A stretch of DNA of 64,000 nucleotides from a virus (lineage: Duplodnaviria; Caudoviricetes), in the IMG/VR virus record IMGVR_UViG_3300037440_000315, positions 36,871 through 100,870 of that record; one strand, given 5' to 3'. The position numbers were made by a program, and so were the translations under genes. The notes below the pieces were generated by a model. That model had not been told where the DNA came from, searched no databases, and saw only the letters and a list, made by a program, of their open reading frames with translations. Position 1 is the first letter of the stretch. Every line of letters starts with the position of its first letter. This document shows, in pieces, positions 1 to 64,000 of the stretch.

Positions 1-2373
1 GCGGTCAGCCGAACCGGAGCCATAGTGGGCGTCGAACTGGTCACGCAGTTGCGGGTTGGCTTGCAGTGCGTCGATCGCCGCTTTCGGCGGCTTGCGCATG
101 CGGTAGGCGTTCGCGGGATTGACCTGCACCGGCATGCCGGTTTCCGGACCTTCCGGCCGCCCCTGATACTGCCGCACCGGATCGCCGACGAAATCCCCGC
201 CGAACGCGCGTGTCGCAAGATCGGTCTCGTTCAGGAACTCAAGCCGCCGGATCTGCGATGCGGAGATCTTCTCACCCTTGAACAGGCCATCGACGAACCC
301 GGCAAGTTCTTCTGCCGTCTCTTTCGAACGGCCGTCATATTCGAACGCCTTTGCAGCCGCGACGCGGGCATAGGGTCCATACTGCTCTTCCAGCTTGCCC
401 TGAACTTCTTCCAGTGATTTATAGAGCGCATCGCCTTCAAGCCCTCTTGTCGGGGCAAGCACGACGCGGGATTCCTGTTTCGTGATCGGGGACTGCAAGC
501 CTTCGGGAATGCCGACCTTTGCCTGTGCATCGATGCGGGCTGCCGCGAGCGCCTGAACGAACTGCGGATCGCCGGGATTTTCGCGGATGCCTTGCTCGGC
601 TTCCTGCACTCCGGGCAGATCTGATACGGCGCTGGCTGGGTCTTTCTCGCGCAGCGTGCGGATTTTCTCCACCTCTTTCAGCGCCTTGTCGTACAGTTTC
701 GACTTGATTTGATACAGCTCTTCACCGACTTTCGGTTCGGTCTCGCGGAGACGGTCATCAAGTTCCGGTTCCGTCAGGCTGTTGATATCATTGAATGCCT
801 GGTATTCGAGTTCGGCTTCCTGCCAATCCGCTTTCAGGTCGGTGAACTGTTTCCGCGTCAGGACGCGCTCGGCACGCTCCAGCGCATTTTCGCCATTCTC
901 ATCAAGAATGGTGACGCCTTCATTGCGGATTTCCTCGATACTGTCCTTGGTATCCTGAGTTGCCTTGGTGCGGCTGGCGATCTTGGCCTTTTCGATCAGG
1001 GTGCGGCGGCGCTCAGATGGCAAGTGCCGGTACGGACCAAGGAAAACGACATTCGTATCATCCGATGCGGGCGCAGCATCGACGCCGCCAATCCGGCGAA
1101 CCTTCTCGCCCCACATCTCGACGAAATCAGCGCTTGTAACGCTCTCAACGCCGCCGGGGAATCGCTTGCGGACATCCTTGGGGATATTGCCCCAGATCGC
1201 CATCTTGGCCCATTTATCGCCCTTCTCGCGGCCTTCTCCGGTCGATGCCATATTCTCCCATGCAGGACGCTCGGGATTGGCCATGTGCGCGGCATAGCCG
1301 CCTTCGCCCTGCTGGTGGACCATGTAGAGATCGAGCACGCTGGGAGCGCGGCCGTAGGCAGCCTCGAACGTCTCCGCTTCGACCTTCAGTTTCCGCGCCG
1401 CTGCATTGGCGTTGGCTACCGGATCGTATATGCTGCCTTCGCCGCCATGTTTGCGGAACTCGGCATCGGAAAGCTGGAACAGTCCCTTGTATGAACCGGT
1501 CTTTGCTCCGGCGCGGCCGCTGCTTTCGATCTGGGCAAAGGTGGCAAGAATGCCGGGGTCGACATCATTTTGCTCGGCTGCGGCATTGATCGCATCATTG
1601 ATGCCTGCGTCAAACTGCGATACGGGTTTCCTGTCGCTGGTTGGCCGCGAAAACGGCCTTGCCCTGATCTCCGGGTTTTCGTCCGTATCCGGCTGGCCGC
1701 CGTGAAGATCCTTCAGGATTTCACTGAGATTGTCACCACGCTCGATGCGGCCAAGTACATGGGATTCCTCAAGTCCGGAATATCCCTTGCGGATTGCCTC
1801 ATCTTTCTCGATCGCCGTCAGGAACGGATTGGCGCCGACGAGACTTTCAAAATCCGTGCGGATGCCGTCAAGCGGTTCGCCAGCCTGCGCGCGCGATCCA
1901 TAGGTGTTCTTGACATCCTCGATCTGATTAAGCGAGACTCGCTTCTGTTCGCCGCGGGCAAATGTCGATGCCGAGCCGTAGAATTCACGTTCAGCGCTGA
2001 ACAGCTTGTTGTCGTATTTGCCTTTGAGCGGAGCGGGAACGGTTGACAGGAATTCCTTTGCGCCTTCACTGTAGCCTTCGACCCAGCGGTTGGCGAACCC
2101 GTCGGCCTGTCCCGGCTCAACGCTCCGCATGGTCTCGTCAAGATTGAGTTTCTGGTTCCACTTGAATTCCTGGAACCGGCGTTCGGCTTCGAACTCTTGC
2201 GCGGGGTCGACATGACTTGCGGCTCTTTCGATGTCTTTGCTAACCCCAGACACCGCCCGGCCAAGATCCTGCACGCCTTTGCCGACGGCGGTGACATCAT
2301 AGCTGGCGATCGGCCGGCCGGTCTTTGCTGAGGGTAATCCGCCCAGATCCTGCTTTGTCGGAAGACGGGCCAT
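1..2373 (-). CDS. Internal virion (ejection) protein with lytic transglycosylase-like domain; runs off the window end
   Basis: Not in the ORF track. Manual translation from ATG 2373 (MARLPTKQDLGG...) stays open to the window edge and contains AAEQNDVDPGILATFAQIESSG...GLFQL (SLT motif, catalytic Glu codon ~1525). Confidence 0.8.
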   Translation of the reverse strand, partial: MARLPTKQDLGGLPSAKTGRPIASYDVTAVGKGVQDLGRAVSGVSKDIERAASHVDPAQEFEAERRFQEFKWNQKLNLDETMRSVEPGQADGFANRWVEGYSEGAKEFLSTVPAPLKGKYDNKLFSAEREFYGSASTFARGEQKRVSLNQIEDVKNTYGSRAQAGEPLDGIRTDFESLVGANPFLTAIEKDEAIRKGYSGLEESHVLGRIERGDNLSEILKDLHGGQPDTDENPEIRARPFSRPTSDRKPVSQFDAGINDAINAAAEQNDVDPGILATFAQIESSGRAGAKTGSYKGLFQLSDAEFRKHGGEGSIYDPVANANAAARKLKVEAETFEAAYGRAPSVLDLYMVHQQGEGGYAAHMANPERPAWENMASTGEGREKGDKWAKMAIWGNIPKDVRKRFPGGVESVTSADFVEMWGEKVRRIGGVDAAPASDDTNVVFLGPYRHLPSERRRTLIEKAKIASRTKATQDTKDSIEEIRNEGVTILDENGENALERAERVLTRKQFTDLKADWQEAELEYQAFNDINSLTEPELDDRLRETEPKVGEELYQIKSKLYDKALKEVEKIRTLREKDPASAVSDLPGVQEAEQGIRENPGDPQFVQALAAARIDAQAKVGIPEGLQSPITKQESRVVLAPTRGLEGDALYKSLEEVQGKLEEQYGPYARVAAAKAFEYDGRSKETAEELAGFVDGLFKGEKISASQIRRLEFLNETDLATRAFGGDFVGDPVRQYQGRPEGPETGMPVQVNPANAYRMRKPPKAAIDALQANPQLRDQFDAHYGSGSADR

Positions 2374-2882
2374 CAGCTGTACCTGTAACTGCCGGAGGAA
2401 GAACCGCCGCCAGACCCTGTGTTATATTTCGACAATCCGGATGAAATCCCCCCGAGGATGGTTGCCGCCGCGGACAGCTTGGATCCCTTCTTCGCCGCCT
2501 TGCCGCTGATCCTTGCGCCTGTCGCCTGGGCTTCGGTCCCGGTACGCCGCGACTTGCCGCCATATTGCGCCATCTGCTCTTGCAGTGTACCGTAGCGCTC
2601 GATTTCGTCGGCGAGCGCTAGCGATGTCGGATCGGTTGCGGAAAAGCCTGAAGCTGCGGAGCGTGCAGTCAGCGATGACAGCGCCCGCTCCTTCTGCTCA
2701 CGGAGCTGTTTTGCTTCCTGCTGCCCTTGCGCCTGTTCTTCCTTGGCGCGGATGTCGAGCTGCGCGGCCTGATATTCAGCCTGTTGCGCTTCGGCATTGC
2801 CAGCCGCGATCGTACCCGCCGCAGACACAGCGGAACCGGCTATTGTCGCAACCATCATGGCTGTGGTAATCGGATCGGCCAA
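2373..2882 (-). CDS. Internal virion protein (T7 gp14-like ejection protein)
   Basis: Ala/Gly/Gln-rich with hydrophobic N-terminus; typical position after the acetyltransferase gene. Confidence 0.7.
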   Translation of the reverse strand: MADPITTAMMVATIAGSAVSAAGTIAAGNAEAQQAEYQAAQLDIRAKEEQAQGQQEAKQLREQKERALSSLTARSAASGFSATDPTSLALADEIERYGTLQEQMAQYGGKSRRTGTEAQATGARISGKAAKKGSKLSAAATILGGISSGLSKYNTGSGGGSSSGSYRYS

Positions 2883-3242
2883 TTAAGCCCTCCAACGGAA
2901 AAATATCATTGATCTGGGGTCAATCTCAAAACCAAGGCTTGTCAGCCATTTCAGGGAACCGGCTTCGCCTTCATCACGGCAGGCATAGATGATGCGGACG
3001 CCGGAGCGGCGGGCGTCGGCGAGAAACCGGATCGCCGCTCTCATGATGTGAACTTTGTATTTCCGGGCTTCTTCCGGCAAATCAGCAAACGCATACCAGC
3101 GGCCAGATTGCAGATACATGCCGCCGATGCCTATGATCCTGCCGTCAAGCTCGCCGACGACGGCGCGGATGGTTTGCGCGCTTGGGCGTCCGGCGTAAGC
3201 TTCGATGTCAGCGCGAGTTGCGGGGCGGACAGTCAGGCTCAC
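2883..3242 (-). CDS. GNAT-like acetyltransferase (T7 gp13-like)
   Basis: VRPAT..DI N-terminus and KWLTSLGF C-terminal GNAT-like motif; follows tail tube B. Confidence 0.65.
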   Translation of the reverse strand: MSLTVRPATRADIEAYAGRPSAQTIRAVVGELDGRIIGIGGMYLQSGRWYAFADLPEEARKYKVHIMRAAIRFLADARRSGVRIIYACRDEGEAGSLKWLTSLGFEIDPRSMIFFRWRA

Positions 3243-3244
3243 CG

Positions 3245-6200
3245 CTACTTCTCATTGGTGCCGACGGTCGGCACCACGGCCAACACGGTCGCCGGACGCG
3301 GCGATGCGGCGCGCAGGATCAGCCTCGGGTCAGTCTCATACGTTCCCGGCACCGGCACCGCGACCTGATCCAGCGTTTCATGGATCGTGTCGACATCGAT
3401 CACCTTGCCGTCAATCCGACCGGACAGGCTGTCGAGTTCGCCGGTGTCCTTTGCCCCGAACTGAATGCCGGACTGGTGCGTCTTGTAGAGGATCAGCGAG
3501 GCTTGCGGAACGCGCTTGACCTGGCCCAACGCGCTGCCCATTTCCGCCGCGTAGGCCAATTTGCTCGACTTCCACGTCGCCTTATACGGCAATCCGAGCA
3601 CGCCTTGGCTGACACCATCGGTAAGACCTGATAGCGTCAGATCGCCGCCTGTGTCGAGAGTATAGCGCGTCTGCAATGAGCCGATGCCGGGGGACAGATC
3701 AACGAACGGCGTCGAACCGCTGTCGAGATCGCCCCATGCAACGACTGATTCCCCGCCCAGATGCTCTGCCGCATCGGCGAATGTCAGCGCCTGGCTGGAC
3801 CCAGTTCCGAAGATAACTGCGCAATCCATCAAATAGGACAGCCCTGTGTCACCAAGGCATTCGCTTTCCAAGGCCCACTTTTCGAGGTATCGTTTATGCG
3901 AGCCGTTGATGGTGCGGCGGATGTGATAGTAAACGGCGTCTTCTTCGATGCCGGGAAGCACCATGGCGCGCTCGACGAGCGGAGATGTACCGGTGTCAGA
4001 TTCGAATATCGACCAGGCAATCACTTCCTCGTTGGGCTCGTAAGTTAAAATCCCAACGCGGCCATCGCCCAGCACACAATGAATGCGCGTATCCGGCTGG
4101 CGCTGAACCGCGATCGACACGACGCCAGCCGCGAGAAGATCCGGCACCAGCAGCGTAAGCTCGAAAGCTTCATAATCGGCGAGCGTGTTTTGCGCCGGGC
4201 CGAGTTCGAAAACACGCTGTTTCGATCTCTGCACCATAATGGCGCGGGTATCGAGCGCGACGGCGCGGACGTTTGCCGAGCCTTGCGTCGAGAACGGCAC
4301 GATGCTGGAATTGCTTGGCGTCAAGGGTTCATCAAGCGACGAGGATTTGACCGTCAGTTCCGATCCTGCTGTGCCAACCAGCAGACGCAGCACCGACATG
4401 AGGAAATGGATGTTGTCGACGGGACCGGAGCCAATCGTCCTGATGATCGGCGCGGCATCGCCTTCGACGCTGACATCGAAGTTCTCGAAATCATCCGAGG
4501 CTGACAGGAAGATGCTGCCGCCTTGGGCATGCGCCAGCCGTCCGCCATGCAGGCGGTTTGCGGTCGGGAACCCGCGCGCCTCCGACCAGTGTCCGAACTG
4601 CCAATTATCCGTCATGCCTGTATCGGAGAACCGTGACAGGACTTCGATATCGACATCGGTGTTGGAGTTGTAGCCGGTGATGCGGGCGCGGCCGGTGACG
4701 CTGCCACCGGCATAAGTGAACTCGACAAGCGCAGCGCCGGATGTGTATTCCATCATCCGGGCTCGGTAATGAACCGAGATATTATCTTGCGTATCGTCGA
4801 GATTGGCGCTGAATGTGCCCGTATCGGTGCCCGCTGTGTCACCAGTATCAAGCTGCGTCTGCCCTATATTTTGGGTGATTGGCTTGAAGCCAAAATCCGG
4901 ACCATCGAAAGAACGCTCGATCGCGATGCGCCCAGCATATGCGCCAGTCACGGAGACGGTAATGCGCCGTTCGTTGGATGCGTTGGGAGTTCCCGTATCA
5001 CCAATGCCCGTGACTTCAATCGGGTCCGTCTTAGCATCCAGCGCGCCGAGCGCCCATTCACCGCCTTGACCCTCGTGGAACAACCGCACCAGCGAACCGA
5101 CATGACCGGAACGGAACACCGGGATATCGGAATTCAGCTTGGTGTTGCCGTAAAAATGCGAGACAGAAAGCTTGGCTGATGACGACGGTGACGACAGAAA
5201 TGGCCCATCATCCGGCGCATAATCGACGACTGACCATGACCTGCCGGTGCCGCGGCGCTCGATCTTCTGCGGTCTGACGCCATTGCAGTTTGCAAAGAGC
5301 ACATCGGCCGACTGGTCATAGCGGACATTATCAAGATCGTTTCCCGTCCACGGCGTTCTAACCTCCACCGTGCCGCTGTCGCCGATCGACAGGGAATTGA
5401 CGATGCGATCAATCAAGGCATCGCTTTGAACCGTTACATGGAAATCCGTTGTCGGCGTGAAAGCGAGATTATGGTATCCAGTGCCGAGCGAAGCTTCCGA
5501 GATGTAGTCGTCATCACCGGCTGTTGATCCGACGCGCAGCGTTACCGGTCCGCGCGACACATGGATCGCAAGCGAATGCTCCGTGCCAGTATCAGAAACG
5601 ATCACGCGCTTTTGGTATTTCGCGCGAGCGCCTATCGAGCTTGCGTTAAGAACGAGGGACCCGCCCTGTATTTGAGTCTGAACTGCGCTGACAGCGGTAA
5701 ACATCTCGATTTCGGCGATGTTGAGTTCCGTATCGCCATCGACTGCCGTGAAGAACAGCCGCCAGTGTCGGCGCGCTTCAACCGTTCCGGTATCTGCGCC
5801 GGGAAGGGTAAATGAGCGTCTTTCGCTTGTCGCCCAGCCGGTCTGACCGGAGCGCTCGTCTTCCAGCGTCCACTTTCCAGTGTCGGTTGCGAACGTTCCG
5901 GTATCGAAGTTTCCCGTGATCAGACGCCAGGCGGTTGGCGCATTGTCGAGCCCCCCGGCAAAATCTACGGCACGGATGGAATATGATGTAATGGCTTTCC
6001 TGTCGACGGTATTTGCGCCAGTATCAAAATCAGCATTCCACCAACTTGGAAGCGCATTGCCTCCGGGCCCCCCAGCATTCCCCGTATCCTTCCATTCTGT
6101 GGAGTTGCTGTCATCTGCCGCAAACCAGGCAGGACCGAAGTCTTCCTCTACTGAGGACGTCACTTCCGATGACGCCGTTATCGTCACGCCAGCGGTAGAC

Positions 6201-6640
6201 GGCCCTGTCATCGTGGGAATGACATCCGTGCCATCACCAAATGATATAACCCCGCCAGTCGATCCGTTCACCCACCCGGTATCCGTCAACGCGACCGTCG
6301 TATCGACGGCTGGCCTTCCCAGCAGCGACAGGTCATGCGCATCCGAGCCCTGCCATGAGCGCATTGTTCCAAGGCCGGAACCGGTGTCGTTGGTCAGTTC
6401 GAGAAGGGCAAGATCATCGGCCGAGGCGATGAATTCGAGGAACTCTGCTCCAGAATCGTTAAAAGAAGACCCGATGAACTTCGTGCCAGGACGCAAGGTC
6501 ATCGGACCTTGGGTTTTCGGCAACCAGTTCGTCATGGTTTCCGCGGACAGCCGCGTGCGGTCGAGATCAACGCGCGCAAGCGATTTGGGAGATATGATTC
6601 CGCGCTGGAAGGCCAGCAGAGGGACATTCTGACGCGCCAT
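3245..6640 (-). CDS. Tail tubular protein B / nozzle with inserted discoidin (F5/8C, CBM32-like) domain; 16 DTG motifs
   Basis: N-terminus F.RGIISP...R.DL...NW.P..QG....RPGT and C-terminal GLPY motif typical of podoviral tube B; synteny. Confidence 0.85.
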   Translation of the reverse strand: MARQNVPLLAFQRGIISPKSLARVDLDRTRLSAETMTNWLPKTQGPMTLRPGTKFIGSSFNDSGAEFLEFIASADDLALLELTNDTGSGLGTMRSWQGSDAHDLSLLGRPAVDTTVALTDTGWVNGSTGGVISFGDGTDVIPTMTGPSTAGVTITASSEVTSSVEEDFGPAWFAADDSNSTEWKDTGNAGGPGGNALPSWWNADFDTGANTVDRKAITSYSIRAVDFAGGLDNAPTAWRLITGNFDTGTFATDTGKWTLEDERSGQTGWATSERRSFTLPGADTGTVEARRHWRLFFTAVDGDTELNIAEIEMFTAVSAVQTQIQGGSLVLNASSIGARAKYQKRVIVSDTGTEHSLAIHVSRGPVTLRVGSTAGDDDYISEASLGTGYHNLAFTPTTDFHVTVQSDALIDRIVNSLSIGDSGTVEVRTPWTGNDLDNVRYDQSADVLFANCNGVRPQKIERRGTGRSWSVVDYAPDDGPFLSSPSSSAKLSVSHFYGNTKLNSDIPVFRSGHVGSLVRLFHEGQGGEWALGALDAKTDPIEVTGIGDTGTPNASNERRITVSVTGAYAGRIAIERSFDGPDFGFKPITQNIGQTQLDTGDTAGTDTGTFSANLDDTQDNISVHYRARMMEYTSGAALVEFTYAGGSVTGRARITGYNSNTDVDIEVLSRFSDTGMTDNWQFGHWSEARGFPTANRLHGGRLAHAQGGSIFLSASDDFENFDVSVEGDAAPIIRTIGSGPVDNIHFLMSVLRLLVGTAGSELTVKSSSLDEPLTPSNSSIVPFSTQGSANVRAVALDTRAIMVQRSKQRVFELGPAQNTLADYEAFELTLLVPDLLAAGVVSIAVQRQPDTRIHCVLGDGRVGILTYEPNEEVIAWSIFESDTGTSPLVERAMVLPGIEEDAVYYHIRRTINGSHKRYLEKWALESECLGDTGLSYLMDCAVIFGTGSSQALTFADAAEHLGGESVVAWGDLDSGSTPFVDLSPGIGSLQTRYTLDTGGDLTLSGLTDGVSQGVLGLPYKATWKSSKLAYAAEMGSALGQVKRVPQASLILYKTHQSGIQFGAKDTGELDSLSGRIDGKVIDVDTIHETLDQVAVPVPGTYETDPRLILRAASPRPATVLAVVPTVGTNEK

Positions 6641-6646
6641 GGTGCG

Positions 6647-7294
6647 TTACCCTATCAGGTTTCCGCGTGATCCGCGGTCGCGGCTTCCGCCTGAACTTCC
6701 CCACCGGGCGCGCGTCCAACTGCCGGTCGGCCTGAATTTCGGCTGGGATTCATCCATGGCGTCAATGTTCTTTGCCTCTTTCCGCGCCTTGTCGCGGAGC
6801 TTGCCGATATTTTCCTTGAGCGAATTGTTCTGCGTCAGAGCAAGGCAGACGCGCTCGGCAATCTCAAGCGAAACGAACCGGGAGAACTTTGCCGGCCATC
6901 TTGTCAGATCGAGCCCGAGTCCGGTATCATTCGACACATAGCGGAAATAGAGCGGCGTCACGTCGGCGGACCAGAAATTTGCGTCATCGTAATAGTTGAT
7001 GAGCGGATTGGCGAAATACTCGTCTTCGCTCACCCCCGATGTCCGCACCCAATCCGACGGCTTGGCGAACACCTCCGTGTAGCCGAACTCCGGCGTCACG
7101 CCGGTATCCGCCGCGGCCTTGATGGTCTCCATGGCGAAGTTCCAGTGGCCGGACGCGATGCATTCGGCCACCACATCGCTCCAGACGGCAGTGGTTTCCC
7201 TCGCCGCCTTGATGTCTTCGCCGGTGTCGGTGATGCGCTCATTGCCGAGTTCGACAAGGCTGGCATTGATCACGCCGAGTTTGGTCGCGGCCAC
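6647..7294 (-). CDS. Tail tubular protein A / adaptor (T7 gp11-like); 3 DTG motifs
   Basis: IN.SL.ELG, HWNFA and P.DW.R motifs; directly upstream of tube B. Confidence 0.8.
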   Translation of the reverse strand: MAATKLGVINASLVELGNERITDTGEDIKAARETTAVWSDVVAECIASGHWNFAMETIKAAADTGVTPEFGYTEVFAKPSDWVRTSGVSEDEYFANPLINYYDDANFWSADVTPLYFRYVSNDTGLGLDLTRWPAKFSRFVSLEIAERVCLALTQNNSLKENIGKLRDKARKEAKNIDAMDESQPKFRPTGSWTRARWGSSGGSRDRGSRGNLIG

Positions 7295-7759
7295 TTAAGC
7301 GGCCTCCTCGGCGGCTTCTTTCGGATCAGACCACGGCAGACCGGTCGCCACGTTGATCGGCATAGCCTTGCCGGTTTTCGGATCAACCGACGGTCCGACG
7401 CAGGAGACCTGCAAGCCACACGGCTGCTTGAATGCATCGCGGACAACCGCAACGATCTGCAGATGTGCGCGCCACTGATAATTGTGCCCATGCAACACGA
7501 TGTCCGAACCAATCCAATCCTGCGGTTTGGTGGCGCGAAAGGCTGCCTGAGCCCACGCTCCCGGGATTAACGCCCCTTCAAATGACATGCCCTCTGGCGC
7601 TATCGTCGTAAGAATGGCATGTTTTTGCCCAAGGCTTTTCAACGCGTCGGCCGTGAATTTCTTGATCGTTGGCTCGCGCTTCTTTCTCAAGACTTCGGTT
7701 TTAACCGGCTCACCCTGCACAGACTTGGTAGGGACCTTTAGACGACGAGGCTCTGGCAT
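7295..7759 (-). CDS. Hypothetical phage protein
   Basis: Start moved to ATG 7759 (MPEPRR), downstream of the terminator, with an AGGA RBS. Confidence 0.6.
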   Translation of the reverse strand: MPEPRRLKVPTKSVQGEPVKTEVLRKKREPTIKKFTADALKSLGQKHAILTTIAPEGMSFEGALIPGAWAQAAFRATKPQDWIGSDIVLHGHNYQWRAHLQIVAVVRDAFKQPCGLQVSCVGPSVDPKTGKAMPINVATGLPWSDPKEAAEEAA

Positions 7760-7781
7760 TAAGTATGTCCTATATGTTGTT

Positions 7782-7813
7782 AAAAGGGAGACGGGCGGCA
7801 AGTTGCCGCCCGT
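7782..7813 (-). terminator. Rho-independent terminator after the capsid and decoration genes
   Basis: Hairpin ACGGGCGGCA-ACT-TGCCGCCCGT followed by CTCCCTTTTA on the minus strand. Confidence 0.65.
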
Positions 7814-7822
7814 TCACGACTG

Positions 7823-8092
7823 TTACGGCTGGCCAGTATCGAACCGGACCGTGCCCTGCGTGTCGCCAGTATCCTGCGCCGTGATGAAATAGCCATTCCA
7901 CACCACGTCATTGGTCTGATCGACAACCCTTATCGGATCACCTGGGACAGCCCCGTAATCCGTGGCATTGGTGAAATAGCCGACCGCCTGATAGGCTCCG
8001 ACTGATTCACCGCCAGTATCGATGTACTGGAACTGTCTCGCAGAAACGAGGCCCTGTGAGACGAGGGAAAGTCTTCCGGGATCATAACCCAT
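7823..8092 (-). CDS. Putative capsid decoration/cement protein; 3 DTG motifs
   Basis: 89 aa, beta-rich, between the major capsid gene and the terminator; GGAGG RBS. Confidence 0.6.
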   Translation of the reverse strand: MGYDPGRLSLVSQGLVSARQFQYIDTGGESVGAYQAVGYFTNATDYGAVPGDPIRVVDQTNDVVWNGYFITAQDTGDTQGTVRFDTGQP

Positions 8093-8105
8093 TGTTCAGC
8101 CCTCC

Positions 8106-8939
8106 TTAGATCGCTGATGCATCGTGCAGGAACTGCACAACGCCGGATTGCTGGAGCATGACCGTGCCAGTGAACGAAGATGCGCGGGCCCAGGAATAGT
8201 CCTGCTCTTCATCATAACCGATCTTGACGTCCAGATTTTCCATATCGAAGGCAGACCCGATGCTATTCTTGTGATAGAAATAGCATTTCTCGGCTGAAGT
8301 CCCTACGCCGGTCAGGTTGGGATGAAAGATCCAGTTAAAGCCAGCCCAGCGCATGACGCGCTTGGAAGGCCCGTTAAGGAATTTCATGTCCACGTAATCG
8401 ACGCTGTCAAACTCCGGGATCTGCATCAGATAACCGCGCACCGCTGGCGTGCAGACGGCGAACATGTTATCTTCTTCTTCGACTGGAACCTCGTTTTCAC
8501 CGAGGGTCGTGAGCGCACTCGCAACGACATTCAGGGACATTGTATCCCCGGTCGACCCGAGATTGTTCGTCGCCGTGTCCAGAATATCGATGATGTCCTG
8601 ATCGAGGCGGCGATTGAGCACCATGCGGGTAGTATCCTGCATGAGCTTGCGCTGGTTGCCCTGGGACTGGAAGATGTTGAACCGCGTCTTGCGGACCAGA
8701 TCGTTCCATTCCTTGACGGTTGCGGTATACTGGGTCATGTCATCGTGGCGAGCCTCGATGAGACCTTCGATGCCGCGAGAACTGGCAGCTGCCCCGCCAG
8801 AACCGGCGACCAGGAACGTCGCCTGATTGCCGCTACGCTGATGTTCGGTTACGGTGGTATGCCGCAACCAGGTTTTCCCCTCTTCAAATGTCGCGATCAA
8901 CTGATCTCGATATTGAATCATCGGGGCTGAGTTAGCCAT
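8106..8939 (-). CDS. Major capsid protein (BPP-1 Bbp17-like)
   Basis: Follows the scaffold gene; R..DQ.II.IL and W.GFNWI motifs; GAGGT RBS. Confidence 0.85.
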   Translation of the reverse strand: MANSAPMIQYRDQLIATFEEGKTWLRHTTVTEHQRSGNQATFLVAGSGGAAASSRGIEGLIEARHDDMTQYTATVKEWNDLVRKTRFNIFQSQGNQRKLMQDTTRMVLNRRLDQDIIDILDTATNNLGSTGDTMSLNVVASALTTLGENEVPVEEEDNMFAVCTPAVRGYLMQIPEFDSVDYVDMKFLNGPSKRVMRWAGFNWIFHPNLTGVGTSAEKCYFYHKNSIGSAFDMENLDVKIGYDEEQDYSWARASSFTGTVMLQQSGVVQFLHDASAI

Positions 8940-9133
8940 AATGGCACCTCTCGATTGTTTGAAAGATGCCGTTGCGTTCCGGTTGACCCTTTCCGGCGCA
9001 TGTCAGGGTTGACCGATCAAGTGAATGACCGGCGCCGTCTATGCGCCCAAGAGCGCTTCACGAACGGTGGGTGGATGTGCGATCGATCCGGCGCCGGGAA
9101 TCCGGGTTAACCAGATGAATGATCGCGAACGTA

Positions 9134-10204
9134 TCAGGCGCTTTGACGCGCCCGAATCTTGAGTTGAGCTTCGATGAGTTCGAGTTCTCGTTTCTGAACC
9201 GCGTCGCTCTGATATTTCTGTGGATCGGTCTTGCGGAGACCACGGATTTTTTCGAGTTCGGCATCGACAGACTGTGTTCCGGCTCCGTCCTCGACAACGC
9301 TGGCGGCCGGGTTGATTTCGCCACGGATGGAATCGAGCCAGCGCAGCATGTCGGGATCGTTGCCGACCCTCTTGCCGTCGGCCATGCGGCCGCCCATCAG
9401 ACGGGCGAAAAGCCCATCCTCGTTCTTGACATCGACGCCGCCCGGCGCAGTTGCAAAGATCGAGCCGATCGCATTGGAGCGGCGCTTGAAGGCCGGGCCC
9501 CATTCTTCCTTGATCGCCGTCTCGGATTCGCGGCGGAACTCGTCGTCGGAATCATCCATCTCGGCGGCCGCCTGTTCCTGTCTGGCGAAATACCAGTTGG
9601 CGGCCTTGCTGACGAAATCCGGCGCCGACGCCGCGCCGTGGACCGCGCCGAGGAACTCGTTCAGGACCGGCTTGTCATCATCGCCGAGCACTGCGCCGTC
9701 CTTCAGAGCGATCTGCTCCAGCATTTCTTCCGGCTTCTCGGTCCAGCCGAGCGCCTTCTGGAAGGCTTTGACATCCTCGTCCTTGGCGTCCTTGCCGGGC
9801 ATTTTCACGAGACCGCCTGTATTCAGGCGGTTGTCCAATTCGCGATACATGCCGTAGACCCCGGACGGGTCGGTTATGCGCTTCAGGCGGGTCAGTTCTT
9901 TCTTGTAGAGCTTCTGGTCGCCTGCCGAGATATGCTCTGCGAGCTTTTCGCGCCAATCATCCGGCCAATACGGCTTGTGCTCGTCCGCCGCCTTGTCTTC
10001 CTTGGCCTTGGCTTCCGCCTCGGCATCGGCTCCGGTGGCGATGGTTTTGCCTTTGGGGTCAGCGTCTGTATCCTGCGGCTTGGCGTCTTTAGGCGGGTCG
10101 GACTTCCCGTCTTCCGCCGGCGCATCAGAAGCGCCATCGTCCGCATCAGGCACTAGCGCGAGGTCGTCTGCCGTGATTTCCTGCCTTGCTTCATCCGTCA
10201 TCAA
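9134..10204 (-). CDS. Capsid scaffolding protein
   Basis: Acidic low-complexity N-terminus with PDDWRE, KEEWG and GNDPD motifs; upstream of capsid. Confidence 0.75.
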   Translation of the reverse strand: MMTDEARQEITADDLALVPDADDGASDAPAEDGKSDPPKDAKPQDTDADPKGKTIATGADAEAEAKAKEDKAADEHKPYWPDDWREKLAEHISAGDQKLYKKELTRLKRITDPSGVYGMYRELDNRLNTGGLVKMPGKDAKDEDVKAFQKALGWTEKPEEMLEQIALKDGAVLGDDDKPVLNEFLGAVHGAASAPDFVSKAANWYFARQEQAAAEMDDSDDEFRRESETAIKEEWGPAFKRRSNAIGSIFATAPGGVDVKNEDGLFARLMGGRMADGKRVGNDPDMLRWLDSIRGEINPAASVVEDGAGTQSVDAELEKIRGLRKTDPQKYQSDAVQKRELELIEAQLKIRARQSA

Positions 10205-10383
10205 GCACCTTTTGACTTATCGCCAATGGCTTCCATGTCCGCCATCAGCTCTTTCTTGCACTGCATCGCCGCCTTCAAACGGGGCGAGTCCTTCTTGATC
10301 TTTTCCGCCTCGATGAGCGTGTGGAGATCAGCCTTGGCCATCATTTTCTTGTCGTCTGGCATCTTGCCGTAGGCTCCCGCCAT
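10201..10383 (-). CDS. Small hypothetical protein
   Basis: MAGAYGKMPDDKK...; AGGAG RBS; stop overlaps the scaffold start. Confidence 0.5.
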   Translation of the reverse strand: MAGAYGKMPDDKKMMAKADLHTLIEAEKIKKDSPRLKAAMQCKKELMADMEAIGDKSKGA

Positions 10384-10711
10384 CGGTATGCTCCTTGAAG
10401 TGTTCGGGTTTGAGCGTGAGAAGCTTGGTGATCTGCTGGCCGACCGAACGCCGACCATCGACGAACGCGGCAATCCGGCCTGATGGATCATTCGGCACGA
10501 ACGTCAGTTCGTATGTCTGTGCCGCCTTGTAGATGATCCAGTCCAGCGAGCGCTTGACATCTTCCGGGCCGGGAACGAGATGCTTGTATTTCGGATCGTC
10601 GGCGGCTTTGGCGTACAGCGCGAGCGATTGCAGCGCACGGATGTCCTTCTCGTCGTATAGAGCTGGTTGCCAGATTTCGCGCTTTGGAGCGCGCGAGGGC
10701 TTGTCTTTCAT
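10328..10711 (-). CDS. Bbp19-like head protein
   Basis: AFVDGRRSVGQQI motif; between portal and scaffold. Confidence 0.65.
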   Translation of the reverse strand: MKDKPSRAPKREIWQPALYDEKDIRALQSLALYAKAADDPKYKHLVPGPEDVKRSLDWIIYKAAQTYELTFVPNDPSGRIAAFVDGRRSVGQQITKLLTLKPEHFKEHTDGGSLRQDARRQENDGQG

Positions 10712-10822
10712 CTAATTCCTGATAATCTCCGCAGTTGGCGACACCTGCCAAGCAGCCTAGGTAATGCAAAGTGGTGTGACAGGGGCAGCGGGCGCTTCCG
10801 TGGGCGAGAGAGCCAGCCTCAG

Positions 10823-12478
10823 CTATTGCGCCATAGCCTGCTGAACATTCGCGCCGGCCGTCGCCACCGCATCAACGCCGCGTCCGGCCTGCTCGGCCAC
10901 GCCGCCGGCGGCAGCGATCTCTTCCATCACCTTCGCGGCCTGGGCTTCCTGCTCCATCTGCGCCCGGCGCTCCATGACGGCTTCCTTCGGCTTGAACCAG
11001 TCAGCCTTCCACCCCTTGGAGCGCATGGCGTCCCGAGTGGCCTTCTCCATGTCGACAACTTCGGCCAGAGACGGGTCCATCTGTACCGCCGGAGCCCAGA
11101 TCGTATCGCGGACGTCCAGATAGATATCCGCCTCGTTCTGCTCGGCCAGTTCATCGAGCGGCGAGCGGAACTTGAACTTGATGTCGTGTTCCTGCAAAGC
11201 TTCCGGCATCATGTCGATCGGGAACGCGCCTTCCGCCATCAGCAGGTTGAACACGCCGTCACACAGCGGATGCAGATATTCCTTCTGGATCGGCTTGGAA
11301 ATCGGCGAAGCCGCCCGGATATGCTCCTGGATGCGCCGACGGACTTCCGTTGCCGTCATCTGATGCGTGATTTCAGGAAGCTGGATCTTGTCGAGGAAGA
11401 ACGCGTTGCGAATATCTTCCTTCAGCGCGGTAGCGATCTCCATCCCGATCGGAAACCCGGTTGAGTTCTGGGTGATAGGACGCAGGACTTCGCCGAGACG
11501 CTCGTCATATTCGATGTCGGCGATCGTGATGCCGCCGGGATAGAGCGCAATGTCATTGCGGATCGCGTCGCCGATGGCGATCAGCGGCGGATTGACGTAG
11601 CTTTCGCCGGCCTCGCGCAACGTGCGCATGACGACCTGGATGGTGCGTCCGTCTGGAAGCGCGATATCCGTCACCATCGAGGTGCCGATCGCTGAATTAG
11701 CGGCAGGACGCCAGCGGGGAACTACAAAAGGAAAATAGTTTTGCCCCACTTCCTCAAGGACAGTCTGCGTGTCTCGCTCTACATAAAGCGAGACATAGGG
11801 GTAGCGTCTCCCCAGCTTTGATTTATAATCATAAAGGCGCGCGGGGAGGACAGCGCGTCGGCACGCGAATTCCTTTTCCGGTTCCTTTTCAAGCGCCTTT
11901 TCGACTTCCTTCGAAACCTTGTTCCCGAATTGCTGCTTTAGCTGCCTTGCGGTGGGATTCCAGTTCAGGTGAAAGCAATCAACCTTCCTGTTGGCATTTC
12001 TCGACCATGCGCTGTCCCACAATGGATGGTTCTGGAAGAGTAGTGACGTACCGTCCGAATCCTTCCCGAATTCAATGACGCCATTGCCGAAGGTCACGAA
12101 ATCACGGCTGGTTTCTCCCCTGGCTCCGATCAGATCAGCCACTGGGTCCGTCATCGCCCGCATCTGGATATCGGTGAGTAGTTCGAGAAAGCGGCGATTC
12201 TGATCGTCCTCATCCATATCTTCATCGTCGACATGGATCGAGAAGAACTCGTTCGGGAACAGGAACTCGTCCAGCATATTGCTGAGTTCGCGATGTGCGA
12301 GCACTGGATATGACGAATAAAGGTGTTGTGCGAACTCTTCCCCATCGCCACGCTTTTCGGTAAACTCAGCGCGCTCGGGATCGAAATTCAGCGCCAGCTC
12401 TTGCCACAGCTCATTGACATTGCCGCGGTTGAACTGACGATCCCCAATTTGGAGGACGTCTCTTGCTCTTTGATCCAT
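10823..12478 (-). CDS. Portal protein (head-tail connector)
   Basis: 551 aa; PFVVPRW, I..AFFLD, MTATEV..R and SPL motifs of T7/BPP-1-type connectors. Confidence 0.9.
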   Translation of the reverse strand: MDQRARDVLQIGDRQFNRGNVNELWQELALNFDPERAEFTEKRGDGEEFAQHLYSSYPVLAHRELSNMLDEFLFPNEFFSIHVDDEDMDEDDQNRRFLELLTDIQMRAMTDPVADLIGARGETSRDFVTFGNGVIEFGKDSDGTSLLFQNHPLWDSAWSRNANRKVDCFHLNWNPTARQLKQQFGNKVSKEVEKALEKEPEKEFACRRAVLPARLYDYKSKLGRRYPYVSLYVERDTQTVLEEVGQNYFPFVVPRWRPAANSAIGTSMVTDIALPDGRTIQVVMRTLREAGESYVNPPLIAIGDAIRNDIALYPGGITIADIEYDERLGEVLRPITQNSTGFPIGMEIATALKEDIRNAFFLDKIQLPEITHQMTATEVRRRIQEHIRAASPISKPIQKEYLHPLCDGVFNLLMAEGAFPIDMMPEALQEHDIKFKFRSPLDELAEQNEADIYLDVRDTIWAPAVQMDPSLAEVVDMEKATRDAMRSKGWKADWFKPKEAVMERRAQMEQEAQAAKVMEEIAAAGGVAEQAGRGVDAVATAGANVQQAMAQ

Positions 12479-12484
12479 GTGGAT

Positions 12485-12685
12485 TTAAGCGCCCAGCTTC
12501 TGCCCGCTGGAGCCGACGACGCTGCTGGTCTGGTCAGTCAGGATCGTGGACAGCCTGCCTTTGCGTTTGAGTGCGGATTCGCGTGTGCGGCGGGATGCTG
12601 CCTCGACGTCTGGATCGGTCGCCGTCGGCATGCGGACGGGTTTTGGTGGCTCCGGGGCTTTCGGGGATTTAAAGAGCGATGTCAA
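12485..12685 (-). CDS. Small virion-associated protein upstream of portal
   Basis: PKAP..P...GR.STILT...LG pattern typical of this position. Confidence 0.6.
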   Translation of the reverse strand: MTSLFKSPKAPEPPKPVRMPTATDPDVEAASRRTRESALKRKGRLSTILTDQTSSVVGSSGQKLGA

Positions 12686-12686
12686 T

Positions 12687-14252
12687 TCAGTGTCTCCTGC
12701 GGGTTTGAGATGTTATGACTTTCGGGGCGCGCTTCGCGGCGCGGGAAGCCTTGTGCAGTTCGCGCGTGATGACGGACTGGCCTTCGACAAGGCACATGAC
12801 GACAACGTCGCCTTTGCCTGTCGACCGCCCGAGGCGCTTGCGAATATCGTCCTTCGACTCGATCTGAATGCCTTGCGTCGTCAGTTTCCACTGCGGTGCG
12901 GCAAGATCAGCGCGAACTTCAGCGCCTGGCGGCAGCGCGATCACCGATCCGCCTTCCTGATCGGGATCAAGCTCTTCGCGCATGCGCCACCAGACTTCGG
13001 CGCGCTTGTTATAAAAGCCGAGCTTGCCGTCCTTCGTCTTCGCCTGCGTTTCCCTTGCGCCGTTGAAGCCGTGATGCCGGATACCATTGTCATCAAGACG
13101 GAGCGTCACAGCGCCGCCGTAGCCACCGCCAACATCGACGATTACCGGCGCATCAGCCCGGCGATGCGCTACGATGACGCCAGCGGCCCGTGAGCCGTCT
13201 TTTGTCTCGACGCCCTTGGCAGTCACCGGCTCGGCAAACCAGCCGCCATGACGCCAGATTAGCTCTTCAGCGTCGGATCCGCCGCCAGCCGGATCAAACG
13301 CCATTGCCGTCATCAGGAATTTCTGAAAGCCATCGGGTTTCCAGCGTTCCTGCGCGGCGAGTATCCAAGCCATCGGGATGACCTGAAACGGATTATCCTT
13401 GATCGCGGCGTCGAAACGTCCATCCTTGTAGGCAGCGCGCAGTTCAGCAGGCAATGCTGCAAGGACCGATGCGTAATTGGTCTCTGACAGATCAGGATTG
13501 TCCGCAAGCTCGGCTGGAATGAACGTGCGCGAGCGCGCCATGATCTGCTCGCCGTCGATCAGGTGCGGGCCCGGACCGTCAACTTCAGCATCCTCGCCGT
13601 TAATCGTCGTGAACCAGCGCAACTCGCCTGGCTTTGCGGGGTTTGGATGATGCGGATCGACCCACGGAGCCCAGTATTTGAGCACCCAAAGGCCTTCGGG
13701 ATCGGTCGGCGGATTTCCGGCGGCGACAACGCGGCACCGTTGTTTCTTGTCGCTCGACCGGTTCCAACCTATGATAAATCGGTACTGTGTTTCGGTGAAA
13801 TCCGAAATCTCATCGAAACCTAGAAAATCGTGCGGCGTCCCCTTGTAAGATTGCTTGTCGTCTTCATGCTGACATCCGCCGATATCGATGATTTTGCCGT
13901 CAGCAAATCGCCAGATCGACTTTTGCCCGTTCCAGCCCTCGCGATCGCCGATCACCTCTTCGTAGCGCTCGACCAGCTTGCCGGCTTCTTTGTTCGTGCG
14001 CCTGAGCACGAGAGAACGCTTATGCTGTGTAAGCGACAGCCCGACGATCATATCCGTCTTGCCGCCGCCTGCTTGGCCGCCGTAGAATAGCTCGTCAGCC
14101 TCGCTGTAGTAAGCCTTCGTTTGTGGGCCGGGGTTCGGCTGCCATACTTGACCAGCAAGTTCGCGTGCTGCCTGTTGCTTCAGGCGCGTGAGATCCTTTG
14201 GAGGAAGCTTGTTGACCCGCTCCAGTAACTCGTCCAACAATCCTGTTGACAT
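12687..14252 (-). CDS. terL: Terminase large subunit
   Basis: Walker A GGQAGGGKT, Walker B FDE, GNPP coupling motif, nuclease DPAGGGSD. Confidence 0.92.
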   Translation of the reverse strand: MSTGLLDELLERVNKLPPKDLTRLKQQAARELAGQVWQPNPGPQTKAYYSEADELFYGGQAGGGKTDMIVGLSLTQHKRSLVLRRTNKEAGKLVERYEEVIGDREGWNGQKSIWRFADGKIIDIGGCQHEDDKQSYKGTPHDFLGFDEISDFTETQYRFIIGWNRSSDKKQRCRVVAAGNPPTDPEGLWVLKYWAPWVDPHHPNPAKPGELRWFTTINGEDAEVDGPGPHLIDGEQIMARSRTFIPAELADNPDLSETNYASVLAALPAELRAAYKDGRFDAAIKDNPFQVIPMAWILAAQERWKPDGFQKFLMTAMAFDPAGGGSDAEELIWRHGGWFAEPVTAKGVETKDGSRAAGVIVAHRRADAPVIVDVGGGYGGAVTLRLDDNGIRHHGFNGARETQAKTKDGKLGFYNKRAEVWWRMREELDPDQEGGSVIALPPGAEVRADLAAPQWKLTTQGIQIESKDDIRKRLGRSTGKGDVVVMCLVEGQSVITRELHKASRAAKRAPKVITSQTRRRH

Positions 14253-14806
14253 TATTCGTCGGGCGAAGCCGCTTTTTCAAGCTTGTGAGCAAGCCAGCGG
14301 GCGAAGTCACGATCACTGACGTCAGAAACTTCAAGTGCGCCGCCGTCTTTGCCTGTCAGTTCGTTCTTGTCGGCAAGGCCGAGATCGCGCGATATTATAT
14401 TGGCGTTCAGAAGGTCGGCAGCCGCGCCGGCAAACTTCTGCGAATAGATGATCTCTTCGGTTCGCGTGATGACGCTAGATAAATCGGGTCGGCTCTTCTT
14501 CCACTCGTTCCATGTGACGGCTGTTACATCAAGAAAGATGCAAAGCCCGGCTGTAGTCATGGCACGCATTTTCGCGACGGGCTCATGTGTCGCTGATCCC
14601 TGAAACGTTACGAGCCGATCTTCCCAAAGCGGATGTTCTTCAACCCACTGGAAATACTCACAGCAGGCACGCCACAACTCTTCAGGCCCGGCGAACTTTG
14701 GATTTGGGCCAGCGCTTGATCTGGCTTCCCAAAAGCGGTTGCCCGGCAGGAAGCGGCCAGTCTTCTCGTCACGTCCGCTGCCGTCGTCAAGCTCAGGCAT
14801 TTGCAC
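14252..14806 (-). CDS. terS: Terminase small subunit (P22 gp3-like)
   Basis: EYF.W, AMT..GLC.FL and [20 protein letters not shown] motifs. Confidence 0.88.
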
Positions 14807-15104
14807 TCACACGCAGTTTGCGCATTCCTTCACGGGCACGCTGACGGTTGATGTCGGGATTGGCTTTGCGCCATTTGGCTTGATGTGTTGCGTTGCGTGT
14901 TAATAATAGCGGCTTCTCAGGGTGATTATTAACATTCGCTGTCATACATCCGCCGACCGAACCACCATAAATGACCTGCTTTGCAAAGCCCGGCATTGGC
15001 ACGCAGCGATGCATCCTGCCGACGAGATCCATATCGCGTCCGCAGTCAGGGCAGAACTTTTCCTGCTTTATGGTGAGGTTGGGCTTAGGAGTTGGCACGA
15101 GCAC
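14793..15104 (-). CDS. Hypothetical protein with CxxC
   Basis: ORF overlapping neighbours in the late operon. Confidence 0.45.
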
Positions 15105-15891
15105 AAGTTCCGTAGATGATGGCGTCAGAGTGCAATACCGTGCACGGCGTTACAACAGCATTGCGATGCCAGATGACAGCCATGCACGGCATGAGCGTAT
15201 TATCGTATTTCCAGTTGATGCCCATAAACATCATGCTTTCGGTAGCGCTGGGCCAGCCGAAAGCACCGAGACACTCATCAGGATTGATTTCTCGTTCTGC
15301 CATTGCATGGTGGAGTCTGCTCAAAAGCTCGCTCTGGCTATCGGCCTGCACATCGATCTTTACTGTAACAATGGCGTTGCCGAATTTATCGGTTTTTTCG
15401 CCGGGGGCCGGCACTCTGCCGACTAGGAAATCACAGCTCGGATCGGTTTTCTCCGCAATCGTCAGACTTGGCGGATCGACAGAGTTTACCGCAAGATATT
15501 GCTTGGCGCGCTCGTAAGCCTCGTGAAAATGCCTCTCCGCTTGCAACACGCTGTAGGGCTTTCCGATAATGGTTGTCTTTGCTGCCTCGTCATCGATGTA
15601 TATAGTTCCCTCAGGCGTTATGTGCGGGTAAACGCGCTTCAGAACGGGGCCGAGATGCTCATCGTATTTGGCATCCGCCAAGGTAACGCAGAACATTGAA
15701 TCCTGATTTTCTTCCTGCTCAAAAACTTCTTTCATGGCGCGTAAGATCGGTGTTTCGCCAGCATATTCACACAACGCCATCTCGACTTCCCGCTCGATAT
15801 CTGATTTCAGAATGGCGGAGCCGCGGCAGAGTTCCATGCGGTCGAATATGCGAGCTGCGTATGTGGCAGCGATTTCCTTGATATCAGGCAT
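15085..15891 (-). CDS. Hypothetical protein
   Basis: Start moved to ATG 15891 (MPDIKE) with a GGAGGAG RBS. Confidence 0.55.
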   Translation of the reverse strand: MPDIKEIAATYAARIFDRMELCRGSAILKSDIEREVEMALCEYAGETPILRAMKEVFEQEENQDSMFCVTLADAKYDEHLGPVLKRVYPHITPEGTIYIDDEAAKTTIIGKPYSVLQAERHFHEAYERAKQYLAVNSVDPPSLTIAEKTDPSCDFLVGRVPAPGEKTDKFGNAIVTVKIDVQADSQSELLSRLHHAMAEREINPDECLGAFGWPSATESMMFMGINWKYDNTLMPCMAVIWHRNAVVTPCTVLHSDAIIYGTCARANS

Positions 15892-16111
15892 TGCGCTCCT
15901 CCATTCGAGCGAGGCCAAAACTTGGCCCTTGCTCCGTGGCCGCTGCGAATTCGATCTTGTCCATACGCAGTCTATGGATTTCGTCTTGCGCCGCCCATAG
16001 ACGGTCAAGCAGGCGCTCGTTGGCTTCACACATGCGAAGGACGACATTCGTCAGGATGTCATTTGCCTTGAACATGTCGGCAAGCTGGTCGTCCTTTGAG
16101 CGTTCAGTCAT
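15884..16111 (-). CDS. Hypothetical coiled-coil protein
   Basis: ATGA coupling with the upstream ORF. Confidence 0.5.
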   Translation of the reverse strand: MTERSKDDQLADMFKANDILTNVVLRMCEANERLLDRLWAAQDEIHRLRMDKIEFAAATEQGPSFGLARMEERNA

Positions 16112-16299
16112 GCGCCAGTTCCGAGTTGCTTGAGTTTGCTGTCACCCGTGCTCTCGCCATATGCACCGCCGGCAATCGTTGATGCGGCAGGCGATTTCTT
16201 CTTCGATTTGAACTGATCGGAGGCCATCCCTATCAATCCCTGAGGTTTGTTCACCATCGAGGCGATTCCCCCAGTTGGCAGGCTTGCTAAACCACTCAT
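16108..16299 (-). CDS. Small hypothetical protein
   Basis: MSGLASLPTGG...; translationally coupled to the next gene. Confidence 0.45.
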   Translation of the reverse strand: MSGLASLPTGGIASMVNKPQGLIGMASDQFKSKKKSPAASTIAGGAYGESTGDSKLKQLGTGA

Positions 16300-16339
16300 G
16301 CTGCGATCCTTTGAGACTTTATCTGGCGCCAATCTTCCC

Positions 16340-16666
16340 TTATTCTGTCGATGTCGCCAAGCGCGCGATGATATAATCATCCACCGCCCGATCAATCGGA
16401 TCTATGAATTTACTTGGCACATGATCACCAGAATACCCTAAGATCAGACCGCACATCGGAGCTTGGTTATTGATGTCACTCTCCAACGCAAGCACGAAAT
16501 CGGAGTCCCCATCATGCATTTGAGACTCAAGATCCTGAAAGAACTTCTCCAGTCGCTCTGACAGGCTGGGTTCGTGTCCAACCGACCAGCCAATGCCGTA
16601 CTGCTTTGCGATTGTTATCGTCTTGCCTGTAGGGCGATGTATTAGATACATGCGGTTATTGGCCAT
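16340..16666 (-). CDS. Hypothetical protein
   Basis: ORF in operon, overlapping the upstream stop. Confidence 0.55.
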   Translation of the reverse strand: MANNRMYLIHRPTGKTITIAKQYGIGWSVGHEPSLSERLEKFFQDLESQMHDGDSDFVLALESDINNQAPMCGLILGYSGDHVPSKFIDPIDRAVDDYIIARLATSTE

Positions 16667-17171
16667 TGATGAGCTTCCAATCCTGTTCGAGGCGGTGGAT
16701 GTCAGCTTCGTTCATGCCGTTGGTGATGAAGTCACGCCCCCATGACGGAGCCCACACATATTGTGGTTGTCTCGTCACCGGGACAACATCAATCCCAAGA
16801 GCGAGAGCGCAAGCAAGCCGGTGAGCGCCTCCGAGAAGCTCTCCATCAGGATCAATCGGAATGGCATGAGCGAGATCAAATCCCTTATTCACCATTGATA
16901 CTAGCAGATTTCGGCAGTCTGCAACATACTGGTCGCTGCCGGATTTACTGTCCATCCCCAGATTGATCTTTGCGTTGGCGGCCTTGCGAGCGGATAGATG
17001 CCAGCGGTAAATCCGTTCGCTGTCAGGATCATCCCCGGTGCACAAATGACGAAAGAACCGCCACTTCACTGCAATGTCGGCTCTACGCAGCGTGACGAGC
17101 TGTCTCGTCGGCAAATGTAAGTAGCTGCTTGCGGGATTCGTTTGGCGACTGGTGTTCAACATCGATCTCAA
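16656..17171 (-). CDS. ParB/sulfiredoxin-like N-terminal domain protein (true start probably downstream of 17171)
   Basis: IPIDPDGELLGGAHRLACALALG, a ParB/Srx G.HR motif. Confidence 0.6.
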   Translation of the reverse strand: MRSMLNTSRQTNPASSYLHLPTRQLVTLRRADIAVKWRFFRHLCTGDDPDSERIYRWHLSARKAANAKINLGMDSKSGSDQYVADCRNLLVSMVNKGFDLAHAIPIDPDGELLGGAHRLACALALGIDVVPVTRQPQYVWAPSWGRDFITNGMNEADIHRLEQDWKLINGQ

Positions 17172-17718
17172 TCATCGGGACGCCGCGAGCGGCGAGAACT
17201 TCCTTGGCGTATTCGATGGCCGGGATCATGGGGCCGATCTGAAAACAGCGATTTTCATGCTGAGTGGCCGCAACTTTCTCCCGCGCCTCGTTGCGCTCGA
17301 ATATCGTCGTCAGGCTGGCTTTCAGGAACGCAACGCCGAGCGAGACCGGCATAAGCTCGTAGTAACGTTTCGTCTCTCTCAGATCGGCTCCCATGTCTAC
17401 AAGACGCCAGCCGAAGCCCAAGCCGCGCTGGACAAAACCTGTCTGGATATAAGGCTTTGTGTCGTTGATCCGCGTGACGGTCGCCATTTTCTTCAGTGAG
17501 CGTTCGTTCATACGGATGACGGCTTGCAGCGTAGGCTGTCCGAAGCAGTTCTTGTGATCTTTCACCAACGAAACGAGCCGGTTGACTTCAGCGAGGAAGT
17601 CCTTCCATTCTTCCGGTGGCGGCAGGCCGTCCCAATCAGGCCATCGGTGATGATGGAAGTGGTCGCAGAGTGTGGACTTACCAGTGCCCGGTGGCGCGGC
17701 AACATCAAGCCAGTTCAC
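17083..17718 (-). CDS. P-loop (NMP-kinase-like) protein
   Basis: N-terminal Walker A APPGTGKST; LKAS..TI.ERN..R lid-like segment. Confidence 0.65.
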   Translation of the reverse strand: MNWLDVAAPPGTGKSTLCDHFHHHRWPDWDGLPPPEEWKDFLAEVNRLVSLVKDHKNCFGQPTLQAVIRMNERSLKKMATVTRINDTKPYIQTGFVQRGLGFGWRLVDMGADLRETKRYYELMPVSLGVAFLKASLTTIFERNEAREKVAATQHENRCFQIGPMIPAIEYAKEVLAARGVPMIEIDVEHQSPNESRKQLLTFADETARHAA

Positions 17719-17964
17719 CTAGCACTCCCACTCGACAGACATCGCCTCAGTACGCTTGAGGTCATCTCTTTCCTGGTAACATTTCAGAAAAACGATTTTA
17801 CCGTCCGGAGAGACCTTGTTCCGCAGGTTTTCCATTACCTTACGCATCATCAACGGAAGTTCGTCAAACGAGCCAACAGGGCCTGCGCCGCCGTTGTGTT
17901 TCCAAGCATCCAGCGTGCAACTTACTTTCCGACGAACTTTCTGGTCCATGTCACGCAGCCTCAT
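17719..17964 (-). CDS. Hypothetical protein
   Basis: ORF in operon. Confidence 0.45.
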   Translation of the reverse strand: MRLRDMDQKVRRKVSCTLDAWKHNGGAGPVGSFDELPLMMRKVMENLRNKVSPDGKIVFLKCYQERDDLKRTEAMSVEWEC

Positions 17965-18703
17965 ACGGGTCCATCACCCAAGCATCGTCAGACTTAGGCT
18001 GTGACACCTCGGCGGACTTGCGCTTGAAGAGAAATATGCGATAGGCTGGATCCTCGACCGGAGCTTCTGCCGGGCCGGACGCGCCGCACTCGCTGCGTTC
18101 GAGACGCCATTCCGGTGACATCACGGCTTCGAATAGTGCGAGGGGACGCGCGAATTGATGGTTGCAGACACGTGCCGTCAGAATGATGCGGTCGCGAGCA
18201 ATGCGCTGCATTTCCTTGAACATTTGCTGGCATTCTTCCGGGGACAGACCGCGAGTAATGCGAATGCATAGCGCAGCATCGACCGATTTATCCGGTATGC
18301 CTGACGACAGGAGGTCGGCTTTCGTGAAGGCAATCTGAGGAACGTCTTCTGTCCTGCCGTCATGCGTATCGAATTTCAGAACCGGCGTTCTGCCGTCAGT
18401 TTTCGCTGACGCCTTACGGATCATGTCTTCGCTGATGTCAAGTCCGCGGTAGACAAGGTGATGATCGAGGCAGTATTTGAGGAACCGGCCGGAGCCGCAA
18501 GGCGCATCAAGAACCCACGATCCTGGCGGCAGATCGACCAGCATGTTCTCAATGACTTGTTGCTCGACTGTCCATTTGGCTTGTCCGGCCCTCTTATCAT
18601 CGTAAAGATCAGCGACTTTGCCCTGATATTTGGTGCGCCAATCCGTGCCGCCGCCTTGCTGTGGCTGCTGGACTGGAGGGAGATACTGCATCTCGCCGAT
18701 CAT
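17951..18703 (-). CDS. Class I SAM-dependent methyltransferase
   Basis: VLDAPCGSGRF motif I, GLDISEDMI motif II. Confidence 0.85.
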   Translation of the reverse strand: MIGEMQYLPPVQQPQQGGGTDWRTKYQGKVADLYDDKRAGQAKWTVEQQVIENMLVDLPPGSWVLDAPCGSGRFLKYCLDHHLVYRGLDISEDMIRKASAKTDGRTPVLKFDTHDGRTEDVPQIAFTKADLLSSGIPDKSVDAALCIRITRGLSPEECQQMFKEMQRIARDRIILTARVCNHQFARPLALFEAVMSPEWRLERSECGASGPAEAPVEDPAYRIFLFKRKSAEVSQPKSDDAWVMDPYEAA

Positions 18704-19365
18704 GCTGCTTTCCTGCGAATGGGTTTAAACAAAGCTTCCTCCAATGGCCACCCGTTGTTCGCCATACGTTGTCGAACAATTTTGTATGGAACATTAGTTT
18801 CAGATCGCTCGACTGCTTCAGACAGCGGCATCTTGTGTCCACTGTATGTTACGATCCTGCAGGATCGCCTATTCAAAGCTTGCTCTTTGGGCGTTGCCCA
18901 GCGGCAATTGCCCGGCTCGTAATTACCGTTGTTGCTCTCACGGTCGATCGTATGCCCAGTTGGGGGATGCCCCATATCCTCAAGAAAGTTCTCATATTTG
19001 TTCCAGCGCTCACAAACTGTGATCCCACGACCACCATAGTCTGGATAATTGGAACTGTTTTCGTTCCGGCACCGTTGGTGCATAGCAGCCCAAACACGAT
19101 ATGCCCTTGATCTTCCTTTCTTCACTGAAGCTTGGCCGTGTTTCGTATGCTGCTCCGAAGAAAATTCGCGTCTATAACAACCACAACTTGTGCTTTTCCC
19201 AAGCTTTAACGGCTGACTTGTCTTGATGGTTTCCTGGCCACAATCACAGCGGCAAAGGTATTGCATCGACCTTTGGCCGCTCGGGTGATACTTAAAGCCT
19301 ACTTCTCGCAAAACGAGCAACCGCCCGAAGCGATCCCCAACTATATCGATACGGCATCCGCTCAT
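18700..19365 (-). CDS. HNH-type homing endonuclease
   Basis: G.RFGRL.V, C.CDCG, SCGC, YGGRGI.VCERW, TIDR..NNGNYEP.NCRWAT. Confidence 0.85.
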   Translation of the reverse strand: MSGCRIDIVGDRFGRLLVLREVGFKYHPSGQRSMQYLCRCDCGQETIKTSQPLKLGKSTSCGCYRREFSSEQHTKHGQASVKKGRSRAYRVWAAMHQRCRNENSSNYPDYGGRGITVCERWNKYENFLEDMGHPPTGHTIDRESNNGNYEPGNCRWATPKEQALNRRSCRIVTYSGHKMPLSEAVERSETNVPYKIVRQRMANNGWPLEEALFKPIRRKAA

Positions 19366-20111
19366 TTGTAAAATTCTTCCACCCAATTATGGGATTGACG
19401 CACTTCACCTTGGTCGGGCATTCTGTCGCCCGGAAACACCACGATCTTCGCATTCTCCGGAAGCTCTGATGGCACGCCACCGTCTGGCTTGCCGTCAAAC
19501 AGCCTGCCAGCACCGTAGATGCCGTGTTCTGCCGTCCAGTGCGGCTCATCCCATCCCAGCCTTTCGCTGATCCACGCCTGTTCCATGCCGCCGAAACGGC
19601 GATTGGCGAGGCCGGGCGTGACGGCAGGGTCGAACTCGGTGTATAGGTAGCTGTGTACGCCTGCGTCGAATAGCTGGATCGAGCCCTGATAGAATGCGCG
19701 TCGACCGCTCGGCTGAAAATTCGGATTGCGGTACATGACATTCGGCTCATCGCGCCCGAATATGTCATCGACATTGCCGGTGATGACGATATCAAGATCG
19801 AGCAAGGCGATGCGTCGGCCGAGTATCCCGCCGATGTCCGGACGCCGCGCCATCAGTTTTACCGCACATGTTCCGGGGACATGTTTCGATTTGTCCAAAG
19901 GAACGCAGCGGATGCCTTCCTTGGCGAGCGTTTCGGCAGCTTCGCGGCTGTCGGTGATGACGACGAATTCGAAATCAAGTGACGTATTTCGCTTCAGCAT
20001 GTTCCGAAGGATGATCGGATGCTGAGTTGTGAACTTGTAGCTGCGGCGGCGGGCCGGATCTTGCCACAGAAACGCAGCGAACGTGATAAAATCGTTTTTC
20101 ATTGGCATCAA
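19362..20111 (-). CDS. GT-A fold glycosyltransferase (paralog 1)
   Basis: FVVITD, LLDLDIVITGNVD (DxD), EQAWIS, IVVFPG. Confidence 0.8.
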   Translation of the reverse strand: MMPMKNDFITFAAFLWQDPARRRSYKFTTQHPIILRNMLKRNTSLDFEFVVITDSREAAETLAKEGIRCVPLDKSKHVPGTCAVKLMARRPDIGGILGRRIALLDLDIVITGNVDDIFGRDEPNVMYRNPNFQPSGRRAFYQGSIQLFDAGVHSYLYTEFDPAVTPGLANRRFGGMEQAWISERLGWDEPHWTAEHGIYGAGRLFDGKPDGGVPSELPENAKIVVFPGDRMPDQGEVRQSHNWVEEFYK

Positions 20112-20503
20112 TGACGACCGATATACACTGGGCGTTGTCTGCCAAACTGTAAGACCATTGGTCCAACCGTCAGTACGAATATGTCCGTGCGTTTAAAACT
20201 TGGCCATTTCCAACGAAATGGAAGCAGAGATATCATAATTTTAAAAAGGACAAAATTAACGAACGCGGATCCACCAATTCGCCTGATGCTAGCATCAGTT
20301 TTGACAAGCTCCGCTTTCACTGGCCCAAATTCCAAATAGCGATGAATGAGATGACTGTCATCGCCATCGCGCCAGCGGAATTTTGCTACGCGAAGGGATC
20401 GCAGTTGTGGTGCAAGTGAAACCCTAAGATTATTGCACATACCGGAAATGCCGAACCCTATGAAAGATTCAACAAACATTGGAGCTACTGCGGCATCACT
20501 CAT
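20108..20503 (-). CDS. Hypothetical protein, lower GC
   Basis: ORF between GT paralogs; GGAGG RBS. Confidence 0.4.
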   Translation of the reverse strand: MSDAAVAPMFVESFIGFGISGMCNNLRVSLAPQLRSLRVAKFRWRDGDDSHLIHRYLEFGPVKAELVKTDASIRRIGGSAFVNFVLFKIMISLLPFRWKWPSFKRTDIFVLTVGPMVLQFGRQRPVYIGRH

Positions 20504-20520
20504 GACAGATACGCCTCCAG

Positions 20521-21333
20521 CTAAGTCCACGTACCAAATCTGCGTTTCTGATCTGGATGGCTGTGGAGCGAGACCCCCTGCCATTGCTTTCTTGGGTAAT
20601 ACCTCTCAAGCCATGGGTTGGCTTCTCGTACAACGGGATTTTCCGGCTTGCCTTCACTACCAGGCGTGGTAACGAGCTTGGCATTGTCCGGCAGATCGCC
20701 CCAGATGCCTGTCTCGGGCTCGCCTGGGCGGGCTATGCGGTAGATGCCGTGGGAGGCGTCGAAGTAAGGCATGTGCGGACCCAGATAGCTCGACAGCCAA
20801 GTCTGATCATCCTTCAATACAGGGTGAGCAGGTTGCTCGGCAACATGTGCAACATATTCGGTCCATGTCCAATCAGCGCTTCCGCACCTATGCAGCACGA
20901 ACGATCCATTGTAATATGGCCTCTGCGGGACAGACGGATTATCCCACGGCACCCGCGCCGGATTGCGCCAGAGCACGATAGGCTCATCTCGCATCACGAC
21001 GTCATCGAAATTGCGGATGACGAGCGTGTCGAGATCCATCTGAAACACGCGGTCCACGCCGAAAATCTCACGGCCATTCGGATGGAACGTCATCAGCCGG
21101 CAAACGCAGTGCCCGGCATCCATCGGGATCGTGTCGTCGATCGGGATTGCCCGTATCTCTGTATCGCCGTCAAACGCTTCAGGACGGTCCGTAACGCAGA
21201 TGAAGCTGTGCGGCACCGTCAGATTGGCTTTCACCGCTCTCGCAAGCTTCCTGACGTCTTCAGGCGTATAGGGAGCAGCAAGCTTGCTGTTGGCGTCGGG
21301 ACTCCACAGGTACGTGATAACCGCAAGGCTCAC
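20521..21333 (-). CDS. GT-A fold glycosyltransferase (paralog 2)
   Basis: FICVTD, QMDLDTLV (DxD), YNGS, DDQTWLS. Confidence 0.8.
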   Translation of the reverse strand: MSLAVITYLWSPDANSKLAAPYTPEDVRKLARAVKANLTVPHSFICVTDRPEAFDGDTEIRAIPIDDTIPMDAGHCVCRLMTFHPNGREIFGVDRVFQMDLDTLVIRNFDDVVMRDEPIVLWRNPARVPWDNPSVPQRPYYNGSFVLHRCGSADWTWTEYVAHVAEQPAHPVLKDDQTWLSSYLGPHMPYFDASHGIYRIARPGEPETGIWGDLPDNAKLVTTPGSEGKPENPVVREANPWLERYYPRKQWQGVSLHSHPDQKRRFGTWT

Positions 21334-22190
21334 TGCCGATTCTCCCCGATCAGGATTTCATTCTCATCCATAAGGATGGTGAAACCTGCCTGTTCAAGGA
21401 TGGTTCGGCATTCAGGACCGGGACATTTGCCGTTACGCTCGGGACCAACGCGGATGCTGACATAGCGGGTGCGTTTCAGGGTCTCGGTGGCGCCGAGGAG
21501 CACTTCAGGTTCTGCGCCTTCGGCATCGCCGACGATCAAAGAGATCAGCGAGTCTCGATCGTAAGGCGCAAGCATATCGATGCGGCGTGATGCAACGCTG
21601 ATTACGTCATCAGACGCATTGATCGCCGACGTATCGCCCTTCTCGGTTGCGATATACAAATCAATGTTGCCGTCTTCACGCCACGCAACGACTGGAGCAA
21701 TATCGATTCTGCGCCCCTGTGCATTTGCACTCAGCGCCGGTAAAACATTAGGATCAGGCTCGATCGCCAACACACTTGCGCCCTTGCGATTGAGCGCGAG
21801 CGCAACTTCACCGATATTGGCTCCAAAATTGATGACGCGATCGCCGTCCGAAACTTCGATCAGCCCGTTGCCGAGATAGTCCCGCAGAAGAACGTTGAAT
21901 CGGTGGTCTACGCCGCGGTAAAGATAATGGCAAATGCGCCAGTTGTTCGCGCAAGCGATCCGGTCCTTGCCGTCATGGAACCAGATGATGCCGGCTGCCG
22001 GATCTTGCCCGATGCAATATACGCCTTCGTCTTTAGCCAGCGTTTCATTGCGCCAATGGACGCGGTGAACGACTTTGACGCCGGTCTCCGGGAACCAGCC
22101 GTCATTGCGGAAAGGCTGCGGTGACGTTTCGTGCAGGATGCTGACCGTCAGATGACGGGTTTCCGGTTTATACACTAGCAATGGCTGCAT
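21330..22190 (-). CDS. FkbM-family methyltransferase
   Basis: INFGANIGE, AIEPD, DAEGAEPEVL.GA. Confidence 0.8.
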   Translation of the reverse strand: MQPLLVYKPETRHLTVSILHETSPQPFRNDGWFPETGVKVVHRVHWRNETLAKDEGVYCIGQDPAAGIIWFHDGKDRIACANNWRICHYLYRGVDHRFNVLLRDYLGNGLIEVSDGDRVINFGANIGEVALALNRKGASVLAIEPDPNVLPALSANAQGRRIDIAPVVAWREDGNIDLYIATEKGDTSAINASDDVISVASRRIDMLAPYDRDSLISLIVGDAEGAEPEVLLGATETLKRTRYVSIRVGPERNGKCPGPECRTILEQAGFTILMDENEILIGENRQ

Positions 22191-22933
22191 CAGCTATTCC
22201 TCGACTTGGCGATCAGGGTGCAGAACCCTTGATCGCCACGATGAATGATGTCGAAACCAGCCGCGTGCAAGATGATCTCACAAGCTTCCATAGTCCGCTC
22301 ACCATCACGTTCGGCACTGGCGCAAAGGCTGACATAATCGGTGATCTTGAGTGTTTCCGCAGCGCCTTCCAGAACTTCTGGCTCCGCGCCCTCGGCATCG
22401 CCGACGATCAGGCGAACATGGTCAATTTCATACTCACGGGCGAGCGTATCGATCCGGCGCGCCGGGAAAGTCATGCGACCCTCTATGCGCTTTTGAGCGG
22501 GCTGAAATACCGACGTATCGCCGCTTGCCGTCGCCAGATACATTTCGAGTTCGCCGTCCTGTTTCCAGGCTGCGACTGGCTCGACCCAAATATTGCGCCC
22601 ATCAGCGTTCGCCTTCAGAGCCGGGAGAACATGACTGTCCGGCTCAATCGCGAGAACCTTGGCCCCCCGCCATTCAAGGCAGACCGCGACTTCGCCGATG
22701 TTAGCGCCGATGTTGATGACGCAATCGTCAGGACTTATCGAAACCCTGCCCTGAAGGTAGCGATAAGTCAGCCCTACAAGGCGGTGGCGAATGCCATGGC
22801 GAAAGAACCGTTGACCACGCTCCGGTACGGCGACAGCCATGCGGTTGACGCCATCCTCAAACCAGAAAACCGATCCTTCGAACCAGAAAACCGGTCCGTC
22901 GCTTGCGTCAAGATGTGGCTGTAATTGCTGCAT
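22190..22933 (-). CDS. FkbM-family methyltransferase (paralog)
   Basis: INIGANIGE, AIEPD, DAEGAEPEVLEGA. Confidence 0.8.
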   Translation of the reverse strand: MQQLQPHLDASDGPVFWFEGSVFWFEDGVNRMAVAVPERGQRFFRHGIRHRLVGLTYRYLQGRVSISPDDCVINIGANIGEVAVCLEWRGAKVLAIEPDSHVLPALKANADGRNIWVEPVAAWKQDGELEMYLATASGDTSVFQPAQKRIEGRMTFPARRIDTLAREYEIDHVRLIVGDAEGAEPEVLEGAAETLKITDYVSLCASAERDGERTMEACEIILHAAGFDIIHRGDQGFCTLIAKSRNS

Positions 22934-23468
22934 CGGCCGTTAAACCTGCATTATAACGCTTTCTAAACTCAGAGCATGCTGCTTTAATATCGCCTTGAGC
23001 GCCTATGCGTTCGCAAAACTCGGGGAACTGCCGCACGGCTGCATCGATATCAATGCACATGTGCTCTTTGTCGCGCAGGTAATGTTTGATATTTTCATTC
23101 ATCACGCCAATCATATCCAGCATTGTTAAGTCCAGGTCAGCTCTGGGCTTCCCAAGCATGCCGACCCAGAATCCTCCCATGCCCTGCCCATGTCGATCAA
23201 ACTTGTTGACATAGCTGCCAGCGACCAGTTCTGGACTGCGCGTCAAATGCACATAGAACGCTTTCTTGCCGTACAGATTCTCCAGTGGTCCAAGATACCA
23301 CGTGAGACGAAAGTCAACCTCAATATGCCGATCCGGAAAAGCTAACCTTTCGTCGGCAAAATGCCGATATTTGCTCTCATGCCCGGTCGTATAATTCGAC
23401 AGATGCTCACAAGCTTTCGAGAACGTCACTGAGCCGCACCGTCCGGTGCAAAGGACAAAAATGTTCAA
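22908..23468 (-). CDS. Sulfotransferase-like protein
   Basis: IFVLCTGRCGS (5'-PSB-like) and YVHLTR.P..V..S (3'-PB-like); TTG start at 23468 after GGAGG. Confidence 0.65.
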   Translation of the reverse strand: MNIFVLCTGRCGSVTFSKACEHLSNYTTGHESKYRHFADERLAFPDRHIEVDFRLTWYLGPLENLYGKKAFYVHLTRSPELVAGSYVNKFDRHGQGMGGFWVGMLGKPRADLDLTMLDMIGVMNENIKHYLRDKEHMCIDIDAAVRQFPEFCERIGAQGDIKAACSEFRKRYNAGLTADAAITATS

Positions 23469-24238
23469 ACTACCTCCGATGCCGGTGCGCCAAGCCTTTC
23501 GCCGTCGCGACCCGTATGCGGAAAATGCTCCCTTATCCAAGGATTTCTCTGTTGAATCTCAGCCTGCCATGCCTTGCGCTGGTCGCCGGGCGTGAAGACG
23601 ATCTTGGCGTTCTCAGGCAAGTCGCCGTCGACACCGCTGCCTGGAACGTAAGGAATGGCCAGACGATAAACGCCGTCTCGCTCGCCATCCCAGTACGGCA
23701 TGTCGGGTCCGAGCGCGTCGGAGATCAGCCACTGGTCATCCTTGGCCTGTTTCGGCGTCACGTCAGGATCGAATTCCGTATAGAAATGCTCCAGCGTCCC
23801 GGTCTTGTAGAGGAACATCGACAGATTGTACCAGCATGGGCCGCCCGGCTGATTGTAGGGCACGCGCCGGGGATTGCGCCAGAGCACCATATCCTCGTCG
23901 CGATCGACGATGGAATCCATGTTGCGGACGATCAGCATGTCGATGTCCACCTGCAGGATGCGCTCGCCGAACAGATCCTTTGCCTGCGGGCTGAAGGTCA
24001 TCAGGCGGCAATAGCAGCGACCGGGGATGTGCGTGGTCATGTCAAGTTCGACGGCGCGGATCTTCGGCTCGTTGGCAAACAAATCCGTCCGGTTTGTGAT
24101 GCAGACGAATTCATGCGGGACAGTCAGATGCTTTTCGAACATCGCCTGCAGGATGCGTGCGTCGTCAAGACCATAGATGTATTTGTCGTTGTGCTTGCCG
24201 TTCGGCTCTTGCCAAGCGTAAGTGACTACGGATAACAT
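23465..24238 (-). CDS. GT-A fold glycosyltransferase (paralog 3)
   Basis: FVCITN, QVDIDMLI (DxD), YNLS, DDQWLIS. Confidence 0.8.
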   Translation of the reverse strand: MLSVVTYAWQEPNGKHNDKYIYGLDDARILQAMFEKHLTVPHEFVCITNRTDLFANEPKIRAVELDMTTHIPGRCYCRLMTFSPQAKDLFGERILQVDIDMLIVRNMDSIVDRDEDMVLWRNPRRVPYNQPGGPCWYNLSMFLYKTGTLEHFYTEFDPDVTPKQAKDDQWLISDALGPDMPYWDGERDGVYRLAIPYVPGSGVDGDLPENAKIVFTPGDQRKAWQAEIQQRNPWIREHFPHTGRDGERLGAPASEVV

Positions 24239-24296
24239 GCGTCAGATTCCTTCGCTCATGATGACAACACTTGTTTGCAAAAGTTCGGCAGCAAAC

Positions 24297-25454
24297 TCAA
24301 GCGCATTCCCAGATTTCAGGCTGATTTTGCCCAACTATCTGCTTCTCGAAACAGGAAAGCGCGCGGGCGACCGCCTGATCCATGTTGTAATAGCTGTAGT
24401 CGGCGAGCCGCCCGGCAAAAATGACATCAGACCGCCGCGCCGCCATCACTTCGTATTTCCGGAACACGCCGCGGTTTTCTTCCCGTGGAACCGGATAGTA
24501 AGGTTCGTTGACGCCAGGCCGATAGTCTTCCGGGTATTCAAAAACCTGCGTCGTAAAGTCGACGTCGTCCTGGCCGGTCAGCCAGCGGAATTCGGTCGAT
24601 CGTGTGTACGGATGCATTGCGGCCGGCGTCGGGTAGTTCTCGACTGCGCTCCCTTGGACCGGCTTGTCCGACGGCCTGGATATGAACTCGAACCGGATGC
24701 TGCGATAAGGCAGCGCCCCGTGTTCATAGCCGAAAAATTCGTCGATCGGACCTGTGTAGATTATCCGCTCGAATTCTTCGCTTCCGTCGATTTCGCCGAA
24801 GCTTGCGCCTGTCTGGACTTCAATGAGCGGATGATCCAGCATTCGCGCAAAGAGCGCCGCATAGCCATCGCGCGGCATGATCTGGAACCGGTCCTGAAAA
24901 TACCGGTCATCTCGGGACAGATGCACCGGAACCCTTGCCGAGACCGAGGCGTCAAGATCTTCCGGCCGGACGCCCCATTGTTTGACCGTATAGTGCAGGA
25001 AGACTTTTTCGTAGACGAGATCGGCAATCTGCCGGGTCTCCTGCGAAGATGACTCCCGCATCTTGAGGATCGGAACCTTGCTTTCAGCTCCGAATTCGCC
25101 GATGAGACATTCATTCAGATGCGGCGCCTGCTGGCCGAACACCATCTCCATCGACGTGAGATTGAACGGCAGCGGTACGAACTGGCCGTCGACCCAGCCC
25201 GTCACCCGGTGCTCGTAGGGCCGCCACTCGGCGAACTGGCTCAGATACTCAACGATCCTCGGCGAATTGGTATGGAAGATATGCGGTCCATAGCGATGGA
25301 CGAGAACGCCATGCTCATCGTGATGGTCATAGGCATTGCCGCCGGTGTGATCCCGCCGGTCGATGACCAGAACGCGCCGCCCGAGTTGAGACGCGATCCG
25401 CTCCGCTATCGTCGCGCCAGTGAAGCCAGCCCCGACAACCAGAAAGCGCCGCAT
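24297..25454 (-). CDS. glf: UDP-galactopyranose mutase
   Basis: VVGAGFTGA FAD motif, GGNAYD, HRYGPHIFHT, YT.KQWG, EPYYP, GRLADYSYYNMDQ. Confidence 0.95.
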   Translation of the reverse strand: MRRFLVVGAGFTGATIAERIASQLGRRVLVIDRRDHTGGNAYDHHDEHGVLVHRYGPHIFHTNSPRIVEYLSQFAEWRPYEHRVTGWVDGQFVPLPFNLTSMEMVFGQQAPHLNECLIGEFGAESKVPILKMRESSSQETRQIADLVYEKVFLHYTVKQWGVRPEDLDASVSARVPVHLSRDDRYFQDRFQIMPRDGYAALFARMLDHPLIEVQTGASFGEIDGSEEFERIIYTGPIDEFFGYEHGALPYRSIRFEFISRPSDKPVQGSAVENYPTPAAMHPYTRSTEFRWLTGQDDVDFTTQVFEYPEDYRPGVNEPYYPVPREENRGVFRKYEVMAARRSDVIFAGRLADYSYYNMDQAVARALSCFEKQIVGQNQPEIWECA

Positions 25455-25468
25455 TCTTTCAGTCCCGA

Positions 25469-26146
25469 TCAGAACACTTCCGGATCGTCATGAAGCAGCA
25501 TGCTTTCCGGCGCCACCTTGACCTTGATGCCGCGCCGGATCGCCTCTTCAAGAAAATACTGCGTCGATGGACGCTGCAACTGATACTCGTGTTTGTCGCC
25601 TCTTTGCAAGATGCCGTATAATGCAATCTCGGGGATACCCTGCTTCTCGCATTCCGTGATCGCGAGCGCCAGCATGAAGGCGATCGAGGATTTGAACTGC
25701 GAACGATGGAACTTGCCCGGCGTGAACTCGATTTTGCCGTCCTTGCGGATGACCTTGCGACCGCGCATTTCTTCATCCGGGTACGGCACGGCAGTAGGAA
25801 ACAGCGGCGTGCCGTTCTCCATCCGCATCCGCATCGCGATCAGATCGCGCATGTAGACGACGGGAATGTTTTTCAGCCAGTCGTAATAGGCGTATGGCAG
25901 GGTCTTATCGAATGCGGGCGTATGGCAGACAAACCACCCGTCAGCCCGTGGGATGGCTTGTGCGTGCTCTGCATGGCCATAGGGTGAGTTGTCCGGGGAG
26001 CAGGCCCAGATCCGCCAGTCCTTGTTTGCGAACGGCGCTGTCTTGACAGTGACAGGATGGCTTCCGCATATGGCTATCCCCTGCACGGAAACGGCCGGGA
26101 CGATTGTCTCGTCACCGGCCGGCAGATCGGTTACTTTTTGAAGCAT
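25469..26146 (-). CDS. Putative Maf/DUF115/sialyltransferase-like glycosyltransferase
   Basis: IAICGS...IWAC N-terminus and SSIAFMLALA....G..EIALYGI C-terminus resemble the Maf/GT29/GT42-type fold. Confidence 0.5.
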   Translation of the reverse strand: MLQKVTDLPAGDETIVPAVSVQGIAICGSHPVTVKTAPFANKDWRIWACSPDNSPYGHAEHAQAIPRADGWFVCHTPAFDKTLPYAYYDWLKNIPVVYMRDLIAMRMRMENGTPLFPTAVPYPDEEMRGRKVIRKDGKIEFTPGKFHRSQFKSSIAFMLALAITECEKQGIPEIALYGILQRGDKHEYQLQRPSTQYFLEEAIRRGIKVKVAPESMLLHDDPEVF

Positions 26147-26160
26147 TACTATCCCTTGGC

Positions 26161-27015
26161 TTAATCGCCCGTGTCACGCGAGGCGGAAACATTGATCCAA
26201 TCCAGATCAACATTCACCGCATTGGATTCGGATTTGAACGCAGCAACGACGGGAACCATTGCGCGAGCAGCCGGGACCGGATTGGAAAGCGAGCCCTTGA
26301 GAATACCGCCCTGGTAAAAATACGCTATATCGCCATCTTCACCAGCGCCGGTGTCGCCGAAGACGATCTCCAGAACTTCGTAGACATTATCGGTCGGCGT
26401 AGCGCCAGCAACCGGCGTAGCGACGGTATCGGCGTTGACCGCCACGCCGCGCCATGCCGTCGAAGGCGAGCCAGCGCCGCCGGCGTACAGGAACCCAACC
26501 GCGCTGCTCGACAATGCAACCGGAACGCCGGCATCGTCACCAGTGTCATACATCGGCATCTGGCTCGCGCCTGTGTCGGCAAAGCCGGCGAACACATTGG
26601 CCCCGGTCAGATCATCGATCTTGATCCTTGCCGCAAAGCGAAGATTGCCCTGCTTGGCCTTCCACTGCGGGAACAGTCCGGTATTGATGAGCCCGTGGTT
26701 TAATGGAATCGGAGCCGAGTTAGCCACGAAAGCAAGCCGGAAGATGCCGTTCGTGCCCGCCGCGACTACGCCGCTGATATCGGCCGCGCCGGTGTCGTTC
26801 TCAGCGAAGTTCCAGCTATCATCGACGAGATCGCCGAGGAAGTCGTCAAAGACCGCCGGGCGCGCCGGATTGCCGGGGAGAACGATGTTGCCGCCCTTGT
26901 TGCCGATCGATTTCTGGCCGCCGGCGACAAAGCCGCCCCTTGCCACCAGAGCGTTTTCGTTCGTATCATAAACATCCTGTCCGTGGATGCTATGGCGTTT
27001 TGTAAGTCTAGCCAT
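26161..27015 (-). CDS. DTG-rich beta-sandwich protein, putative virion surface (lectin-like) protein; 5 DTG
   Basis: Gly/Ala/Asp-rich, beta-strand pattern, FDDF...VDLDWI ends. Confidence 0.6.
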   Translation of the reverse strand: MARLTKRHSIHGQDVYDTNENALVARGGFVAGGQKSIGNKGGNIVLPGNPARPAVFDDFLGDLVDDSWNFAENDTGAADISGVVAAGTNGIFRLAFVANSAPIPLNHGLINTGLFPQWKAKQGNLRFAARIKIDDLTGANVFAGFADTGASQMPMYDTGDDAGVPVALSSSAVGFLYAGGAGSPSTAWRGVAVNADTVATPVAGATPTDNVYEVLEIVFGDTGAGEDGDIAYFYQGGILKGSLSNPVPAARAMVPVVAAFKSESNAVNVDLDWINVSASRDTGD

Positions 27016-27045
27016 TGGTTTGTAGCCTCTGCTTATGGTTTTGGA

Positions 27046-27684
27046 TTACTGAGGGTAGAAAACGCCAACTGTCGGCCCGGGCGAGCCGAATTCTGCTTCA
27101 TGGGCGGGGCCAGACGGGCCGCCTGCTTCCATGATTTTTTGATCAAGCCATCCGTAGCGTTCGAGCAGTTCGGGCTCGTCGGAGAAACGATGGTTCGGGA
27201 ATGTCTCGATCGCTACGATGCGACCCGGCGACGGTGCGCCATGGTCAAGCCTGCGCATGTCGTGGATGAAACCGACCTTCACATGCGGGAGCCTGAAGCA
27301 TTCCCTGATGAGATCGATCGCGACAAAGCCCTTCGGACCATCGCAGAGAACGGCCGTGGCGCTCGGGCTGGCTTTCGCCGCAAGTTCTGGTAAAAGCTGG
27401 CGGGCGTCGCCGTGATGCAGCCTGACATTCGGCCAGACGCCTGCACGCTGAATTCCGAACCGGGCGTCTTGATCATCGCGCAGCTCGATCGAATGGATCT
27501 CGACATGCGGGAGATACTTCGCCAGCATGTAAGTCGATTGCGCGCGGGCGCGGCCGGATTCGATGAACGTCTCTATTCCAAGATCAAGGCACGTCTCGAT
27601 GATCAGCGCCATTTCGGAATGGTTGACGCCGCGGTGCTCATAGGGCTCGGCGGCGATACGCGACAGATCCAATCGGTGCGTCAT
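27046..27684 (-). CDS. Class I SAM-dependent methyltransferase (Methyltransf_24-like)
   Basis: FIESGRARAQST, IHSIEL, HGDA, LCDGPK, FIHD. Confidence 0.7.
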   Translation of the reverse strand: MTHRLDLSRIAAEPYEHRGVNHSEMALIIETCLDLGIETFIESGRARAQSTYMLAKYLPHVEIHSIELRDDQDARFGIQRAGVWPNVRLHHGDARQLLPELAAKASPSATAVLCDGPKGFVAIDLIRECFRLPHVKVGFIHDMRRLDHGAPSPGRIVAIETFPNHRFSDEPELLERYGWLDQKIMEAGGPSGPAHEAEFGSPGPTVGVFYPQ

Positions 27685-28103
27685 ACGCTGGAGATGTTGA
27701 TGTCCGCGCCGTTCAGACCCTTGGAGCCGTCGGCCCAGATGAGAGAACTCATGTCGCCGTCCATGCCGCGCATGTCATAAACCGTCTTGCCTGCAACGTC
27801 AGTTGGCGACAGTTGTTCGCTGGTCTTGCCGTTGCGGACATAGCCACCTTCATCAATGATGAATTCGTAGCTGGCAGCTTTCGGCTTTTTGACGGCGCCG
27901 AATTTGGCTTGAGATGCTACAGGTTTCACATCCTGTGCTTGTGCTGTCATCTGCTGCGCTGCATCCCCGCCATAGACGATCCCGAAAGCCATCGACATCA
28001 TGTCGAGCCAAGCTATTTGCTTTTCGACAGCCCAGTCTGCATTGGCATCGGGCAGTTCGGCGATGAGCGCCTGAATGAGCGGGTTTTTCTTGGGACGCGC
28101 CAA
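27681..28103 (-). CDS. Hypothetical protein
   Basis: Probable TTG start at 28103, just after the stop of the upstream small ORF. Confidence 0.5.
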   Translation of the reverse strand: MARPKKNPLIQALIAELPDANADWAVEKQIAWLDMMSMAFGIVYGGDAAQQMTAQAQDVKPVASQAKFGAVKKPKAASYEFIIDEGGYVRNGKTSEQLSPTDVAGKTVYDMRGMDGDMSSLIWADGSKGLNGADINISSV

Positions 28104-28104
28104 T

Positions 28105-28296
28105 TTAGTAACCTTCTGCGATGGTGCGGGGGCGCTTGCCGGACCTTCCGGTATTGCCGAGCGCGATGGCGATGGCTTGCCGGTTCGCGGTCGCCTTGCC
28201 GTGTTTTGCTTTGGTTTTCGCATACTGCTTTCCGTCGTGGAACTCACTGATGTTGGTCGCGACCATTTCTTTACTCGCTCCGCGCTTCAATGGCAT
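28105..28296 (-). CDS. Small basic phage protein
   Basis: MPLK.G.S....NI.E...QAIAIAL pattern common in phage late regions; GGAGG RBS. Confidence 0.6.
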   Translation of the reverse strand: MPLKRGASKEMVATNISEFHDGKQYAKTKAKHGKATANRQAIAIALGNTGRSGKRPRTIAEGY

Positions 28297-28401
28297 GGGT
28301 TATATCCTCCGTGGCCCACTTCATGCGCCGCTGGATTTGAGATTGCGTCGTTATAGAGGAGCAGCTAAAGTTGATCTTGGCATATTGATGGGGGATTTCA
28401 G

Positions 28402-29106
28402 ATGAAAAACATTCCAGTCTATTTAATTAATCTTGATGCTGACAGAGACCGTCTTGAATTCATGGATAGTCAGTTCAAAGAACTTGGCATTGCGTATGAG
28501 CGGTTCCCGGCAATACGTGGCAAAGACCTGCCGCATTGGCTATCGCCATATTTCACCGGCTCTGACCTGAGCCGAGGCGAGATCGGCTGCTACGCAAGCC
28601 ACCTCAACGTCATGAGACAGGTTGAATTGAGCGGCAAGCCGGGGCTGATCTTTGAAGACGACGAACGGATCAAGCCGGAATTCCCCGGTCTGCTGGAAGA
28701 AATCCTCAGTCTCGATCTGCCTTTCGATATTCTGCGGATAAGCTCTATCCGCAAGAAACGCATTATTCTCACTCAGGCTGAACTGTCTGGCGGCTATAAG
28801 ATCGTCCGCTATTTGCGTATCCCCATGAATATGGGGGCTTACCTGATCACGCCTGCGGGTGCACGACGGTTCATCGGATGGAAGACGCAGCGCACGGCCC
28901 CTATTGATTTCGACATGGCCAGAGTTTGGGAGCACAAGGTCAGAACGCTTGGCGTCTGGCCGGAGCCGGTTCTGCATAATGTGCTGGCGTCATCATCCAT
29001 CGATGCAATCCAGCCCCGTCATGAACTCTGGAAAGGCGGCAGAATCAAAAAGCTCGTCGATTCCATCAACCGATTATCCTACGCAATGACCGCACTAAAG
29101 CCCTGA
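28402..29106 (+). CDS. Glycosyltransferase family 25
   Basis: YLINLD....R, FPAI.G, GEIGCYASH, IFEDD, AYLIT..GA. Confidence 0.9.
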   Translation: MKNIPVYLINLDADRDRLEFMDSQFKELGIAYERFPAIRGKDLPHWLSPYFTGSDLSRGEIGCYASHLNVMRQVELSGKPGLIFEDDERIKPEFPGLLEEILSLDLPFDILRISSIRKKRIILTQAELSGGYKIVRYLRIPMNMGAYLITPAGARRFIGWKTQRTAPIDFDMARVWEHKVRTLGVWPEPVLHNVLASSSIDAIQPRHELWKGGRIKKLVDSINRLSYAMTALKP

Positions 29107-29529
29107 AGTCCCGCCGACAGCGCCGTGATAGACCTGCAGTTCACCGGCAATCAGTCCGGTGTCCCCGGCGGTAAAACGGGCTGTCAGTGAATCTCCGCAT
29201 CCGTAGACTGGCGTTGGCAAGACTGGCGTGCCGGTATCTCTTGCATCTTCCGCACCGCTTACATCGTGTGTAAACTGACGTGGAACGCGGGTAATATCAT
29301 TCCCGAGCACGAGGCTGCCTTCAGACCAGACGATCTGAGCCAGTCCGGTGTCAATCGGGCGTTTCCCGAGAAACAACGTCAGCGTGCCGATATTAGCCGG
29401 CCCGGTGTCCTGCGCGGTGGGTATCCAGCGCACCTGATCGATCGAACCGAATACCGGCTCGCGTCCAGTGTCGGTCAGCGCGGCGGAACCGTCGCCGTCA
29501 AATCTGAGAATGGTCTTGCGGATGGTCAT
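29095..29529 (-). CDS. DTG-rich small beta protein, putative virion surface protein; 5 DTG
   Basis: 144 aa, beta-rich, five DTG motifs. Confidence 0.6.
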   Translation of the reverse strand: MTIRKTILRFDGDGSAALTDTGREPVFGSIDQVRWIPTAQDTGPANIGTLTLFLGKRPIDTGLAQIVWSEGSLVLGNDITRVPRQFTHDVSGAEDARDTGTPVLPTPVYGCGDSLTARFTAGDTGLIAGELQVYHGAVGGTSGL

Positions 29530-29869
29530 TTTTTGGGTTTCTTGTCAGAGGGTTTGGAAGGCTTCGGCTTGCTCTTGCCGCCGCCATAGGTTTTCATCGG
29601 TGCTGATGCTGCCATTATCTATTCCTCATTATCCTTGATAGAAGCGCGGCGAAGCTCGCACAACAATTTCTGCTGCACTGCGATCAGTTTGAAATGGACG
29701 TCGATCAGTTTCTTTTGCGTCATGACAAGATCGGCTTTAGTTGCGATAAGTTCGAGCATTGAACGTTGGAGCCAGTAGGCTAGAAACTCATTCATCGGTT
29801 AAGCTCCTTGAGCCGCCCTTCATAGCTGATCAGGGAATACAGGACCGCCGCGCATTTCAATTCCCTCGG

Positions 29870-30247
29870 TTAATTGCCAGAAGCCGGTCCAGTGCGAAGA
29901 GCTTCTCGACGCTCCTGCATTGGGGGGCCGTCCCATAATCTTGGCTTATTGCAGCAACGTTTTTTGCAATGCTGAAGGTTATCGGCGAGGCGCTCGTTAG
30001 CTTTCATGAACGCCTGACGCTCACCGACCGGGATATGCTCGGCAACGTGCCTGAATATTCGCCGTGCTCTTGCCTTCATGCGAAGCTTGTCTCGGATACG
30101 GCGAGCACGCTTTGGCTCACCGAACCAAGGTTCCTCAATGAAAACGCCGCTGTCGGTGTATTCGGGAACTCTCCAAGTCATGCTCGTCACCATGTCGAGC
30201 CTAAGCTCGATACCCCTCGTAAACTTCCCCGCTCTTTTCTCAGCCAA
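29870..30247 (-). CDS. Hypothetical basic protein
   Basis: ORF track; start uncertain. Confidence 0.4.
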   Translation of the reverse strand: MAEKRAGKFTRGIELRLDMVTSMTWRVPEYTDSGVFIEEPWFGEPKRARRIRDKLRMKARARRIFRHVAEHIPVGERQAFMKANERLADNLQHCKKRCCNKPRLWDGPPMQERREALRTGPASGN

Positions 30248-30306
30248 GGCGGCGGGAATCCTTGAAGAGGCCAGTTATCCAATATTTTCGGATAACTGCT
30301 GCTGAA

Positions 30307-30664
30307 TTCTGGCGGGCGGGACGCTATCCCCGCTAGGAGGCTCACCCACGCTGAGAGCCTTCAGCTACGACCCCGACGAACATGCATTCTTATCGCCGCC
30401 GCCAGAAACTCTTCCACAGTTGCGTAATAGATCAGGCCCCAGCCAGCCCTTTCGGGTTTGGTTCGGATTAATACCGACGCCCACCTGAGTATGCAGGGGG
30501 CGGGCTTTCCCCTCTGCAATACGCTGCCCTGATTCATGAACTCAACAGCCGGGAGCTTATCCCCGGCTGGCCTGCCGAAGCAGGTCTTAGAATGAGCAGG
30601 GAGGGTGCGCTGGCGTCCTCACTAGCGGCTAACCTTTCGCCGTGCACGGCTGAGGCTCCTGCTC
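30307..30664 (-). ncRNA. Structured non-coding leader with several stem-loops, including a tRNA-like element
   Basis: No long ORF; stems TTCTGGCGG/CCGCCAGAA, CAGCCGGG/CCCGGCTG, CCTGC-TTCG-GCAGG, GAGCAGG/CCTGCTC. Confidence 0.45.
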
Positions 30665-30672
30665 GAACAAGG

Positions 30673-30700
30673 ATTCTAACCTAATTACGTATATGCGCAA
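30673..30700 (-). promoter_or_regulatory. Putative late promoter
   Basis: TTGCGC-N16-TAGAAT on the minus strand, immediately before the structured leader. Confidence 0.45.
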
Positions 30701-30928
30701 GAGTTTAGCGGCATCGGCGGAAATCAATCCACTGCCGGAAACCGCTCGCGAGCAAGAATCACTTTTTCAGCATCGGCGCAAGCCAAAGTCGTTGATTTTC
30801 AAGGTTTTTGAAGGGAAAGACTGATGTTGCGGTTGCTGAGTAGGCGCAATTCGGGCCAGTTAAATATAAGCCGTATCAGAAAAAAAACGCGGGCGCAAGC
30901 ACTTTTTTGCTTGACACAAATATTTTTT

Positions 30929-31492
30929 TCAGAAGCGATAAAAACGTCCGAGCCGCGTCAGCAAACACTGAATGTGGCCTATACCATTCGCGCGCGCCGT
31001 TTCTTCCTTCTTGTACCCGGCTTTCATGAAGCCGATCAACTCTATATTGAAATTCTCGTGATTTTGAACGTCGTCCTTGATAAGGTCTCGGAGAAGCAAA
31101 GCTTCGTCGTAAATCAGATAGTAGCGCATGAGGTATTCGATGTTGCGGTGCGCGTCGTTGACGAAAGCTTTCGGCACTCGGAAGCCGTCACCGTCACCAC
31201 CGTCCGTGAATTCTCCGTAAGATGATGTGACTGGACCGGACTTGCCAAAGGCTTCTTGAGCCTCCCGTCTGAAGGCGATCCAACCGCGCTGCTGGGTCAT
31301 GTCGAACTTCTTGAGCTTCCAGATGCGGTGGAGCTGCGTATTTGGCTTTGGCTCGAATGCCGCCTCCGCTTCGAGAGTGCGGTGAACCTCGTAGATCGCC
31401 ACCGCCGTCATGTCGATCCGCTTCATGACGGTGAGATCGGTAAATTCCTTGTAGACAGTTTGGTTCTGCTTTGCGGTCGTGCGCTTGCTCAT
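30929..31492 (-). CDS. Putative late transcription regulator (DUF6456-like, Q position)
   Basis: Last gene before the late promoter; C-terminal L..L..FY helix. Confidence 0.45.
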   Translation of the reverse strand: MSKRTTAKQNQTVYKEFTDLTVMKRIDMTAVAIYEVHRTLEAEAAFEPKPNTQLHRIWKLKKFDMTQQRGWIAFRREAQEAFGKSGPVTSSYGEFTDGGDGDGFRVPKAFVNDAHRNIEYLMRYYLIYDEALLLRDLIKDDVQNHENFNIELIGFMKAGYKKEETARANGIGHIQCLLTRLGRFYRF

Positions 31493-31740
31493 TCAGATTT
31501 CCCCGCTAGTGGACCGCTCACAAATCGCGCCGTTGGATCGTGAAGTCCTGAAATATTCAATCGACCGATTATGCAGTTCGGGCACAGCAAGCCGTTGCCG
31601 TTTTCATCCGGCGAAATCTCTTTCCATATGTCATCGGCAAGCAGCAAATCTTCGAAGCGGGCGCTTGCGTAGGATAAGCCACAGTCGTAACATTCTGCGG
31701 ACAGCACGCTGCGTGTCTTTCTCGGCTTGCGGTCGGTCAT
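31489..31740 (-). CDS. Small Cys-rich hypothetical protein
   Basis: CYDCG...LLCPNC. Confidence 0.55.
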   Translation of the reverse strand: MTDRKPRKTRSVLSAECYDCGLSYASARFEDLLLADDIWKEISPDENGNGLLCPNCIIGRLNISGLHDPTARFVSGPLAGKSE

Positions 31741-31990
31741 TCTGTCCCTCGCTTAACATGCTCTCAGACTTGCGACGTTGTCCCGTGACTGGCGGGTCTG
31801 TACGGGCCAACCTGCGGGCGAGAAATCCTGACAGCAGCCAGTTTGCACCGCCCAAGATAGCCGCTATCGCAAAACTGTCTTCAGCCGCTTCAGTGCCGGC
31901 ATAACGCGCTATGATGCTAAACACCCCTGCGATGAAGAACATGACCAGACCGAACGTCGCATTGAAGCGGGCTATTTTTAGTGCGGTCAT
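31631..31990 (-). CDS. Hypothetical membrane protein
   Basis: Two hydrophobic segments; ATGA coupling. Confidence 0.4.
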   Translation of the reverse strand: MTALKIARFNATFGLVMFFIAGVFSIIARYAGTEAAEDSFAIAAILGGANWLLSGFLARRLARTDPPVTGQRRKSESMLSEGQNDRPQAEKDTQRAVRRMLRLWLILRKRPLRRFAACR

Positions 31991-32169
31991 TCCCCTTGCT
32001 CCTTCTCAGCCTTACGCAGCGCCTCGGCAAGTTCCGCAAGCGGTATGCGCCATTCGGTATCTGCTGCGTAATAGTCGCCGTCGTTGTCATCGCCGCCGTA
32101 TTCGCTGCGCAACGTGATGACCAGATCGTTATTTTCAAAGCGCCATTCGCCGGTGTGGAGGAGGTGCAT
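31987..32169 (-). CDS. Hypothetical protein
   Basis: Coupled small ORF with RBS. Confidence 0.5.
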   Translation of the reverse strand: MHLLHTGEWRFENNDLVITLRSEYGGDDNDGDYYAADTEWRIPLAELAEALRKAEKEQGE

Positions 32170-32173
32170 TGGA

Positions 32174-32362
32174 TTATTCCTTTTCTGCCAGATCGATCTC
32201 GTTGTTCCTTATCACAGCTTCGAGCAGAGCCACCCGATGCCGGGAGGCTTCCAGCTCAGAGCGAAGAGATTCAGCTTCGGCTTTCCTGTCCAACCATTTG
32301 TGATAGAATTCGTTGGTCTCGTCTTCGGCGGAGCCGAGGTCGTGGATTATGTCGTCACTCAT
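32174..32362 (-). CDS. Hypothetical coiled-coil protein
   Basis: MSDDIIHDL start with GGGAG RBS. Confidence 0.5.
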   Translation of the reverse strand: MSDDIIHDLGSAEDETNEFYHKWLDRKAEAESLRSELEASRHRVALLEAVIRNNEIDLAEKE

Positions 32363-32624
32363 TGTCTGTCTCCCTGCTACGAATAGAGGCGGCGATCTGC
32401 TCCACGTGTGTGTAGCGTCGATAGAGCGGTTGCGCGCCTTCAGGCGCATCTTCCTCGCGCAGTGCAAATTCGTATCGCTCGTTCACATTGTCGTACCAGC
32501 ACCACGCTAAAGGAACTTGGTTCTTCAGACGTTGATGCACTTCGCGGAGAGCTTCGTTGTAACCCTCCGTTCGAGGATCGTTCCCAGACCTGAGAAGGCC
32601 CAGAACGCCGTCAAATATGCCCAT
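32355..32624 (-). CDS. Hypothetical protein
   Basis: Coupled ORF. Confidence 0.5.
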   Translation of the reverse strand: MGIFDGVLGLLRSGNDPRTEGYNEALREVHQRLKNQVPLAWCWYDNVNERYEFALREEDAPEGAQPLYRRYTHVEQIAASIRSRETDNE

Positions 32625-32626
32625 TG

Positions 32627-32929
32627 TCAGGCGCTCCCATTTCTGATCAGAACGGAGATTGAATTAGCGGTGACGGAACAGATATACATATCGGCCCTCT
32701 CGCGAGATCCCTGTTCAAATTTCTGGGCTGCCTCAATCTTGCTGTCCCGCTCAAGATCGGAGATTGCGGCGCAGCGCTCCCGTTCCTCCAGCCTTTCAGC
32801 TTCAAGAGCGGCGGCTATGGCGGCGAGCAGCGCTGAAAAATCTCTCGTTCCTTCCGAGACCGTCCAGTTTATGATCTCACGCGCTTTCCGTTCGAAGACG
32901 TTCTCTGTGGTTTCGATGGGGTCGGTCAT
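32627..32929 (-). CDS. Hypothetical protein with ERERCA motif
   Basis: ERERCA motif common in phage accessory proteins. Confidence 0.55.
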   Translation of the reverse strand: MTDPIETTENVFERKAREIINWTVSEGTRDFSALLAAIAAALEAERLEERERCAAISDLERDSKIEAAQKFEQGSRERADMYICSVTANSISVLIRNGSA

Positions 32930-33234
32930 GACTGGCCTCGTGCACGAATAGCGGCGGCTAATTCCTCCAAGTTCGGCATGATCGAATTTTCAATTTGATC
33001 TATGATCTCATGACCGCCGTGCTTCATAAGAATTGCGATGTCCTTCATCAACGCGATGATCTTTCGGTCAAGTATCTTCGCACAGCGTTCCCGTTCTTCC
33101 CTCACGGCATCGTCTATCGCTTTAGCGATGGCGGAGACGAGTTGATCGTAATCACCGGCCAGAAATGAATCATAAGCCATTTTCGGCACGTGGCCTTCGA
33201 CGATCTCTCTGGCTTTTTGTTCTGAGGTGCTCAT
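32926..33234 (-). CDS. Hypothetical protein with ERERCA motif
   Basis: EERERCA...AAAIRARG. Confidence 0.55.
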   Translation of the reverse strand: MSTSEQKAREIVEGHVPKMAYDSFLAGDYDQLVSAIAKAIDDAVREERERCAKILDRKIIALMKDIAILMKHGGHEIIDQIENSIMPNLEELAAAIRARGQS

Positions 33235-33497
33235 GCTGGAACCTCTGGCTTTGAGCGGATGGCGGCGGTATATTCAGCGAGAACCTGATGCACGAAGGCT
33301 CTGGATTTTTCATCGCCAATTCGATATTCAAAGCCGTCGTCAATCTTGTTCAAGGCGCGCTGCGCCAGTGGCCAGCGTGAAGCGATCTTGATCAAGCGAA
33401 GCAGATCATCGCGGTCAACCATGTTGTGGCCACTGTCTGTTTCGTGCGACGCTTCGTTCGCCATACGGCTGAGGAAATGCTTTTCGTCTTCGCTCAT
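33231..33497 (-). CDS. Hypothetical protein
   Basis: Coupled ORF. Confidence 0.5.
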   Translation of the reverse strand: MSEDEKHFLSRMANEASHETDSGHNMVDRDDLLRLIKIASRWPLAQRALNKIDDGFEYRIGDEKSRAFVHQVLAEYTAAIRSKPEVPA

Positions 33498-33958
33498 GCT
33501 GCCTTCGCTTTCAGGCTTTCAAGGTCTATGACCTGAACAGGGCCGCCGACACAGGTGGTGCGGATAATGGCGCGCTCGACAGCCGTCTTGGCATCGATGC
33601 CGCTGTCCATCGCGCCGATTGCGTGGTGAGCCGCTGTGCCGCAACCCCAAGCATCCGGCGCAAATGCCTCGACAGGATAGGGCGATTTCAGGTCATAACT
33701 TAAGCACCGGCCTTCCTTCCACACGATGACGCAGGTATCCTGAAGATCTTCGTGGACGTTGGGCTTTTTGTCCGGGTCGGCATTGTGTTCGTGGACCCAG
33801 TCGATCAGCGGCTTGTGCAAGCTGGAGGCACCGGTTACGCCATAGACGGCGTTCCCCCTGACTTCGAGCTTTTGCACTGGCTTCGACGTTCGCAAGCAGC
33901 CATTCGTCTCCTGACTGTCTGCGGCTACCAAATTTCCCGACCAAGCTATTACGGTCAT
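33494..33958 (-). CDS. Ntn-hydrolase (HslV/proteasome beta-like) peptidase
   Basis: M-T-V-I-A...AADSQ.T...KL with N-terminal Thr; A.G.G...A.GAM..G and GG.V. Confidence 0.65.
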   Translation of the reverse strand: MTVIAWSGNLVAADSQETNGCLRTSKPVQKLEVRGNAVYGVTGASSLHKPLIDWVHEHNADPDKKPNVHEDLQDTCVIVWKEGRCLSYDLKSPYPVEAFAPDAWGCGTAAHHAIGAMDSGIDAKTAVERAIIRTTCVGGPVQVIDLESLKAKAA

Positions 33959-34000
33959 GTTCCATTTCCCTCTATGCGCAATGCGCAACTATCTGGCGAT

Positions 34001-34462
34001 CTATGCGCAAGTTTCAGTGCCAGAATTGCCAGTTTCGCCGTTCAGTGCCAAATACCAATCCCGAAGCGCGCGAGCGTCGCTCAAAGCGTTGTGCGGATTA
34101 TCGGGTTCAATCTCGCCGCCGCGGATCAGGTGCATGGTGCATTCCAGCGGGATCGAAAAACCCGCATCCGCACCGATTCCGCTCAGCAGCTCGCAGAAAT
34201 GCTCGAAGTCCGCTGGCCAATCTGCTATGATCCCGGCACCGTTGAAACGGCTGATGAAAGCATGGAACGACGCCCGGAATTCATGGTTTTCCAGCGGTAG
34301 CTTGTCGAGCTTCGGGATCACGTTCTCCGATACCCACTCGCCCGGCAGGCTGGTCATCTTGCGGACCTGATACCATTCCTCGCCGTCATCGCTGACGAGC
34401 GCCATGCTGATCAGTTCGCCGCCGAACTCGTTGAATTCCGTGTCGAGAAATAATAGGCTCAT
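34001..34462 (-). CDS. DEDDh 3'-5' exoribonuclease (Rv2179c/DUF5051-like)
   Basis: FLDTEF, LISMALV, ADW..D, HNALSDA. Confidence 0.8.
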   Translation of the reverse strand: MSLLFLDTEFNEFGGELISMALVSDDGEEWYQVRKMTSLPGEWVSENVIPKLDKLPLENHEFRASFHAFISRFNGAGIIADWPADFEHFCELLSGIGADAGFSIPLECTMHLIRGGEIEPDNPHNALSDARALRDWYLALNGETGNSGTETCA

Positions 34463-34613
34463 TTCAATTTCCCTTCTTCCCGCATCCGGGCCCCGGAGAC
34501 ATAGGTGGGGCCGTGTTTACGCTCCATTGCCGCGTGGATTTTCTCAATCACACGGCATATGGCCTGCTCTTCGGTCCGGGTGAGAGGCTGGATGTTTTCC
34601 TGGTAGTCCGGAG

Positions 34614-34832
34614 TCATGCGGCCTCATAAGCCTCCATGGTCTTGCGAAAACGCCAGATCGTGGCTTCCCTTGCTTCGATCGCATCTGCTCTGAACCTGAG
34701 CCGCTCCGCATCGGAAAGCTTCAAAAAATCGATACCAGCATTCCCAGTCCCTGTGTTCACTGGATCGCTTGATGTTTCCAGGTGAGGAAGCAATGCCCGA
34801 CAAGCTTCCAGAAGTTCTGTGGGGTCTTTCAT
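34614..34832 (-). CDS. Hypothetical protein
   Basis: ORF track. Confidence 0.45.
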   Translation of the reverse strand: MKDPTELLEACRALLPHLETSSDPVNTGTGNAGIDFLKLSDAERLRFRADAIEAREATIWRFRKTMEAYEAA

Positions 34833-34842
34833 AGGAGATCCT

Positions 34843-35295
34843 TTAGCTGGCGGCGCTCAAAATTTTCTGGTTCAGCTTCACACGCATTTGCACCTGCTTA
34901 TGGCTTAGATTGCGCTTCCGGAGCGTATCAGCGAGGAAGCCAGCCTCCCAATCCGTGAGCGTGCCGTCTTCATGGAAAAACTCTATCGCCCGAGCGCCGA
35001 GCGGTCGGCAGATGTCCCCCCTGATACGGCGCAAACAGGTGAATACCGGATCGCTGTCGATACCGACAAATTGCTTCACGCAGACGTTTCCGACGTCGGT
35101 TTCATTGCCGTTCTTCAGATTGCGGATCGTGCAGATCTCGTAGATCGGATATTGCGTGCAATGGCAGCGTTCTGCCGTCTCCGACATATAAACGCCGACA
35201 AGCGTCCATTCCCGGCGGGCGATCTCCCAGATCGGCGATATGCTCAGCGAGAGGATGTGACTGCTCAGATGCTCGAAATTGTGCGAACCCATCAC
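34843..35295 (-). CDS. Cys-containing hypothetical protein (third gene of the HNH-helicase cassette)
   Basis: CHC..YPI.E.C.I.N..N.....VG..CV motif. Confidence 0.6.
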   Translation of the reverse strand: MMGSHNFEHLSSHILSLSISPIWEIARREWTLVGVYMSETAERCHCTQYPIYEICTIRNLKNGNETDVGNVCVKQFVGIDSDPVFTCLRRIRGDICRPLGARAIEFFHEDGTLTDWEAGFLADTLRKRNLSHKQVQMRVKLNQKILSAAS

Positions 35296-35966
35296 AGAAG
35301 CTCCCGAAGTTGGCGACGCTCGGCTTCGGTGAGGTCATCTGCACACCGTTCGATCAACCTGCGTATACGCTCAAAAGCGGGTAGCTTCTGGCTTGGTGAT
35401 TTCTTGCGGAAACCAGCCTCGACCATTCCGCCGTGCGGGGTTAGCTCACCGGACAAGACGCGTTCGTGGATGTCTGGACGATCCTTGCGAAGTTTACGGA
35501 TGGCGTATTCGGACGATGTGCCTGAAGGCCTGACGTTTATATCAGTTTCATTTGTATAAACGTCACGATTAATATGGATATGAGGAGGCCTCTGATTTTC
35601 CCGATCCTCCTGATCCGCAACACGATTTTGCGCGGCGAGCGCGGCCTGTTTAGTCGCCCGAAGTTGCGCCTCAATCTCATCAGCCCGCTTGCCAAGCTCG
35701 GCAGCGAACATGCGATCCTCAGTGCCATAGGGCTTGCCGATCGGCACCTTTTCCCAGGCTCGGTGCTGGCGCAACTCGGCTAAGCATTCATCGAAGCGCC
35801 TGCTATCCAAGGCTATGTCCCTGTAGCTATCCTGCAGCAGGTTCAGGGTTTGGTAGCACCACTCCGGAGAGCCCGGCACCCGAGAATTTCTCGGTGCCGT
35901 ACTTGCTTTGACCCGATGTTTGTCAGGCTGCCCGAGCATTGAGGTACCCTTCCAGATGCTTCTCAA
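35292..35966 (-). CDS. Hypothetical protein with HTH-like C-terminus
   Basis: GTS..Y..RKL..DRPD....V..GE.T......AG; overlaps the helicase stop. Confidence 0.6.
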   Translation of the reverse strand: MRSIWKGTSMLGQPDKHRVKASTAPRNSRVPGSPEWCYQTLNLLQDSYRDIALDSRRFDECLAELRQHRAWEKVPIGKPYGTEDRMFAAELGKRADEIEAQLRATKQAALAAQNRVADQEDRENQRPPHIHINRDVYTNETDINVRPSGTSSEYAIRKLRKDRPDIHERVLSGELTPHGGMVEAGFRKKSPSQKLPAFERIRRLIERCADDLTEAERRQLRELL

Positions 35967-38214
35967 TAGCCTCTAGAGCATCAAGATTTTTAATCTGGCC
36001 AAGCTTTCGATCCTCTGGCTGGCCAGCTACTCGCTTAGCCTCCCGCAGCACCTCTCCCCTGATACTCTGCCACCGTTCCTTGTTCTCTGGTGACAACTCA
36101 CTAACCGGCGGATGCGTGCCCGCCAATTTGTGGGCGACCTTGTTCCAAAGGCTGATAATGTCGTTTCGGTATTTGTGAGGCTTTTTTCTGGACTTTGCAG
36201 AAGGATCTGCGGAAGGGCCGGCTGCTGTCTCATAGCCCGCCGGCGGCTGCCAACCACCTTGGTCGATAGCAGTCCTTACGAACTCGACCCGGCGCTTCAG
36301 CGTCAACCGTTCCAAAACGAAGCGATGCCCTGGAACCTCAGTGAGGTAGGCTTTGACGAGTTCGAACTCAACCCGCTCAACCTTATCCAGCTGCTCAGTA
36401 ATTGCATCGACTTCACTCTCGATAAACGGCATATCCACTTGGTCGCCGACATCGAGTGAGCGATACTCGGACGGCACGCGCATCTCACCAGCAACCTCGA
36501 CCTCGGTTGCCCCCTCCTTCATGGGATTGCCGCCACTATTGGTCACTATTCTCTCGAATAGATCCGTGGATATCGGATCACCCGGGGCAATGAGAACAGC
36601 TGGAATCTCGTCGAAGGGGGTTGTCGGTCTCAGCCACGTTTGAGCCGTCATGCCAGGCGCGCGCACTGTGGATAGATCCAGTTCCACCTTGACGACTGGA
36701 CAGTCGAACCCAACGCGGCCACGATTTTTCAGGATCAATACGTCATAGTCGTCGTCACGGAATGCAAGCAGAGATTCGGCCGACGCATCTGCAGTGTTAT
36801 TGGTAAGGATCCGTGATTTTAGATGAGGGGCAACCACTTTGAGACGTGCCTGTATCTGGCGCGCATGCTCATCTTCGGATCGCCCGCTGCCATCAGCCAT
36901 GCTGTAGACAAGCGCCTTTATATGATCGTTTACCTCCCTCTTTTCCTCCAGCCAAAAGTCCAACTTGCAGCACGCGATATCGATCACTTCCGAGTGCAAT
37001 AGATAGGCCGGCATAACCTTCCTAGCCGTCTCCTTGTCAACGTCTGCGAGGCTCTCATTATCAAGAACTACGTTCCCGTTGACCCGTAGCGTAACCTTGT
37101 GGGCGATCGGATCATGAGAGATCGGGCAAAGCCGTCCAATGTCGAATCCACGACGGATGGGTGTTATAAAATCCTCTCCTCCTATTGGCTCCATGTTGAA
37201 CGAGAGCATCTTCCCCCTAATGCGCAGCTTTTCGTATACTGGCACTCCATCAGGGTCCACGCGGATGAACTTCCCGCGCCCGACCGTCTCAAGCCTGCTT
37301 GAACTCTCGTTGACCCTCTCAAAGCCTGGGATCAATTTGCCATCAGATCTGAACGGGAAACCTGAAAGCGTGTTAAGGATGACGTTGGCCTCGGCCTGCA
37401 ATCGCCTCAAGACGACGTCCCAATCCTTGCTTTCATCCTCTGTGCCGCCAGCCTCATTGATGCCGTAGTCCTGCGCCTCATCTAGGTGAATGAGGATGGG
37501 CAGACCGGTCTTGTGGTTAACCGATTGTGCCCACTGAATTACCTTGTCGATGTTGCGGCATAGCGTCTGGATCGACGTGCTCAGGAGATATTCATTATTC
37601 GGCCAAGGGTCATCTGGCCATTCTCCGACTCCAGGCTTGCCACCGAGGCTCACTTTGACATGAGCGAGGCCGAGCGGTGGATTGCGTGGCGCAGTGGTAT
37701 TGAGACGACCAAAATCTTCATCCCACCTCGCGTCTTCAACAATTTGGATGCGTAGATCGGATCGATTGTTGATGGCAAGACCAACAGCAACAAAGCCCTG
37801 TTCGACCGCGTCCACAGTCAGCATCCTAATAAACATCGATTTACCTGCGCGAATATGCAGGTAGTGCCCAATCTCTTGTTTCGTCCGATCCGTCCATTCT
37901 GCTTTCCTGATACAGTTCATAGCGGCACGGTGATGCCGTCTTTGATCTGGTGTGTATCCATCCCAGTTCGGATCGAACTTCCTAAAACGCTTCAATGCAT
38001 CAGACATACTACTATTTCCCTTTCCTAGATTACATCTCGGGCACAATGCCTGCATTTCATAAACATTAGTTCGCCCAGTTTCCTTGAATGCTTCAATGTG
38101 GTCGGCGTGCCAGTCAGACGGGTCAAGTTTGACATTGCATATTTCACAACGACCACCAGATCGTCGCCAAAGCAGGTCTCTTTCCCAGTTCTTTAGTTTT
38201 CGTCTATTTTGCAT
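35923..38214 (-). CDS. HNH endonuclease fused to a divergent SF2 (ResIII-like) helicase
   Basis: CEIC...HADH...LCPRCN.KG HNH; RAGKS, LDEAQ, SGFPFRSD, GFDCP helicase-like motifs. Confidence 0.75.
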   Translation of the reverse strand: MQNRRKLKNWERDLLWRRSGGRCEICNVKLDPSDWHADHIEAFKETGRTNVYEMQALCPRCNLGKGNSSMSDALKRFRKFDPNWDGYTPDQRRHHRAAMNCIRKAEWTDRTKQEIGHYLHIRAGKSMFIRMLTVDAVEQGFVAVGLAINNRSDLRIQIVEDARWDEDFGRLNTTAPRNPPLGLAHVKVSLGGKPGVGEWPDDPWPNNEYLLSTSIQTLCRNIDKVIQWAQSVNHKTGLPILIHLDEAQDYGINEAGGTEDESKDWDVVLRRLQAEANVILNTLSGFPFRSDGKLIPGFERVNESSSRLETVGRGKFIRVDPDGVPVYEKLRIRGKMLSFNMEPIGGEDFITPIRRGFDIGRLCPISHDPIAHKVTLRVNGNVVLDNESLADVDKETARKVMPAYLLHSEVIDIACCKLDFWLEEKREVNDHIKALVYSMADGSGRSEDEHARQIQARLKVVAPHLKSRILTNNTADASAESLLAFRDDDYDVLILKNRGRVGFDCPVVKVELDLSTVRAPGMTAQTWLRPTTPFDEIPAVLIAPGDPISTDLFERIVTNSGGNPMKEGATEVEVAGEMRVPSEYRSLDVGDQVDMPFIESEVDAITEQLDKVERVEFELVKAYLTEVPGHRFVLERLTLKRRVEFVRTAIDQGGWQPPAGYETAAGPSADPSAKSRKKPHKYRNDIISLWNKVAHKLAGTHPPVSELSPENKERWQSIRGEVLREAKRVAGQPEDRKLGQIKNLDALEAIEKHLEGYLNARAA

Positions 38215-38296
38215 CCGTACTTGCCGTTATCGCGAATTCTGCGCTCTTATTTTGATTATAGCATGGCTAACTGTCGCGTTTCCATGAAAACAAATG

Positions 38297-38887
38297 TCAT
38301 GCTGAGTTTATTTCCACCGAATTCTCTCGATCTACATTGCCTATCAGGCCATTCAACCTGTTGATCTTGTTCTCCAGCGTCCGCTTGACGATCCGGACGC
38401 CGAACCCCTCGCCTTCCGCCAACCGCTTCAAGGCTTCGAACTCCCTGCAGCCATCGGTGCGAATGCGATCGATCTCATTCCGGTTCGGCAAGCGCCGGTT
38501 ATTTGCGATCCATGAATGCAGGGTGATTTGCCAGTTTCCGGCGCAGGCTTCGCGAGCAAATTCGCTCCGGACGAACATCTTGTCCGCAAGATCAAAATCC
38601 GGCTCGTCGTCACGCTTTTCGGACTTCCTGCGAACCGGTCTATTCTGCTTCCACTCGATCCGTCGGCGAGCGTCGGCGCACGCTTTCACGCAGTCCGGCA
38701 ATTCTGGAATGTAGCGATGCGTTGCCGGCGTCGAGATGATCGTATTTGCGCCCTCCTGCAGCACCTCGTCGCTGTAGACATCGAGGCTCCGCGCATAGGT
38801 CGCGATGAAGCCTTCAGGGTCCGGGACATCCGGTACAAGCTTGACGGTAAGAACCGGTTTCAGAAAGAATTTCCGTGAGTTACCCAT
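38297..38887 (-). CDS. Replication-associated hypothetical protein (helicase-loader position)
   Basis: Directly downstream of the initiator gene. Confidence 0.5.
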   Translation of the reverse strand: MGNSRKFFLKPVLTVKLVPDVPDPEGFIATYARSLDVYSDEVLQEGANTIISTPATHRYIPELPDCVKACADARRRIEWKQNRPVRRKSEKRDDEPDFDLADKMFVRSEFAREACAGNWQITLHSWIANNRRLPNRNEIDRIRTDGCREFEALKRLAEGEGFGVRIVKRTLENKINRLNGLIGNVDRENSVEINSA

Positions 38888-39996
38888 TATTCACTCTCCA
38901 ATAACGCCATGACTTCACGCTGCCTTTCCCGATTTTGCTCGGAAAAGCTTTTTGCCCCTGCCTGCGGCGCGTGGCCTTCCAACGCTGGGGATTTCCGTAT
39001 TTTCGACTGCTCGCGCTGCTGCATGTAGCCGAACTCGCGGCGCACGGTTTGCAGTGCCGCGATCGCACCACGCTGCGGATTTACGTTCGTCGCCGCTGTT
39101 GCCAGCCCGCAGCCCAGATCCACCAGCGGGAAGCTGGATTCCAATTCGGATTTGAAATCGCTGTCCACGCACACCGAACCAGTCGGCGTGATCCACACTT
39201 GCCGTTGCGCTCGCGCTTCATGCGGGTTCGTGGCGGCATCCATCTGAGCTTTTGGCGTTTGCCAGCATACCGCAGGCAAGTCGTGGATATGCCCCGGCGG
39301 CTCTGGTGGCGGTCCAGCGGCGACTGGTGTGGTGGCCGCCAATCCAGCCGCGATGGCTGAGGCAAACTTGCGACCCGTCCCGGCCCCCTCACGCACGCGC
39401 GCATTGGGGTTTGTTATATCTTTCCTTTGTATATCTCTTTTATTTGTATGGTGCGGATTTGCCGTAAGTGGCTTAGCCGTGTCCGGGTTTTCAGGAAGTG
39501 GCTGACCACTTACTGGTTTCCCGGAAGTGGCTTGCTGATAGTCCACTTCCTGAATTTCAACCACTTCCGGCTTTCTAGGAAATGGCACGACCACTTCCGG
39601 GTTTTCAGGAAGTGGGTTTTCAAGAGCGTAGAGTTCGGCAGCGGCGCGGCCGATCAGTAAATCAGGATCGTCCGTCACAACATACTCATGCTTGCGGAAT
39701 GCCCCATCCTCACGGCGTTCCTTGCGCGTCGTGGCGTAGCCGTGGCTTTCCAACTCACGCATGATGCGGTATACTTTGTCGCGTCCTGCTGGACCGGACT
39801 TGACGATGGCAACAACCGTGACCTCCCAATCATCCGGACGGCTTAGCAGTTCAGCCAGAAGTCCGCGGGCTTCGTAGCTAAGTCGACTGTCTTGCAGGAA
39901 GGAGTTCGCAAGCTTCGTGTATTCCGTTTCCGGGTTGGATCGGTAAATGTTCTGATTGCGAAGGCTATTATGCCCCTGCCCGATCTCAGCCATCAC
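38887..39996 (-). CDS. Phage replication initiator protein (HTH)
   Basis: YT...N..LQD.RLS..ARGLLA.LLS.PDDW winged-helix N-terminus; internal iterons. Confidence 0.8.
   Translation of the reverse strand: MMAEIGQGHNSLRNQNIYRSNPETEYTKLANSFLQDSRLSYEARGLLAELLSRPDDWEVTVVAIVKSGPAGRDKVYRIMRELESHGYATTRKERREDGAFRKHEYVVTDDPDLLIGRAAAELYALENPLPENPEVVVPFPRKPEVVEIQEVDYQQATSGKPVSGQPLPENPDTAKPLTANPHHTNKRDIQRKDITNPNARVREGAGTGRKFASAIAAGLAATTPVAAGPPPEPPGHIHDLPAVCWQTPKAQMDAATNPHEARAQRQVWITPTGSVCVDSDFKSELESSFPLVDLGCGLATAATNVNPQRGAIAALQTVRREFGYMQQREQSKIRKSPALEGHAPQAGAKSFSEQNRERQREVMALLESE
39477..39615. repeat. Iterons / putative replication origin within the initiator gene
   Basis: CCACTTCC-N9-GGAAGTGG inverted-repeat units (some degenerate) at 39477, 39506, 39561 and 39591, plus a half site at 39543. 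Confidence 0.75.
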
Positions 39997-40406
39997 TCAC
40001 CTCCTTTCGCACGCTTGATAGCGGAGCGGAGAGCGTCGAGCGCTTCAGCGAGTTCGTTGGCATGTTCCGTGCGGTCAGTGCCCTTGCACATCGCTTCGAA
40101 GTTGCTAAGCTGGATTTCAGATCGTTCCGCCGCTTCGACAAGCTCTGTCACCCCAAGCGAAGCCAGGACAATCTTCGCGGGAAGCCTTACTGCGGCCTCG
40201 ATTTCTCCGACCTTGCCGGAAAGCTCTTCAGGGACAGGATCGATATGCACGCCGATGAAAACGAAATTTTCGCTGTCATCGTTCAGGACGGCCGGACACT
40301 CTCCAGTCGGACATCTGTGTTCCGCAGGCGTCAGATCGGTGTAGACAGCAGGGCATGCGCCAATACTGCAACGGAAGTTCTCAGGCGTGATGTTGGTGAG
40401 TTTCAT
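39993..40406 (-). CDS. Hypothetical protein
   Basis: Duplicated TP...RC..G.CPAV motif. Confidence 0.55.
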   Translation of the reverse strand: MKLTNITPENFRCSIGACPAVYTDLTPAEHRCPTGECPAVLNDDSENFVFIGVHIDPVPEELSGKVGEIEAAVRLPAKIVLASLGVTELVEAAERSEIQLSNFEAMCKGTDRTEHANELAEALDALRSAIKRAKGGE

Positions 40407-40828
40407 GCTGCACCTCCCACCGGAGCGAAAGGCTTGCTGCTCGATACAGATGGGATAGCGGCTGTAACGCGCTCAGGAAGCGCTACAGCGCCAAACTCGG
40501 TGACGGCGGCATGAGCCATCAGATCGTAAGAACTGCCCCTGTACGCCCCTATTTGGAGCTTGAAGAGGCGGAAGAGATAAATGGCGTGGTCGGCGTCGTA
40601 GACTTGATCCAGCCAGTCACGGATGATGGTGCGGCGGTTGTCGCGCGCGGTCGGCGCGGCGTTGAGCTTCGCCTGCCATGCTGATGTGCTCCGGCGCTCG
40701 TAGGCGTCAGAATCCACGATGGTGGCGTCGAGCGTGATGTCATCGAGGATAGTGATGTTGACAGCGTCAAGATTGGTCTTAATATTGCCTTGAACGTCAT
40801 GCTCAATGGCGCTATATGGTGTAGACAT
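40403..40828 (-). CDS. Hypothetical protein
   Basis: ORF with RBS, ATGA coupling. Confidence 0.55.
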   Translation of the reverse strand: MSTPYSAIEHDVQGNIKTNLDAVNITILDDITLDATIVDSDAYERRSTSAWQAKLNAAPTARDNRRTIIRDWLDQVYDADHAIYLFRLFKLQIGAYRGSSYDLMAHAAVTEFGAVALPERVTAAIPSVSSSKPFAPVGGAA

Positions 40829-40992
40829 AGTGTTCTGGCCTCATCTTCTTGAGGTTTGTGTTAATTCCTGCGTCGCTGAAAACTGATCTGGCGGATCACG
40901 TCTTCAGCCTTTGGCTTGGTCAGCCCTGAAAGACTCAACTCAACAAACAGTTTCTCGGCTTGCCCCTGTGTAGCGACAGGGGCACCGAACAC

Positions 40993-42324
40993 TTACGCTG
41001 CTTTCCTTTTCGCGATTGGCTGCGCAATGACAGCGCCATACACGACGCCCTTGCTGTTGCGCGCCCTGTCTACAAATTCACCGATGAATCTCCCGAAATG
41101 CGATCTGCCTACAGCGTGGTGATTGCTGTCACGGCACCATCTGCGGAAGTCCGTGTAGATGACATCGCCCGGCGTGCCGCCAGCCTTCCAGCCGCCTTTT
41201 GACGTTAGGTTGATCTCCGCTGACGGCACTGCTGTATCCAGCCGCTCATCGACGTAAGCGCTGACGAGAGCACGGTTTTGCCGGTCGATGATTTCCTTCT
41301 TCCGACGTTTCTCATCCCGCTTGTTGACGGGAGGATCGTAGAGCGTGACGACGTTGTTCTCCGGCTGTACGGTGTCGTCAGGGGCGGAGTCATCCGTCGT
41401 CAGGCTCTCCGGATGACTGCGAGTTGGCCTTGGGTCATTAGGAGGCGTTACAGGCGGCTGTGGTGCTGTTTGCACTACAACGTCATCCTGTAGTGCAGGC
41501 TGGGTGACGACAGCGGGAGCGGCTTCCTGAGGCTTCTGTGCCGTCACAGGCGCGCGGCGCTTTTCCCGCTCGTATCCAACGTAAAGCGAAAGCGCCAGGA
41601 GCATCTGCGTAAAGGCGACGATCATCGCCACGATGATGCCGATCCAGTCGTAAACGGTGCCGCCGAAAATCTTTGACGCCAGGATCGCAGCCGACGCTAT
41701 GTTACGGTTGACCTTGGTTTCGATGTTGGTGGCGGCGCCCCAGACCACGCCTTCAAGATTGCCCGCCTCCGTGGCGGCATGGTATTCTGCCTCCATCGCG
41801 AAAAAGCTGTCACAGAATGCGCGGCTGTCCGGTTGCGTGACATCAGTGCAACTCGCGGTGCGTCCCCATAGCGGGTTCAGCTTCTCCCGCTTGATCAGGG
41901 CTTCAAGCTGACCCGCCGTTCTGACGCCGGCAAGGCTCTCGTAACGCTCCTTGCGCTTATCCGATACGACGGTGCGGGCTTCCCTGACATCGCTCTCCTG
42001 CTGGAAATCGGCGTTGATCTGCTCTATCGTGCTTGACCAGTAAGAGGTTTCCAGAATGGTGTGCACCAGGATGCCACCGATGCCGAGCGTCAGCGCAGCA
42101 AAGCCTGTCAACCACGCGCCGGATTGAAAACTCTGACGGGCATAAACGAGACCGATCGACCCGACGAATGCCGACAGGATGATGATCGTAAACAGCACCG
42201 GCTGATCTGCCGCCAGACTGCGTGACATCATGACGATCAGGCTGAACATGGCGATATAGACGCCGGTCCACACAACGCGCCTGACGGCAAGAGCCAGATT
42301 GAAATCCTTGAAAAACGACAGCAT
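40993..42324 (-). CDS. Multi-pass membrane protein with coiled coil and C-terminal winged-helix-like domain
   Basis: Three N-terminal hydrophobic helices, a later TM segment, Pro-rich linker, IY.DF..WC.......GRSHFGRFI. Confidence 0.6.
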   Translation of the reverse strand: MLSFFKDFNLALAVRRVVWTGVYIAMFSLIVMMSRSLAADQPVLFTIIILSAFVGSIGLVYARQSFQSGAWLTGFAALTLGIGGILVHTILETSYWSSTIEQINADFQQESDVREARTVVSDKRKERYESLAGVRTAGQLEALIKREKLNPLWGRTASCTDVTQPDSRAFCDSFFAMEAEYHAATEAGNLEGVVWGAATNIETKVNRNIASAAILASKIFGGTVYDWIGIIVAMIVAFTQMLLALSLYVGYEREKRRAPVTAQKPQEAAPAVVTQPALQDDVVVQTAPQPPVTPPNDPRPTRSHPESLTTDDSAPDDTVQPENNVVTLYDPPVNKRDEKRRKKEIIDRQNRALVSAYVDERLDTAVPSAEINLTSKGGWKAGGTPGDVIYTDFRRWCRDSNHHAVGRSHFGRFIGEFVDRARNSKGVVYGAVIAQPIAKRKAA

Positions 42325-42600
42325 TTGACATTCCCCGAAAAATTAGAGACACTTGATCGGCTTTTACGCGGGGACAATTGACGCGGGACGCTCACAAGAG
42401 GGGACTACACAGCCGGGGTTGGCCTGCCCGCCAATGACCCGGCTTTCGATTTTTCAGCCGGTTCCTTCACCGCCCGGCAGGATGCTCGCCACTGCATCAC
42501 GATATTCAAGAGCGCCGAAGATTATGGCTGCGAGAACCAAAAGCGCCGCGATCCAGGGCCAGTAGGCTTTGAGGAATTCCGTCATTGCTCATTCTCCTGT

Positions 42601-42888
42601 TCAGGCGGTTTCGGCATCTTGCGATTCTGTTTCAGGCTCAGCGTCGTAAGTCGCCTCAAAGATGTCAGGCTTGCAGGGGTAGAGTTCGCCTTTGACGTCG
42701 CGGATGATCCAGTCGCCAATCATGGCGGTCATCGTTCCTTCGAGCGTCTCGATTTCAATAGCCGCGCCACCATCGACGACCTTGGTTTTCTTGTCGGTGT
42801 CGAGGCGGGCAATTTCCTGAAGGCATTCGATAAGACCGAGCCAATGAACCGCCTCGATCACGACCGGCTTTTTTCTGAATTTCGCCAT
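42601..42888 (-). CDS. Conserved phage protein (KFRKKPVVIEA / PGDYG-like)
   Basis: FRKKPVVIEA, TLEG.M....GDWII..V.GE.YPCKPDIF..TY. Confidence 0.75.
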   Translation of the reverse strand: MAKFRKKPVVIEAVHWLGLIECLQEIARLDTDKKTKVVDGGAAIEIETLEGTMTAMIGDWIIRDVKGELYPCKPDIFEATYDAEPETESQDAETA

Positions 42889-42947
42889 TGCTCATTCTCC
42901 GTGTATGCCCGGCAGCGTATTGAACTGCCGGGCTTGGGTTAGGGGGA

Positions 42948-43595
42948 TTACTGGCGGATCGAAAGCTTGACGCCAGCGCGCAGAGCTTCCGACTGGTCGA
43001 GCAGATCGGAAATATCCGTGCCGTTGGCTTCGATCTTGTGCGGGATGACGTAATCGATGAACGCGCCAAGCGAGGTATTGCCGGTCAGCATCGTGTCGAT
43101 ACCGCCGCCGAGGACGAACGCCTGCACATCGCCGTCAAGGCTTCCGGCATCGGATGACCACTGCTGAAGCTCGTAAGCCGCCTTGCCATAGAGGAAGCTG
43201 GAGTTCGAAACATTGAGACCCGCAATCCAGCCGCCGTGGGCGTACCATTCCTGATAGAGGATATCGGTTCCAAAGAGGTTCGTATCGACGTTTGACCAGC
43301 TACCCTCGACATATGGGCCGGTGCAGAAACTGCCCATGCAGAAGTTGTAACCTGCATGCGCACCGCCGATCAGGCCATCCGCGCCGATGCCATCAAACTG
43401 GTCATCGATATCCAGATTGACGAACTCGCCGCCGACCTGCGCGCCGACGTAGAAACCGGCGAACGGGTTGGACGTCTGCGCCGGAGCCGGTTCATTCAGT
43501 CCATCGAGAAGATCGGACGATCGTGCTGCGGGTGCGGAAAATGCCAAAAATCCTGCCGCGATAAGCGGGATTGTGTTGATTGTGAGACTCTTCAT
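42948..43595 (-). CDS. Outer-membrane beta-barrel protein (Omp25/RopB-like)
   Basis: Signal peptide; F.GFYVG.Q.G, G..GG..AGYN, GGGID..L amphipathic strands. Confidence 0.75.
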   Translation of the reverse strand: MKSLTINTIPLIAAGFLAFSAPAARSSDLLDGLNEPAPAQTSNPFAGFYVGAQVGGEFVNLDIDDQFDGIGADGLIGGAHAGYNFCMGSFCTGPYVEGSWSNVDTNLFGTDILYQEWYAHGGWIAGLNVSNSSFLYGKAAYELQQWSSDAGSLDGDVQAFVLGGGIDTMLTGNTSLGAFIDYVIPHKIEANGTDISDLLDQSEALRAGVKLSIRQ

Positions 43596-43625
43596 GTGTA
43601 TAATCCTGTTTGTGAAGTGATTGGA

Positions 43626-44240
43626 TTAGGTCTGTGGTTTTTGAGCACCACAAAGCTCAACCTCTCTGGCAGGAGAGGATTTCCTTAGCCTCTGAAGTTT
43701 GCGTATGTCCTTGAGGGTGTATTTACTGACTGGCGTCGTCAGCGCTTCGGTTGGCGACCAGCCTCTTTTGAGGCGCGCACTGACCGTATTGAAATCGATG
43801 GAATACTCTGCGCACCAATCCGTTAGCACCTGCGTTCTGTCGTGCATTGTAATGCGAATGTTAGAGCGTCTGTTTCGGTTCTGAGTTGGCGCAGTTGCCC
43901 AGATGCAATTGCTTGGCTCATAGTCTCCATCATTGTCCTTGCGTTCGATTGAGTGCCCTATCGGGCGATCCCCCATATCTCGCTCGAACGCCTCAAATGA
44001 ATTCGCCCAGCGTTCGCAAACGGTGATTCCGCGCCCGCCATAGTCGGGATAGGAAGCGTTCGCTTCATTGAGGCATCTGCGCTTTATGCCGAGCCAGCAA
44101 AGGTAAAGTGGTGAGTAATTGGTTGTTTTCTTCGGCTCGGTAAGGCCTGCTGGCTTAGCGCAGATTGGGCACGGAAGCACCTTCCCATACTGAAGACGCC
44201 TGTAAAAAGTCCCACATTCGTTGCAGGTAACGTGCCTCAT
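43626..44240 (-). CDS. HNH-type homing endonuclease
   Basis: W..IK.RC.N, YGGRGI.VCERW, SIER.DNDGDYEP.NC.WAT. Confidence 0.85.
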   Translation of the reverse strand: MRHVTCNECGTFYRRLQYGKVLPCPICAKPAGLTEPKKTTNYSPLYLCWLGIKRRCLNEANASYPDYGGRGITVCERWANSFEAFERDMGDRPIGHSIERKDNDGDYEPSNCIWATAPTQNRNRRSNIRITMHDRTQVLTDWCAEYSIDFNTVSARLKRGWSPTEALTTPVSKYTLKDIRKLQRLRKSSPAREVELCGAQKPQT

Positions 44241-46057
44241 GCGACCTCCTCGACTTCAGAGAGGCTTTCCTCCAGATCAAGCTGCTTTTCAGGAGCAGTC
44301 GTTTCCACTTGCGCGAATAGCGGCGTATCCTCGCCGCGAACGTGCGAGACGCGGTGCAGGATGTCTGCGAAGTACTCCTCCTCACGCTCGATCAGGATGC
44401 AGTTCATGCCTTCGCGCATGCACGCCATGCCGGTGCTGCCGGATCCGGCGAAGGGATCGAGCACGGTTCCGCCGGGCTGCGTGACGAGCCGGATCAGGTA
44501 GGCCATGAGGTCAATCGGCTTGACGGTCGGGTGTTTGGATTTCAGGCGGTCGTCTTTGTCTGCCTTGGCGCAATAGAAGAAGCGGGCGGCAGTACCGCCA
44601 TTGTCGGAGTGACCGCGAATTCCACTGGTTCCAATCTTAAGATTAGGCTCCATATCGGCTAGGCCGCCATGCCGCCCGGCGTGTTGCAAGCCGCGATCGC
44701 TTTCCTTGCTAACTGCCGTCTCCGGAAACAACCGGACAACTTCCTCGCTGCCGTCATGGATGAAATTGGCAGGCCAGCGGCCGGATGGTTGCTGATAACC
44801 ATCTGACGCCACGCCACGCTGCATGCCCCAGCCATCATTCCGGAACGTCCCGCTTTTGGCATACGCTCCGCCGTTAAGATCATCCCCTGTGTGAACTCGG
44901 CTCGCGCCAATGTTCAGCGCGCCTGTTCCGTATTTCAGAACGTTCGCGGCGACAGACTTTTCAGAGAGAGGTTTGCGGGCTACGATGATCGGCTCAAAGG
45001 CTGGCTTCAGCGCGGTTCCCCAGCCGTCATTTACAATTGGTTTGCCGCACCTATCGCAATTCGCCCATGCTCCGCCAGCTTGTGACTCCGGTTGTCCGGC
45101 CACAACTCCAAATTCGTCTTGCAATTCCTCAATGGATCGTGATTGCGGTGATGCACACACTCTGTCCGCGTCAGAGGACGGCCTATCCATCTGGCCATTA
45201 CCAGACGGTGCTCCATCACATATCCGTCCTTGCGGGCCATCTCCTGAAGCTCCGGTGGACATCTCACGTATTTTACGCTGACGTAATTTCCTCGGCGCTT
45301 GCGAAGTGTCACCCCCCCCTTCCATGCTGGATTTTTCGGGCCGTACATGGCTGCCATGGCGAAGCTCTCCGGCGTCCGCGCCAGGGCTCCCTTGTAGCCA
45401 TGTGTGGCCCATTCCTGTCCCCGCAGGACACCGTTGCACTGACGTGAACACGTCGGGCTCTTGACCTTCTTGCGCCACGCCCTCGGCATTTCCCGAATTT
45501 TGCCGCAAACGGCGCAATTGATCGTCACCCATGTCGCAGCAACACGCGGCATCTTTTAACTTTCTGCTGACGTTGTGACTTTTCGGAAATCCTTGCGAGT
45601 ACACCCACATGATGCAGTCGCGAATTTCAAAGCCTGCGTCTTCAATCGCACAAGCCATGCGGTGATATGTGCGGGTGCCGCCGAACGCGAGCAGGTGCCC
45701 GCCGGGCTTCAGCGCATCAAGGCAAAGACTCCAAAGCTCAGGATCGAAAGCAATGTCGCCGCCGTCCCACATTTTTCCCATGAAACCACGCGCATGCCGA
45801 CCATAGGCGCCGACTGCATAACGCTCTGTGGTTTCCGAGCGCGGCGTCTTTGCAAAACGCTTGTGGATTGATTGAAGATGATAGGGCGGATCTGTTACGA
45901 TGGAATCCACGTTGTGCAGCGTCGGCAGGATAAACCGGCAGTCCTCATTATAGAGGGTGCATCCATCCACGACCGTCCGCGATTTTTCCAGCCGTTCCCG
46001 CAGGGAAGAAATCGCCACGTCGTATGACTTGCTCGAATTGTCTGCAGCGTCATACAT
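44237..46057 (-). CDS. DNA N4-cytosine/N6-adenine methyltransferase (beta class) with a large in-frame insertion
   Basis: DSIVTDPPY motif IV, HPTVKP, VLDPFAGSGSTG motif I; start moved to ATG 46057. Confidence 0.88.
   Translation of the reverse strand: MYDAADNSSKSYDVAISSLRERLEKSRTVVDGCTLYNEDCRFILPTLHNVDSIVTDPPYHLQSIHKRFAKTPRSETTERYAVGAYGRHARGFMGKMWDGGDIAFDPELWSLCLDALKPGGHLLAFGGTRTYHRMACAIEDAGFEIRDCIMWVYSQGFPKSHNVSRKLKDAACCCDMGDDQLRRLRQNSGNAEGVAQEGQEPDVFTSVQRCPAGTGMGHTWLQGSPGADAGELRHGSHVRPEKSSMEGGGDTSQAPRKLRQRKIREMSTGASGDGPQGRICDGAPSGNGQMDRPSSDADRVCASPQSRSIEELQDEFGVVAGQPESQAGGAWANCDRCGKPIVNDGWGTALKPAFEPIIVARKPLSEKSVAANVLKYGTGALNIGASRVHTGDDLNGGAYAKSGTFRNDGWGMQRGVASDGYQQPSGRWPANFIHDGSEEVVRLFPETAVSKESDRGLQHAGRHGGLADMEPNLKIGTSGIRGHSDNGGTAARFFYCAKADKDDRLKSKHPTVKPIDLMAYLIRLVTQPGGTVLDPFAGSGSTGMACMREGMNCILIEREEEYFADILHRVSHVRGEDTPLFAQVETTAPEKQLDLEESLSEVEEVA
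45031..45552 (-). CDS. HNH homing endonuclease nested in an alternative frame of the methyltransferase gene
   Basis: CAVCG..., CSRQC, NPAWKGG, YV.EHRLVMA..IGRPL...E.VHH.N.D...N...NLEL. Confidence 0.8.
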   Translation of the reverse strand: MPRVAATWVTINCAVCGKIREMPRAWRKKVKSPTCSRQCNGVLRGQEWATHGYKGALARTPESFAMAAMYGPKNPAWKGGVTLRKRRGNYVSVKYVRCPPELQEMARKDGYVMEHRLVMARWIGRPLTRTECVHHRNHDPLRNCKTNLELWPDNRSHKLAEHGRIAIGAANQL

Positions 46058-46244
46058 TGGGCAACTCCCCGCGCTTGGCGACCCGCGTTTTATTCTTCGC
46101 GTAGCGAGCGCAGACAGGCTTACGGGCGAGCGCCGTTGCATGGTCGATCTCAAACCGAACTCTTCCCGAAACCGGGTCTGTGTGTTTGATAAACGGCGTG
46201 CCGTCTAGGTCGACGCGCTCTGCGCCTGGGGGGAGCTTCTTCAT
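46050..46244 (-). CDS. Hypothetical protein
   Basis: Coupled small ORF. Confidence 0.45.
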   Translation of the reverse strand: MKKLPPGAERVDLDGTPFIKHTDPVSGRVRFEIDHATALARKPVCARYAKNKTRVAKRGELPNV

Positions 46245-46444
46245 GCCGCGCGCCTCACGCGTCTCTTGCGCGGACCACGAAGCTCATGCAGTCCGTTATA
46301 GACAGCCGCTTCCGTCGCATCCATGAGCGAGGCAATCTGCCTTGTGTCGTTGCCTTCGTTCCATAAGCGGAGTGCTTCTTGCCGCTCGTTGGCGCGCAAC
46401 ATGTTTTTCAGGTTGAACAATCGCCGGTCGGTGGTCACGGGCAT
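46241..46444 (-). CDS. Small HTH-like protein
   Basis: LWNEG.DT.QIA..M...EAAVYN; GGAGG RBS. Confidence 0.5.
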   Translation of the reverse strand: MPVTTDRRLFNLKNMLRANERQEALRLWNEGNDTRQIASLMDATEAAVYNGLHELRGPRKRRVRRAA

Positions 46445-46764
46445 GGTGCCTCCGTATTCAGATGAATGACGTTGTGAACGACCTGATGGTTGACCCCGAG
46501 CGCCTGCGCAATTGATACGGCTGGCCAGTTCCATGGCTTGCAGCGAAGCTTGATGATAAGCTCGTGCGTCTCGTTGACTTCGTTGGCCTTGTTCAGGAGA
46601 TAGGATTCCCGCGTCCTCAAGCCGATTCGATTAAGCCGACCGATAATCGCCTGGCGAGAACGCCCCGGGAGATGCTCCACCATCTGATGTGGCGACAGCC
46701 CCTCGGCGCAAAGATCCCTTAGCTTTTTGTCTTCTTGCTCAGACCAGAGTGACATCGTCTTCAT
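46435..46764 (-). CDS. GcrA-like HTH regulator
   Basis: WSEQEDKKLRDLCAEGLS..QM...LPGRSRQAIIGRLNRIGL matches the GcrA N-terminal pattern. Confidence 0.6.
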   Translation of the reverse strand: MKTMSLWSEQEDKKLRDLCAEGLSPHQMVEHLPGRSRQAIIGRLNRIGLRTRESYLLNKANEVNETHELIIKLRCKPWNWPAVSIAQALGVNHQVVHNVIHLNTEAPCP

Positions 46765-46906
46765 TCCGTCTTAGAGGCGGCCGGTCTCCGGGGGAGGAAA
46801 CCGGCCTTTTGGGCATAGAGGAGATACTCCCGGCGACGCGATACGAGCCGCACGCAACAGGACGCCTACGCTTACGAAACAGACGGGGGTTACGCAGGAC
46901 TGACAC

Positions 46907-47140
46907 TCAGGCGGCGGCGTGCTCGGATGGCTCGTTGATTGGGATTATCCAATCGTTCTGGGTGACATCGCCGTTGGTTTCAGCAAAGATGCGTCCAGCC
47001 AACTCCAAGCCCGGTTTTCGGTCGCCGTTCAGTAACCGGGTGATGGTTGATGGCCCAACGCCGACACGAGCCGCGAAGACGTACATTCTAATCCCCTCAC
47101 GTTCGAGCCATGCCGCCAATTTACGAGAACCTATATTCAT
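46907..47140 (-). CDS. cro: Cro-like repressor
   Basis: Short HTH (FAARVGV.PSTITRLLNG.R.P), divergent from cI. Confidence 0.75.
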   Translation of the reverse strand: MNIGSRKLAAWLEREGIRMYVFAARVGVGPSTITRLLNGDRKPGLELAGRIFAETNGDVTQNDWIIPINEPSEHAAA

Positions 47141-47150
47141 GCGTCCTATC

Positions 47151-47197
47151 TTGCCTATTTGGAAAGTTTCCGTCAAGGCAAAATTTTCCTATTTGTG
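47151..47197. promoter_or_regulatory. Right operator/promoter region
   Basis: TTGCCTATTTGGAAA (47151-47165), degenerate copy at ~47185; minus-strand TTGACG -35 at 47171-47176. Confidence 0.65.
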
Positions 47198-47233
47198 TCT
47201 GGTGTGACATATCGGTTTGGATAAAAAGACGCT

Positions 47234-47842
47234 ATGGCTAAAGCGCAGAAAAAATTCCCGAACCGAATCCGCGAAATACGCGAAGCTAAGGTTCCGAAGA
47301 TGACACTCGAAAAACTAGCAGAGTTGACAGAGTTATCTGTTGGCTATCTAAGTAAATTGGAGGCGGGGAAACAGCCATTAAATGGACGGATAATGCCCAG
47401 GATTGCTTCTGCATTGGGAGTCAAACCGAGTGAGTTAATCGACTCTGCTAAAGCTTGGCTCGAAACTGATATTACATGTATAATATCTCAGAACCACGAA
47501 GTTCAACTCGTACACAATAGCGAGAAGAATGGTCAAAGGTTGACGACAACTGTCCCGGCTGCGCTTGGCGAAGTCGAGGCGGCTCTTGTCGTTGGCAACC
47601 ATCTGTATCCCCGTTACGATGACGGCGATGTTATTACATTCGATTTGAGAGATAAAAGCGCTCCCGAAGATTTGATCGGCAAGGAGTGCGTAATAACACT
47701 TACTAACGATCTTACCTTTATTAAAACGATCGTACGCGGTAGCGGACCAAATCTTTACCACCTCACCTCATTCAATGCGCCTCCAGTCTATGATGTGGAG
47801 ATCAAGCGCGCCATTCCAGTACGCTGGGTAGGTCGCTCCTAA
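47234..47842 (+). CDS. cI: CI-like repressor (XRE HTH plus S24-like C-terminal domain)
   Basis: MTLEKLAELTELSVGYLSKLEAG HTH; V.GNHLYP.YDDGD and FIKT in the C-terminal domain. Confidence 0.85.
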   Translation: MAKAQKKFPNRIREIREAKVPKMTLEKLAELTELSVGYLSKLEAGKQPLNGRIMPRIASALGVKPSELIDSAKAWLETDITCIISQNHEVQLVHNSEKNGQRLTTTVPAALGEVEAALVVGNHLYPRYDDGDVITFDLRDKSAPEDLIGKECVITLTNDLTFIKTIVRGSGPNLYHLTSFNAPPVYDVEIKRAIPVRWVGRS

Positions 47843-47884
47843 CTGCGCCAAAATTACCACAGCTTTTTAGTCATGTCTGAAATG

Positions 47885-47936
47885 TTGCCTATTTGGCAAA
47901 TTTCTCATTGACTGTTTTTTGCCTATTTGGCAATAT
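47885..47936 (+). promoter_or_regulatory. Left operator/promoter
   Basis: Two TTGCC-TATTT-GGCAA inverted repeats (47885-47899, 47919-47933) around a TTGACT -35 (47908). Confidence 0.75.
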
Positions 47937-48039
47937 GGTCCCTATCGGCAGGCTTCCCCCCGGTCGCCTGCCGCCTCTTCAACCCAGACCCTGCCCATAA
48001 AGCGAGGTCTGGGCCTTCAGGGCAAAAGGGTCAAGGGAC

Positions 48040-48237
48040 ATGAACGTCTACGGAATTCTCACTCGCTACGGAGACTATTTCGAAGTCTCAGCAGCCAGCA
48101 TCGTCGATGCGCGCGCTGATGCAGAAGACATGATCGCTGTAGACGGACAGGTTGGCGACAGCGTTCACCAAGTCCATTCAGTCGCTAATCCGGTTCAGGC
48201 CATCCGCGAAGACCTTGCGGAGATCATGGCGTCATGA
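48040..48237 (+). CDS. Hypothetical protein
   Basis: First ORF of the pL operon; RBS. Confidence 0.55.
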   Translation: MNVYGILTRYGDYFEVSAASIVDARADAEDMIAVDGQVGDSVHQVHSVANPVQAIREDLAEIMAS

Positions 48238-48488
48238 TCCACATTCGCATCGACGATGAGGAACTCAACAGCAAACGCAAATTTGCGTGCGGCCTCGGTC
48301 CCGATCTCCCTGAAGGCGACACCTATTTTTTCGCGAGCGAGCCAGCTTCCGAAAGGAAGGCCAACTGCCCCGGCTGCAACCCTACCCCTCGCCGGTACGG
48401 AACTCCTGTTTCGGAGGTTTCAACGCGACCAGGGACTGAAGGCTATTCCGAATGGATCAGGATCTGCAAGAGCTGGGGATACGATTAA
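48234..48488 (+). CDS. Hypothetical protein
   Basis: Coupled ORF with CPGC. Confidence 0.55.
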   Translation: MIHIRIDDEELNSKRKFACGLGPDLPEGDTYFFASEPASERKANCPGCNPTPRRYGTPVSEVSTRPGTEGYSEWIRICKSWGYD

Positions 48489-48524
48489 CCGAACTCTCCT
48501 CCCACAAGCAGGAAGAGCAACTGC

Positions 48525-48572
48525 AAGCCCCAGCCACCGTGTAGCCAAACTAACTAAGGCTGGGGCTTTTTT
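48525..48572 (+). terminator. Terminator-like hairpin
   Basis: AAGCCCCAGCC...GGCTGGGGCTT followed by a T run (large loop). Confidence 0.5.
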
Positions 48573-48589
48573 AAACAGAGGACTGAGCA

Positions 48590-49042
48590 ATGGGAACTAG
48601 AGCCGATTTTTACATCAAGAGAGACGCCGCGCTTGAATGGCTCGGCAGTGTGGCATGGGACGGCTACGACGTTCAAGAAATGACGCAGGGAAACTCAGAC
48701 GAATCTGAGCGTAACAAATCCTGCTGGAACGTCAAAAACGCGACGACCGAAGATGAATTCAAGCAAGCGGTCGAAGCTTATTTCTCACATCGCGATGACG
48801 TTCGTCTTCCAACGGAAGGTTGGCCTTGGCCGTGGAATGACAGCCGCACCACCGACAGAGCCTATGTGCTCGATCACGGCAAGGTGCGCATCTTCGGCTT
48901 TGGCGGCGAATACGCCGGTGAGCGTGACGAAGAAGGCGACGAAGTGCGCCGCGAAAAACACGAAACCGATTTCGAGTGGCCAGACATGAGTGACGCCAAG
49001 AACGTCACGGACGGCGGCTTCATCATTATGCGTGCAGTATAA
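48590..49042 (+). CDS. Hypothetical protein
   Basis: MGTRADFY...WDGY; GAGGA RBS. Confidence 0.6.
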   Translation: MGTRADFYIKRDAALEWLGSVAWDGYDVQEMTQGNSDESERNKSCWNVKNATTEDEFKQAVEAYFSHRDDVRLPTEGWPWPWNDSRTTDRAYVLDHGKVRIFGFGGEYAGERDEEGDEVRREKHETDFEWPDMSDAKNVTDGGFIIMRAV

Positions 49043-49057
49043 TCCGGAGCACTCCCA

Positions 49058-49576
49058 ATGAACACCTATTCTGTCCCCAGCACCGAGCATCCCCAATCCA
49101 GCTCCGGCGACCAAAGCCGTTCTGCATGGGGGCAGACAGCGAGTGAGCCGCGTAAGGGAATTACCGAGCGGCTCACTCGCAACTACTGGATTGCAGTCTC
49201 CGCAGGGATGATGATTCCCCTGATCGCAACCTTCGTCAGCGTGTTGCCGCTGACATGGGGGGGATCGCTGATCGTCGGCTCATTCATCGCCTCGGTGCTG
49301 TTCTACATCTTCAGCGTGATGACGGAACTTCTTGCGGCTCTCAAAAAGGCAAAACTCCTTTGGAACGAGCGCGAGGAAAAGATCGCCGGGCAGAACGAAT
49401 GCATTCTCAAGCTACATGAAGAACTTGATCATTTTAAGGCTCTTTCTTTCACCAAGCGGGGTGGATTGTCTGTGGTGAAAGACGGCGCGGCGGCAGGGAC
49501 ACTCTCATGTTCGGATAAACACGAAGGCCCTGCCGCCGTTGTTCACGAATTTCCTAACCCGAAGGGAGTGGCGTGA
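49058..49576 (+). CDS. Hypothetical membrane protein
   Basis: Two TM segments then a coiled coil. Confidence 0.55.
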   Translation: MNTYSVPSTEHPQSSSGDQSRSAWGQTASEPRKGITERLTRNYWIAVSAGMMIPLIATFVSVLPLTWGGSLIVGSFIASVLFYIFSVMTELLAALKKAKLLWNEREEKIAGQNECILKLHEELDHFKALSFTKRGGLSVVKDGAAAGTLSCSDKHEGPAAVVHEFPNPKGVA

Positions 49577-50151
49577 TGCACCCGCTCTGTGACGAATTCA
49601 AAACTGGCGTCTGCGAATGGTGTGGTCACGAAGGCGCGGTCTATGCTGACAATTCCCACTGCGAAGACTGCGATGGTGACATCATCCACTGCTCGATCTG
49701 TAAGCAGGACCAGCACATTGATAGCACGTGCCGCCATGTTTTCCGCGACGAAAGCCTTGAATGGACCGGCAGCGGCGGCTATTCGCCAAGCGACGAAGTA
49801 AAGAAGTCGTTCATTCGCCTGATCGCCAGTATGCCAGAAGGCTTTGCGCCCGATCTCCGGCAAGCCATAGCTGCTGAAAAGTTCCACACATGGATCGTTG
49901 CACCAATGCTTGGCCCCGGCGGATTTCTGTCGCTGTACGGCACGGATAACAGCCGCGAATGGGGTGAGCAGATCCTTGTGTTTGGCGAGAGTGACCACGC
50001 TGAACTCTACGCTGACGGCTATCACTGGCTGGTCTCGCTCTACAACGAAATGACGCCGGATGCCAACCGGATCACCATCGGCTGGATCGACGAGTTCGTC
50101 AACTCCGCCGCCGTTGTTCCTTTCACCAAGACAGATGGAGCAGGAGCATGA
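49573..50151 (+). CDS. Cys-rich hypothetical protein
   Basis: Multiple CxxC. Confidence 0.55.
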   Translation: MMHPLCDEFKTGVCEWCGHEGAVYADNSHCEDCDGDIIHCSICKQDQHIDSTCRHVFRDESLEWTGSGGYSPSDEVKKSFIRLIASMPEGFAPDLRQAIAAEKFHTWIVAPMLGPGGFLSLYGTDNSREWGEQILVFGESDHAELYADGYHWLVSLYNEMTPDANRITIGWIDEFVNSAAVVPFTKTDGAGA

Positions 50152-50390
50152 CGGAGAAGCTGACACGCATAGTCATCGGCAAGAAAAGCCGAGGCATCCT
50201 TGAATGGGGCGAGATCGATCCGAAAGAAATGATCGCCAGGTTCCGTGAGTATGCGGCCGGTCTCCGTCAAGAAGCTGAGAAAATTGAGAATGCTGCTGAC
50301 GAAGATTTTCAGATCGATGTCGTGCGCGGCTCCGTTGTTCAGCATCACGTAAAGACGCTTCAGAACGCGCGCAATGGAGGCAAGCAATGA
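50148..50390 (+). CDS. Hypothetical protein
   Basis: Coupled ORF, AGGAG RBS. Confidence 0.55.
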   Translation: MTEKLTRIVIGKKSRGILEWGEIDPKEMIARFREYAAGLRQEAEKIENAADEDFQIDVVRGSVVQHHVKTLQNARNGGKQ

Positions 50391-50599
50391 CCGACGCCCC
50401 CGATAACACCGGCCCCCTTCTGGACTGGTCCCTACAGGCAGCAAGACATTCACCAAGGCTCTACAGGGCTGAAGAGAACGCGAGAATTCCTATCGTTCTC
50501 CCCGGAGACAGGTTTGATCCGAAAGCCCAGAATGAAGCCGTCATGGATGAGCTTGACAGGCTTCTGGGGCGGGAGAAATCAGAAAGGCGGGCCGCATGA
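50387..50599 (+). CDS. Hypothetical protein
   Basis: Coupled ORF. Confidence 0.5.
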   Translation: MTDAPDNTGPLLDWSLQAARHSPRLYRAEENARIPIVLPGDRFDPKAQNEAVMDELDRLLGREKSERRAA

Positions 50600-50997
50600 A
50601 CGACAAACCCGAATATCCGTACAACGCTGATCAGCTTGCTTGGCTCCATGATCTGGAGACAACGGAGGAGCCGCAGTGCACCGAACACTTGCACTCCACC
50701 GGAACGGACATGGCCTATGGTTTTTGCTGCCTTGGCCGCGCCTGCATCGTCTTGGGTGTCCAAGAAACGGATGATGAAGGTCCATATGTCGAATATGACG
50801 GCGACCCTCAAATTTTGACTGAACCAACGATCAAACGGCTGCGCCTTCGCGGCACCAACGGCGATTTCAGAGTACCTGACGACGGCGCATCTTGCCTGAC
50901 TGATATGAACGATAAGGGAAAGTCTTTCAAGCAAATAGCCGCCTACATCCGCACCAACCCTTGGAACGTCTTCTATGACCCGGAGGACGGGGCATGA
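50596..50997 (+). CDS. Hypothetical phage protein
   Basis: FCCLG.AC...ND.G.SF..IA pattern. Confidence 0.6.
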   Translation: MNDKPEYPYNADQLAWLHDLETTEEPQCTEHLHSTGTDMAYGFCCLGRACIVLGVQETDDEGPYVEYDGDPQILTEPTIKRLRLRGTNGDFRVPDDGASCLTDMNDKGKSFKQIAAYIRTNPWNVFYDPEDGA

Positions 50998-51070
50998 ACC
51001 GCTACGCCTGCAAAACCACTATGCGCGGCTACGCCCTCGCATGCGCTGACCTGATCAAGGAGGACGCGGC

Positions 51071-51274
51071 ATGAACGACGATCCTATCGATAACGAGATC
51101 TGGGCAGAAGAGGCAAACGCAGACGGCACCATTGATATCTGCGTGCGAGACAAGGCAGACGCTTGCTTTCACTCGTGGCGCTTCGAAGTTGTCGCTTCTC
51201 TGACCGTTGCTGAAGCCCGCGAGCTTATCGAGAGCATTGAAGACAAGATCAGGTTTCTGGAGCGGGCGGCATGA
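51071..51274 (+). CDS. Hypothetical protein
   Basis: RBS plus coupling. Confidence 0.5.
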   Translation: MNDDPIDNEIWAEEANADGTIDICVRDKADACFHSWRFEVVASLTVAEARELIESIEDKIRFLERAA

Positions 51275-51495
51275 ACGCGACACGCGAACGCAAGCTCAAG
51301 TTCCTGAAGGATTGCGGTTTAGACCTTCGCAAAGGCGTTGCCGAGATGATCTCGCTGCATGGCGAAGACTGGCTCACCGATGACCAGATCGACGATATCG
51401 TCCGTGATCAGATCGACAATTGGAAGCGATCTCAACGCATGAACCGGAGCAACCGGGAAATCGCCAGTGCCCGGCGCGCGGGAGAGGTGGCATGA
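51271..51495 (+). CDS. Hypothetical protein
   Basis: ATGA coupling. Confidence 0.5.
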   Translation: MNATRERKLKFLKDCGLDLRKGVAEMISLHGEDWLTDDQIDDIVRDQIDNWKRSQRMNRSNREIASARRAGEVA

Positions 51496-51908
51496 ACGAC
51501 AAGCGCAAGGACCGGATCGCCAACGCCAACGCAGTTATCCGAGCCATAGGATCGCACGGAAGGCGTTTCTTTTATAGCTCGAAATACGACCGATACGGAA
51601 GTTTTTCAATCGATGACATCGGTTGCCTGAGATACCGGGACGATTATTCGGGAAAAGCCATCAAAGTCGTTCAGGGCGGCAAGTGGCGCGGGTTCTCTCA
51701 TGGCGGAACATGCCGAGCAATTGTTGAATCGCTCGCCCACTATATCAGAACAGGCGACCCAATCAATGCAGGTCATTTCGGCCCATGGCCTGATTGGGTG
51801 TGCTTCGGCGATTTATGGGGATACGGGAAAGATGCGATGGAGGAAGTCCGCAGCGCAGCATTGTCAAACCCAGCAGTGAGAACTCCAAAGCTGGAGGACG
51901 CAGCATGA
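51492..51908 (+). CDS. Hypothetical phage protein
   Basis: GRRFF...DDY...W.GFSHGGT motif; ATGA coupling. Confidence 0.6.
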   Translation: MNDKRKDRIANANAVIRAIGSHGRRFFYSSKYDRYGSFSIDDIGCLRYRDDYSGKAIKVVQGGKWRGFSHGGTCRAIVESLAHYIRTGDPINAGHFGPWPDWVCFGDLWGYGKDAMEEVRSAALSNPAVRTPKLEDAA

Positions 51909-52186
51909 ATCCTTACACTCTCCACCGTGAAGGCTTGATAAGCCGGGAAGAACGGGACAGGCAACTCGCGATCGGAGACCGCATAGAAGACCTATGCGAG
52001 AGCGTACAGGACGCGGTTCGCGAAGTCATCGCCAAATGTCGAGAGTGCGGAATGCGCTATGAGCAGGATTTCGAGGATCTCCGCATCCAAGCCTATGCCT
52101 TCCCCAGACCCGTAGGCAAAGGGATTTCATGGGGCCTGAACAGCCTCGTCACGGGCATCAACACTAAGCGGGGGATCGTGGAATGA
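51905..52186 (+). CDS. Hypothetical protein
   Basis: ATGA coupling, GGAGG RBS. Confidence 0.5.
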   Translation: MNPYTLHREGLISREERDRQLAIGDRIEDLCESVQDAVREVIAKCRECGMRYEQDFEDLRIQAYAFPRPVGKGISWGLNSLVTGINTKRGIVE

Positions 52187-52440
52187 CTAACATCACCCAG
52201 CTCATAGAGCGGCTACGCAAATGGTCTGAGCCTTCTAAAACTCACATTACATCCGAAGCCGCAGACGCTCTCGAAGCGCAAGCCTCAGAGATAGCAGAAC
52301 TGCGGGAAGCGCTGAAGCCTGCGACCGAGATCGTCGGAGTGCTCGACCGCCATCTATCAGACGACTGGGTTCCGGTCGAGACTTGGAAGGTCGAAGCTCT
52401 TTCCAAGGCGCTCGCCAAGCTTGAAGGGAGCGGAGCATGA
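52183..52440 (+). CDS. Hypothetical (Ead/Ea22-like) protein
   Basis: LIERLR...EAADALE motif. Confidence 0.5.
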   Translation: MTNITQLIERLRKWSEPSKTHITSEAADALEAQASEIAELREALKPATEIVGVLDRHLSDDWVPVETWKVEALSKALAKLEGSGA

Positions 52441-52600
52441 GCGACAACGACCGCAAAGCTGAAGTCGACGCCATGTTCGCCAAGATCACCGATCTCCAAG
52501 CCCGTCTCCGCATAGCAGAGAAGCGCGCGGAAGACGCTGAAGCACGGAATGATTTCCTGATGACAGAACTGGATATTTTAAGAGAGAAGGCGAGGCAGTC

Positions 52601-53341
52601 ATGACGACCACGCAGCAGCTTAAACCGATAGATCACGGGCAGGACGTTGCAATGCGTCCGCAGGCCATTACACCGATGGAGATGCTCAACGCCGCCGTGA
52701 CGCGCGGTGACGCCATTGAAAAGCTAACCCAGCTTATGGATCTCAACGACCGCTGGGAAGCCGCGCAGGCGAAGAAGGCTTACATCGAAGCCAAGTCGGC
52801 ATTCAAGGCGACCGCGCCGACGATTTTCAAGGACATGGAGAACAAGCAGTACAAGTCCATGTACTCGTCAATCGGCAATGTCGTCAACACCATCAACGCG
52901 GCGCTCAGCAAATACGAACTGGATGCGAGCTGGGATTACGACCAGACCGAGGAATGCATCAAGGTCACATGCATCTTGACGCACTCTCGCGGGCATTCTG
53001 AGCGCGTATCGCTTTTCGCGCCGCCCGACGTATCGGGGAGCAAGAACCCCATCCAGCAGATCAAATCGACCACGACTTACCTGAAGCTGGCGACCTTCGA
53101 AGCCGTGACCGGCGTTGCGTCGAAGGAAGGCAACAAGGACGACGACGGCAATTCGGTCGGCGTCGTGCCGATCAACGACGTGCAGGTGAAGACGATAACC
53201 GACCTTCTCGATGACACCGCATCGGACATCGAACAGTTCAAAAAGCATTTCGGCATCAGCGACGTGAAGGAACTTCCGGCACGCCGTTTCCAAGAAGCAA
53301 TGAACATTTTCGCAGCCAAGAGGAAACTGAAAAATGGCTGA
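52601..53341 (+). CDS. erf: ERF-family ssDNA annealing protein
   Basis: VTCILTHSRGHSE, N.IQ...ST.TY, DDDGN. Confidence 0.85.
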   Translation: MTTTQQLKPIDHGQDVAMRPQAITPMEMLNAAVTRGDAIEKLTQLMDLNDRWEAAQAKKAYIEAKSAFKATAPTIFKDMENKQYKSMYSSIGNVVNTINAALSKYELDASWDYDQTEECIKVTCILTHSRGHSERVSLFAPPDVSGSKNPIQQIKSTTTYLKLATFEAVTGVASKEGNKDDDGNSVGVVPINDVQVKTITDLLDDTASDIEQFKKHFGISDVKELPARRFQEAMNIFAAKRKLKNG

Positions 53342-54398
53342 AGCAGCCCTGAAAGAGCAGACCACTGACATTTCGGCACTCGTCGAAACCAATCCCGTCA
53401 TGGTTCTGACGGACGTAAAAACATACGAGCAATTCTACGCTTCCATCAAGGCCAAGATTGCAGCGTCGGAGCCGGATGTCTCAACGGATTCTGGCCGGAA
53501 GAAGATCAAGTCTCTGGCCTATCAGATCACGCGGTCCAAGACAGCCATCGACGAGGCAGGCAAGAACCGCACCGAAGAATGGCGGAAGCTGACCAATCAG
53601 GTGAATGCGCAACGCAAAAGAGTTCGCGAGGAACTGGAAGAGCTTGCCGCCGAAGCGCGTCAGCCCGTTACGGAGTGGGAGCGGGCCGAAGATGAGCGCA
53701 TTGAGAAAGTCGCTAAATTCTTTGAGATCATTGCACTCTTCCGGAGTCTTCCGCATGGCGCGGGAAGCGGCACAGTTCAGGATCATATCGACACGCTCAG
53801 CGAAATGAATGTCGATAAAGACCTGATGCGTGAACGGTCGGATGAGGCAGAAGACGCCTTGTCCAGCGCGCTCGCCCATCTACAGCAGGTGTACGCAGCT
53901 ATGGTGAAAGCCGAAGCTGATGCCCGCGAATTGGAGCGACTTCGCGAACAGGAAGCCGCCCGCGTGAAAGCCGAGCGCGAAGCTGCCGAGAGAGCCGAAC
54001 AGGAACGCCTCGCCAAGGAATCGGCAGAGCGTGCCGAGGCCGAAGCCAAGCGCCGCGAGGAAGAGGCTGCCGAACGGGCACGTGCCGAGGAAAAGCGCCT
54101 GGCTGAGGAAGCCATCGCCAAGGCCGAACGCGAAAAGCAAGCCGCTATCGCAAAAGCCGAAGCCGAGAAGCTGGCGCTGATCCGCGAGCAGGAGCGCAAG
54201 GAAGCCGCACGGCAGGCCGAACTTGACCGCGAAGCTGCCGAGCAGGCGAAACGCGAAGCCAACAAGAAGCACCGCGCCAAACTGATGAACGCGGCGGAGA
54301 GCGCAATCCGTGATCTCGGCATCGACGCGGCAATCGCAACGCAGATCGTCGCCGCCATTATTGATGGCAAGATTCCGAACTGCCGCTTTGAGTTTTGA
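53334..54398 (+). CDS. Coiled-coil phage protein
   Basis: GRK.I.SLAY....SKT..D..GK N-terminus; long E/A/R-rich helix. Confidence 0.7.
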   Translation: MAEAALKEQTTDISALVETNPVMVLTDVKTYEQFYASIKAKIAASEPDVSTDSGRKKIKSLAYQITRSKTAIDEAGKNRTEEWRKLTNQVNAQRKRVREELEELAAEARQPVTEWERAEDERIEKVAKFFEIIALFRSLPHGAGSGTVQDHIDTLSEMNVDKDLMRERSDEAEDALSSALAHLQQVYAAMVKAEADARELERLREQEAARVKAEREAAERAEQERLAKESAERAEAEAKRREEEAAERARAEEKRLAEEAIAKAEREKQAAIAKAEAEKLALIREQERKEAARQAELDREAAEQAKREANKKHRAKLMNAAESAIRDLGIDAAIATQIVAAIIDGKIPNCRFEF

Positions 54399-54406
54399 GG
54401 CACATC

Positions 54407-54598
54407 ATGAGCGACACTCGCTTAATTGATCCGAACGACATACTCGCGTGGATGCGAGAGAGTTTCAACGTGGACGCGGAACGTGGCGTCATAACGTGGC
54501 GCGACGGGTTCACCGACAAAAGAAGACTGCATAACGCCAACGGAGGCCGCACGCCTCCAAAAGAAGGTTGCCGCCGCTGGAGGAAATATGCCGCTTGA
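54407..54598 (+). pseudogene. Truncated HNH homing endonuclease remnant
   Basis: MRESFNVDAERGVITWR resembles an HNH-AP2 HEG N-terminus, but no nuclease domain follows. Confidence 0.4.
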
Positions 54599-55232
54599 AA
54601 TTATAGATTGCGATCAAAATAGCCCCACTTGGTTTGATAGCAGAAAAGGCCTCGTCACCGCATCGCAATTCAAAACCGTCCTTGCGAGTGGCAAGGGCGG
54701 CGGGGAGAGCATTACACGCCGCAAGTACCTTTACACCCTCGCGGGCGAAATCATCACTGGCGAGCCTTCTGAAAGCTTCTCAAACAGGAACATGGAGCGC
54801 GGCCACGAGATGGAAGGCGAGGCCCGAAACTTCTACGCCTTTATGAAGGACATCGAACCGGAGCGCGTCGGCTTCATCCGCAACGGTCGCAAGGGCGCAA
54901 GTCCCGATAGCCTTCTTGGTACGGATGGTTTGTTGGAGATCAAGACGGCTATTCCATCCGTGCTGATTGAGTTGCTGATCAAGGACCAGTTCCCGCCAGA
55001 GCATAAGGCTCAGACGCAGGGGCAGTTGATGGTTGCCGAGCGTGAATGGGTAGACATCTGTTGTTACTGGCCGGGAATGCCGCCGCTGATCAAGCGTGCG
55101 GCACGCGACGAAAAATACATCAGCGAGCTTTCGCGCGCCGTGTCGATCTTCAATGAAGAGTTGGACGCTCTTGTCTCCCGCATCCGCTCTTACGGCGGTC
55201 ATGACGCTATAGGGGAGGAAGCGGCAGCATGA
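54588..55232 (+). CDS. Lambda exonuclease / YqaJ family
   Basis: Q.S..W...R.G..TAS, M.RG..ME, GASPD, LEIK, Q.Q..L. Confidence 0.88.
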   Translation: MPLEIIDCDQNSPTWFDSRKGLVTASQFKTVLASGKGGGESITRRKYLYTLAGEIITGEPSESFSNRNMERGHEMEGEARNFYAFMKDIEPERVGFIRNGRKGASPDSLLGTDGLLEIKTAIPSVLIELLIKDQFPPEHKAQTQGQLMVAEREWVDICCYWPGMPPLIKRAARDEKYISELSRAVSIFNEELDALVSRIRSYGGHDAIGEEAAA

Positions 55233-55392
55233 AACAAGCCCAGATCGATAAAGACGGCACCTTTCACTGCACGCTCGGCGTCGGAGAGAAGTGCACCGTC
55301 ACATGGCAATCAAACGATCCTAATCCATGGCTGGTCCTGACCGTTATTTGCGCCAGCATAATTGTGCTGGCGCTCGTGATTGCGAGAACAAA

Positions 55393-55728
55393 ATGGCTCT
55401 GATTTCCGACAAGGCCGTGCAGGCGGCGTTCGATTATCTCAATGATGCGGCAGATGCCGCAGCGAAAGCGCGTGCTGACCGCATCCTATCCGAGCATAAG
55501 CGCAAGAAGGTGCTGGCGGAGCTGCTGATGCAGCAGAATGAAGGCTCCGCCGATCGCCGCCGCGCCGCTGCTGAAGCCGATCCAGAGTACTGGAAATCCT
55601 GCCAGGAAGAGGCTGAGGCCGTTCGCGCGGATTGCTGGCACATGCATCAGAAGGCGCGGGCGATGGCCGTCATAGACGCTTGGCGGACTGAGCAGAGCAA
55701 TCTCAGGCAAACATCGAGGGTTGGATGA
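55393..55728 (+). CDS. Conserved helical phage protein
   Basis: A.ADPEY...IDAWRT..SN.R; follows the exonuclease. Confidence 0.6.
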   Translation: MALISDKAVQAAFDYLNDAADAAAKARADRILSEHKRKKVLAELLMQQNEGSADRRRAAAEADPEYWKSCQEEAEAVRADCWHMHQKARAMAVIDAWRTEQSNLRQTSRVG

Positions 55729-55840
55729 TGATCCCGCCAGATAAGAGATTTGGCCCGCCTGTAGGCGAGAAGGTGACGGAGGAAGTCTCGTAGTGACGCA
55801 TACATTAGAGAAGAGGACGAAGATTTCAGGAGTAGGAACG

Positions 55841-56692
55841 ATGGCATTAGCAGAAGACATAAATATAGTCCATGGAAAACCTGGGAAAACAACAAAGGTT
55901 GAAAGGTATAAATGGACAACCAAAGACGAACCGGGTACGTTTGTGCAATTGAATAAAGGTGATCTGCAAGTTCACCCTGAATATCAAAGAAGCGCCAATA
56001 GCAAAAAGGTTTTACAGATCGCGTCCGAATGGTCTTGGGTTTCTTGCGGTGCCATCATTATCGGAGAGAGATCCGGGGAATATTGGGTGATTGATGGGCA
56101 GCACCGCGTTTTAGCTGCAAAGAAGCGTTCCGACATAAAGAAACTCCCGTGTCTCGTATTCATGACAACGGGTGTGGTCGAAGAAGCAAAGGGCTTTCTC
56201 GCTGTCAACACGGGACGCGGCGCAGTTTCTGCGTTTGACCGATTCAAGGCGTTGGTCACATCTGGCGACGAAGCCGCTATCGCCGTTGAAAATCTGTTCA
56301 GTCGGCTGAACGTCAACATGACGCCGGGCGGCGCGATGAAGCCACTGGATTTCGCCAGCATCGGCTGGGCACTATCGAAGGCGGGCGGCAACAGAGCTTC
56401 GTTCGAAACAGTTATGACCCTTGCCGCTGAAGTGTGCAAGGACGTTGCGCCGCTTCACGAAAAGCTCGTGTCAGGTCTCTACTACCTTCATTTTGCCCAT
56501 AAGCAAGGCGGACTGAATGAAAAAAATCTGAGAAATCGGATCATTTCGGTCGGACCCGGACGCCTCCTTGAAGGCGCTTCGCGCGCTGCAGCGTATTACA
56601 CCAAAGGCGGTGCCAAGATATGGGCGCAGGGGATGATGGATGAGATCAACAAAGGTCTCCACACCAAGTTCGACATAAAGATCGTGCTGTAA
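55841..56692 (+). CDS. ParB-like (DGQHR, DUF6551-like) protein
   Basis: V.PEYQR and YWVIDGQHRVLAA motifs. Confidence 0.7.
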   Translation: MALAEDINIVHGKPGKTTKVERYKWTTKDEPGTFVQLNKGDLQVHPEYQRSANSKKVLQIASEWSWVSCGAIIIGERSGEYWVIDGQHRVLAAKKRSDIKKLPCLVFMTTGVVEEAKGFLAVNTGRGAVSAFDRFKALVTSGDEAAIAVENLFSRLNVNMTPGGAMKPLDFASIGWALSKAGGNRASFETVMTLAAEVCKDVAPLHEKLVSGLYYLHFAHKQGGLNEKNLRNRIISVGPGRLLEGASRAAAYYTKGGAKIWAQGMMDEINKGLHTKFDIKIVL

Positions 56693-56695
56693 GCC

Positions 56696-56941
56696 ATGAC
56701 TCGCCCCTGGCTCCGCCCAAACGACAAAGGCATCTACATCTGTGAGGCGCTTGAAGACCAGATAGAGGCGCGTATGCAGCCACGTGCACAGCCTCGGGAC
56801 AAATGGTTCTGGCTGAGAGCGATCTTCTACGTTGGCGCTGCTGTCTGTGCAAAGGCCGGGGCAATATCTGGGTTTGTTCTGGGGTCTCCGGTGATTGTGG
56901 GGATTTGGGTTTGCAGGAAGGTGTGGAGGGCGGTGCGATGA
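56696..56941 (+). CDS. Hypothetical membrane protein
   Basis: Hydrophobic C-terminal half. Confidence 0.4.
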   Translation: MTRPWLRPNDKGIYICEALEDQIEARMQPRAQPRDKWFWLRAIFYVGAAVCAKAGAISGFVLGSPVIVGIWVCRKVWRAVR

Positions 56942-57038
56942 TGGGCTTTGCCGATGTTCTTATTCTAGCAGTCCTACTTTCGATTGAGTGGAAAATCTGG
57001 ACCATAAGCGCCACGCTGAAGCGCATTGAGAAGAAGCT

Positions 57039-57719
57039 ATGACCAAGCGCGCCGAATTCACAACACTGACGAAGCTCAAAGCAATGGCGCGCTATGCCCG
57101 CTGCCCCGGCGAGGTAGAATGCTCATGCGCATCTTGTGGGAAGAATTTCGTTCGCCCATACCGGATGAACGCGAAGCGAAAGCTTAAACCTCAGTACTGC
57201 TCCAAGGCATGCCTTGCGCACGCCCGCAAAATCAATGCGGAAATAAGATTGGCCGAACGTTTCTGGAGCAAGGTCTATAGAGACGCTGATCCAGATAAAT
57301 GCTGGGTATGGCGTGCACAAATCGACAAAAATGGATACGGAAAGTTTCAGCTTAGACACGGCGAACCCGCTCTCGCTCATCGCGTATCATACATGCTGGC
57401 GCACGGCTATATGCCACCTAGTGAACAGCTAGTTTGCCATGAGTGCGACAATCCACCGTGCGTCAACCCAAAGCACCTCTGGCTTGGCGACGACAAGACA
57501 AATCACGATGACTGCGTGGCAAAGGGTCGGCACTCGCCTATTCCTGTCGTGAGGGGAAGTGCTGTTAACACCTCAAAATTGACTGAAGCCCAAGCCCGCG
57601 AAGTTCTGACTTCACCGCTCAGCAATACGCAGTTGGGTCAAAAATTCGGGGTCTCTAAAACCGCCATCCGTCTGATTAGGACCGGTAAGAACTGGTCACA
57701 TCTTAGGGAGGCGTCATGA
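57039..57719 (+). CDS. HNH homing endonuclease
   Basis: RFWSKV, CWVW, GYG, AHRVSY, VCHECDNPPCVNP.HL.LG...N..D. Confidence 0.88.
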   Translation: MTKRAEFTTLTKLKAMARYARCPGEVECSCASCGKNFVRPYRMNAKRKLKPQYCSKACLAHARKINAEIRLAERFWSKVYRDADPDKCWVWRAQIDKNGYGKFQLRHGEPALAHRVSYMLAHGYMPPSEQLVCHECDNPPCVNPKHLWLGDDKTNHDDCVAKGRHSPIPVVRGSAVNTSKLTEAQAREVLTSPLSNTQLGQKFGVSKTAIRLIRTGKNWSHLREAS

Positions 57720-58135
57720 CCGCGCGCCGCCGCCTTACAGAGCGCCAAGTCCTCGAAGTCCTGATCGTCAATCACGGCGCGATCATCCCGTGCGGGATCT
57801 GCAGGCTCGCTCTGAAGGCGGAGGATCTCCGCTACGTCGAACGCGATCACCATCGCGCCAAGTACACCTATTTAGACGAGGAACTCGACCAGTGGGAAGC
57901 CATCGACAATCAGCGCTACGTCCACGGATTGAGAGATCCGAACCACGATTGCCATCGTCGCAAGACAGACGGCACGAAGGCCACGACAGCGGGCAGTGAC
58001 AGGCACATGGCCGCGAAAGGCCGTCGCCTACGCGGCGAGAACAAGCCCAAGCGCAAGGCGAAGATCCAGTCCCGAGGCTTCCCGTCTCCTGAAGAGCGCC
58101 GGGCAGTGAAAGAGAAATACGAGAGGGTGAGATGA
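57716..58135 (+). CDS. HNH-like protein
   Basis: CGIC...ERDH...DN...CHRRKT...D...AAK.RR. Confidence 0.55.
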   Translation: MTARRRLTERQVLEVLIVNHGAIIPCGICRLALKAEDLRYVERDHHRAKYTYLDEELDQWEAIDNQRYVHGLRDPNHDCHRRKTDGTKATTAGSDRHMAAKGRRLRGENKPKRKAKIQSRGFPSPEERRAVKEKYERVR

Positions 58136-58395
58136 GACTGAACCCCATAGACGAATATGTCGGCGCACAGATTACCCGATGGCGTGAGCATCGCGGGCTT
58201 GAACAGAAAGACCTGGCTGACCGCGCCGGAATAAACAGCTCGATCATCTGCCGCTATGAGAGCGGGGAAAGCCGGGCCTATGCCATCACGCTTTGGAAGA
58301 TATCGAAGGCTCTTGGAATTCCGGTTTCGTACTTCTTTGAGGGGCTTCCGGTTGAAGCCACCGGCGCTGCAACGGAGGGGAACGCCGATGGCTGA
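58132..58395 (+). CDS. XRE-family HTH regulator
   Basis: D.YVG.QI...R...GL.Q.DLA...GI....I.RYE.G..R. Confidence 0.8.
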   Translation: MRLNPIDEYVGAQITRWREHRGLEQKDLADRAGINSSIICRYESGESRAYAITLWKISKALGIPVSYFFEGLPVEATGAATEGNADG

Positions 58396-58651
58396 CCTAT
58401 CACGCGATGAACTTCTGATCACCCTGATCGAGGAATGCGGCGAGGTGATCCAGGCGGCGACGAAATGCCTTCGTTTCGGCTGGGATCGCGACTGGCCCGG
58501 ATACGGCGTCAATCATCACAAGCTAGCCGCTGAACTTGGCGAGGTCATGGCGATCGTTGCCGAGCTTCCGCTGGATCGTGAGCAGATGACGAGCGCTGGC
58601 GCGGCCAAGATCAACCGCATGAAGCGCTGGAAGGAGAACGCCAATGGCTGA
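58388..58651 (+). CDS. MazG-like nucleotide pyrophosphohydrolase
   Basis: IEECGEVIQAATK.LRFG...ELGEV. Confidence 0.6.
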   Translation: MADLSRDELLITLIEECGEVIQAATKCLRFGWDRDWPGYGVNHHKLAAELGEVMAIVAELPLDREQMTSAGAAKINRMKRWKENANG

Positions 58652-59414
58652 AACTGAAAGACACGTCGATCCGACACCAGAACGAGTAGTCCGCAAGGCG
58701 ATCCGCCGAGTGCTGTGGAAAGCTGGCCTCATTGATCGGGACGGCGCGTCAGAACCGCAGCGCATTGTCGAGGATGAATGCACGCGAGCCGCCCTCACCG
58801 CGATTGAATCCGCTGGCTTCGTCCTCATGCCGAAGGATAAGACGGGTACAGATGATTTGTGTCAGGCGTCCCCCGGAATAAAAGGCGAGACCGTATCGCG
58901 CGAAGAGACGGGCAATGCGGATGCCAGAAAGTACAAAGACCTGAGAGAGTCGCTGCGGCTTCCGTTTATGTCATTTTTCATGGATGGAAGAAACGAGCAC
59001 GGGACGCATCTGCTTCCGCTGCCGGGCTGTCGCATCTCTGATGAAGAGACGATTGCCGACCAATTCGACCCACGCGGAGATCTTGCCGAAGCAATATTTG
59101 CGGAGGCCGAAGCGCTCGGCCACGAAGCGGGTCACGTAATCACCACCATCTGGCGGTGGGACCGAAGCGACGAATATTACGATTTCGTCCGTGTAGATCC
59201 GATCCTTACCGAAGCGTTCTATGGCACGCCAGAAGGACAGCGGGATTATCTTGCGCAAGGCGACATGCTCAGTTGCCTGAGTGAAGAGGCGCAACGCGCC
59301 GACACTGAGAGCGCTGCAAATGTTGAGCGATCCCTGACACCAAATAATCAGGACACCGACGGCATCGAACCTGAGAAAGTCGTCTTCAAAGACCTGACTG
59401 ATTGGGAGGATTGA
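58644..59414 (+). CDS. Hypothetical protein
   Basis: Coupled ORF, AGGAG RBS. Confidence 0.55.
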   Translation: MAETERHVDPTPERVVRKAIRRVLWKAGLIDRDGASEPQRIVEDECTRAALTAIESAGFVLMPKDKTGTDDLCQASPGIKGETVSREETGNADARKYKDLRESLRLPFMSFFMDGRNEHGTHLLPLPGCRISDEETIADQFDPRGDLAEAIFAEAEALGHEAGHVITTIWRWDRSDEYYDFVRVDPILTEAFYGTPEGQRDYLAQGDMLSCLSEEAQRADTESAANVERSLTPNNQDTDGIEPEKVVFKDLTDWED

Positions 59415-59416
59415 AC

Positions 59417-59779
59417 ATGCTCGATAACACATTCCCCCCGATGCCGGATCACATCCTTTCGATCGTGTCGAGACACTCCAAACTTATGGAGCAGATCCAG
59501 TGGGAGATCGGCGACGCCAGCGTCAGCCCGTCGCAAGCGCTCCTGATCATGAATCTCGGCAACGATGCGGTCAAGGCCGGCAATCTCAGACGCCTTGGAT
59601 ATTACACCGGAACGAACGCGTCTTACAATCTGAATGCGTTGGAAGAAACGGGATACCTCAGGCGCTCGAACGTCAAGGGCGACCGTCGGCAGAAACTCGT
59701 CTCACTGACGGCGAAGGGCCTGGATCTCTGCATCCGCCTTCGCCGTAAGCTTTCAGTTAAAGAGAGGGAGGCAGCGTGA
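59417..59779 (+). CDS. MarR-family regulator, LdtR-like
   Basis: QALLIMNLG...AG.LR..GYY.G.N.SYNL..L...GY...DRR..LT.KG. Confidence 0.75.
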   Translation: MLDNTFPPMPDHILSIVSRHSKLMEQIQWEIGDASVSPSQALLIMNLGNDAVKAGNLRRLGYYTGTNASYNLNALEETGYLRRSNVKGDRRQKLVSLTAKGLDLCIRLRRKLSVKEREAA

Positions 59780-60168
59780 TGCCACTCGTCTACATTAAAC
59801 GATATTCCCGCCAGATGATTCAATCCAACCGAGAATGGATCTTTGTGTTCGGCGACAATTTCGAACGACGCGGTTTGCGTGGACAGGCCAAAGAAGCGCG
59901 CGGCGAATGGAACGCAATCGGCATCGCCACGAAACACAAGCCAGCGATGACACCAGACGCATATTTGAAGGATAGCGATCTTGATTTCTGGCGCAAGGAA
60001 GAAGATGAAAATCTGACTTATCTGAAGGATGCGATCGAAACTTGCAAACTCGTCGTTTGGCCTGTTGACGGCATAGGCACGGGCCTTGCCGATCTTCCGA
60101 ACAGAGCGCCGCTGATCGATTTGGAAATCCAGAATTTCCTTCGCGAACTGGAGGCTTTAGATGAGTGA
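59776..60168 (+). CDS. Conserved phage protein (FVFGDN, macro-domain-like)
   Basis: IFVFGDN....G..GQA...R...NAIGI.TK...GIGTGLA. Confidence 0.6.
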   Translation: MMPLVYIKRYSRQMIQSNREWIFVFGDNFERRGLRGQAKEARGEWNAIGIATKHKPAMTPDAYLKDSDLDFWRKEEDENLTYLKDAIETCKLVVWPVDGIGTGLADLPNRAPLIDLEIQNFLRELEALDE

Positions 60169-60323
60169 CCTATCCAAATGCGCCGACTCCTTCTGTCCCA
60201 GCAAGGATCACTGTTACAGGTTCACGGCTCCGGCGTCACTGGTATGGCAGAGCTTTGCAGATTTCCAACGTCGCGGCCGGCCGTGCTGTGATTCCTACAT
60301 CCCGGCTCCCAAGGAGGAACCCG

Positions 60324-60512
60324 ATGCCTGACACCTGCTCCACCTGCAAGTTCTGGGAACACTGGCGCGTCGTCATGCTCGCAGATGATGAGCCACAATC
60401 GGTTGGCCATTGTGTCGTTGAGCGTCCGGTAAACGAGCATGCCGTCATGACCATCATTCAAGGTCTGACCGCGCATGATTTCCACTGTGATTCCTACATC
60501 CCGGATGAGTGA
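60324..60512 (+). CDS. Small Cys-rich protein
   Basis: CSTCKFW; AGGAGG RBS. Confidence 0.45.
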   Translation: MPDTCSTCKFWEHWRVVMLADDEPQSVGHCVVERPVNEHAVMTIIQGLTAHDFHCDSYIPDE

Positions 60513-60696
60513 CCCCGCATTCAAGATTTGCATGCATCGAGAGTGTTCAAACAGAACCGAGCATATGGTGGCCGAATCCGGCTCAGTCGTCTTCGTATGC
60601 AACGAGCACTTGGAGGATGTCGTCTCGCTCTGCCGCGAAAAACCTATCGTCATGAGCGGCATCAGCCCCTTTCAGAACACCGGAGGCGACCAGTGA
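60505..60696 (+). CDS. Small Cys-rich protein
   Basis: C....C...VCNEH. Confidence 0.4.
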   Translation: MSDPAFKICMHRECSNRTEHMVAESGSVVFVCNEHLEDVVSLCREKPIVMSGISPFQNTGGDQ

Positions 60697-60998
60697 GCGA
60701 CCCGATCGACGCCATCGAAACCATGCTTGCGGAACGCAACTGGACGAGCCGTCACTTGATGGCCGCCTTGGGAACGACGGGCAAGATCTCTGAGATCATG
60801 AACCGCAAGCGCCCGCTCTCAATCGGGATGATCCGCTGCCTCGTCTTCAACTACGGGATGAACGCAGAGACGATGATCAAATGGTACCCGACTAAACAGC
60901 AGCCGGATGAGCCGGTCAATGTGTTTGTCGAGGTCTTCAAGGTCAGGAAGCCGGACGCCCCCGCTTCTAACCTCAATACCGGAGAGAGCGATGGGTAA
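60693..60998 (+). CDS. HigA-like antitoxin HTH domain protein
   Basis: DPIDAI..M......L...LG...ISEI.NRKRPLS..MIR.L. Confidence 0.65.
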   Translation: MSDPIDAIETMLAERNWTSRHLMAALGTTGKISEIMNRKRPLSIGMIRCLVFNYGMNAETMIKWYPTKQQPDEPVNVFVEVFKVRKPDAPASNLNTGESDG

Positions 60999-61188
60999 GG
61001 TGAACATTCGTGAAGCTGAACTTGAGCGCGAAGACGATGACGCGATCATGTGCCGGACGTGTAACTCGCCCGCAGAAGATGAGTTCGAACCCTATTGCAT
61101 GAGCTGCGGGATGTACTGGCGCGATTGCATAAACGGTTTATGGGACGACGCCGTTCAGATCGATCCGGTGGAGAGGGGCAGCCAGTGA
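60991..61188 (+). CDS. Small Zn-finger-like protein
   Basis: CRTC...CMSC. Confidence 0.45.
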   Translation: MGKVNIREAELEREDDDAIMCRTCNSPAEDEFEPYCMSCGMYWRDCINGLWDDAVQIDPVERGSQ

Positions 61189-61631
61189 CGACATTCTACG
61201 CGCCGTTGACGATCGAAGAAGTTGTCGAGCCTCGTTACGACAAGCTCGTCGATGGCTGCGACCGGGCTCTCTACATGATCAAATATGGCGAACTCGCGCC
61301 GGACGAGCGGATTTACAACTGGGTGAAGAAACACACTGGCTGGGTCTATTTCATTCAGTGCGGCGGGTTCATCAAGATTGGTTTCTCGGGAGATCCTCTG
61401 TTCCGCTTAAGGGCGCTGCAGAAAGCAAATCCGCTGCCGCTCCGACTTGTCGCCACGCAACGCGGCGAACGGGACCTCGAGCGGAAAATCCACCGCCATT
61501 TCCGGCAGGCGCGGCGCGAGGGCGAATGGTTCAAATTCACCGACGCGATCTATTGGCACGTCGTCATGAAAGCAAGACTGCACGTCGATCCTCAGACCCT
61601 GAGCAAGAAAAATGCCGCCAGCAATCGTTAA
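61185..61631 (+). CDS. GIY-YIG (T5orf172/MUG113-like) nuclease domain protein
   Basis: VYFI......IKIGFS..P..RL..LQ..NP...E..IH..F...R..GEWF. Confidence 0.8.
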   Translation: MTTFYAPLTIEEVVEPRYDKLVDGCDRALYMIKYGELAPDERIYNWVKKHTGWVYFIQCGGFIKIGFSGDPLFRLRALQKANPLPLRLVATQRGERDLERKIHRHFRQARREGEWFKFTDAIYWHVVMKARLHVDPQTLSKKNAASNR

Positions 61632-61953
61632 GCCCCTCACCACCAAAGACCTGTCCGAAATGACCGGCTTCAGCATGGACTATTTTCAGAAGCTCGCAAG
61701 GGCAGGGAAGATTCCATGTCAAAGATTGGGCTATGGTTCTCGAGCCATGTTCCTATTCGATTCTGCCGAATTCGAACAGTGGTGGAAATCCAATTTACGA
61801 AAGGTAGAGCCATGTCGGGAGGCACGCTCCGGAAACGGGGGAAGATCTACTGGGCGCGGGTCAGGTTCCAAGGGAAAGACCACGAAAAGTCCCTTGGCAC
61901 AGAAAGTCGATCAGTTGCTCGAGAGCGGCTTGGCCGCTATGTCGAAGAACTGA
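61612..61953 (+). CDS. xis: Excisionase
   Basis: LTTKDLSEMTGFS...QKLARAGKIP HTH; overlaps the integrase start. Confidence 0.7.
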   Translation: MPPAIVKPLTTKDLSEMTGFSMDYFQKLARAGKIPCQRLGYGSRAMFLFDSAEFEQWWKSNLRKVEPCREARSGNGGRSTGRGSGSKGKTTKSPLAQKVDQLLESGLAAMSKN

Positions 61954-62972
61954 AAGCGGCAAAGTGGGGTGAGAAGCCGCGCCGGAGCTTCGACGAGGCG
62001 ATCAAGCGATTCATTGCCGAGCATATGCCGCTGAAGCGGCCAGGCACATACAAGCGATATTCGTCGTCGATCAAGAGCCTGGTGCCGGCGTTCGAGGGAA
62101 TGCACATGGACGAGATCGGATCGGAGCGCCTTTACAAGTTCGAAATGGAGCGCCGCAAGAAAGTCCAGACGCCGACGATCCGTCGCGACCTTGCGTGTCT
62201 GCGGACGCTGTTCTCATGCGCCGAGACATGGGAATGGGTCTCGAGCAATCCGGTCAAGGCGTACCTGCGGGGCAGGGCGTCCAGCTTGGCGGAGAACCCG
62301 CCGCGTAACCGCGTCCTGTCGCACAAGGAAGAGGCCGACTTGCTCGCATCTGCGGCGGAGTGGGTCCGGCAGTCTCGCAGCGAAGGAGGCCATCCAGTTC
62401 CTTGGCCAATCATCATCCCGCTGGCGATCGAATCCGGCCTGCGTCGCGATGAATTGTTCGGCCTCGAGCGCGACAGTCAGTTGCGGTTGGACGCCAACGA
62501 GATATTCATTCCGAGCGAACGCGCCAAGGCTGGCAGGGATCGACGCATCCCGATCCTGGACCGGTCACGCAGGCTGCTCGAGCAGCATCCGCCATTTCTC
62601 GGCAAGCCGTGGGTCTTCTACCGTTCGGACGGCAATCGCTACTCGAGGAGCAGTCCGTATGTCTGGGAGAGTTTTCAGAAGATATGCCGACATGCTGGCG
62701 TGAAGGATTTCACGATCCACGATCTGCGGCGGACATGCGGCTGCCGATTGCTTCAGGACCGCCGCATGTCGATGGAGGAGGTTTCCAAGTGGCTGGGGCA
62801 CTCGTCGATCAAAGTGACGGAGCGCGTGTATGCATTTCTTGATGTCGAGCACCTGCACCGCGCGGTCGAGCGGACGAGTGGTAATGTGGTCACTTTGCCA
62901 GAGGGGACAATGCAGGGGACAAAGCGAAGGGGTTTTTCGAATAAACTTGTTGCTGAGCAACGAGTTTCGTAG
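61812..62972 (+). CDS. int: Tyrosine recombinase / integrase
   Basis: SGLRRDE (R), AK (K), HDLRR (H-x-x-R), LGHS (H), VY (Y). Confidence 0.93.
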   Translation: MSGGTLRKRGKIYWARVRFQGKDHEKSLGTESRSVARERLGRYVEELKAAKWGEKPRRSFDEAIKRFIAEHMPLKRPGTYKRYSSSIKSLVPAFEGMHMDEIGSERLYKFEMERRKKVQTPTIRRDLACLRTLFSCAETWEWVSSNPVKAYLRGRASSLAENPPRNRVLSHKEEADLLASAAEWVRQSRSEGGHPVPWPIIIPLAIESGLRRDELFGLERDSQLRLDANEIFIPSERAKAGRDRRIPILDRSRRLLEQHPPFLGKPWVFYRSDGNRYSRSSPYVWESFQKICRHAGVKDFTIHDLRRTCGCRLLQDRRMSMEEVSKWLGHSSIKVTERVYAFLDVEHLHRAVERTSGNVVTLPEGTMQGTKRRGFSNKLVAEQRVS

Positions 62973-63123
62973 TTTATAAAAATGGTCTGCAAAGCCGTGC
63001 ACACCGGTTCGATTCCGGTCGTCGCCTCCACCTACTGGCCTTATAAATCAACGATTTTGGCCATCGGTTCCAAGCGACACTCACGATAAAACTTTCAGAC
63101 CAAGGGGACAAACCGGGGGACAG
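62903..63123 (+). repeat. Integrase arm-type sites flanking the att core
   Basis: GGGGACA pairs at 62903/62915 and 63104/63116, each pair 12 bp apart. Confidence 0.65.
62984..63030 (+). other. att core: 3' half of tRNA-Cys(GCA)
   Basis: GGT-CTGCAAA-GCCG...CCGGTTCGATTCCGG...CGCCTCCA: anticodon loop, T arm and CCA present; no 5' half. Confidence 0.85.
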
Positions 63124-63197
63124 GAAGCTGTCTTCCGGTTCTGACGCACGCAGGCCGATAAACCGAGTTGTGGCGCATTTTCGGCACAGCCTGTTTT

Positions 63198-63861
63198 ACA
63201 CCTGTTCTAACTGAAAGTTGATGGAGGGCTGGAGATATGAAAATCAATTGGAACGAAAATCCGCTCCGAACCACGATTGATCTGAACGACGCCGACAAGC
63301 GGGAGCTTTGGCTGAAGATCAAAATCAAGATCATGGAGGACGAGCATCTTTTCGAAGCTTTCTACCATTTGGAAGAGGGTAAGAACTTCGATCTAGAAAA
63401 GGCGCGGCTCGCGGTCAACGAGGACTACCTTTTCAAGAAGACCGGCGACAATAAAAAAACGGAACTGGATCGCACCACCGATAAGCATTTCGACTGGTAC
63501 TTGGAGGCTCTGTCAGAGGAACATGTTGGTGACTGCACGTGCGTTCCGTGCACCTGCACCAAATGTCTTGCTGAAGATCTCGTCGGCGTCAATACCATAG
63601 AAGGGCTTCGCAAGCATGAAGCTTCGAAGGTAAGCGGCGCATTTGCTGACGACAGGAATATCCATGAAGCCGTCATCTGGCTCGCAACGCACGATCCAGA
63701 TGCATCGGCCGATGCAGATCCAGCAAGCTGGAAACACAGGAATCCTGAAATGTGGGCTGGTAATTTGCCACGATGGCGGCAGGAGCAGGTGCGGGCGCAT
63801 GCATGGCTGGTCAAATATCGTGACGAACATTTTGCTGCCGCCGCCTAACACCTGTTCTAAC
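63198..63861 (+). repeat. 14-bp direct repeat ACACCTGTTCTAAC flanking ORF 63237-63848
   Basis: Exact copies at 63198-63211 and 63848-63861. Confidence 0.7.
63237..63848 (+). CDS. Hypothetical phage protein with Cys cluster
   Basis: H.GDCTC.PC.C.KC; GGAG RBS. Confidence 0.65.
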   Translation: MKINWNENPLRTTIDLNDADKRELWLKIKIKIMEDEHLFEAFYHLEEGKNFDLEKARLAVNEDYLFKKTGDNKKTELDRTTDKHFDWYLEALSEEHVGDCTCVPCTCTKCLAEDLVGVNTIEGLRKHEASKVSGAFADDRNIHEAVIWLATHDPDASADADPASWKHRNPEMWAGNLPRWRQEQVRAHAWLVKYRDEHFAAAA

Positions 63862-63883
63862 CGAACGCGCCATGGAGGATGAG

Positions 63884-64000
63884 ATGAGCGAATACAAGCT
63901 TACACCGGCTCAAGAACGCATCGTCGAGGTGCTGATGAAGCGACCATTGGAAATACCGGCGAAGACCATCGGCTACGGATGGCGGCTTCCGCTTGGCGTC
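63884..64000 (+). CDS. Hypothetical protein, partial
   Basis: GGAGG RBS then MSEYKLTPAQERIV..., open to the window end. Confidence 0.5.
   Translation, partial: MSEYKLTPAQERIVEVLMKRPLEIPAKTIGYGWRLPLGV

Follow-up and report, generated by a model that had tools for sequence, protein, structure and literature searches.

D-T-G is the commonest tripeptide in the proteome of an uncultured podovirus of 100.9 kb, with 42 copies in 31,161 amino acids, and 41 of these are confined to six proteins where about two would be expected. In this phage, as in its clade, the carriers are tail and fibre-like proteins that face outward and small proteins associated with the head. Together with its conservation and with the genes inherited alongside it, this distribution suggests that D-(T/S)-G probably acts as an undescribed acceptor signal by which outer virion proteins are O-glycosylated in the cytoplasm.

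Distribution of the motif among virion proteins

Five of the six proteins are encoded in the window (the whole stretch of 64,000 nucleotides that was analysed) and the sixth lies outside it:

3245..6640, minus strand: tail nozzle (tail tubular protein B), 1131 aa; 16 DTG and 3 DSG; phrog_376, E 1e-117
6647..7294, minus strand: tail adaptor (tail tubular protein A), 215 aa; 3 DTG; phrog_394, E 7e-33
7823..8092, minus strand: 89-aa protein encoded next after the major capsid protein; 3 DTG, of which one lies 2 residues from the C-terminus
26161..27015, minus strand: 284-aa protein that heads the enzyme cluster; 5 DTG, the final copy one residue from the C-terminus
29095..29529, minus strand: 144-aa protein in the enzyme cluster; 5 DTG
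genome positions 22449-23864, minus strand: fibre-like protein outside the window, 471 aa; 9 DTG and 2 DSG

The five window proteins together hold 32 DTG in 1863 aa. Their composition predicts about 1.5 (nozzle 0.90, adaptor 0.09, 89-aa protein 0.13, 284-aa protein 0.16, 144-aa protein 0.22), and each of the ~95 remaining window ORFs has none. In 5000 shuffles per protein the maxima were 7, 3, 2, 3 and 3 in the same order; four of the five observed counts were never matched and the adaptor maximum equalled its observed 3. The counts and coordinates of the original prediction were all exact on recount, and the motif is limited, as it had claimed, to outer or fibre-like virion proteins and two proteins of the enzyme cluster. 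Every Thr and Gly codon variant and both Asp codons are used, and DTG occurs at background in the remaining frames and strands (2–12 per frame), which bears out the earlier view that the constraint acts on the peptide and not on the DNA.

Gly is the third residue in 41 of 54 D-T-x tripeptides (any other residue at most 2), the middle residue of D-x-G is T in 41 cases, S in 5 and F in 3, and the first residue of x-T-G is D in 41 (any other at most 4). No common sequence context was found at the flanking positions. Family searches with the 89-, 284- and 144-aa proteins gave no match, and inspection by eye revealed no signal-peptide-like N-termini in the DTG proteins. DTG is absent from the major capsid protein, the most exposed protein of all. 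The suggestion that the glycan coats the capsid is thus left with a single route, through the small 89-aa protein, possibly a head- or tail-associated decoration.

Conservation and phylogenetic distribution

The DTG trait defines one nozzle clade, in which more than 130 homologues carry 7–22 copies while the rest carry 0–2. Among 150 nozzle representatives the counts are bimodal (7–18 or 0–2), and the closest 120 homologues have 10–22 each. Co-occurrence of the motif with the glycosyltransferases had been anticipated, and homologues from phages without these genes indeed have 0–2 DTG against 10–22 in DTG-positive phages. When 144 nozzles are placed on a tree, the DTG-positive ones fall into a single clade (1 change, support 100). 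On this tree the state therefore arose once, and its co-occurrence with the enzyme genes described below represents a single evolutionary event, even if kept through mosaicism.

Complete genomes were compared for this phage and four other DTG-positive phages (G004, G008, G009 and G010) and for three DTG-negative relatives. One DTG-negative relative sits in an alphaproteobacterial MAG, which indicates the host of that relative and not of this phage. The same five or six protein classes hold nearly all DTG in the five DTG-positive genomes (55–101 kb), and the DTG-negative genomes have 2–5 scattered copies. The adaptor has 3 DTG in each DTG-positive genome, its three sites being kept at 60% identity, and positional counterparts of the 89-aa protein (88–105 aa, 3 DTG each) are present in all four others. 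Small proteins of 92–130 aa with 3–5 DTG are also found in the other DTG-positive genomes.

The AF2 model of the nozzle is confident (pLDDT 89.8) and its top Foldseek matches are podovirus nozzles (8ck1, T7 gp12). All 19 DTG/DSG sites lie in loops of this model (binomial p ~1e-5), as had been expected, and 11 of them fall within clade-specific insertions relative to DTG-negative homologues. The motif residues score 0.73 for conservation, compared with 0.44 for flanking positions up to 5 residues away and 0.56 across the whole protein: the sites are conserved islands inside variable loops. Across homologues there are 17 core sites and many sporadic gains.

A cassette co-inherited with the motif

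Only p171, p211, MT250 and the GT249 family are present in all DTG-positive and in no DTG-negative genomes. These and the neighbouring enzyme genes are as follows:

16656..17171, minus strand: core protein p171, 171 aa; tracks the DTG trait; viral family without annotation
17083..17718, minus strand: core P-loop kinase/NTPase-like protein p211; N-terminal Walker A GxxGxGKS; 60 invariant columns
17951..18703, minus strand: core class I SAM methyltransferase MT250; Pfam Methyltransf_25, E 1.5e-11
19362..20111, minus strand: core glycosyltransferase GT249; phrog_1962, E 5e-8; retaining GT-A fold, DxD motif
20521..21333, minus strand: paralogous GT-A glycosyltransferase GT270; phrog_1962, E 0.005; DxD shared with GT249
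21330-22190 and 22190-22933, minus strand: two FkbM-family methyltransferases; Methyltransf_21, E 1.5e-9 and 6.9e-12
23465..24238, minus strand: paralogous GT-A glycosyltransferase GT257; phrog_1962, E 2e-5; 37% identity to GT249
24297..25454, minus strand: UDP-galactopyranose mutase Glf; Pfam GLF, E 4.5e-63, and NAD_binding_8, E 4e-19
25469..26146, minus strand: p225, 225 aa, enzyme-like and conserved, beside the 284-aa DTG protein
27046..27684, minus strand: MT212, possible further methyltransferase; Methyltransf_24, E 0.0012, under the curated cut-off

GT249 is, as judged from its predicted structure, a retaining GT-A glycosyltransferase whose nearest folds include glycogenin, a protein-priming GT8 enzyme. 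Its AF2 model (pLDDT 91.5) matches GT6 and GT8 enzymes in Foldseek (prob 1.0, TM 0.55–0.62), and its 39 aligned homologues all retain D105 and D107. A Pfam search matched no GT family and the sequence similarity of its profile to glycogenin is marginal (E 0.04 over 140 aa). Each DTG-positive genome has 1–3 paralogues of the family; GT270 is 33% identical to GT249 (alignments A1, A5). MT250 has homologues at 40–43% in 4/4 other DTG-positive genomes and none in the DTG-negative ones. The matches of p211 are weak and include only AAA_18 and adenylate-kinase-like or generic kinase/NTPase models; the protein tracks the trait both in genomes and in metagenome loci.

Among metagenome loci reaching upstream of terL, cassette genes are present in 4/4 that are DTG-positive and in 0/21 that are DTG-negative. 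The cassette goes with the tail genes in spite of the mosaicism of terL, which is 76% identical to that of a DTG-negative phage and 50% to those of DTG-positive phages. In G004 and in locus L027 the p171 gene is found immediately upstream of terL. In every DTG-positive genome, DTG-rich genes lie within the cassette or head it, and homologues of the 284-aa protein (4–10 DTG) adjoin the p225 gene in G004, G009 and G010. Homologues of p225 occur at 36–45% identity in all DTG-positive genomes, and a 28–29% homologue adjoins terL in the DTG-negative G001 and G002. A lead that p225 is MptE/Maf-like was tried and is unsupported.

The glycan-enzyme cluster described in the original prediction is present, with Glf, the two FkbM proteins, two further SAM methyltransferase-like proteins and three GT-A paralogues. 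It had been taken to build a galactofuranose-containing, methylated and possibly sulfated glycan. The genes for the first two features exist, but Glf has no homologue in G004, G008, G009 or G010, and FkbM genes are found elsewhere only in G008, G010 and near relatives. MT212 is also variable, with homologues at 61% in G010, L027, L096 and L106. Given this patchiness, galactofuranose and much of the methylation appear to be strain-specific tailoring and not the core of the system. Sulfation finds no signal, the P-loop protein matching just generic kinase/NTPase models.

Alternative interpretations

DTG might instead be a structural or binding motif (a former of loops or turns, repeat cap, metal ligand or place where a chaperone or partner docks), with the cassette put to some unrelated use, for example the alteration of DNA or of glycans on the host surface. 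We consider this unlikely, although it accommodates several observations. DTG opens tandem modules in fibre-like proteins (e.g. DTG-L-R-x-A-I, every 11–22 residues), where it could have a structural role, and the nozzle sites all lie in loops, in which Asp and Gly are common anyway. Moreover, an unrelated siphovirus lineage carries a homologous cassette (same GT, methyltransferase, kinase and p171) directly after the capsid gene, and across 40 kb of its member G006 DTG is not in excess, so that the cassette by itself does not imply DTG. Against this, a strict tripeptide recurs in at least five unrelated folds that do not share flanks, and the equivalent loops of DTG-negative nozzles hold assorted residues (NAA, DLG, DQN, AAG, GTL), which implies that DTG is dispensable for the fold. 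In DTG-positive genomes the non-target proteins contain 9 DTG where 25.3 are expected (P 2e-4), whereas there is no depletion in DTG-negative genomes (11 observed, 12.9 expected). Such a ~3-fold depletion, restricted to DTG-positive genomes, would not result from a fold-specific motif and is the outcome predicted for a trans-acting reader that encounters every phage protein. In two phage lineages unrelated to each other the cassette is placed among the late structural genes, and no ThyA-like hydroxymethylase was found that would supply a route to DNA hypermodification.

Somewhat less probable again is that DTG is a modification site which receives a group other than a glycan on Thr, by phosphorylation, phospho-linked attachment through the P-loop protein or some other chemistry, with the glycosyltransferases acting later or on another substrate. 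The kinase-like protein and the methyltransferase follow the trait no less strictly than the glycosyltransferase does; DTG and DSG replace each other at the same alignment columns, and such Thr/Ser interchange would suit any hydroxyl-directed chemistry, just as the depletion would suit any trans-acting reader. However, p211 matches no protein-kinase family, and one to three glycosyltransferases with the Glf and FkbM proteins of this genome make up a set typical of glycan building. The remaining alternatives (chance, amino-acid composition, a signal in the DNA or an artefact of annotation) have a negligible claim, being refuted by the tests run: the excess over composition, the varied codons with other frames at background, and recurrence in more than 130 homologues from independent metagenomes.

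Comparison with known systems

HMW1C-type N-glycosyltransferases are cytoplasmic enzymes that recognise an N-X-S/T sequon, and glycogenin modifies its own Tyr. The cassette proposed here would resemble both as soluble, nucleotide-sugar-dependent cytoplasmic enzymes modifying proteins at short motifs or defined residues. HMW1C enzymes are N-linking members of GT41 with a GT-B fold, unlike GT249, whose modelled fold is closest to GT6 and GT8, glycogenin included.

Mycobacteriophage virions are glycosylated by phage-encoded glycosyltransferases, the reported targets being capsid and tail tube (Freeman et al. 2023, summarised in PMC11600133). According to that summary, tandem phage glycosyltransferases stand there, as here, beside a methyltransferase inside the structural gene block (PMC11600133), and they act on virion proteins in the cytoplasm, as we propose for the present enzymes. 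Relative to the system so summarised, which belongs to actinobacterial siphoviruses, the phages described here are podoviruses with T7-type tails, the motif marks nozzle, adaptor, fibre-like and small proteins and spares the major capsid protein, and the P-loop protein and p171 are additional core genes. We know of no strict three-residue sequon described for mycobacteriophage virion glycosylation.

The O-glycosylation system of Bacteroidota, to which the motif had been likened, uses the sequon D-(S/T)-(A/I/L/V/M/T), from which Gly is excluded, and acts on exported proteins in the periplasm (PMC8550257, PMC12871550). Both are three-residue O-sequons with Asp immediately before Ser/Thr. In contrast, Gly dominates the third position here and A/I/L/V/M/T together account for 6 of the 54 D-T-x, the DTG proteins assemble in the cytoplasm, the enzymes are phage-encoded, and the host of a relative is alphaproteobacterial. 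The parallel holds only as an analogy.

A proposed model for glycosylation of the virion

We propose that, in a large clade of uncultured podoviruses whose tails are of the T7 type, D-(T>S)-G is a three-residue acceptor sequon. The outer virion proteins, namely the nozzle, the adaptor, fibre-like proteins and small proteins associated with head or tail, would present it in their surface loops and repeat units. Late in infection it would be read in the host cytoplasm by a phage-encoded cassette of one to three GT-A glycosyltransferases of the retaining type, a SAM methyltransferase, the P-loop kinase-like protein and the 171-aa protein, which would most likely place a sugar on the Thr/Ser hydroxyl. 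Elongation and capping of the glycan would afterwards fall to strain-specific genes; in the present phage Glf would provide a galactofuranose donor, and the two extra glycosyltransferase paralogues and the FkbM methyltransferases would also take part in tailoring. We infer that the cassette is the reader and that the glycan sits on Thr; the modification might then serve, for example, in shielding of the virion or in adsorption.

Results

Distribution of DTG in the source genome

The source is a single metagenomic record of 100,870 bp from an uncultured virus, rated complete by CheckV; the window spans its bases 36871-100870. The counts of the tripeptide Asp-Thr-Gly (DTG) that the original prediction gave for five minus-strand ORFs match exactly on recounting, and the tripeptide is also found outside the window.

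DTG-bearing proteins of the source genome (window coordinates unless marked genome)
3245-6640, minus strand: 1131-aa protein, 16 DTG and 3 DSG
6647-7294, minus strand: 215-aa tail tube A protein, 3 DTG
7823-8092, minus strand: 89-aa protein, 3 DTG
26161-27015, minus strand: 284-aa protein, 5 DTG
29095-29529, minus strand: 144-aa protein, 5 DTG
genome 22449-23864: 471-aa fibre-like protein, a sixth DTG protein, outside the window, 9 DTG and 2 DSG
genome 26483-36823, minus strand: giant ORF of 3446 aa that presumably encodes an internal or ejection protein, one DTG

The giant ORF comes after small internal virion proteins and lies just before the window start. The remaining ~95 window ORFs contain no DTG. 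Composition predicts 1.5 DTG across the five window proteins together. Shuffled sequences never attain the observed count for four of the five, and for the tail tube A protein the shuffle maximum equals the observed 3. DTG is the most frequent tripeptide in the entire proteome of the source genome. One gene call is ambiguous: at window positions 28248-29094 a 234-aa plus-strand ORF (28402-29106) overlaps a 145-aa minus-strand ORF (28540-28977), and neither has homologues or family matches.

All three positions of the motif are markedly biased. After D-T the next residue is G in 41 cases, A in 2, I in 2, T in 1 and V in 1, so that no residue other than G occurs more than twice; between D and G the residue is T in 41 cases, S in 5 and F in 3; and x-T-G begins with D in 41 of 62 cases, with any other residue present at most 4 times. 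No constrained position was found in the flanks of DTG, and the flanking sequences of the nozzle copies are unrelated, which rules out a repeated domain as their source. Codon usage at DTG sites varies as had been described: both Asp codons and every Thr and Gly codon variant occur. Counts in the other frames and on the opposite strand, 2-12 DTG per frame, are at background level. Since codons vary and other frames remain at background, the constraint acts on the peptide, and neither a DNA-level motif nor a frame artefact can account for it.

Identity of the virion proteins and position of the motif

The 1131-aa protein is a podovirus tail nozzle (phrog_376, E 1e-117). Its AlphaFold model (pLDDT 89.8) has as top structural matches the nozzles of Carin-1, LME-1, T7 and others. 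The neighbouring structural genes are as follows.

Structural and packaging genes
6647-7294, minus strand: adaptor, tail tubular protein A
8106-8939: major capsid protein, 0 DTG
10823-12478: portal
12687-14252, minus strand: terL
14252-14806: terS

No family was matched by the 89-, 144-, 284- and 471-aa DTG proteins, and no hydrophobic signal-like N-terminus was seen by eye in the first three.

The original prediction had anticipated that DTG would lie in exposed loops. In the predicted nozzle model, in which helices or strands make up 46% of residues, all 19 DTG/DSG sites map to loops (p about 1e-5). Eleven of the 19 are within insertions missing from homologues of DTG-negative phages (those with 0-2 copies in the nozzle), and at the other 8 these homologues have assorted small or polar residues. 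Several DTG-positive nozzle homologues (P0015, P0017, P0048, P0052 and others) are 1260-1350 aa long and include an extra Laminin_G_3 (PF13385) or F5/8 type C (PF00754) domain, carbohydrate-binding-type modules here fused to the nozzle.

The DTG trait across relatives

The INPHARED collection contains no near-identical phage, only relatives at less than 30% identity such as pelagiphages. Metagenomes contain a very large family of relatives. In each of the 120 closest nozzle homologues, 55-100% identical, DTG occurs 10-22 times. The best 150 nozzle representatives at 50% clustering fall into two groups, with 7-18 or 0-2 copies, and this bimodality persists among homologues equally identical to the query. 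In a 144-nozzle tree, DTG-positive sequences make up a single clade (one change, support 100), and the trait arose once. The deep DTG-positive branch is represented in the metagenome scan by short contigs only, and IMG/VR searches with one of its members (P0131) and with its DTG-negative sister (P0128) gave no match.

A whole-record census covered four further DTG-positive genomes (55, 80, 83 and 94 kb) and three DTG-negative relatives. In the former, five or six protein classes shared with the source genome account for nearly all DTG: the nozzle (13-20 DTG), the adaptor (3), a ~90-105-aa post-capsid protein (3), a 284-353-aa protein heading the enzyme block (4-10) and a small 92-130-aa protein (3-5), together with fibre-like proteins carrying 13 and 35. 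The densest array seen, 35 DTG, is that of a 923-aa fibre-like protein (G008:C1:1-2772; locus L123), where every DTG opens a module of 14-22 residues; several such modules recur, among them DTG-L-R-x-A-I, DTG-A-I-A-x-A-V-W and DTG-V-N-x-R-L. The three DTG-negative relatives have 2-5 scattered DTG each; one of them, complete at 56.7 kb, has a terL sharing 76% identity with that of the window.

The genomes are highly mosaic. The window terL is 76% and 72% identical to those of the DTG-negative genomes G001 and G002 and ~50% identical to those of the DTG-positive genomes G008 and G009. The reverse holds for the nozzle, which marks terL as mosaic with respect to the tail genes. One DTG-negative relative, L122, with a nozzle 45% and a capsid 55% identical to those of the source phage, lies within a 574-kb contig of a MAG of the alphaproteobacterium Bauldia sp. 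(JANQRX010000003.1:71638-94514) and is probably a prophage. It provides the sole host hint for the whole phage group.

Signatures of selection on the motif

Among 33 DTG-positive nozzle sequences about 17 sites are filled in most, while about 75 more columns are filled sporadically. Conservation is 0.73 at motif residues, against 0.44 within 5 positions of them and 0.56 protein-wide, and a swap between DTG and DSG is seen at the same column. The motif is also avoided elsewhere: across the five DTG-positive genomes, 9 copies occur in proteins that have at most 2 each, when 25.3 would be expected from composition (P 2e-4). In the three DTG-negative genomes the corresponding figures are 11 and 12.9, and no depletion is seen for permuted tripeptides. 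Enrichment in targets combined with avoidance elsewhere is the pattern expected of a motif that a trans-acting factor recognises.

The enzyme cassette

The enzyme block lies upstream of terS on the same, late strand, between DTG-rich genes and terS/terL.

Genes of the enzyme block
17083-17718: P-loop kinase-like protein
17951-18703: class I SAM methyltransferase
18700-19386, minus strand: HNH endonuclease (phrog_374, E 1e-66), between the methyltransferase and GT249
19362-20111: GT249, called glycosyltransferase by PHROGs
20521-21333: GT270, paralogue of GT249, called glycosyltransferase by PHROGs
23465-24238: GT257, paralogue of GT249, called glycosyltransferase by PHROGs
24297-25454: UDP-galactopyranose mutase (Glf), full length
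27046-27684: weak further methyltransferase
upstream of terS, within the block: two FkbM methyltransferases

Glf matches PF03275 over its whole length (E 4.5e-63; positions 1-203 of the 203-position profile) and has an N-terminal FAD/NAD(P)-binding Rossmann domain (PF13450, E 4e-19). For GT249, no Pfam or NCBIfam match to a curated glycosyltransferase family (e.g. Pfam Glyco_transf_8) was obtained at E 0.01, and a sequence profile search against the PDB reached glycogenin only at E 0.04. Its AF2 model, built with 39 homologues (pLDDT 91.5, pTM 0.90), has a GT-A Rossmann-like fold. Foldseek relates it (prob 1.0, TM 0.55-0.62) to BoGT6a, ABO transferases, glycogenin and LARGE1, so that its closest structural neighbours are retaining GT6 and GT8 enzymes. 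D105 and D107 of the DxD motif are invariant across the 39 sequences. The fold, the DxD motif and the profile evidence therefore support the glycosyltransferase calls of the original prediction, which had also proposed possible sulfation of the glycan; no sulfotransferase signal was found.

HNH genes occur elsewhere within the cassette in relatives (L102, and L103 with three), which suggests repeated invasion of the block by homing endonucleases.

The 225-aa protein p225 (25469-26146, minus strand), encoded beside the 284-aa DTG protein, was considered as a Maf/MptE-like (DUF115, PF01973-type) initiating transferase. This identity was not borne out: the Atlas lead scored only 0.83, neither Pfam nor a PDB profile search gave support, and an hhalign comparison between the p225 and MptE-like families, the latter from the siphovirus loci described below, returned a probability of 2.7%. 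DTG-negative phages encode a distant homologue (28-29%) beside terL. At L010:9274-9768 (plus strand) and G001:29233-29727 this homologue (29%) lies directly upstream of terL, in the place expected of a small terminase, and its conserved columns of Cys, Ser, His, Asp and Glu resemble those of an enzyme.

Co-inheritance of the cassette with DTG

Every ORF of the source genome was compared with the four DTG-positive and three DTG-negative genomes. Within this set, only four core genes are present in all DTG-positive and in no DTG-negative genomes: those for p171 (171 aa), the P-loop protein and the class I methyltransferase, and the GT-A family. Glf, FkbM and the 212-aa possible methyltransferase MT212 are variable. 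p225 is present in every DTG-positive genome, yet has its distant homologue in DTG-negative ones. The predicted co-occurrence was also recovered in metagenome loci reaching upstream of terL, where cassette genes are found in 4 of 4 DTG-positive and 0 of 21 DTG-negative loci. The cassette remains with the DTG-bearing tail genes despite the highly mosaic remainder of the genomes, and in every DTG-positive genome DTG-rich genes lie within it or at its head.

A homologous cassette in a siphovirus lineage

A homologous GT-A/methyltransferase/P-loop/p171 cassette occurs in an unrelated siphovirus lineage with HK97-type terL, portal and capsid and a tape measure (L113:5680-9763; L108:9292-11896; L109, the same as G006, 5615-8712). 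It lies directly after the capsid gene and is preceded by a weakly MptE-like protein; this location again points to virion proteins as substrates. The lineage has no DTG excess, and a tripeptide search for an alternative sequon found none enriched. The presence of the cassette without DTG is the main caveat to reading DTG as a sequon.

Discussion

We consider it moderately probable that D-(T/S)-G is an acceptor signal at which the phage's own cassette O-glycosylates outer virion proteins in the cytoplasm, the glycan then being tailored differently from strain to strain. Tailoring in the source phage would involve galactofuranose supply, two extra glycosyltransferases and FkbM-type capping. The stricter version, in which a D-(T/S)-G code directs the cytoplasmic glycosyltransferases to virion loops and has been purged from all other proteins, we judge evenly balanced.

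That DTG is instead a structural or binding motif, the cassette being unrelated, appears unlikely: the regular DTG-headed modules of fibre-like proteins and the siphovirus lineage would fit it, but a fold-specific structural motif would not give enrichment in targets plus avoidance elsewhere. Somewhat less likely still is a different hydroxyl-directed modification at DTG. DNA hypermodification as the role of the cassette has no support, given the late structural location and, as weak negative evidence, the lack of a ThyA-like hydroxymethylase gene in the complete genome; chance or artefact is excluded.

Mycobacteriophage virions are glycosylated by phage-encoded glycosyltransferases adjoining a methyltransferase, as summarised in PMC11600133, citing Freeman et al. 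2023. Glycosyltransferase genes (here three GT-A paralogues) likewise accompany methyltransferases inside the virion structural block. The targets reported there are the major capsid and tail tube; in contrast, the capsid here has 0 DTG and there is no siphovirus-type tail tube, the candidate targets in the source podovirus being nozzle, adaptor, fibre-like and small proteins. The resemblance is one of logic and gene placement, not of targets or any known sequon. The general O-glycosylation sequon of Bacteroidota, D-(S/T)-(A/I/L/V/M/T), acts on exported proteins and excludes Gly (PMC8550257). It shares with D-(T/S)-G the Asp immediately before the hydroxyl residue and differs in the third residue, which here is Gly. 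Full-text literature searches found no DTG sequon and no sequon-directed phage glycosylation.

If the glycosylation reading is correct, this would be the first sequon-directed O-glycosylation described for phages, with a new sequon and a new family of reader enzymes, and a compact portable sequon served by soluble phage-sized enzymes would be useful for glyco-engineering. Target enrichment with depletion elsewhere could be used as a general computational signature when uncultured viruses are searched for further modification systems of the sequon type. Phage virion glycosylation, demonstrated until now in mycobacteriophages, would reach a widespread environmental podovirus clade of hundreds to thousands of members, with strain-variable glycans. 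It also poses testable questions about what a phage gains from sugars on its tail: the coat might aid adsorption, shield the particle against proteases or host defences, make it sticky in soil or water, or help it evade immunity.
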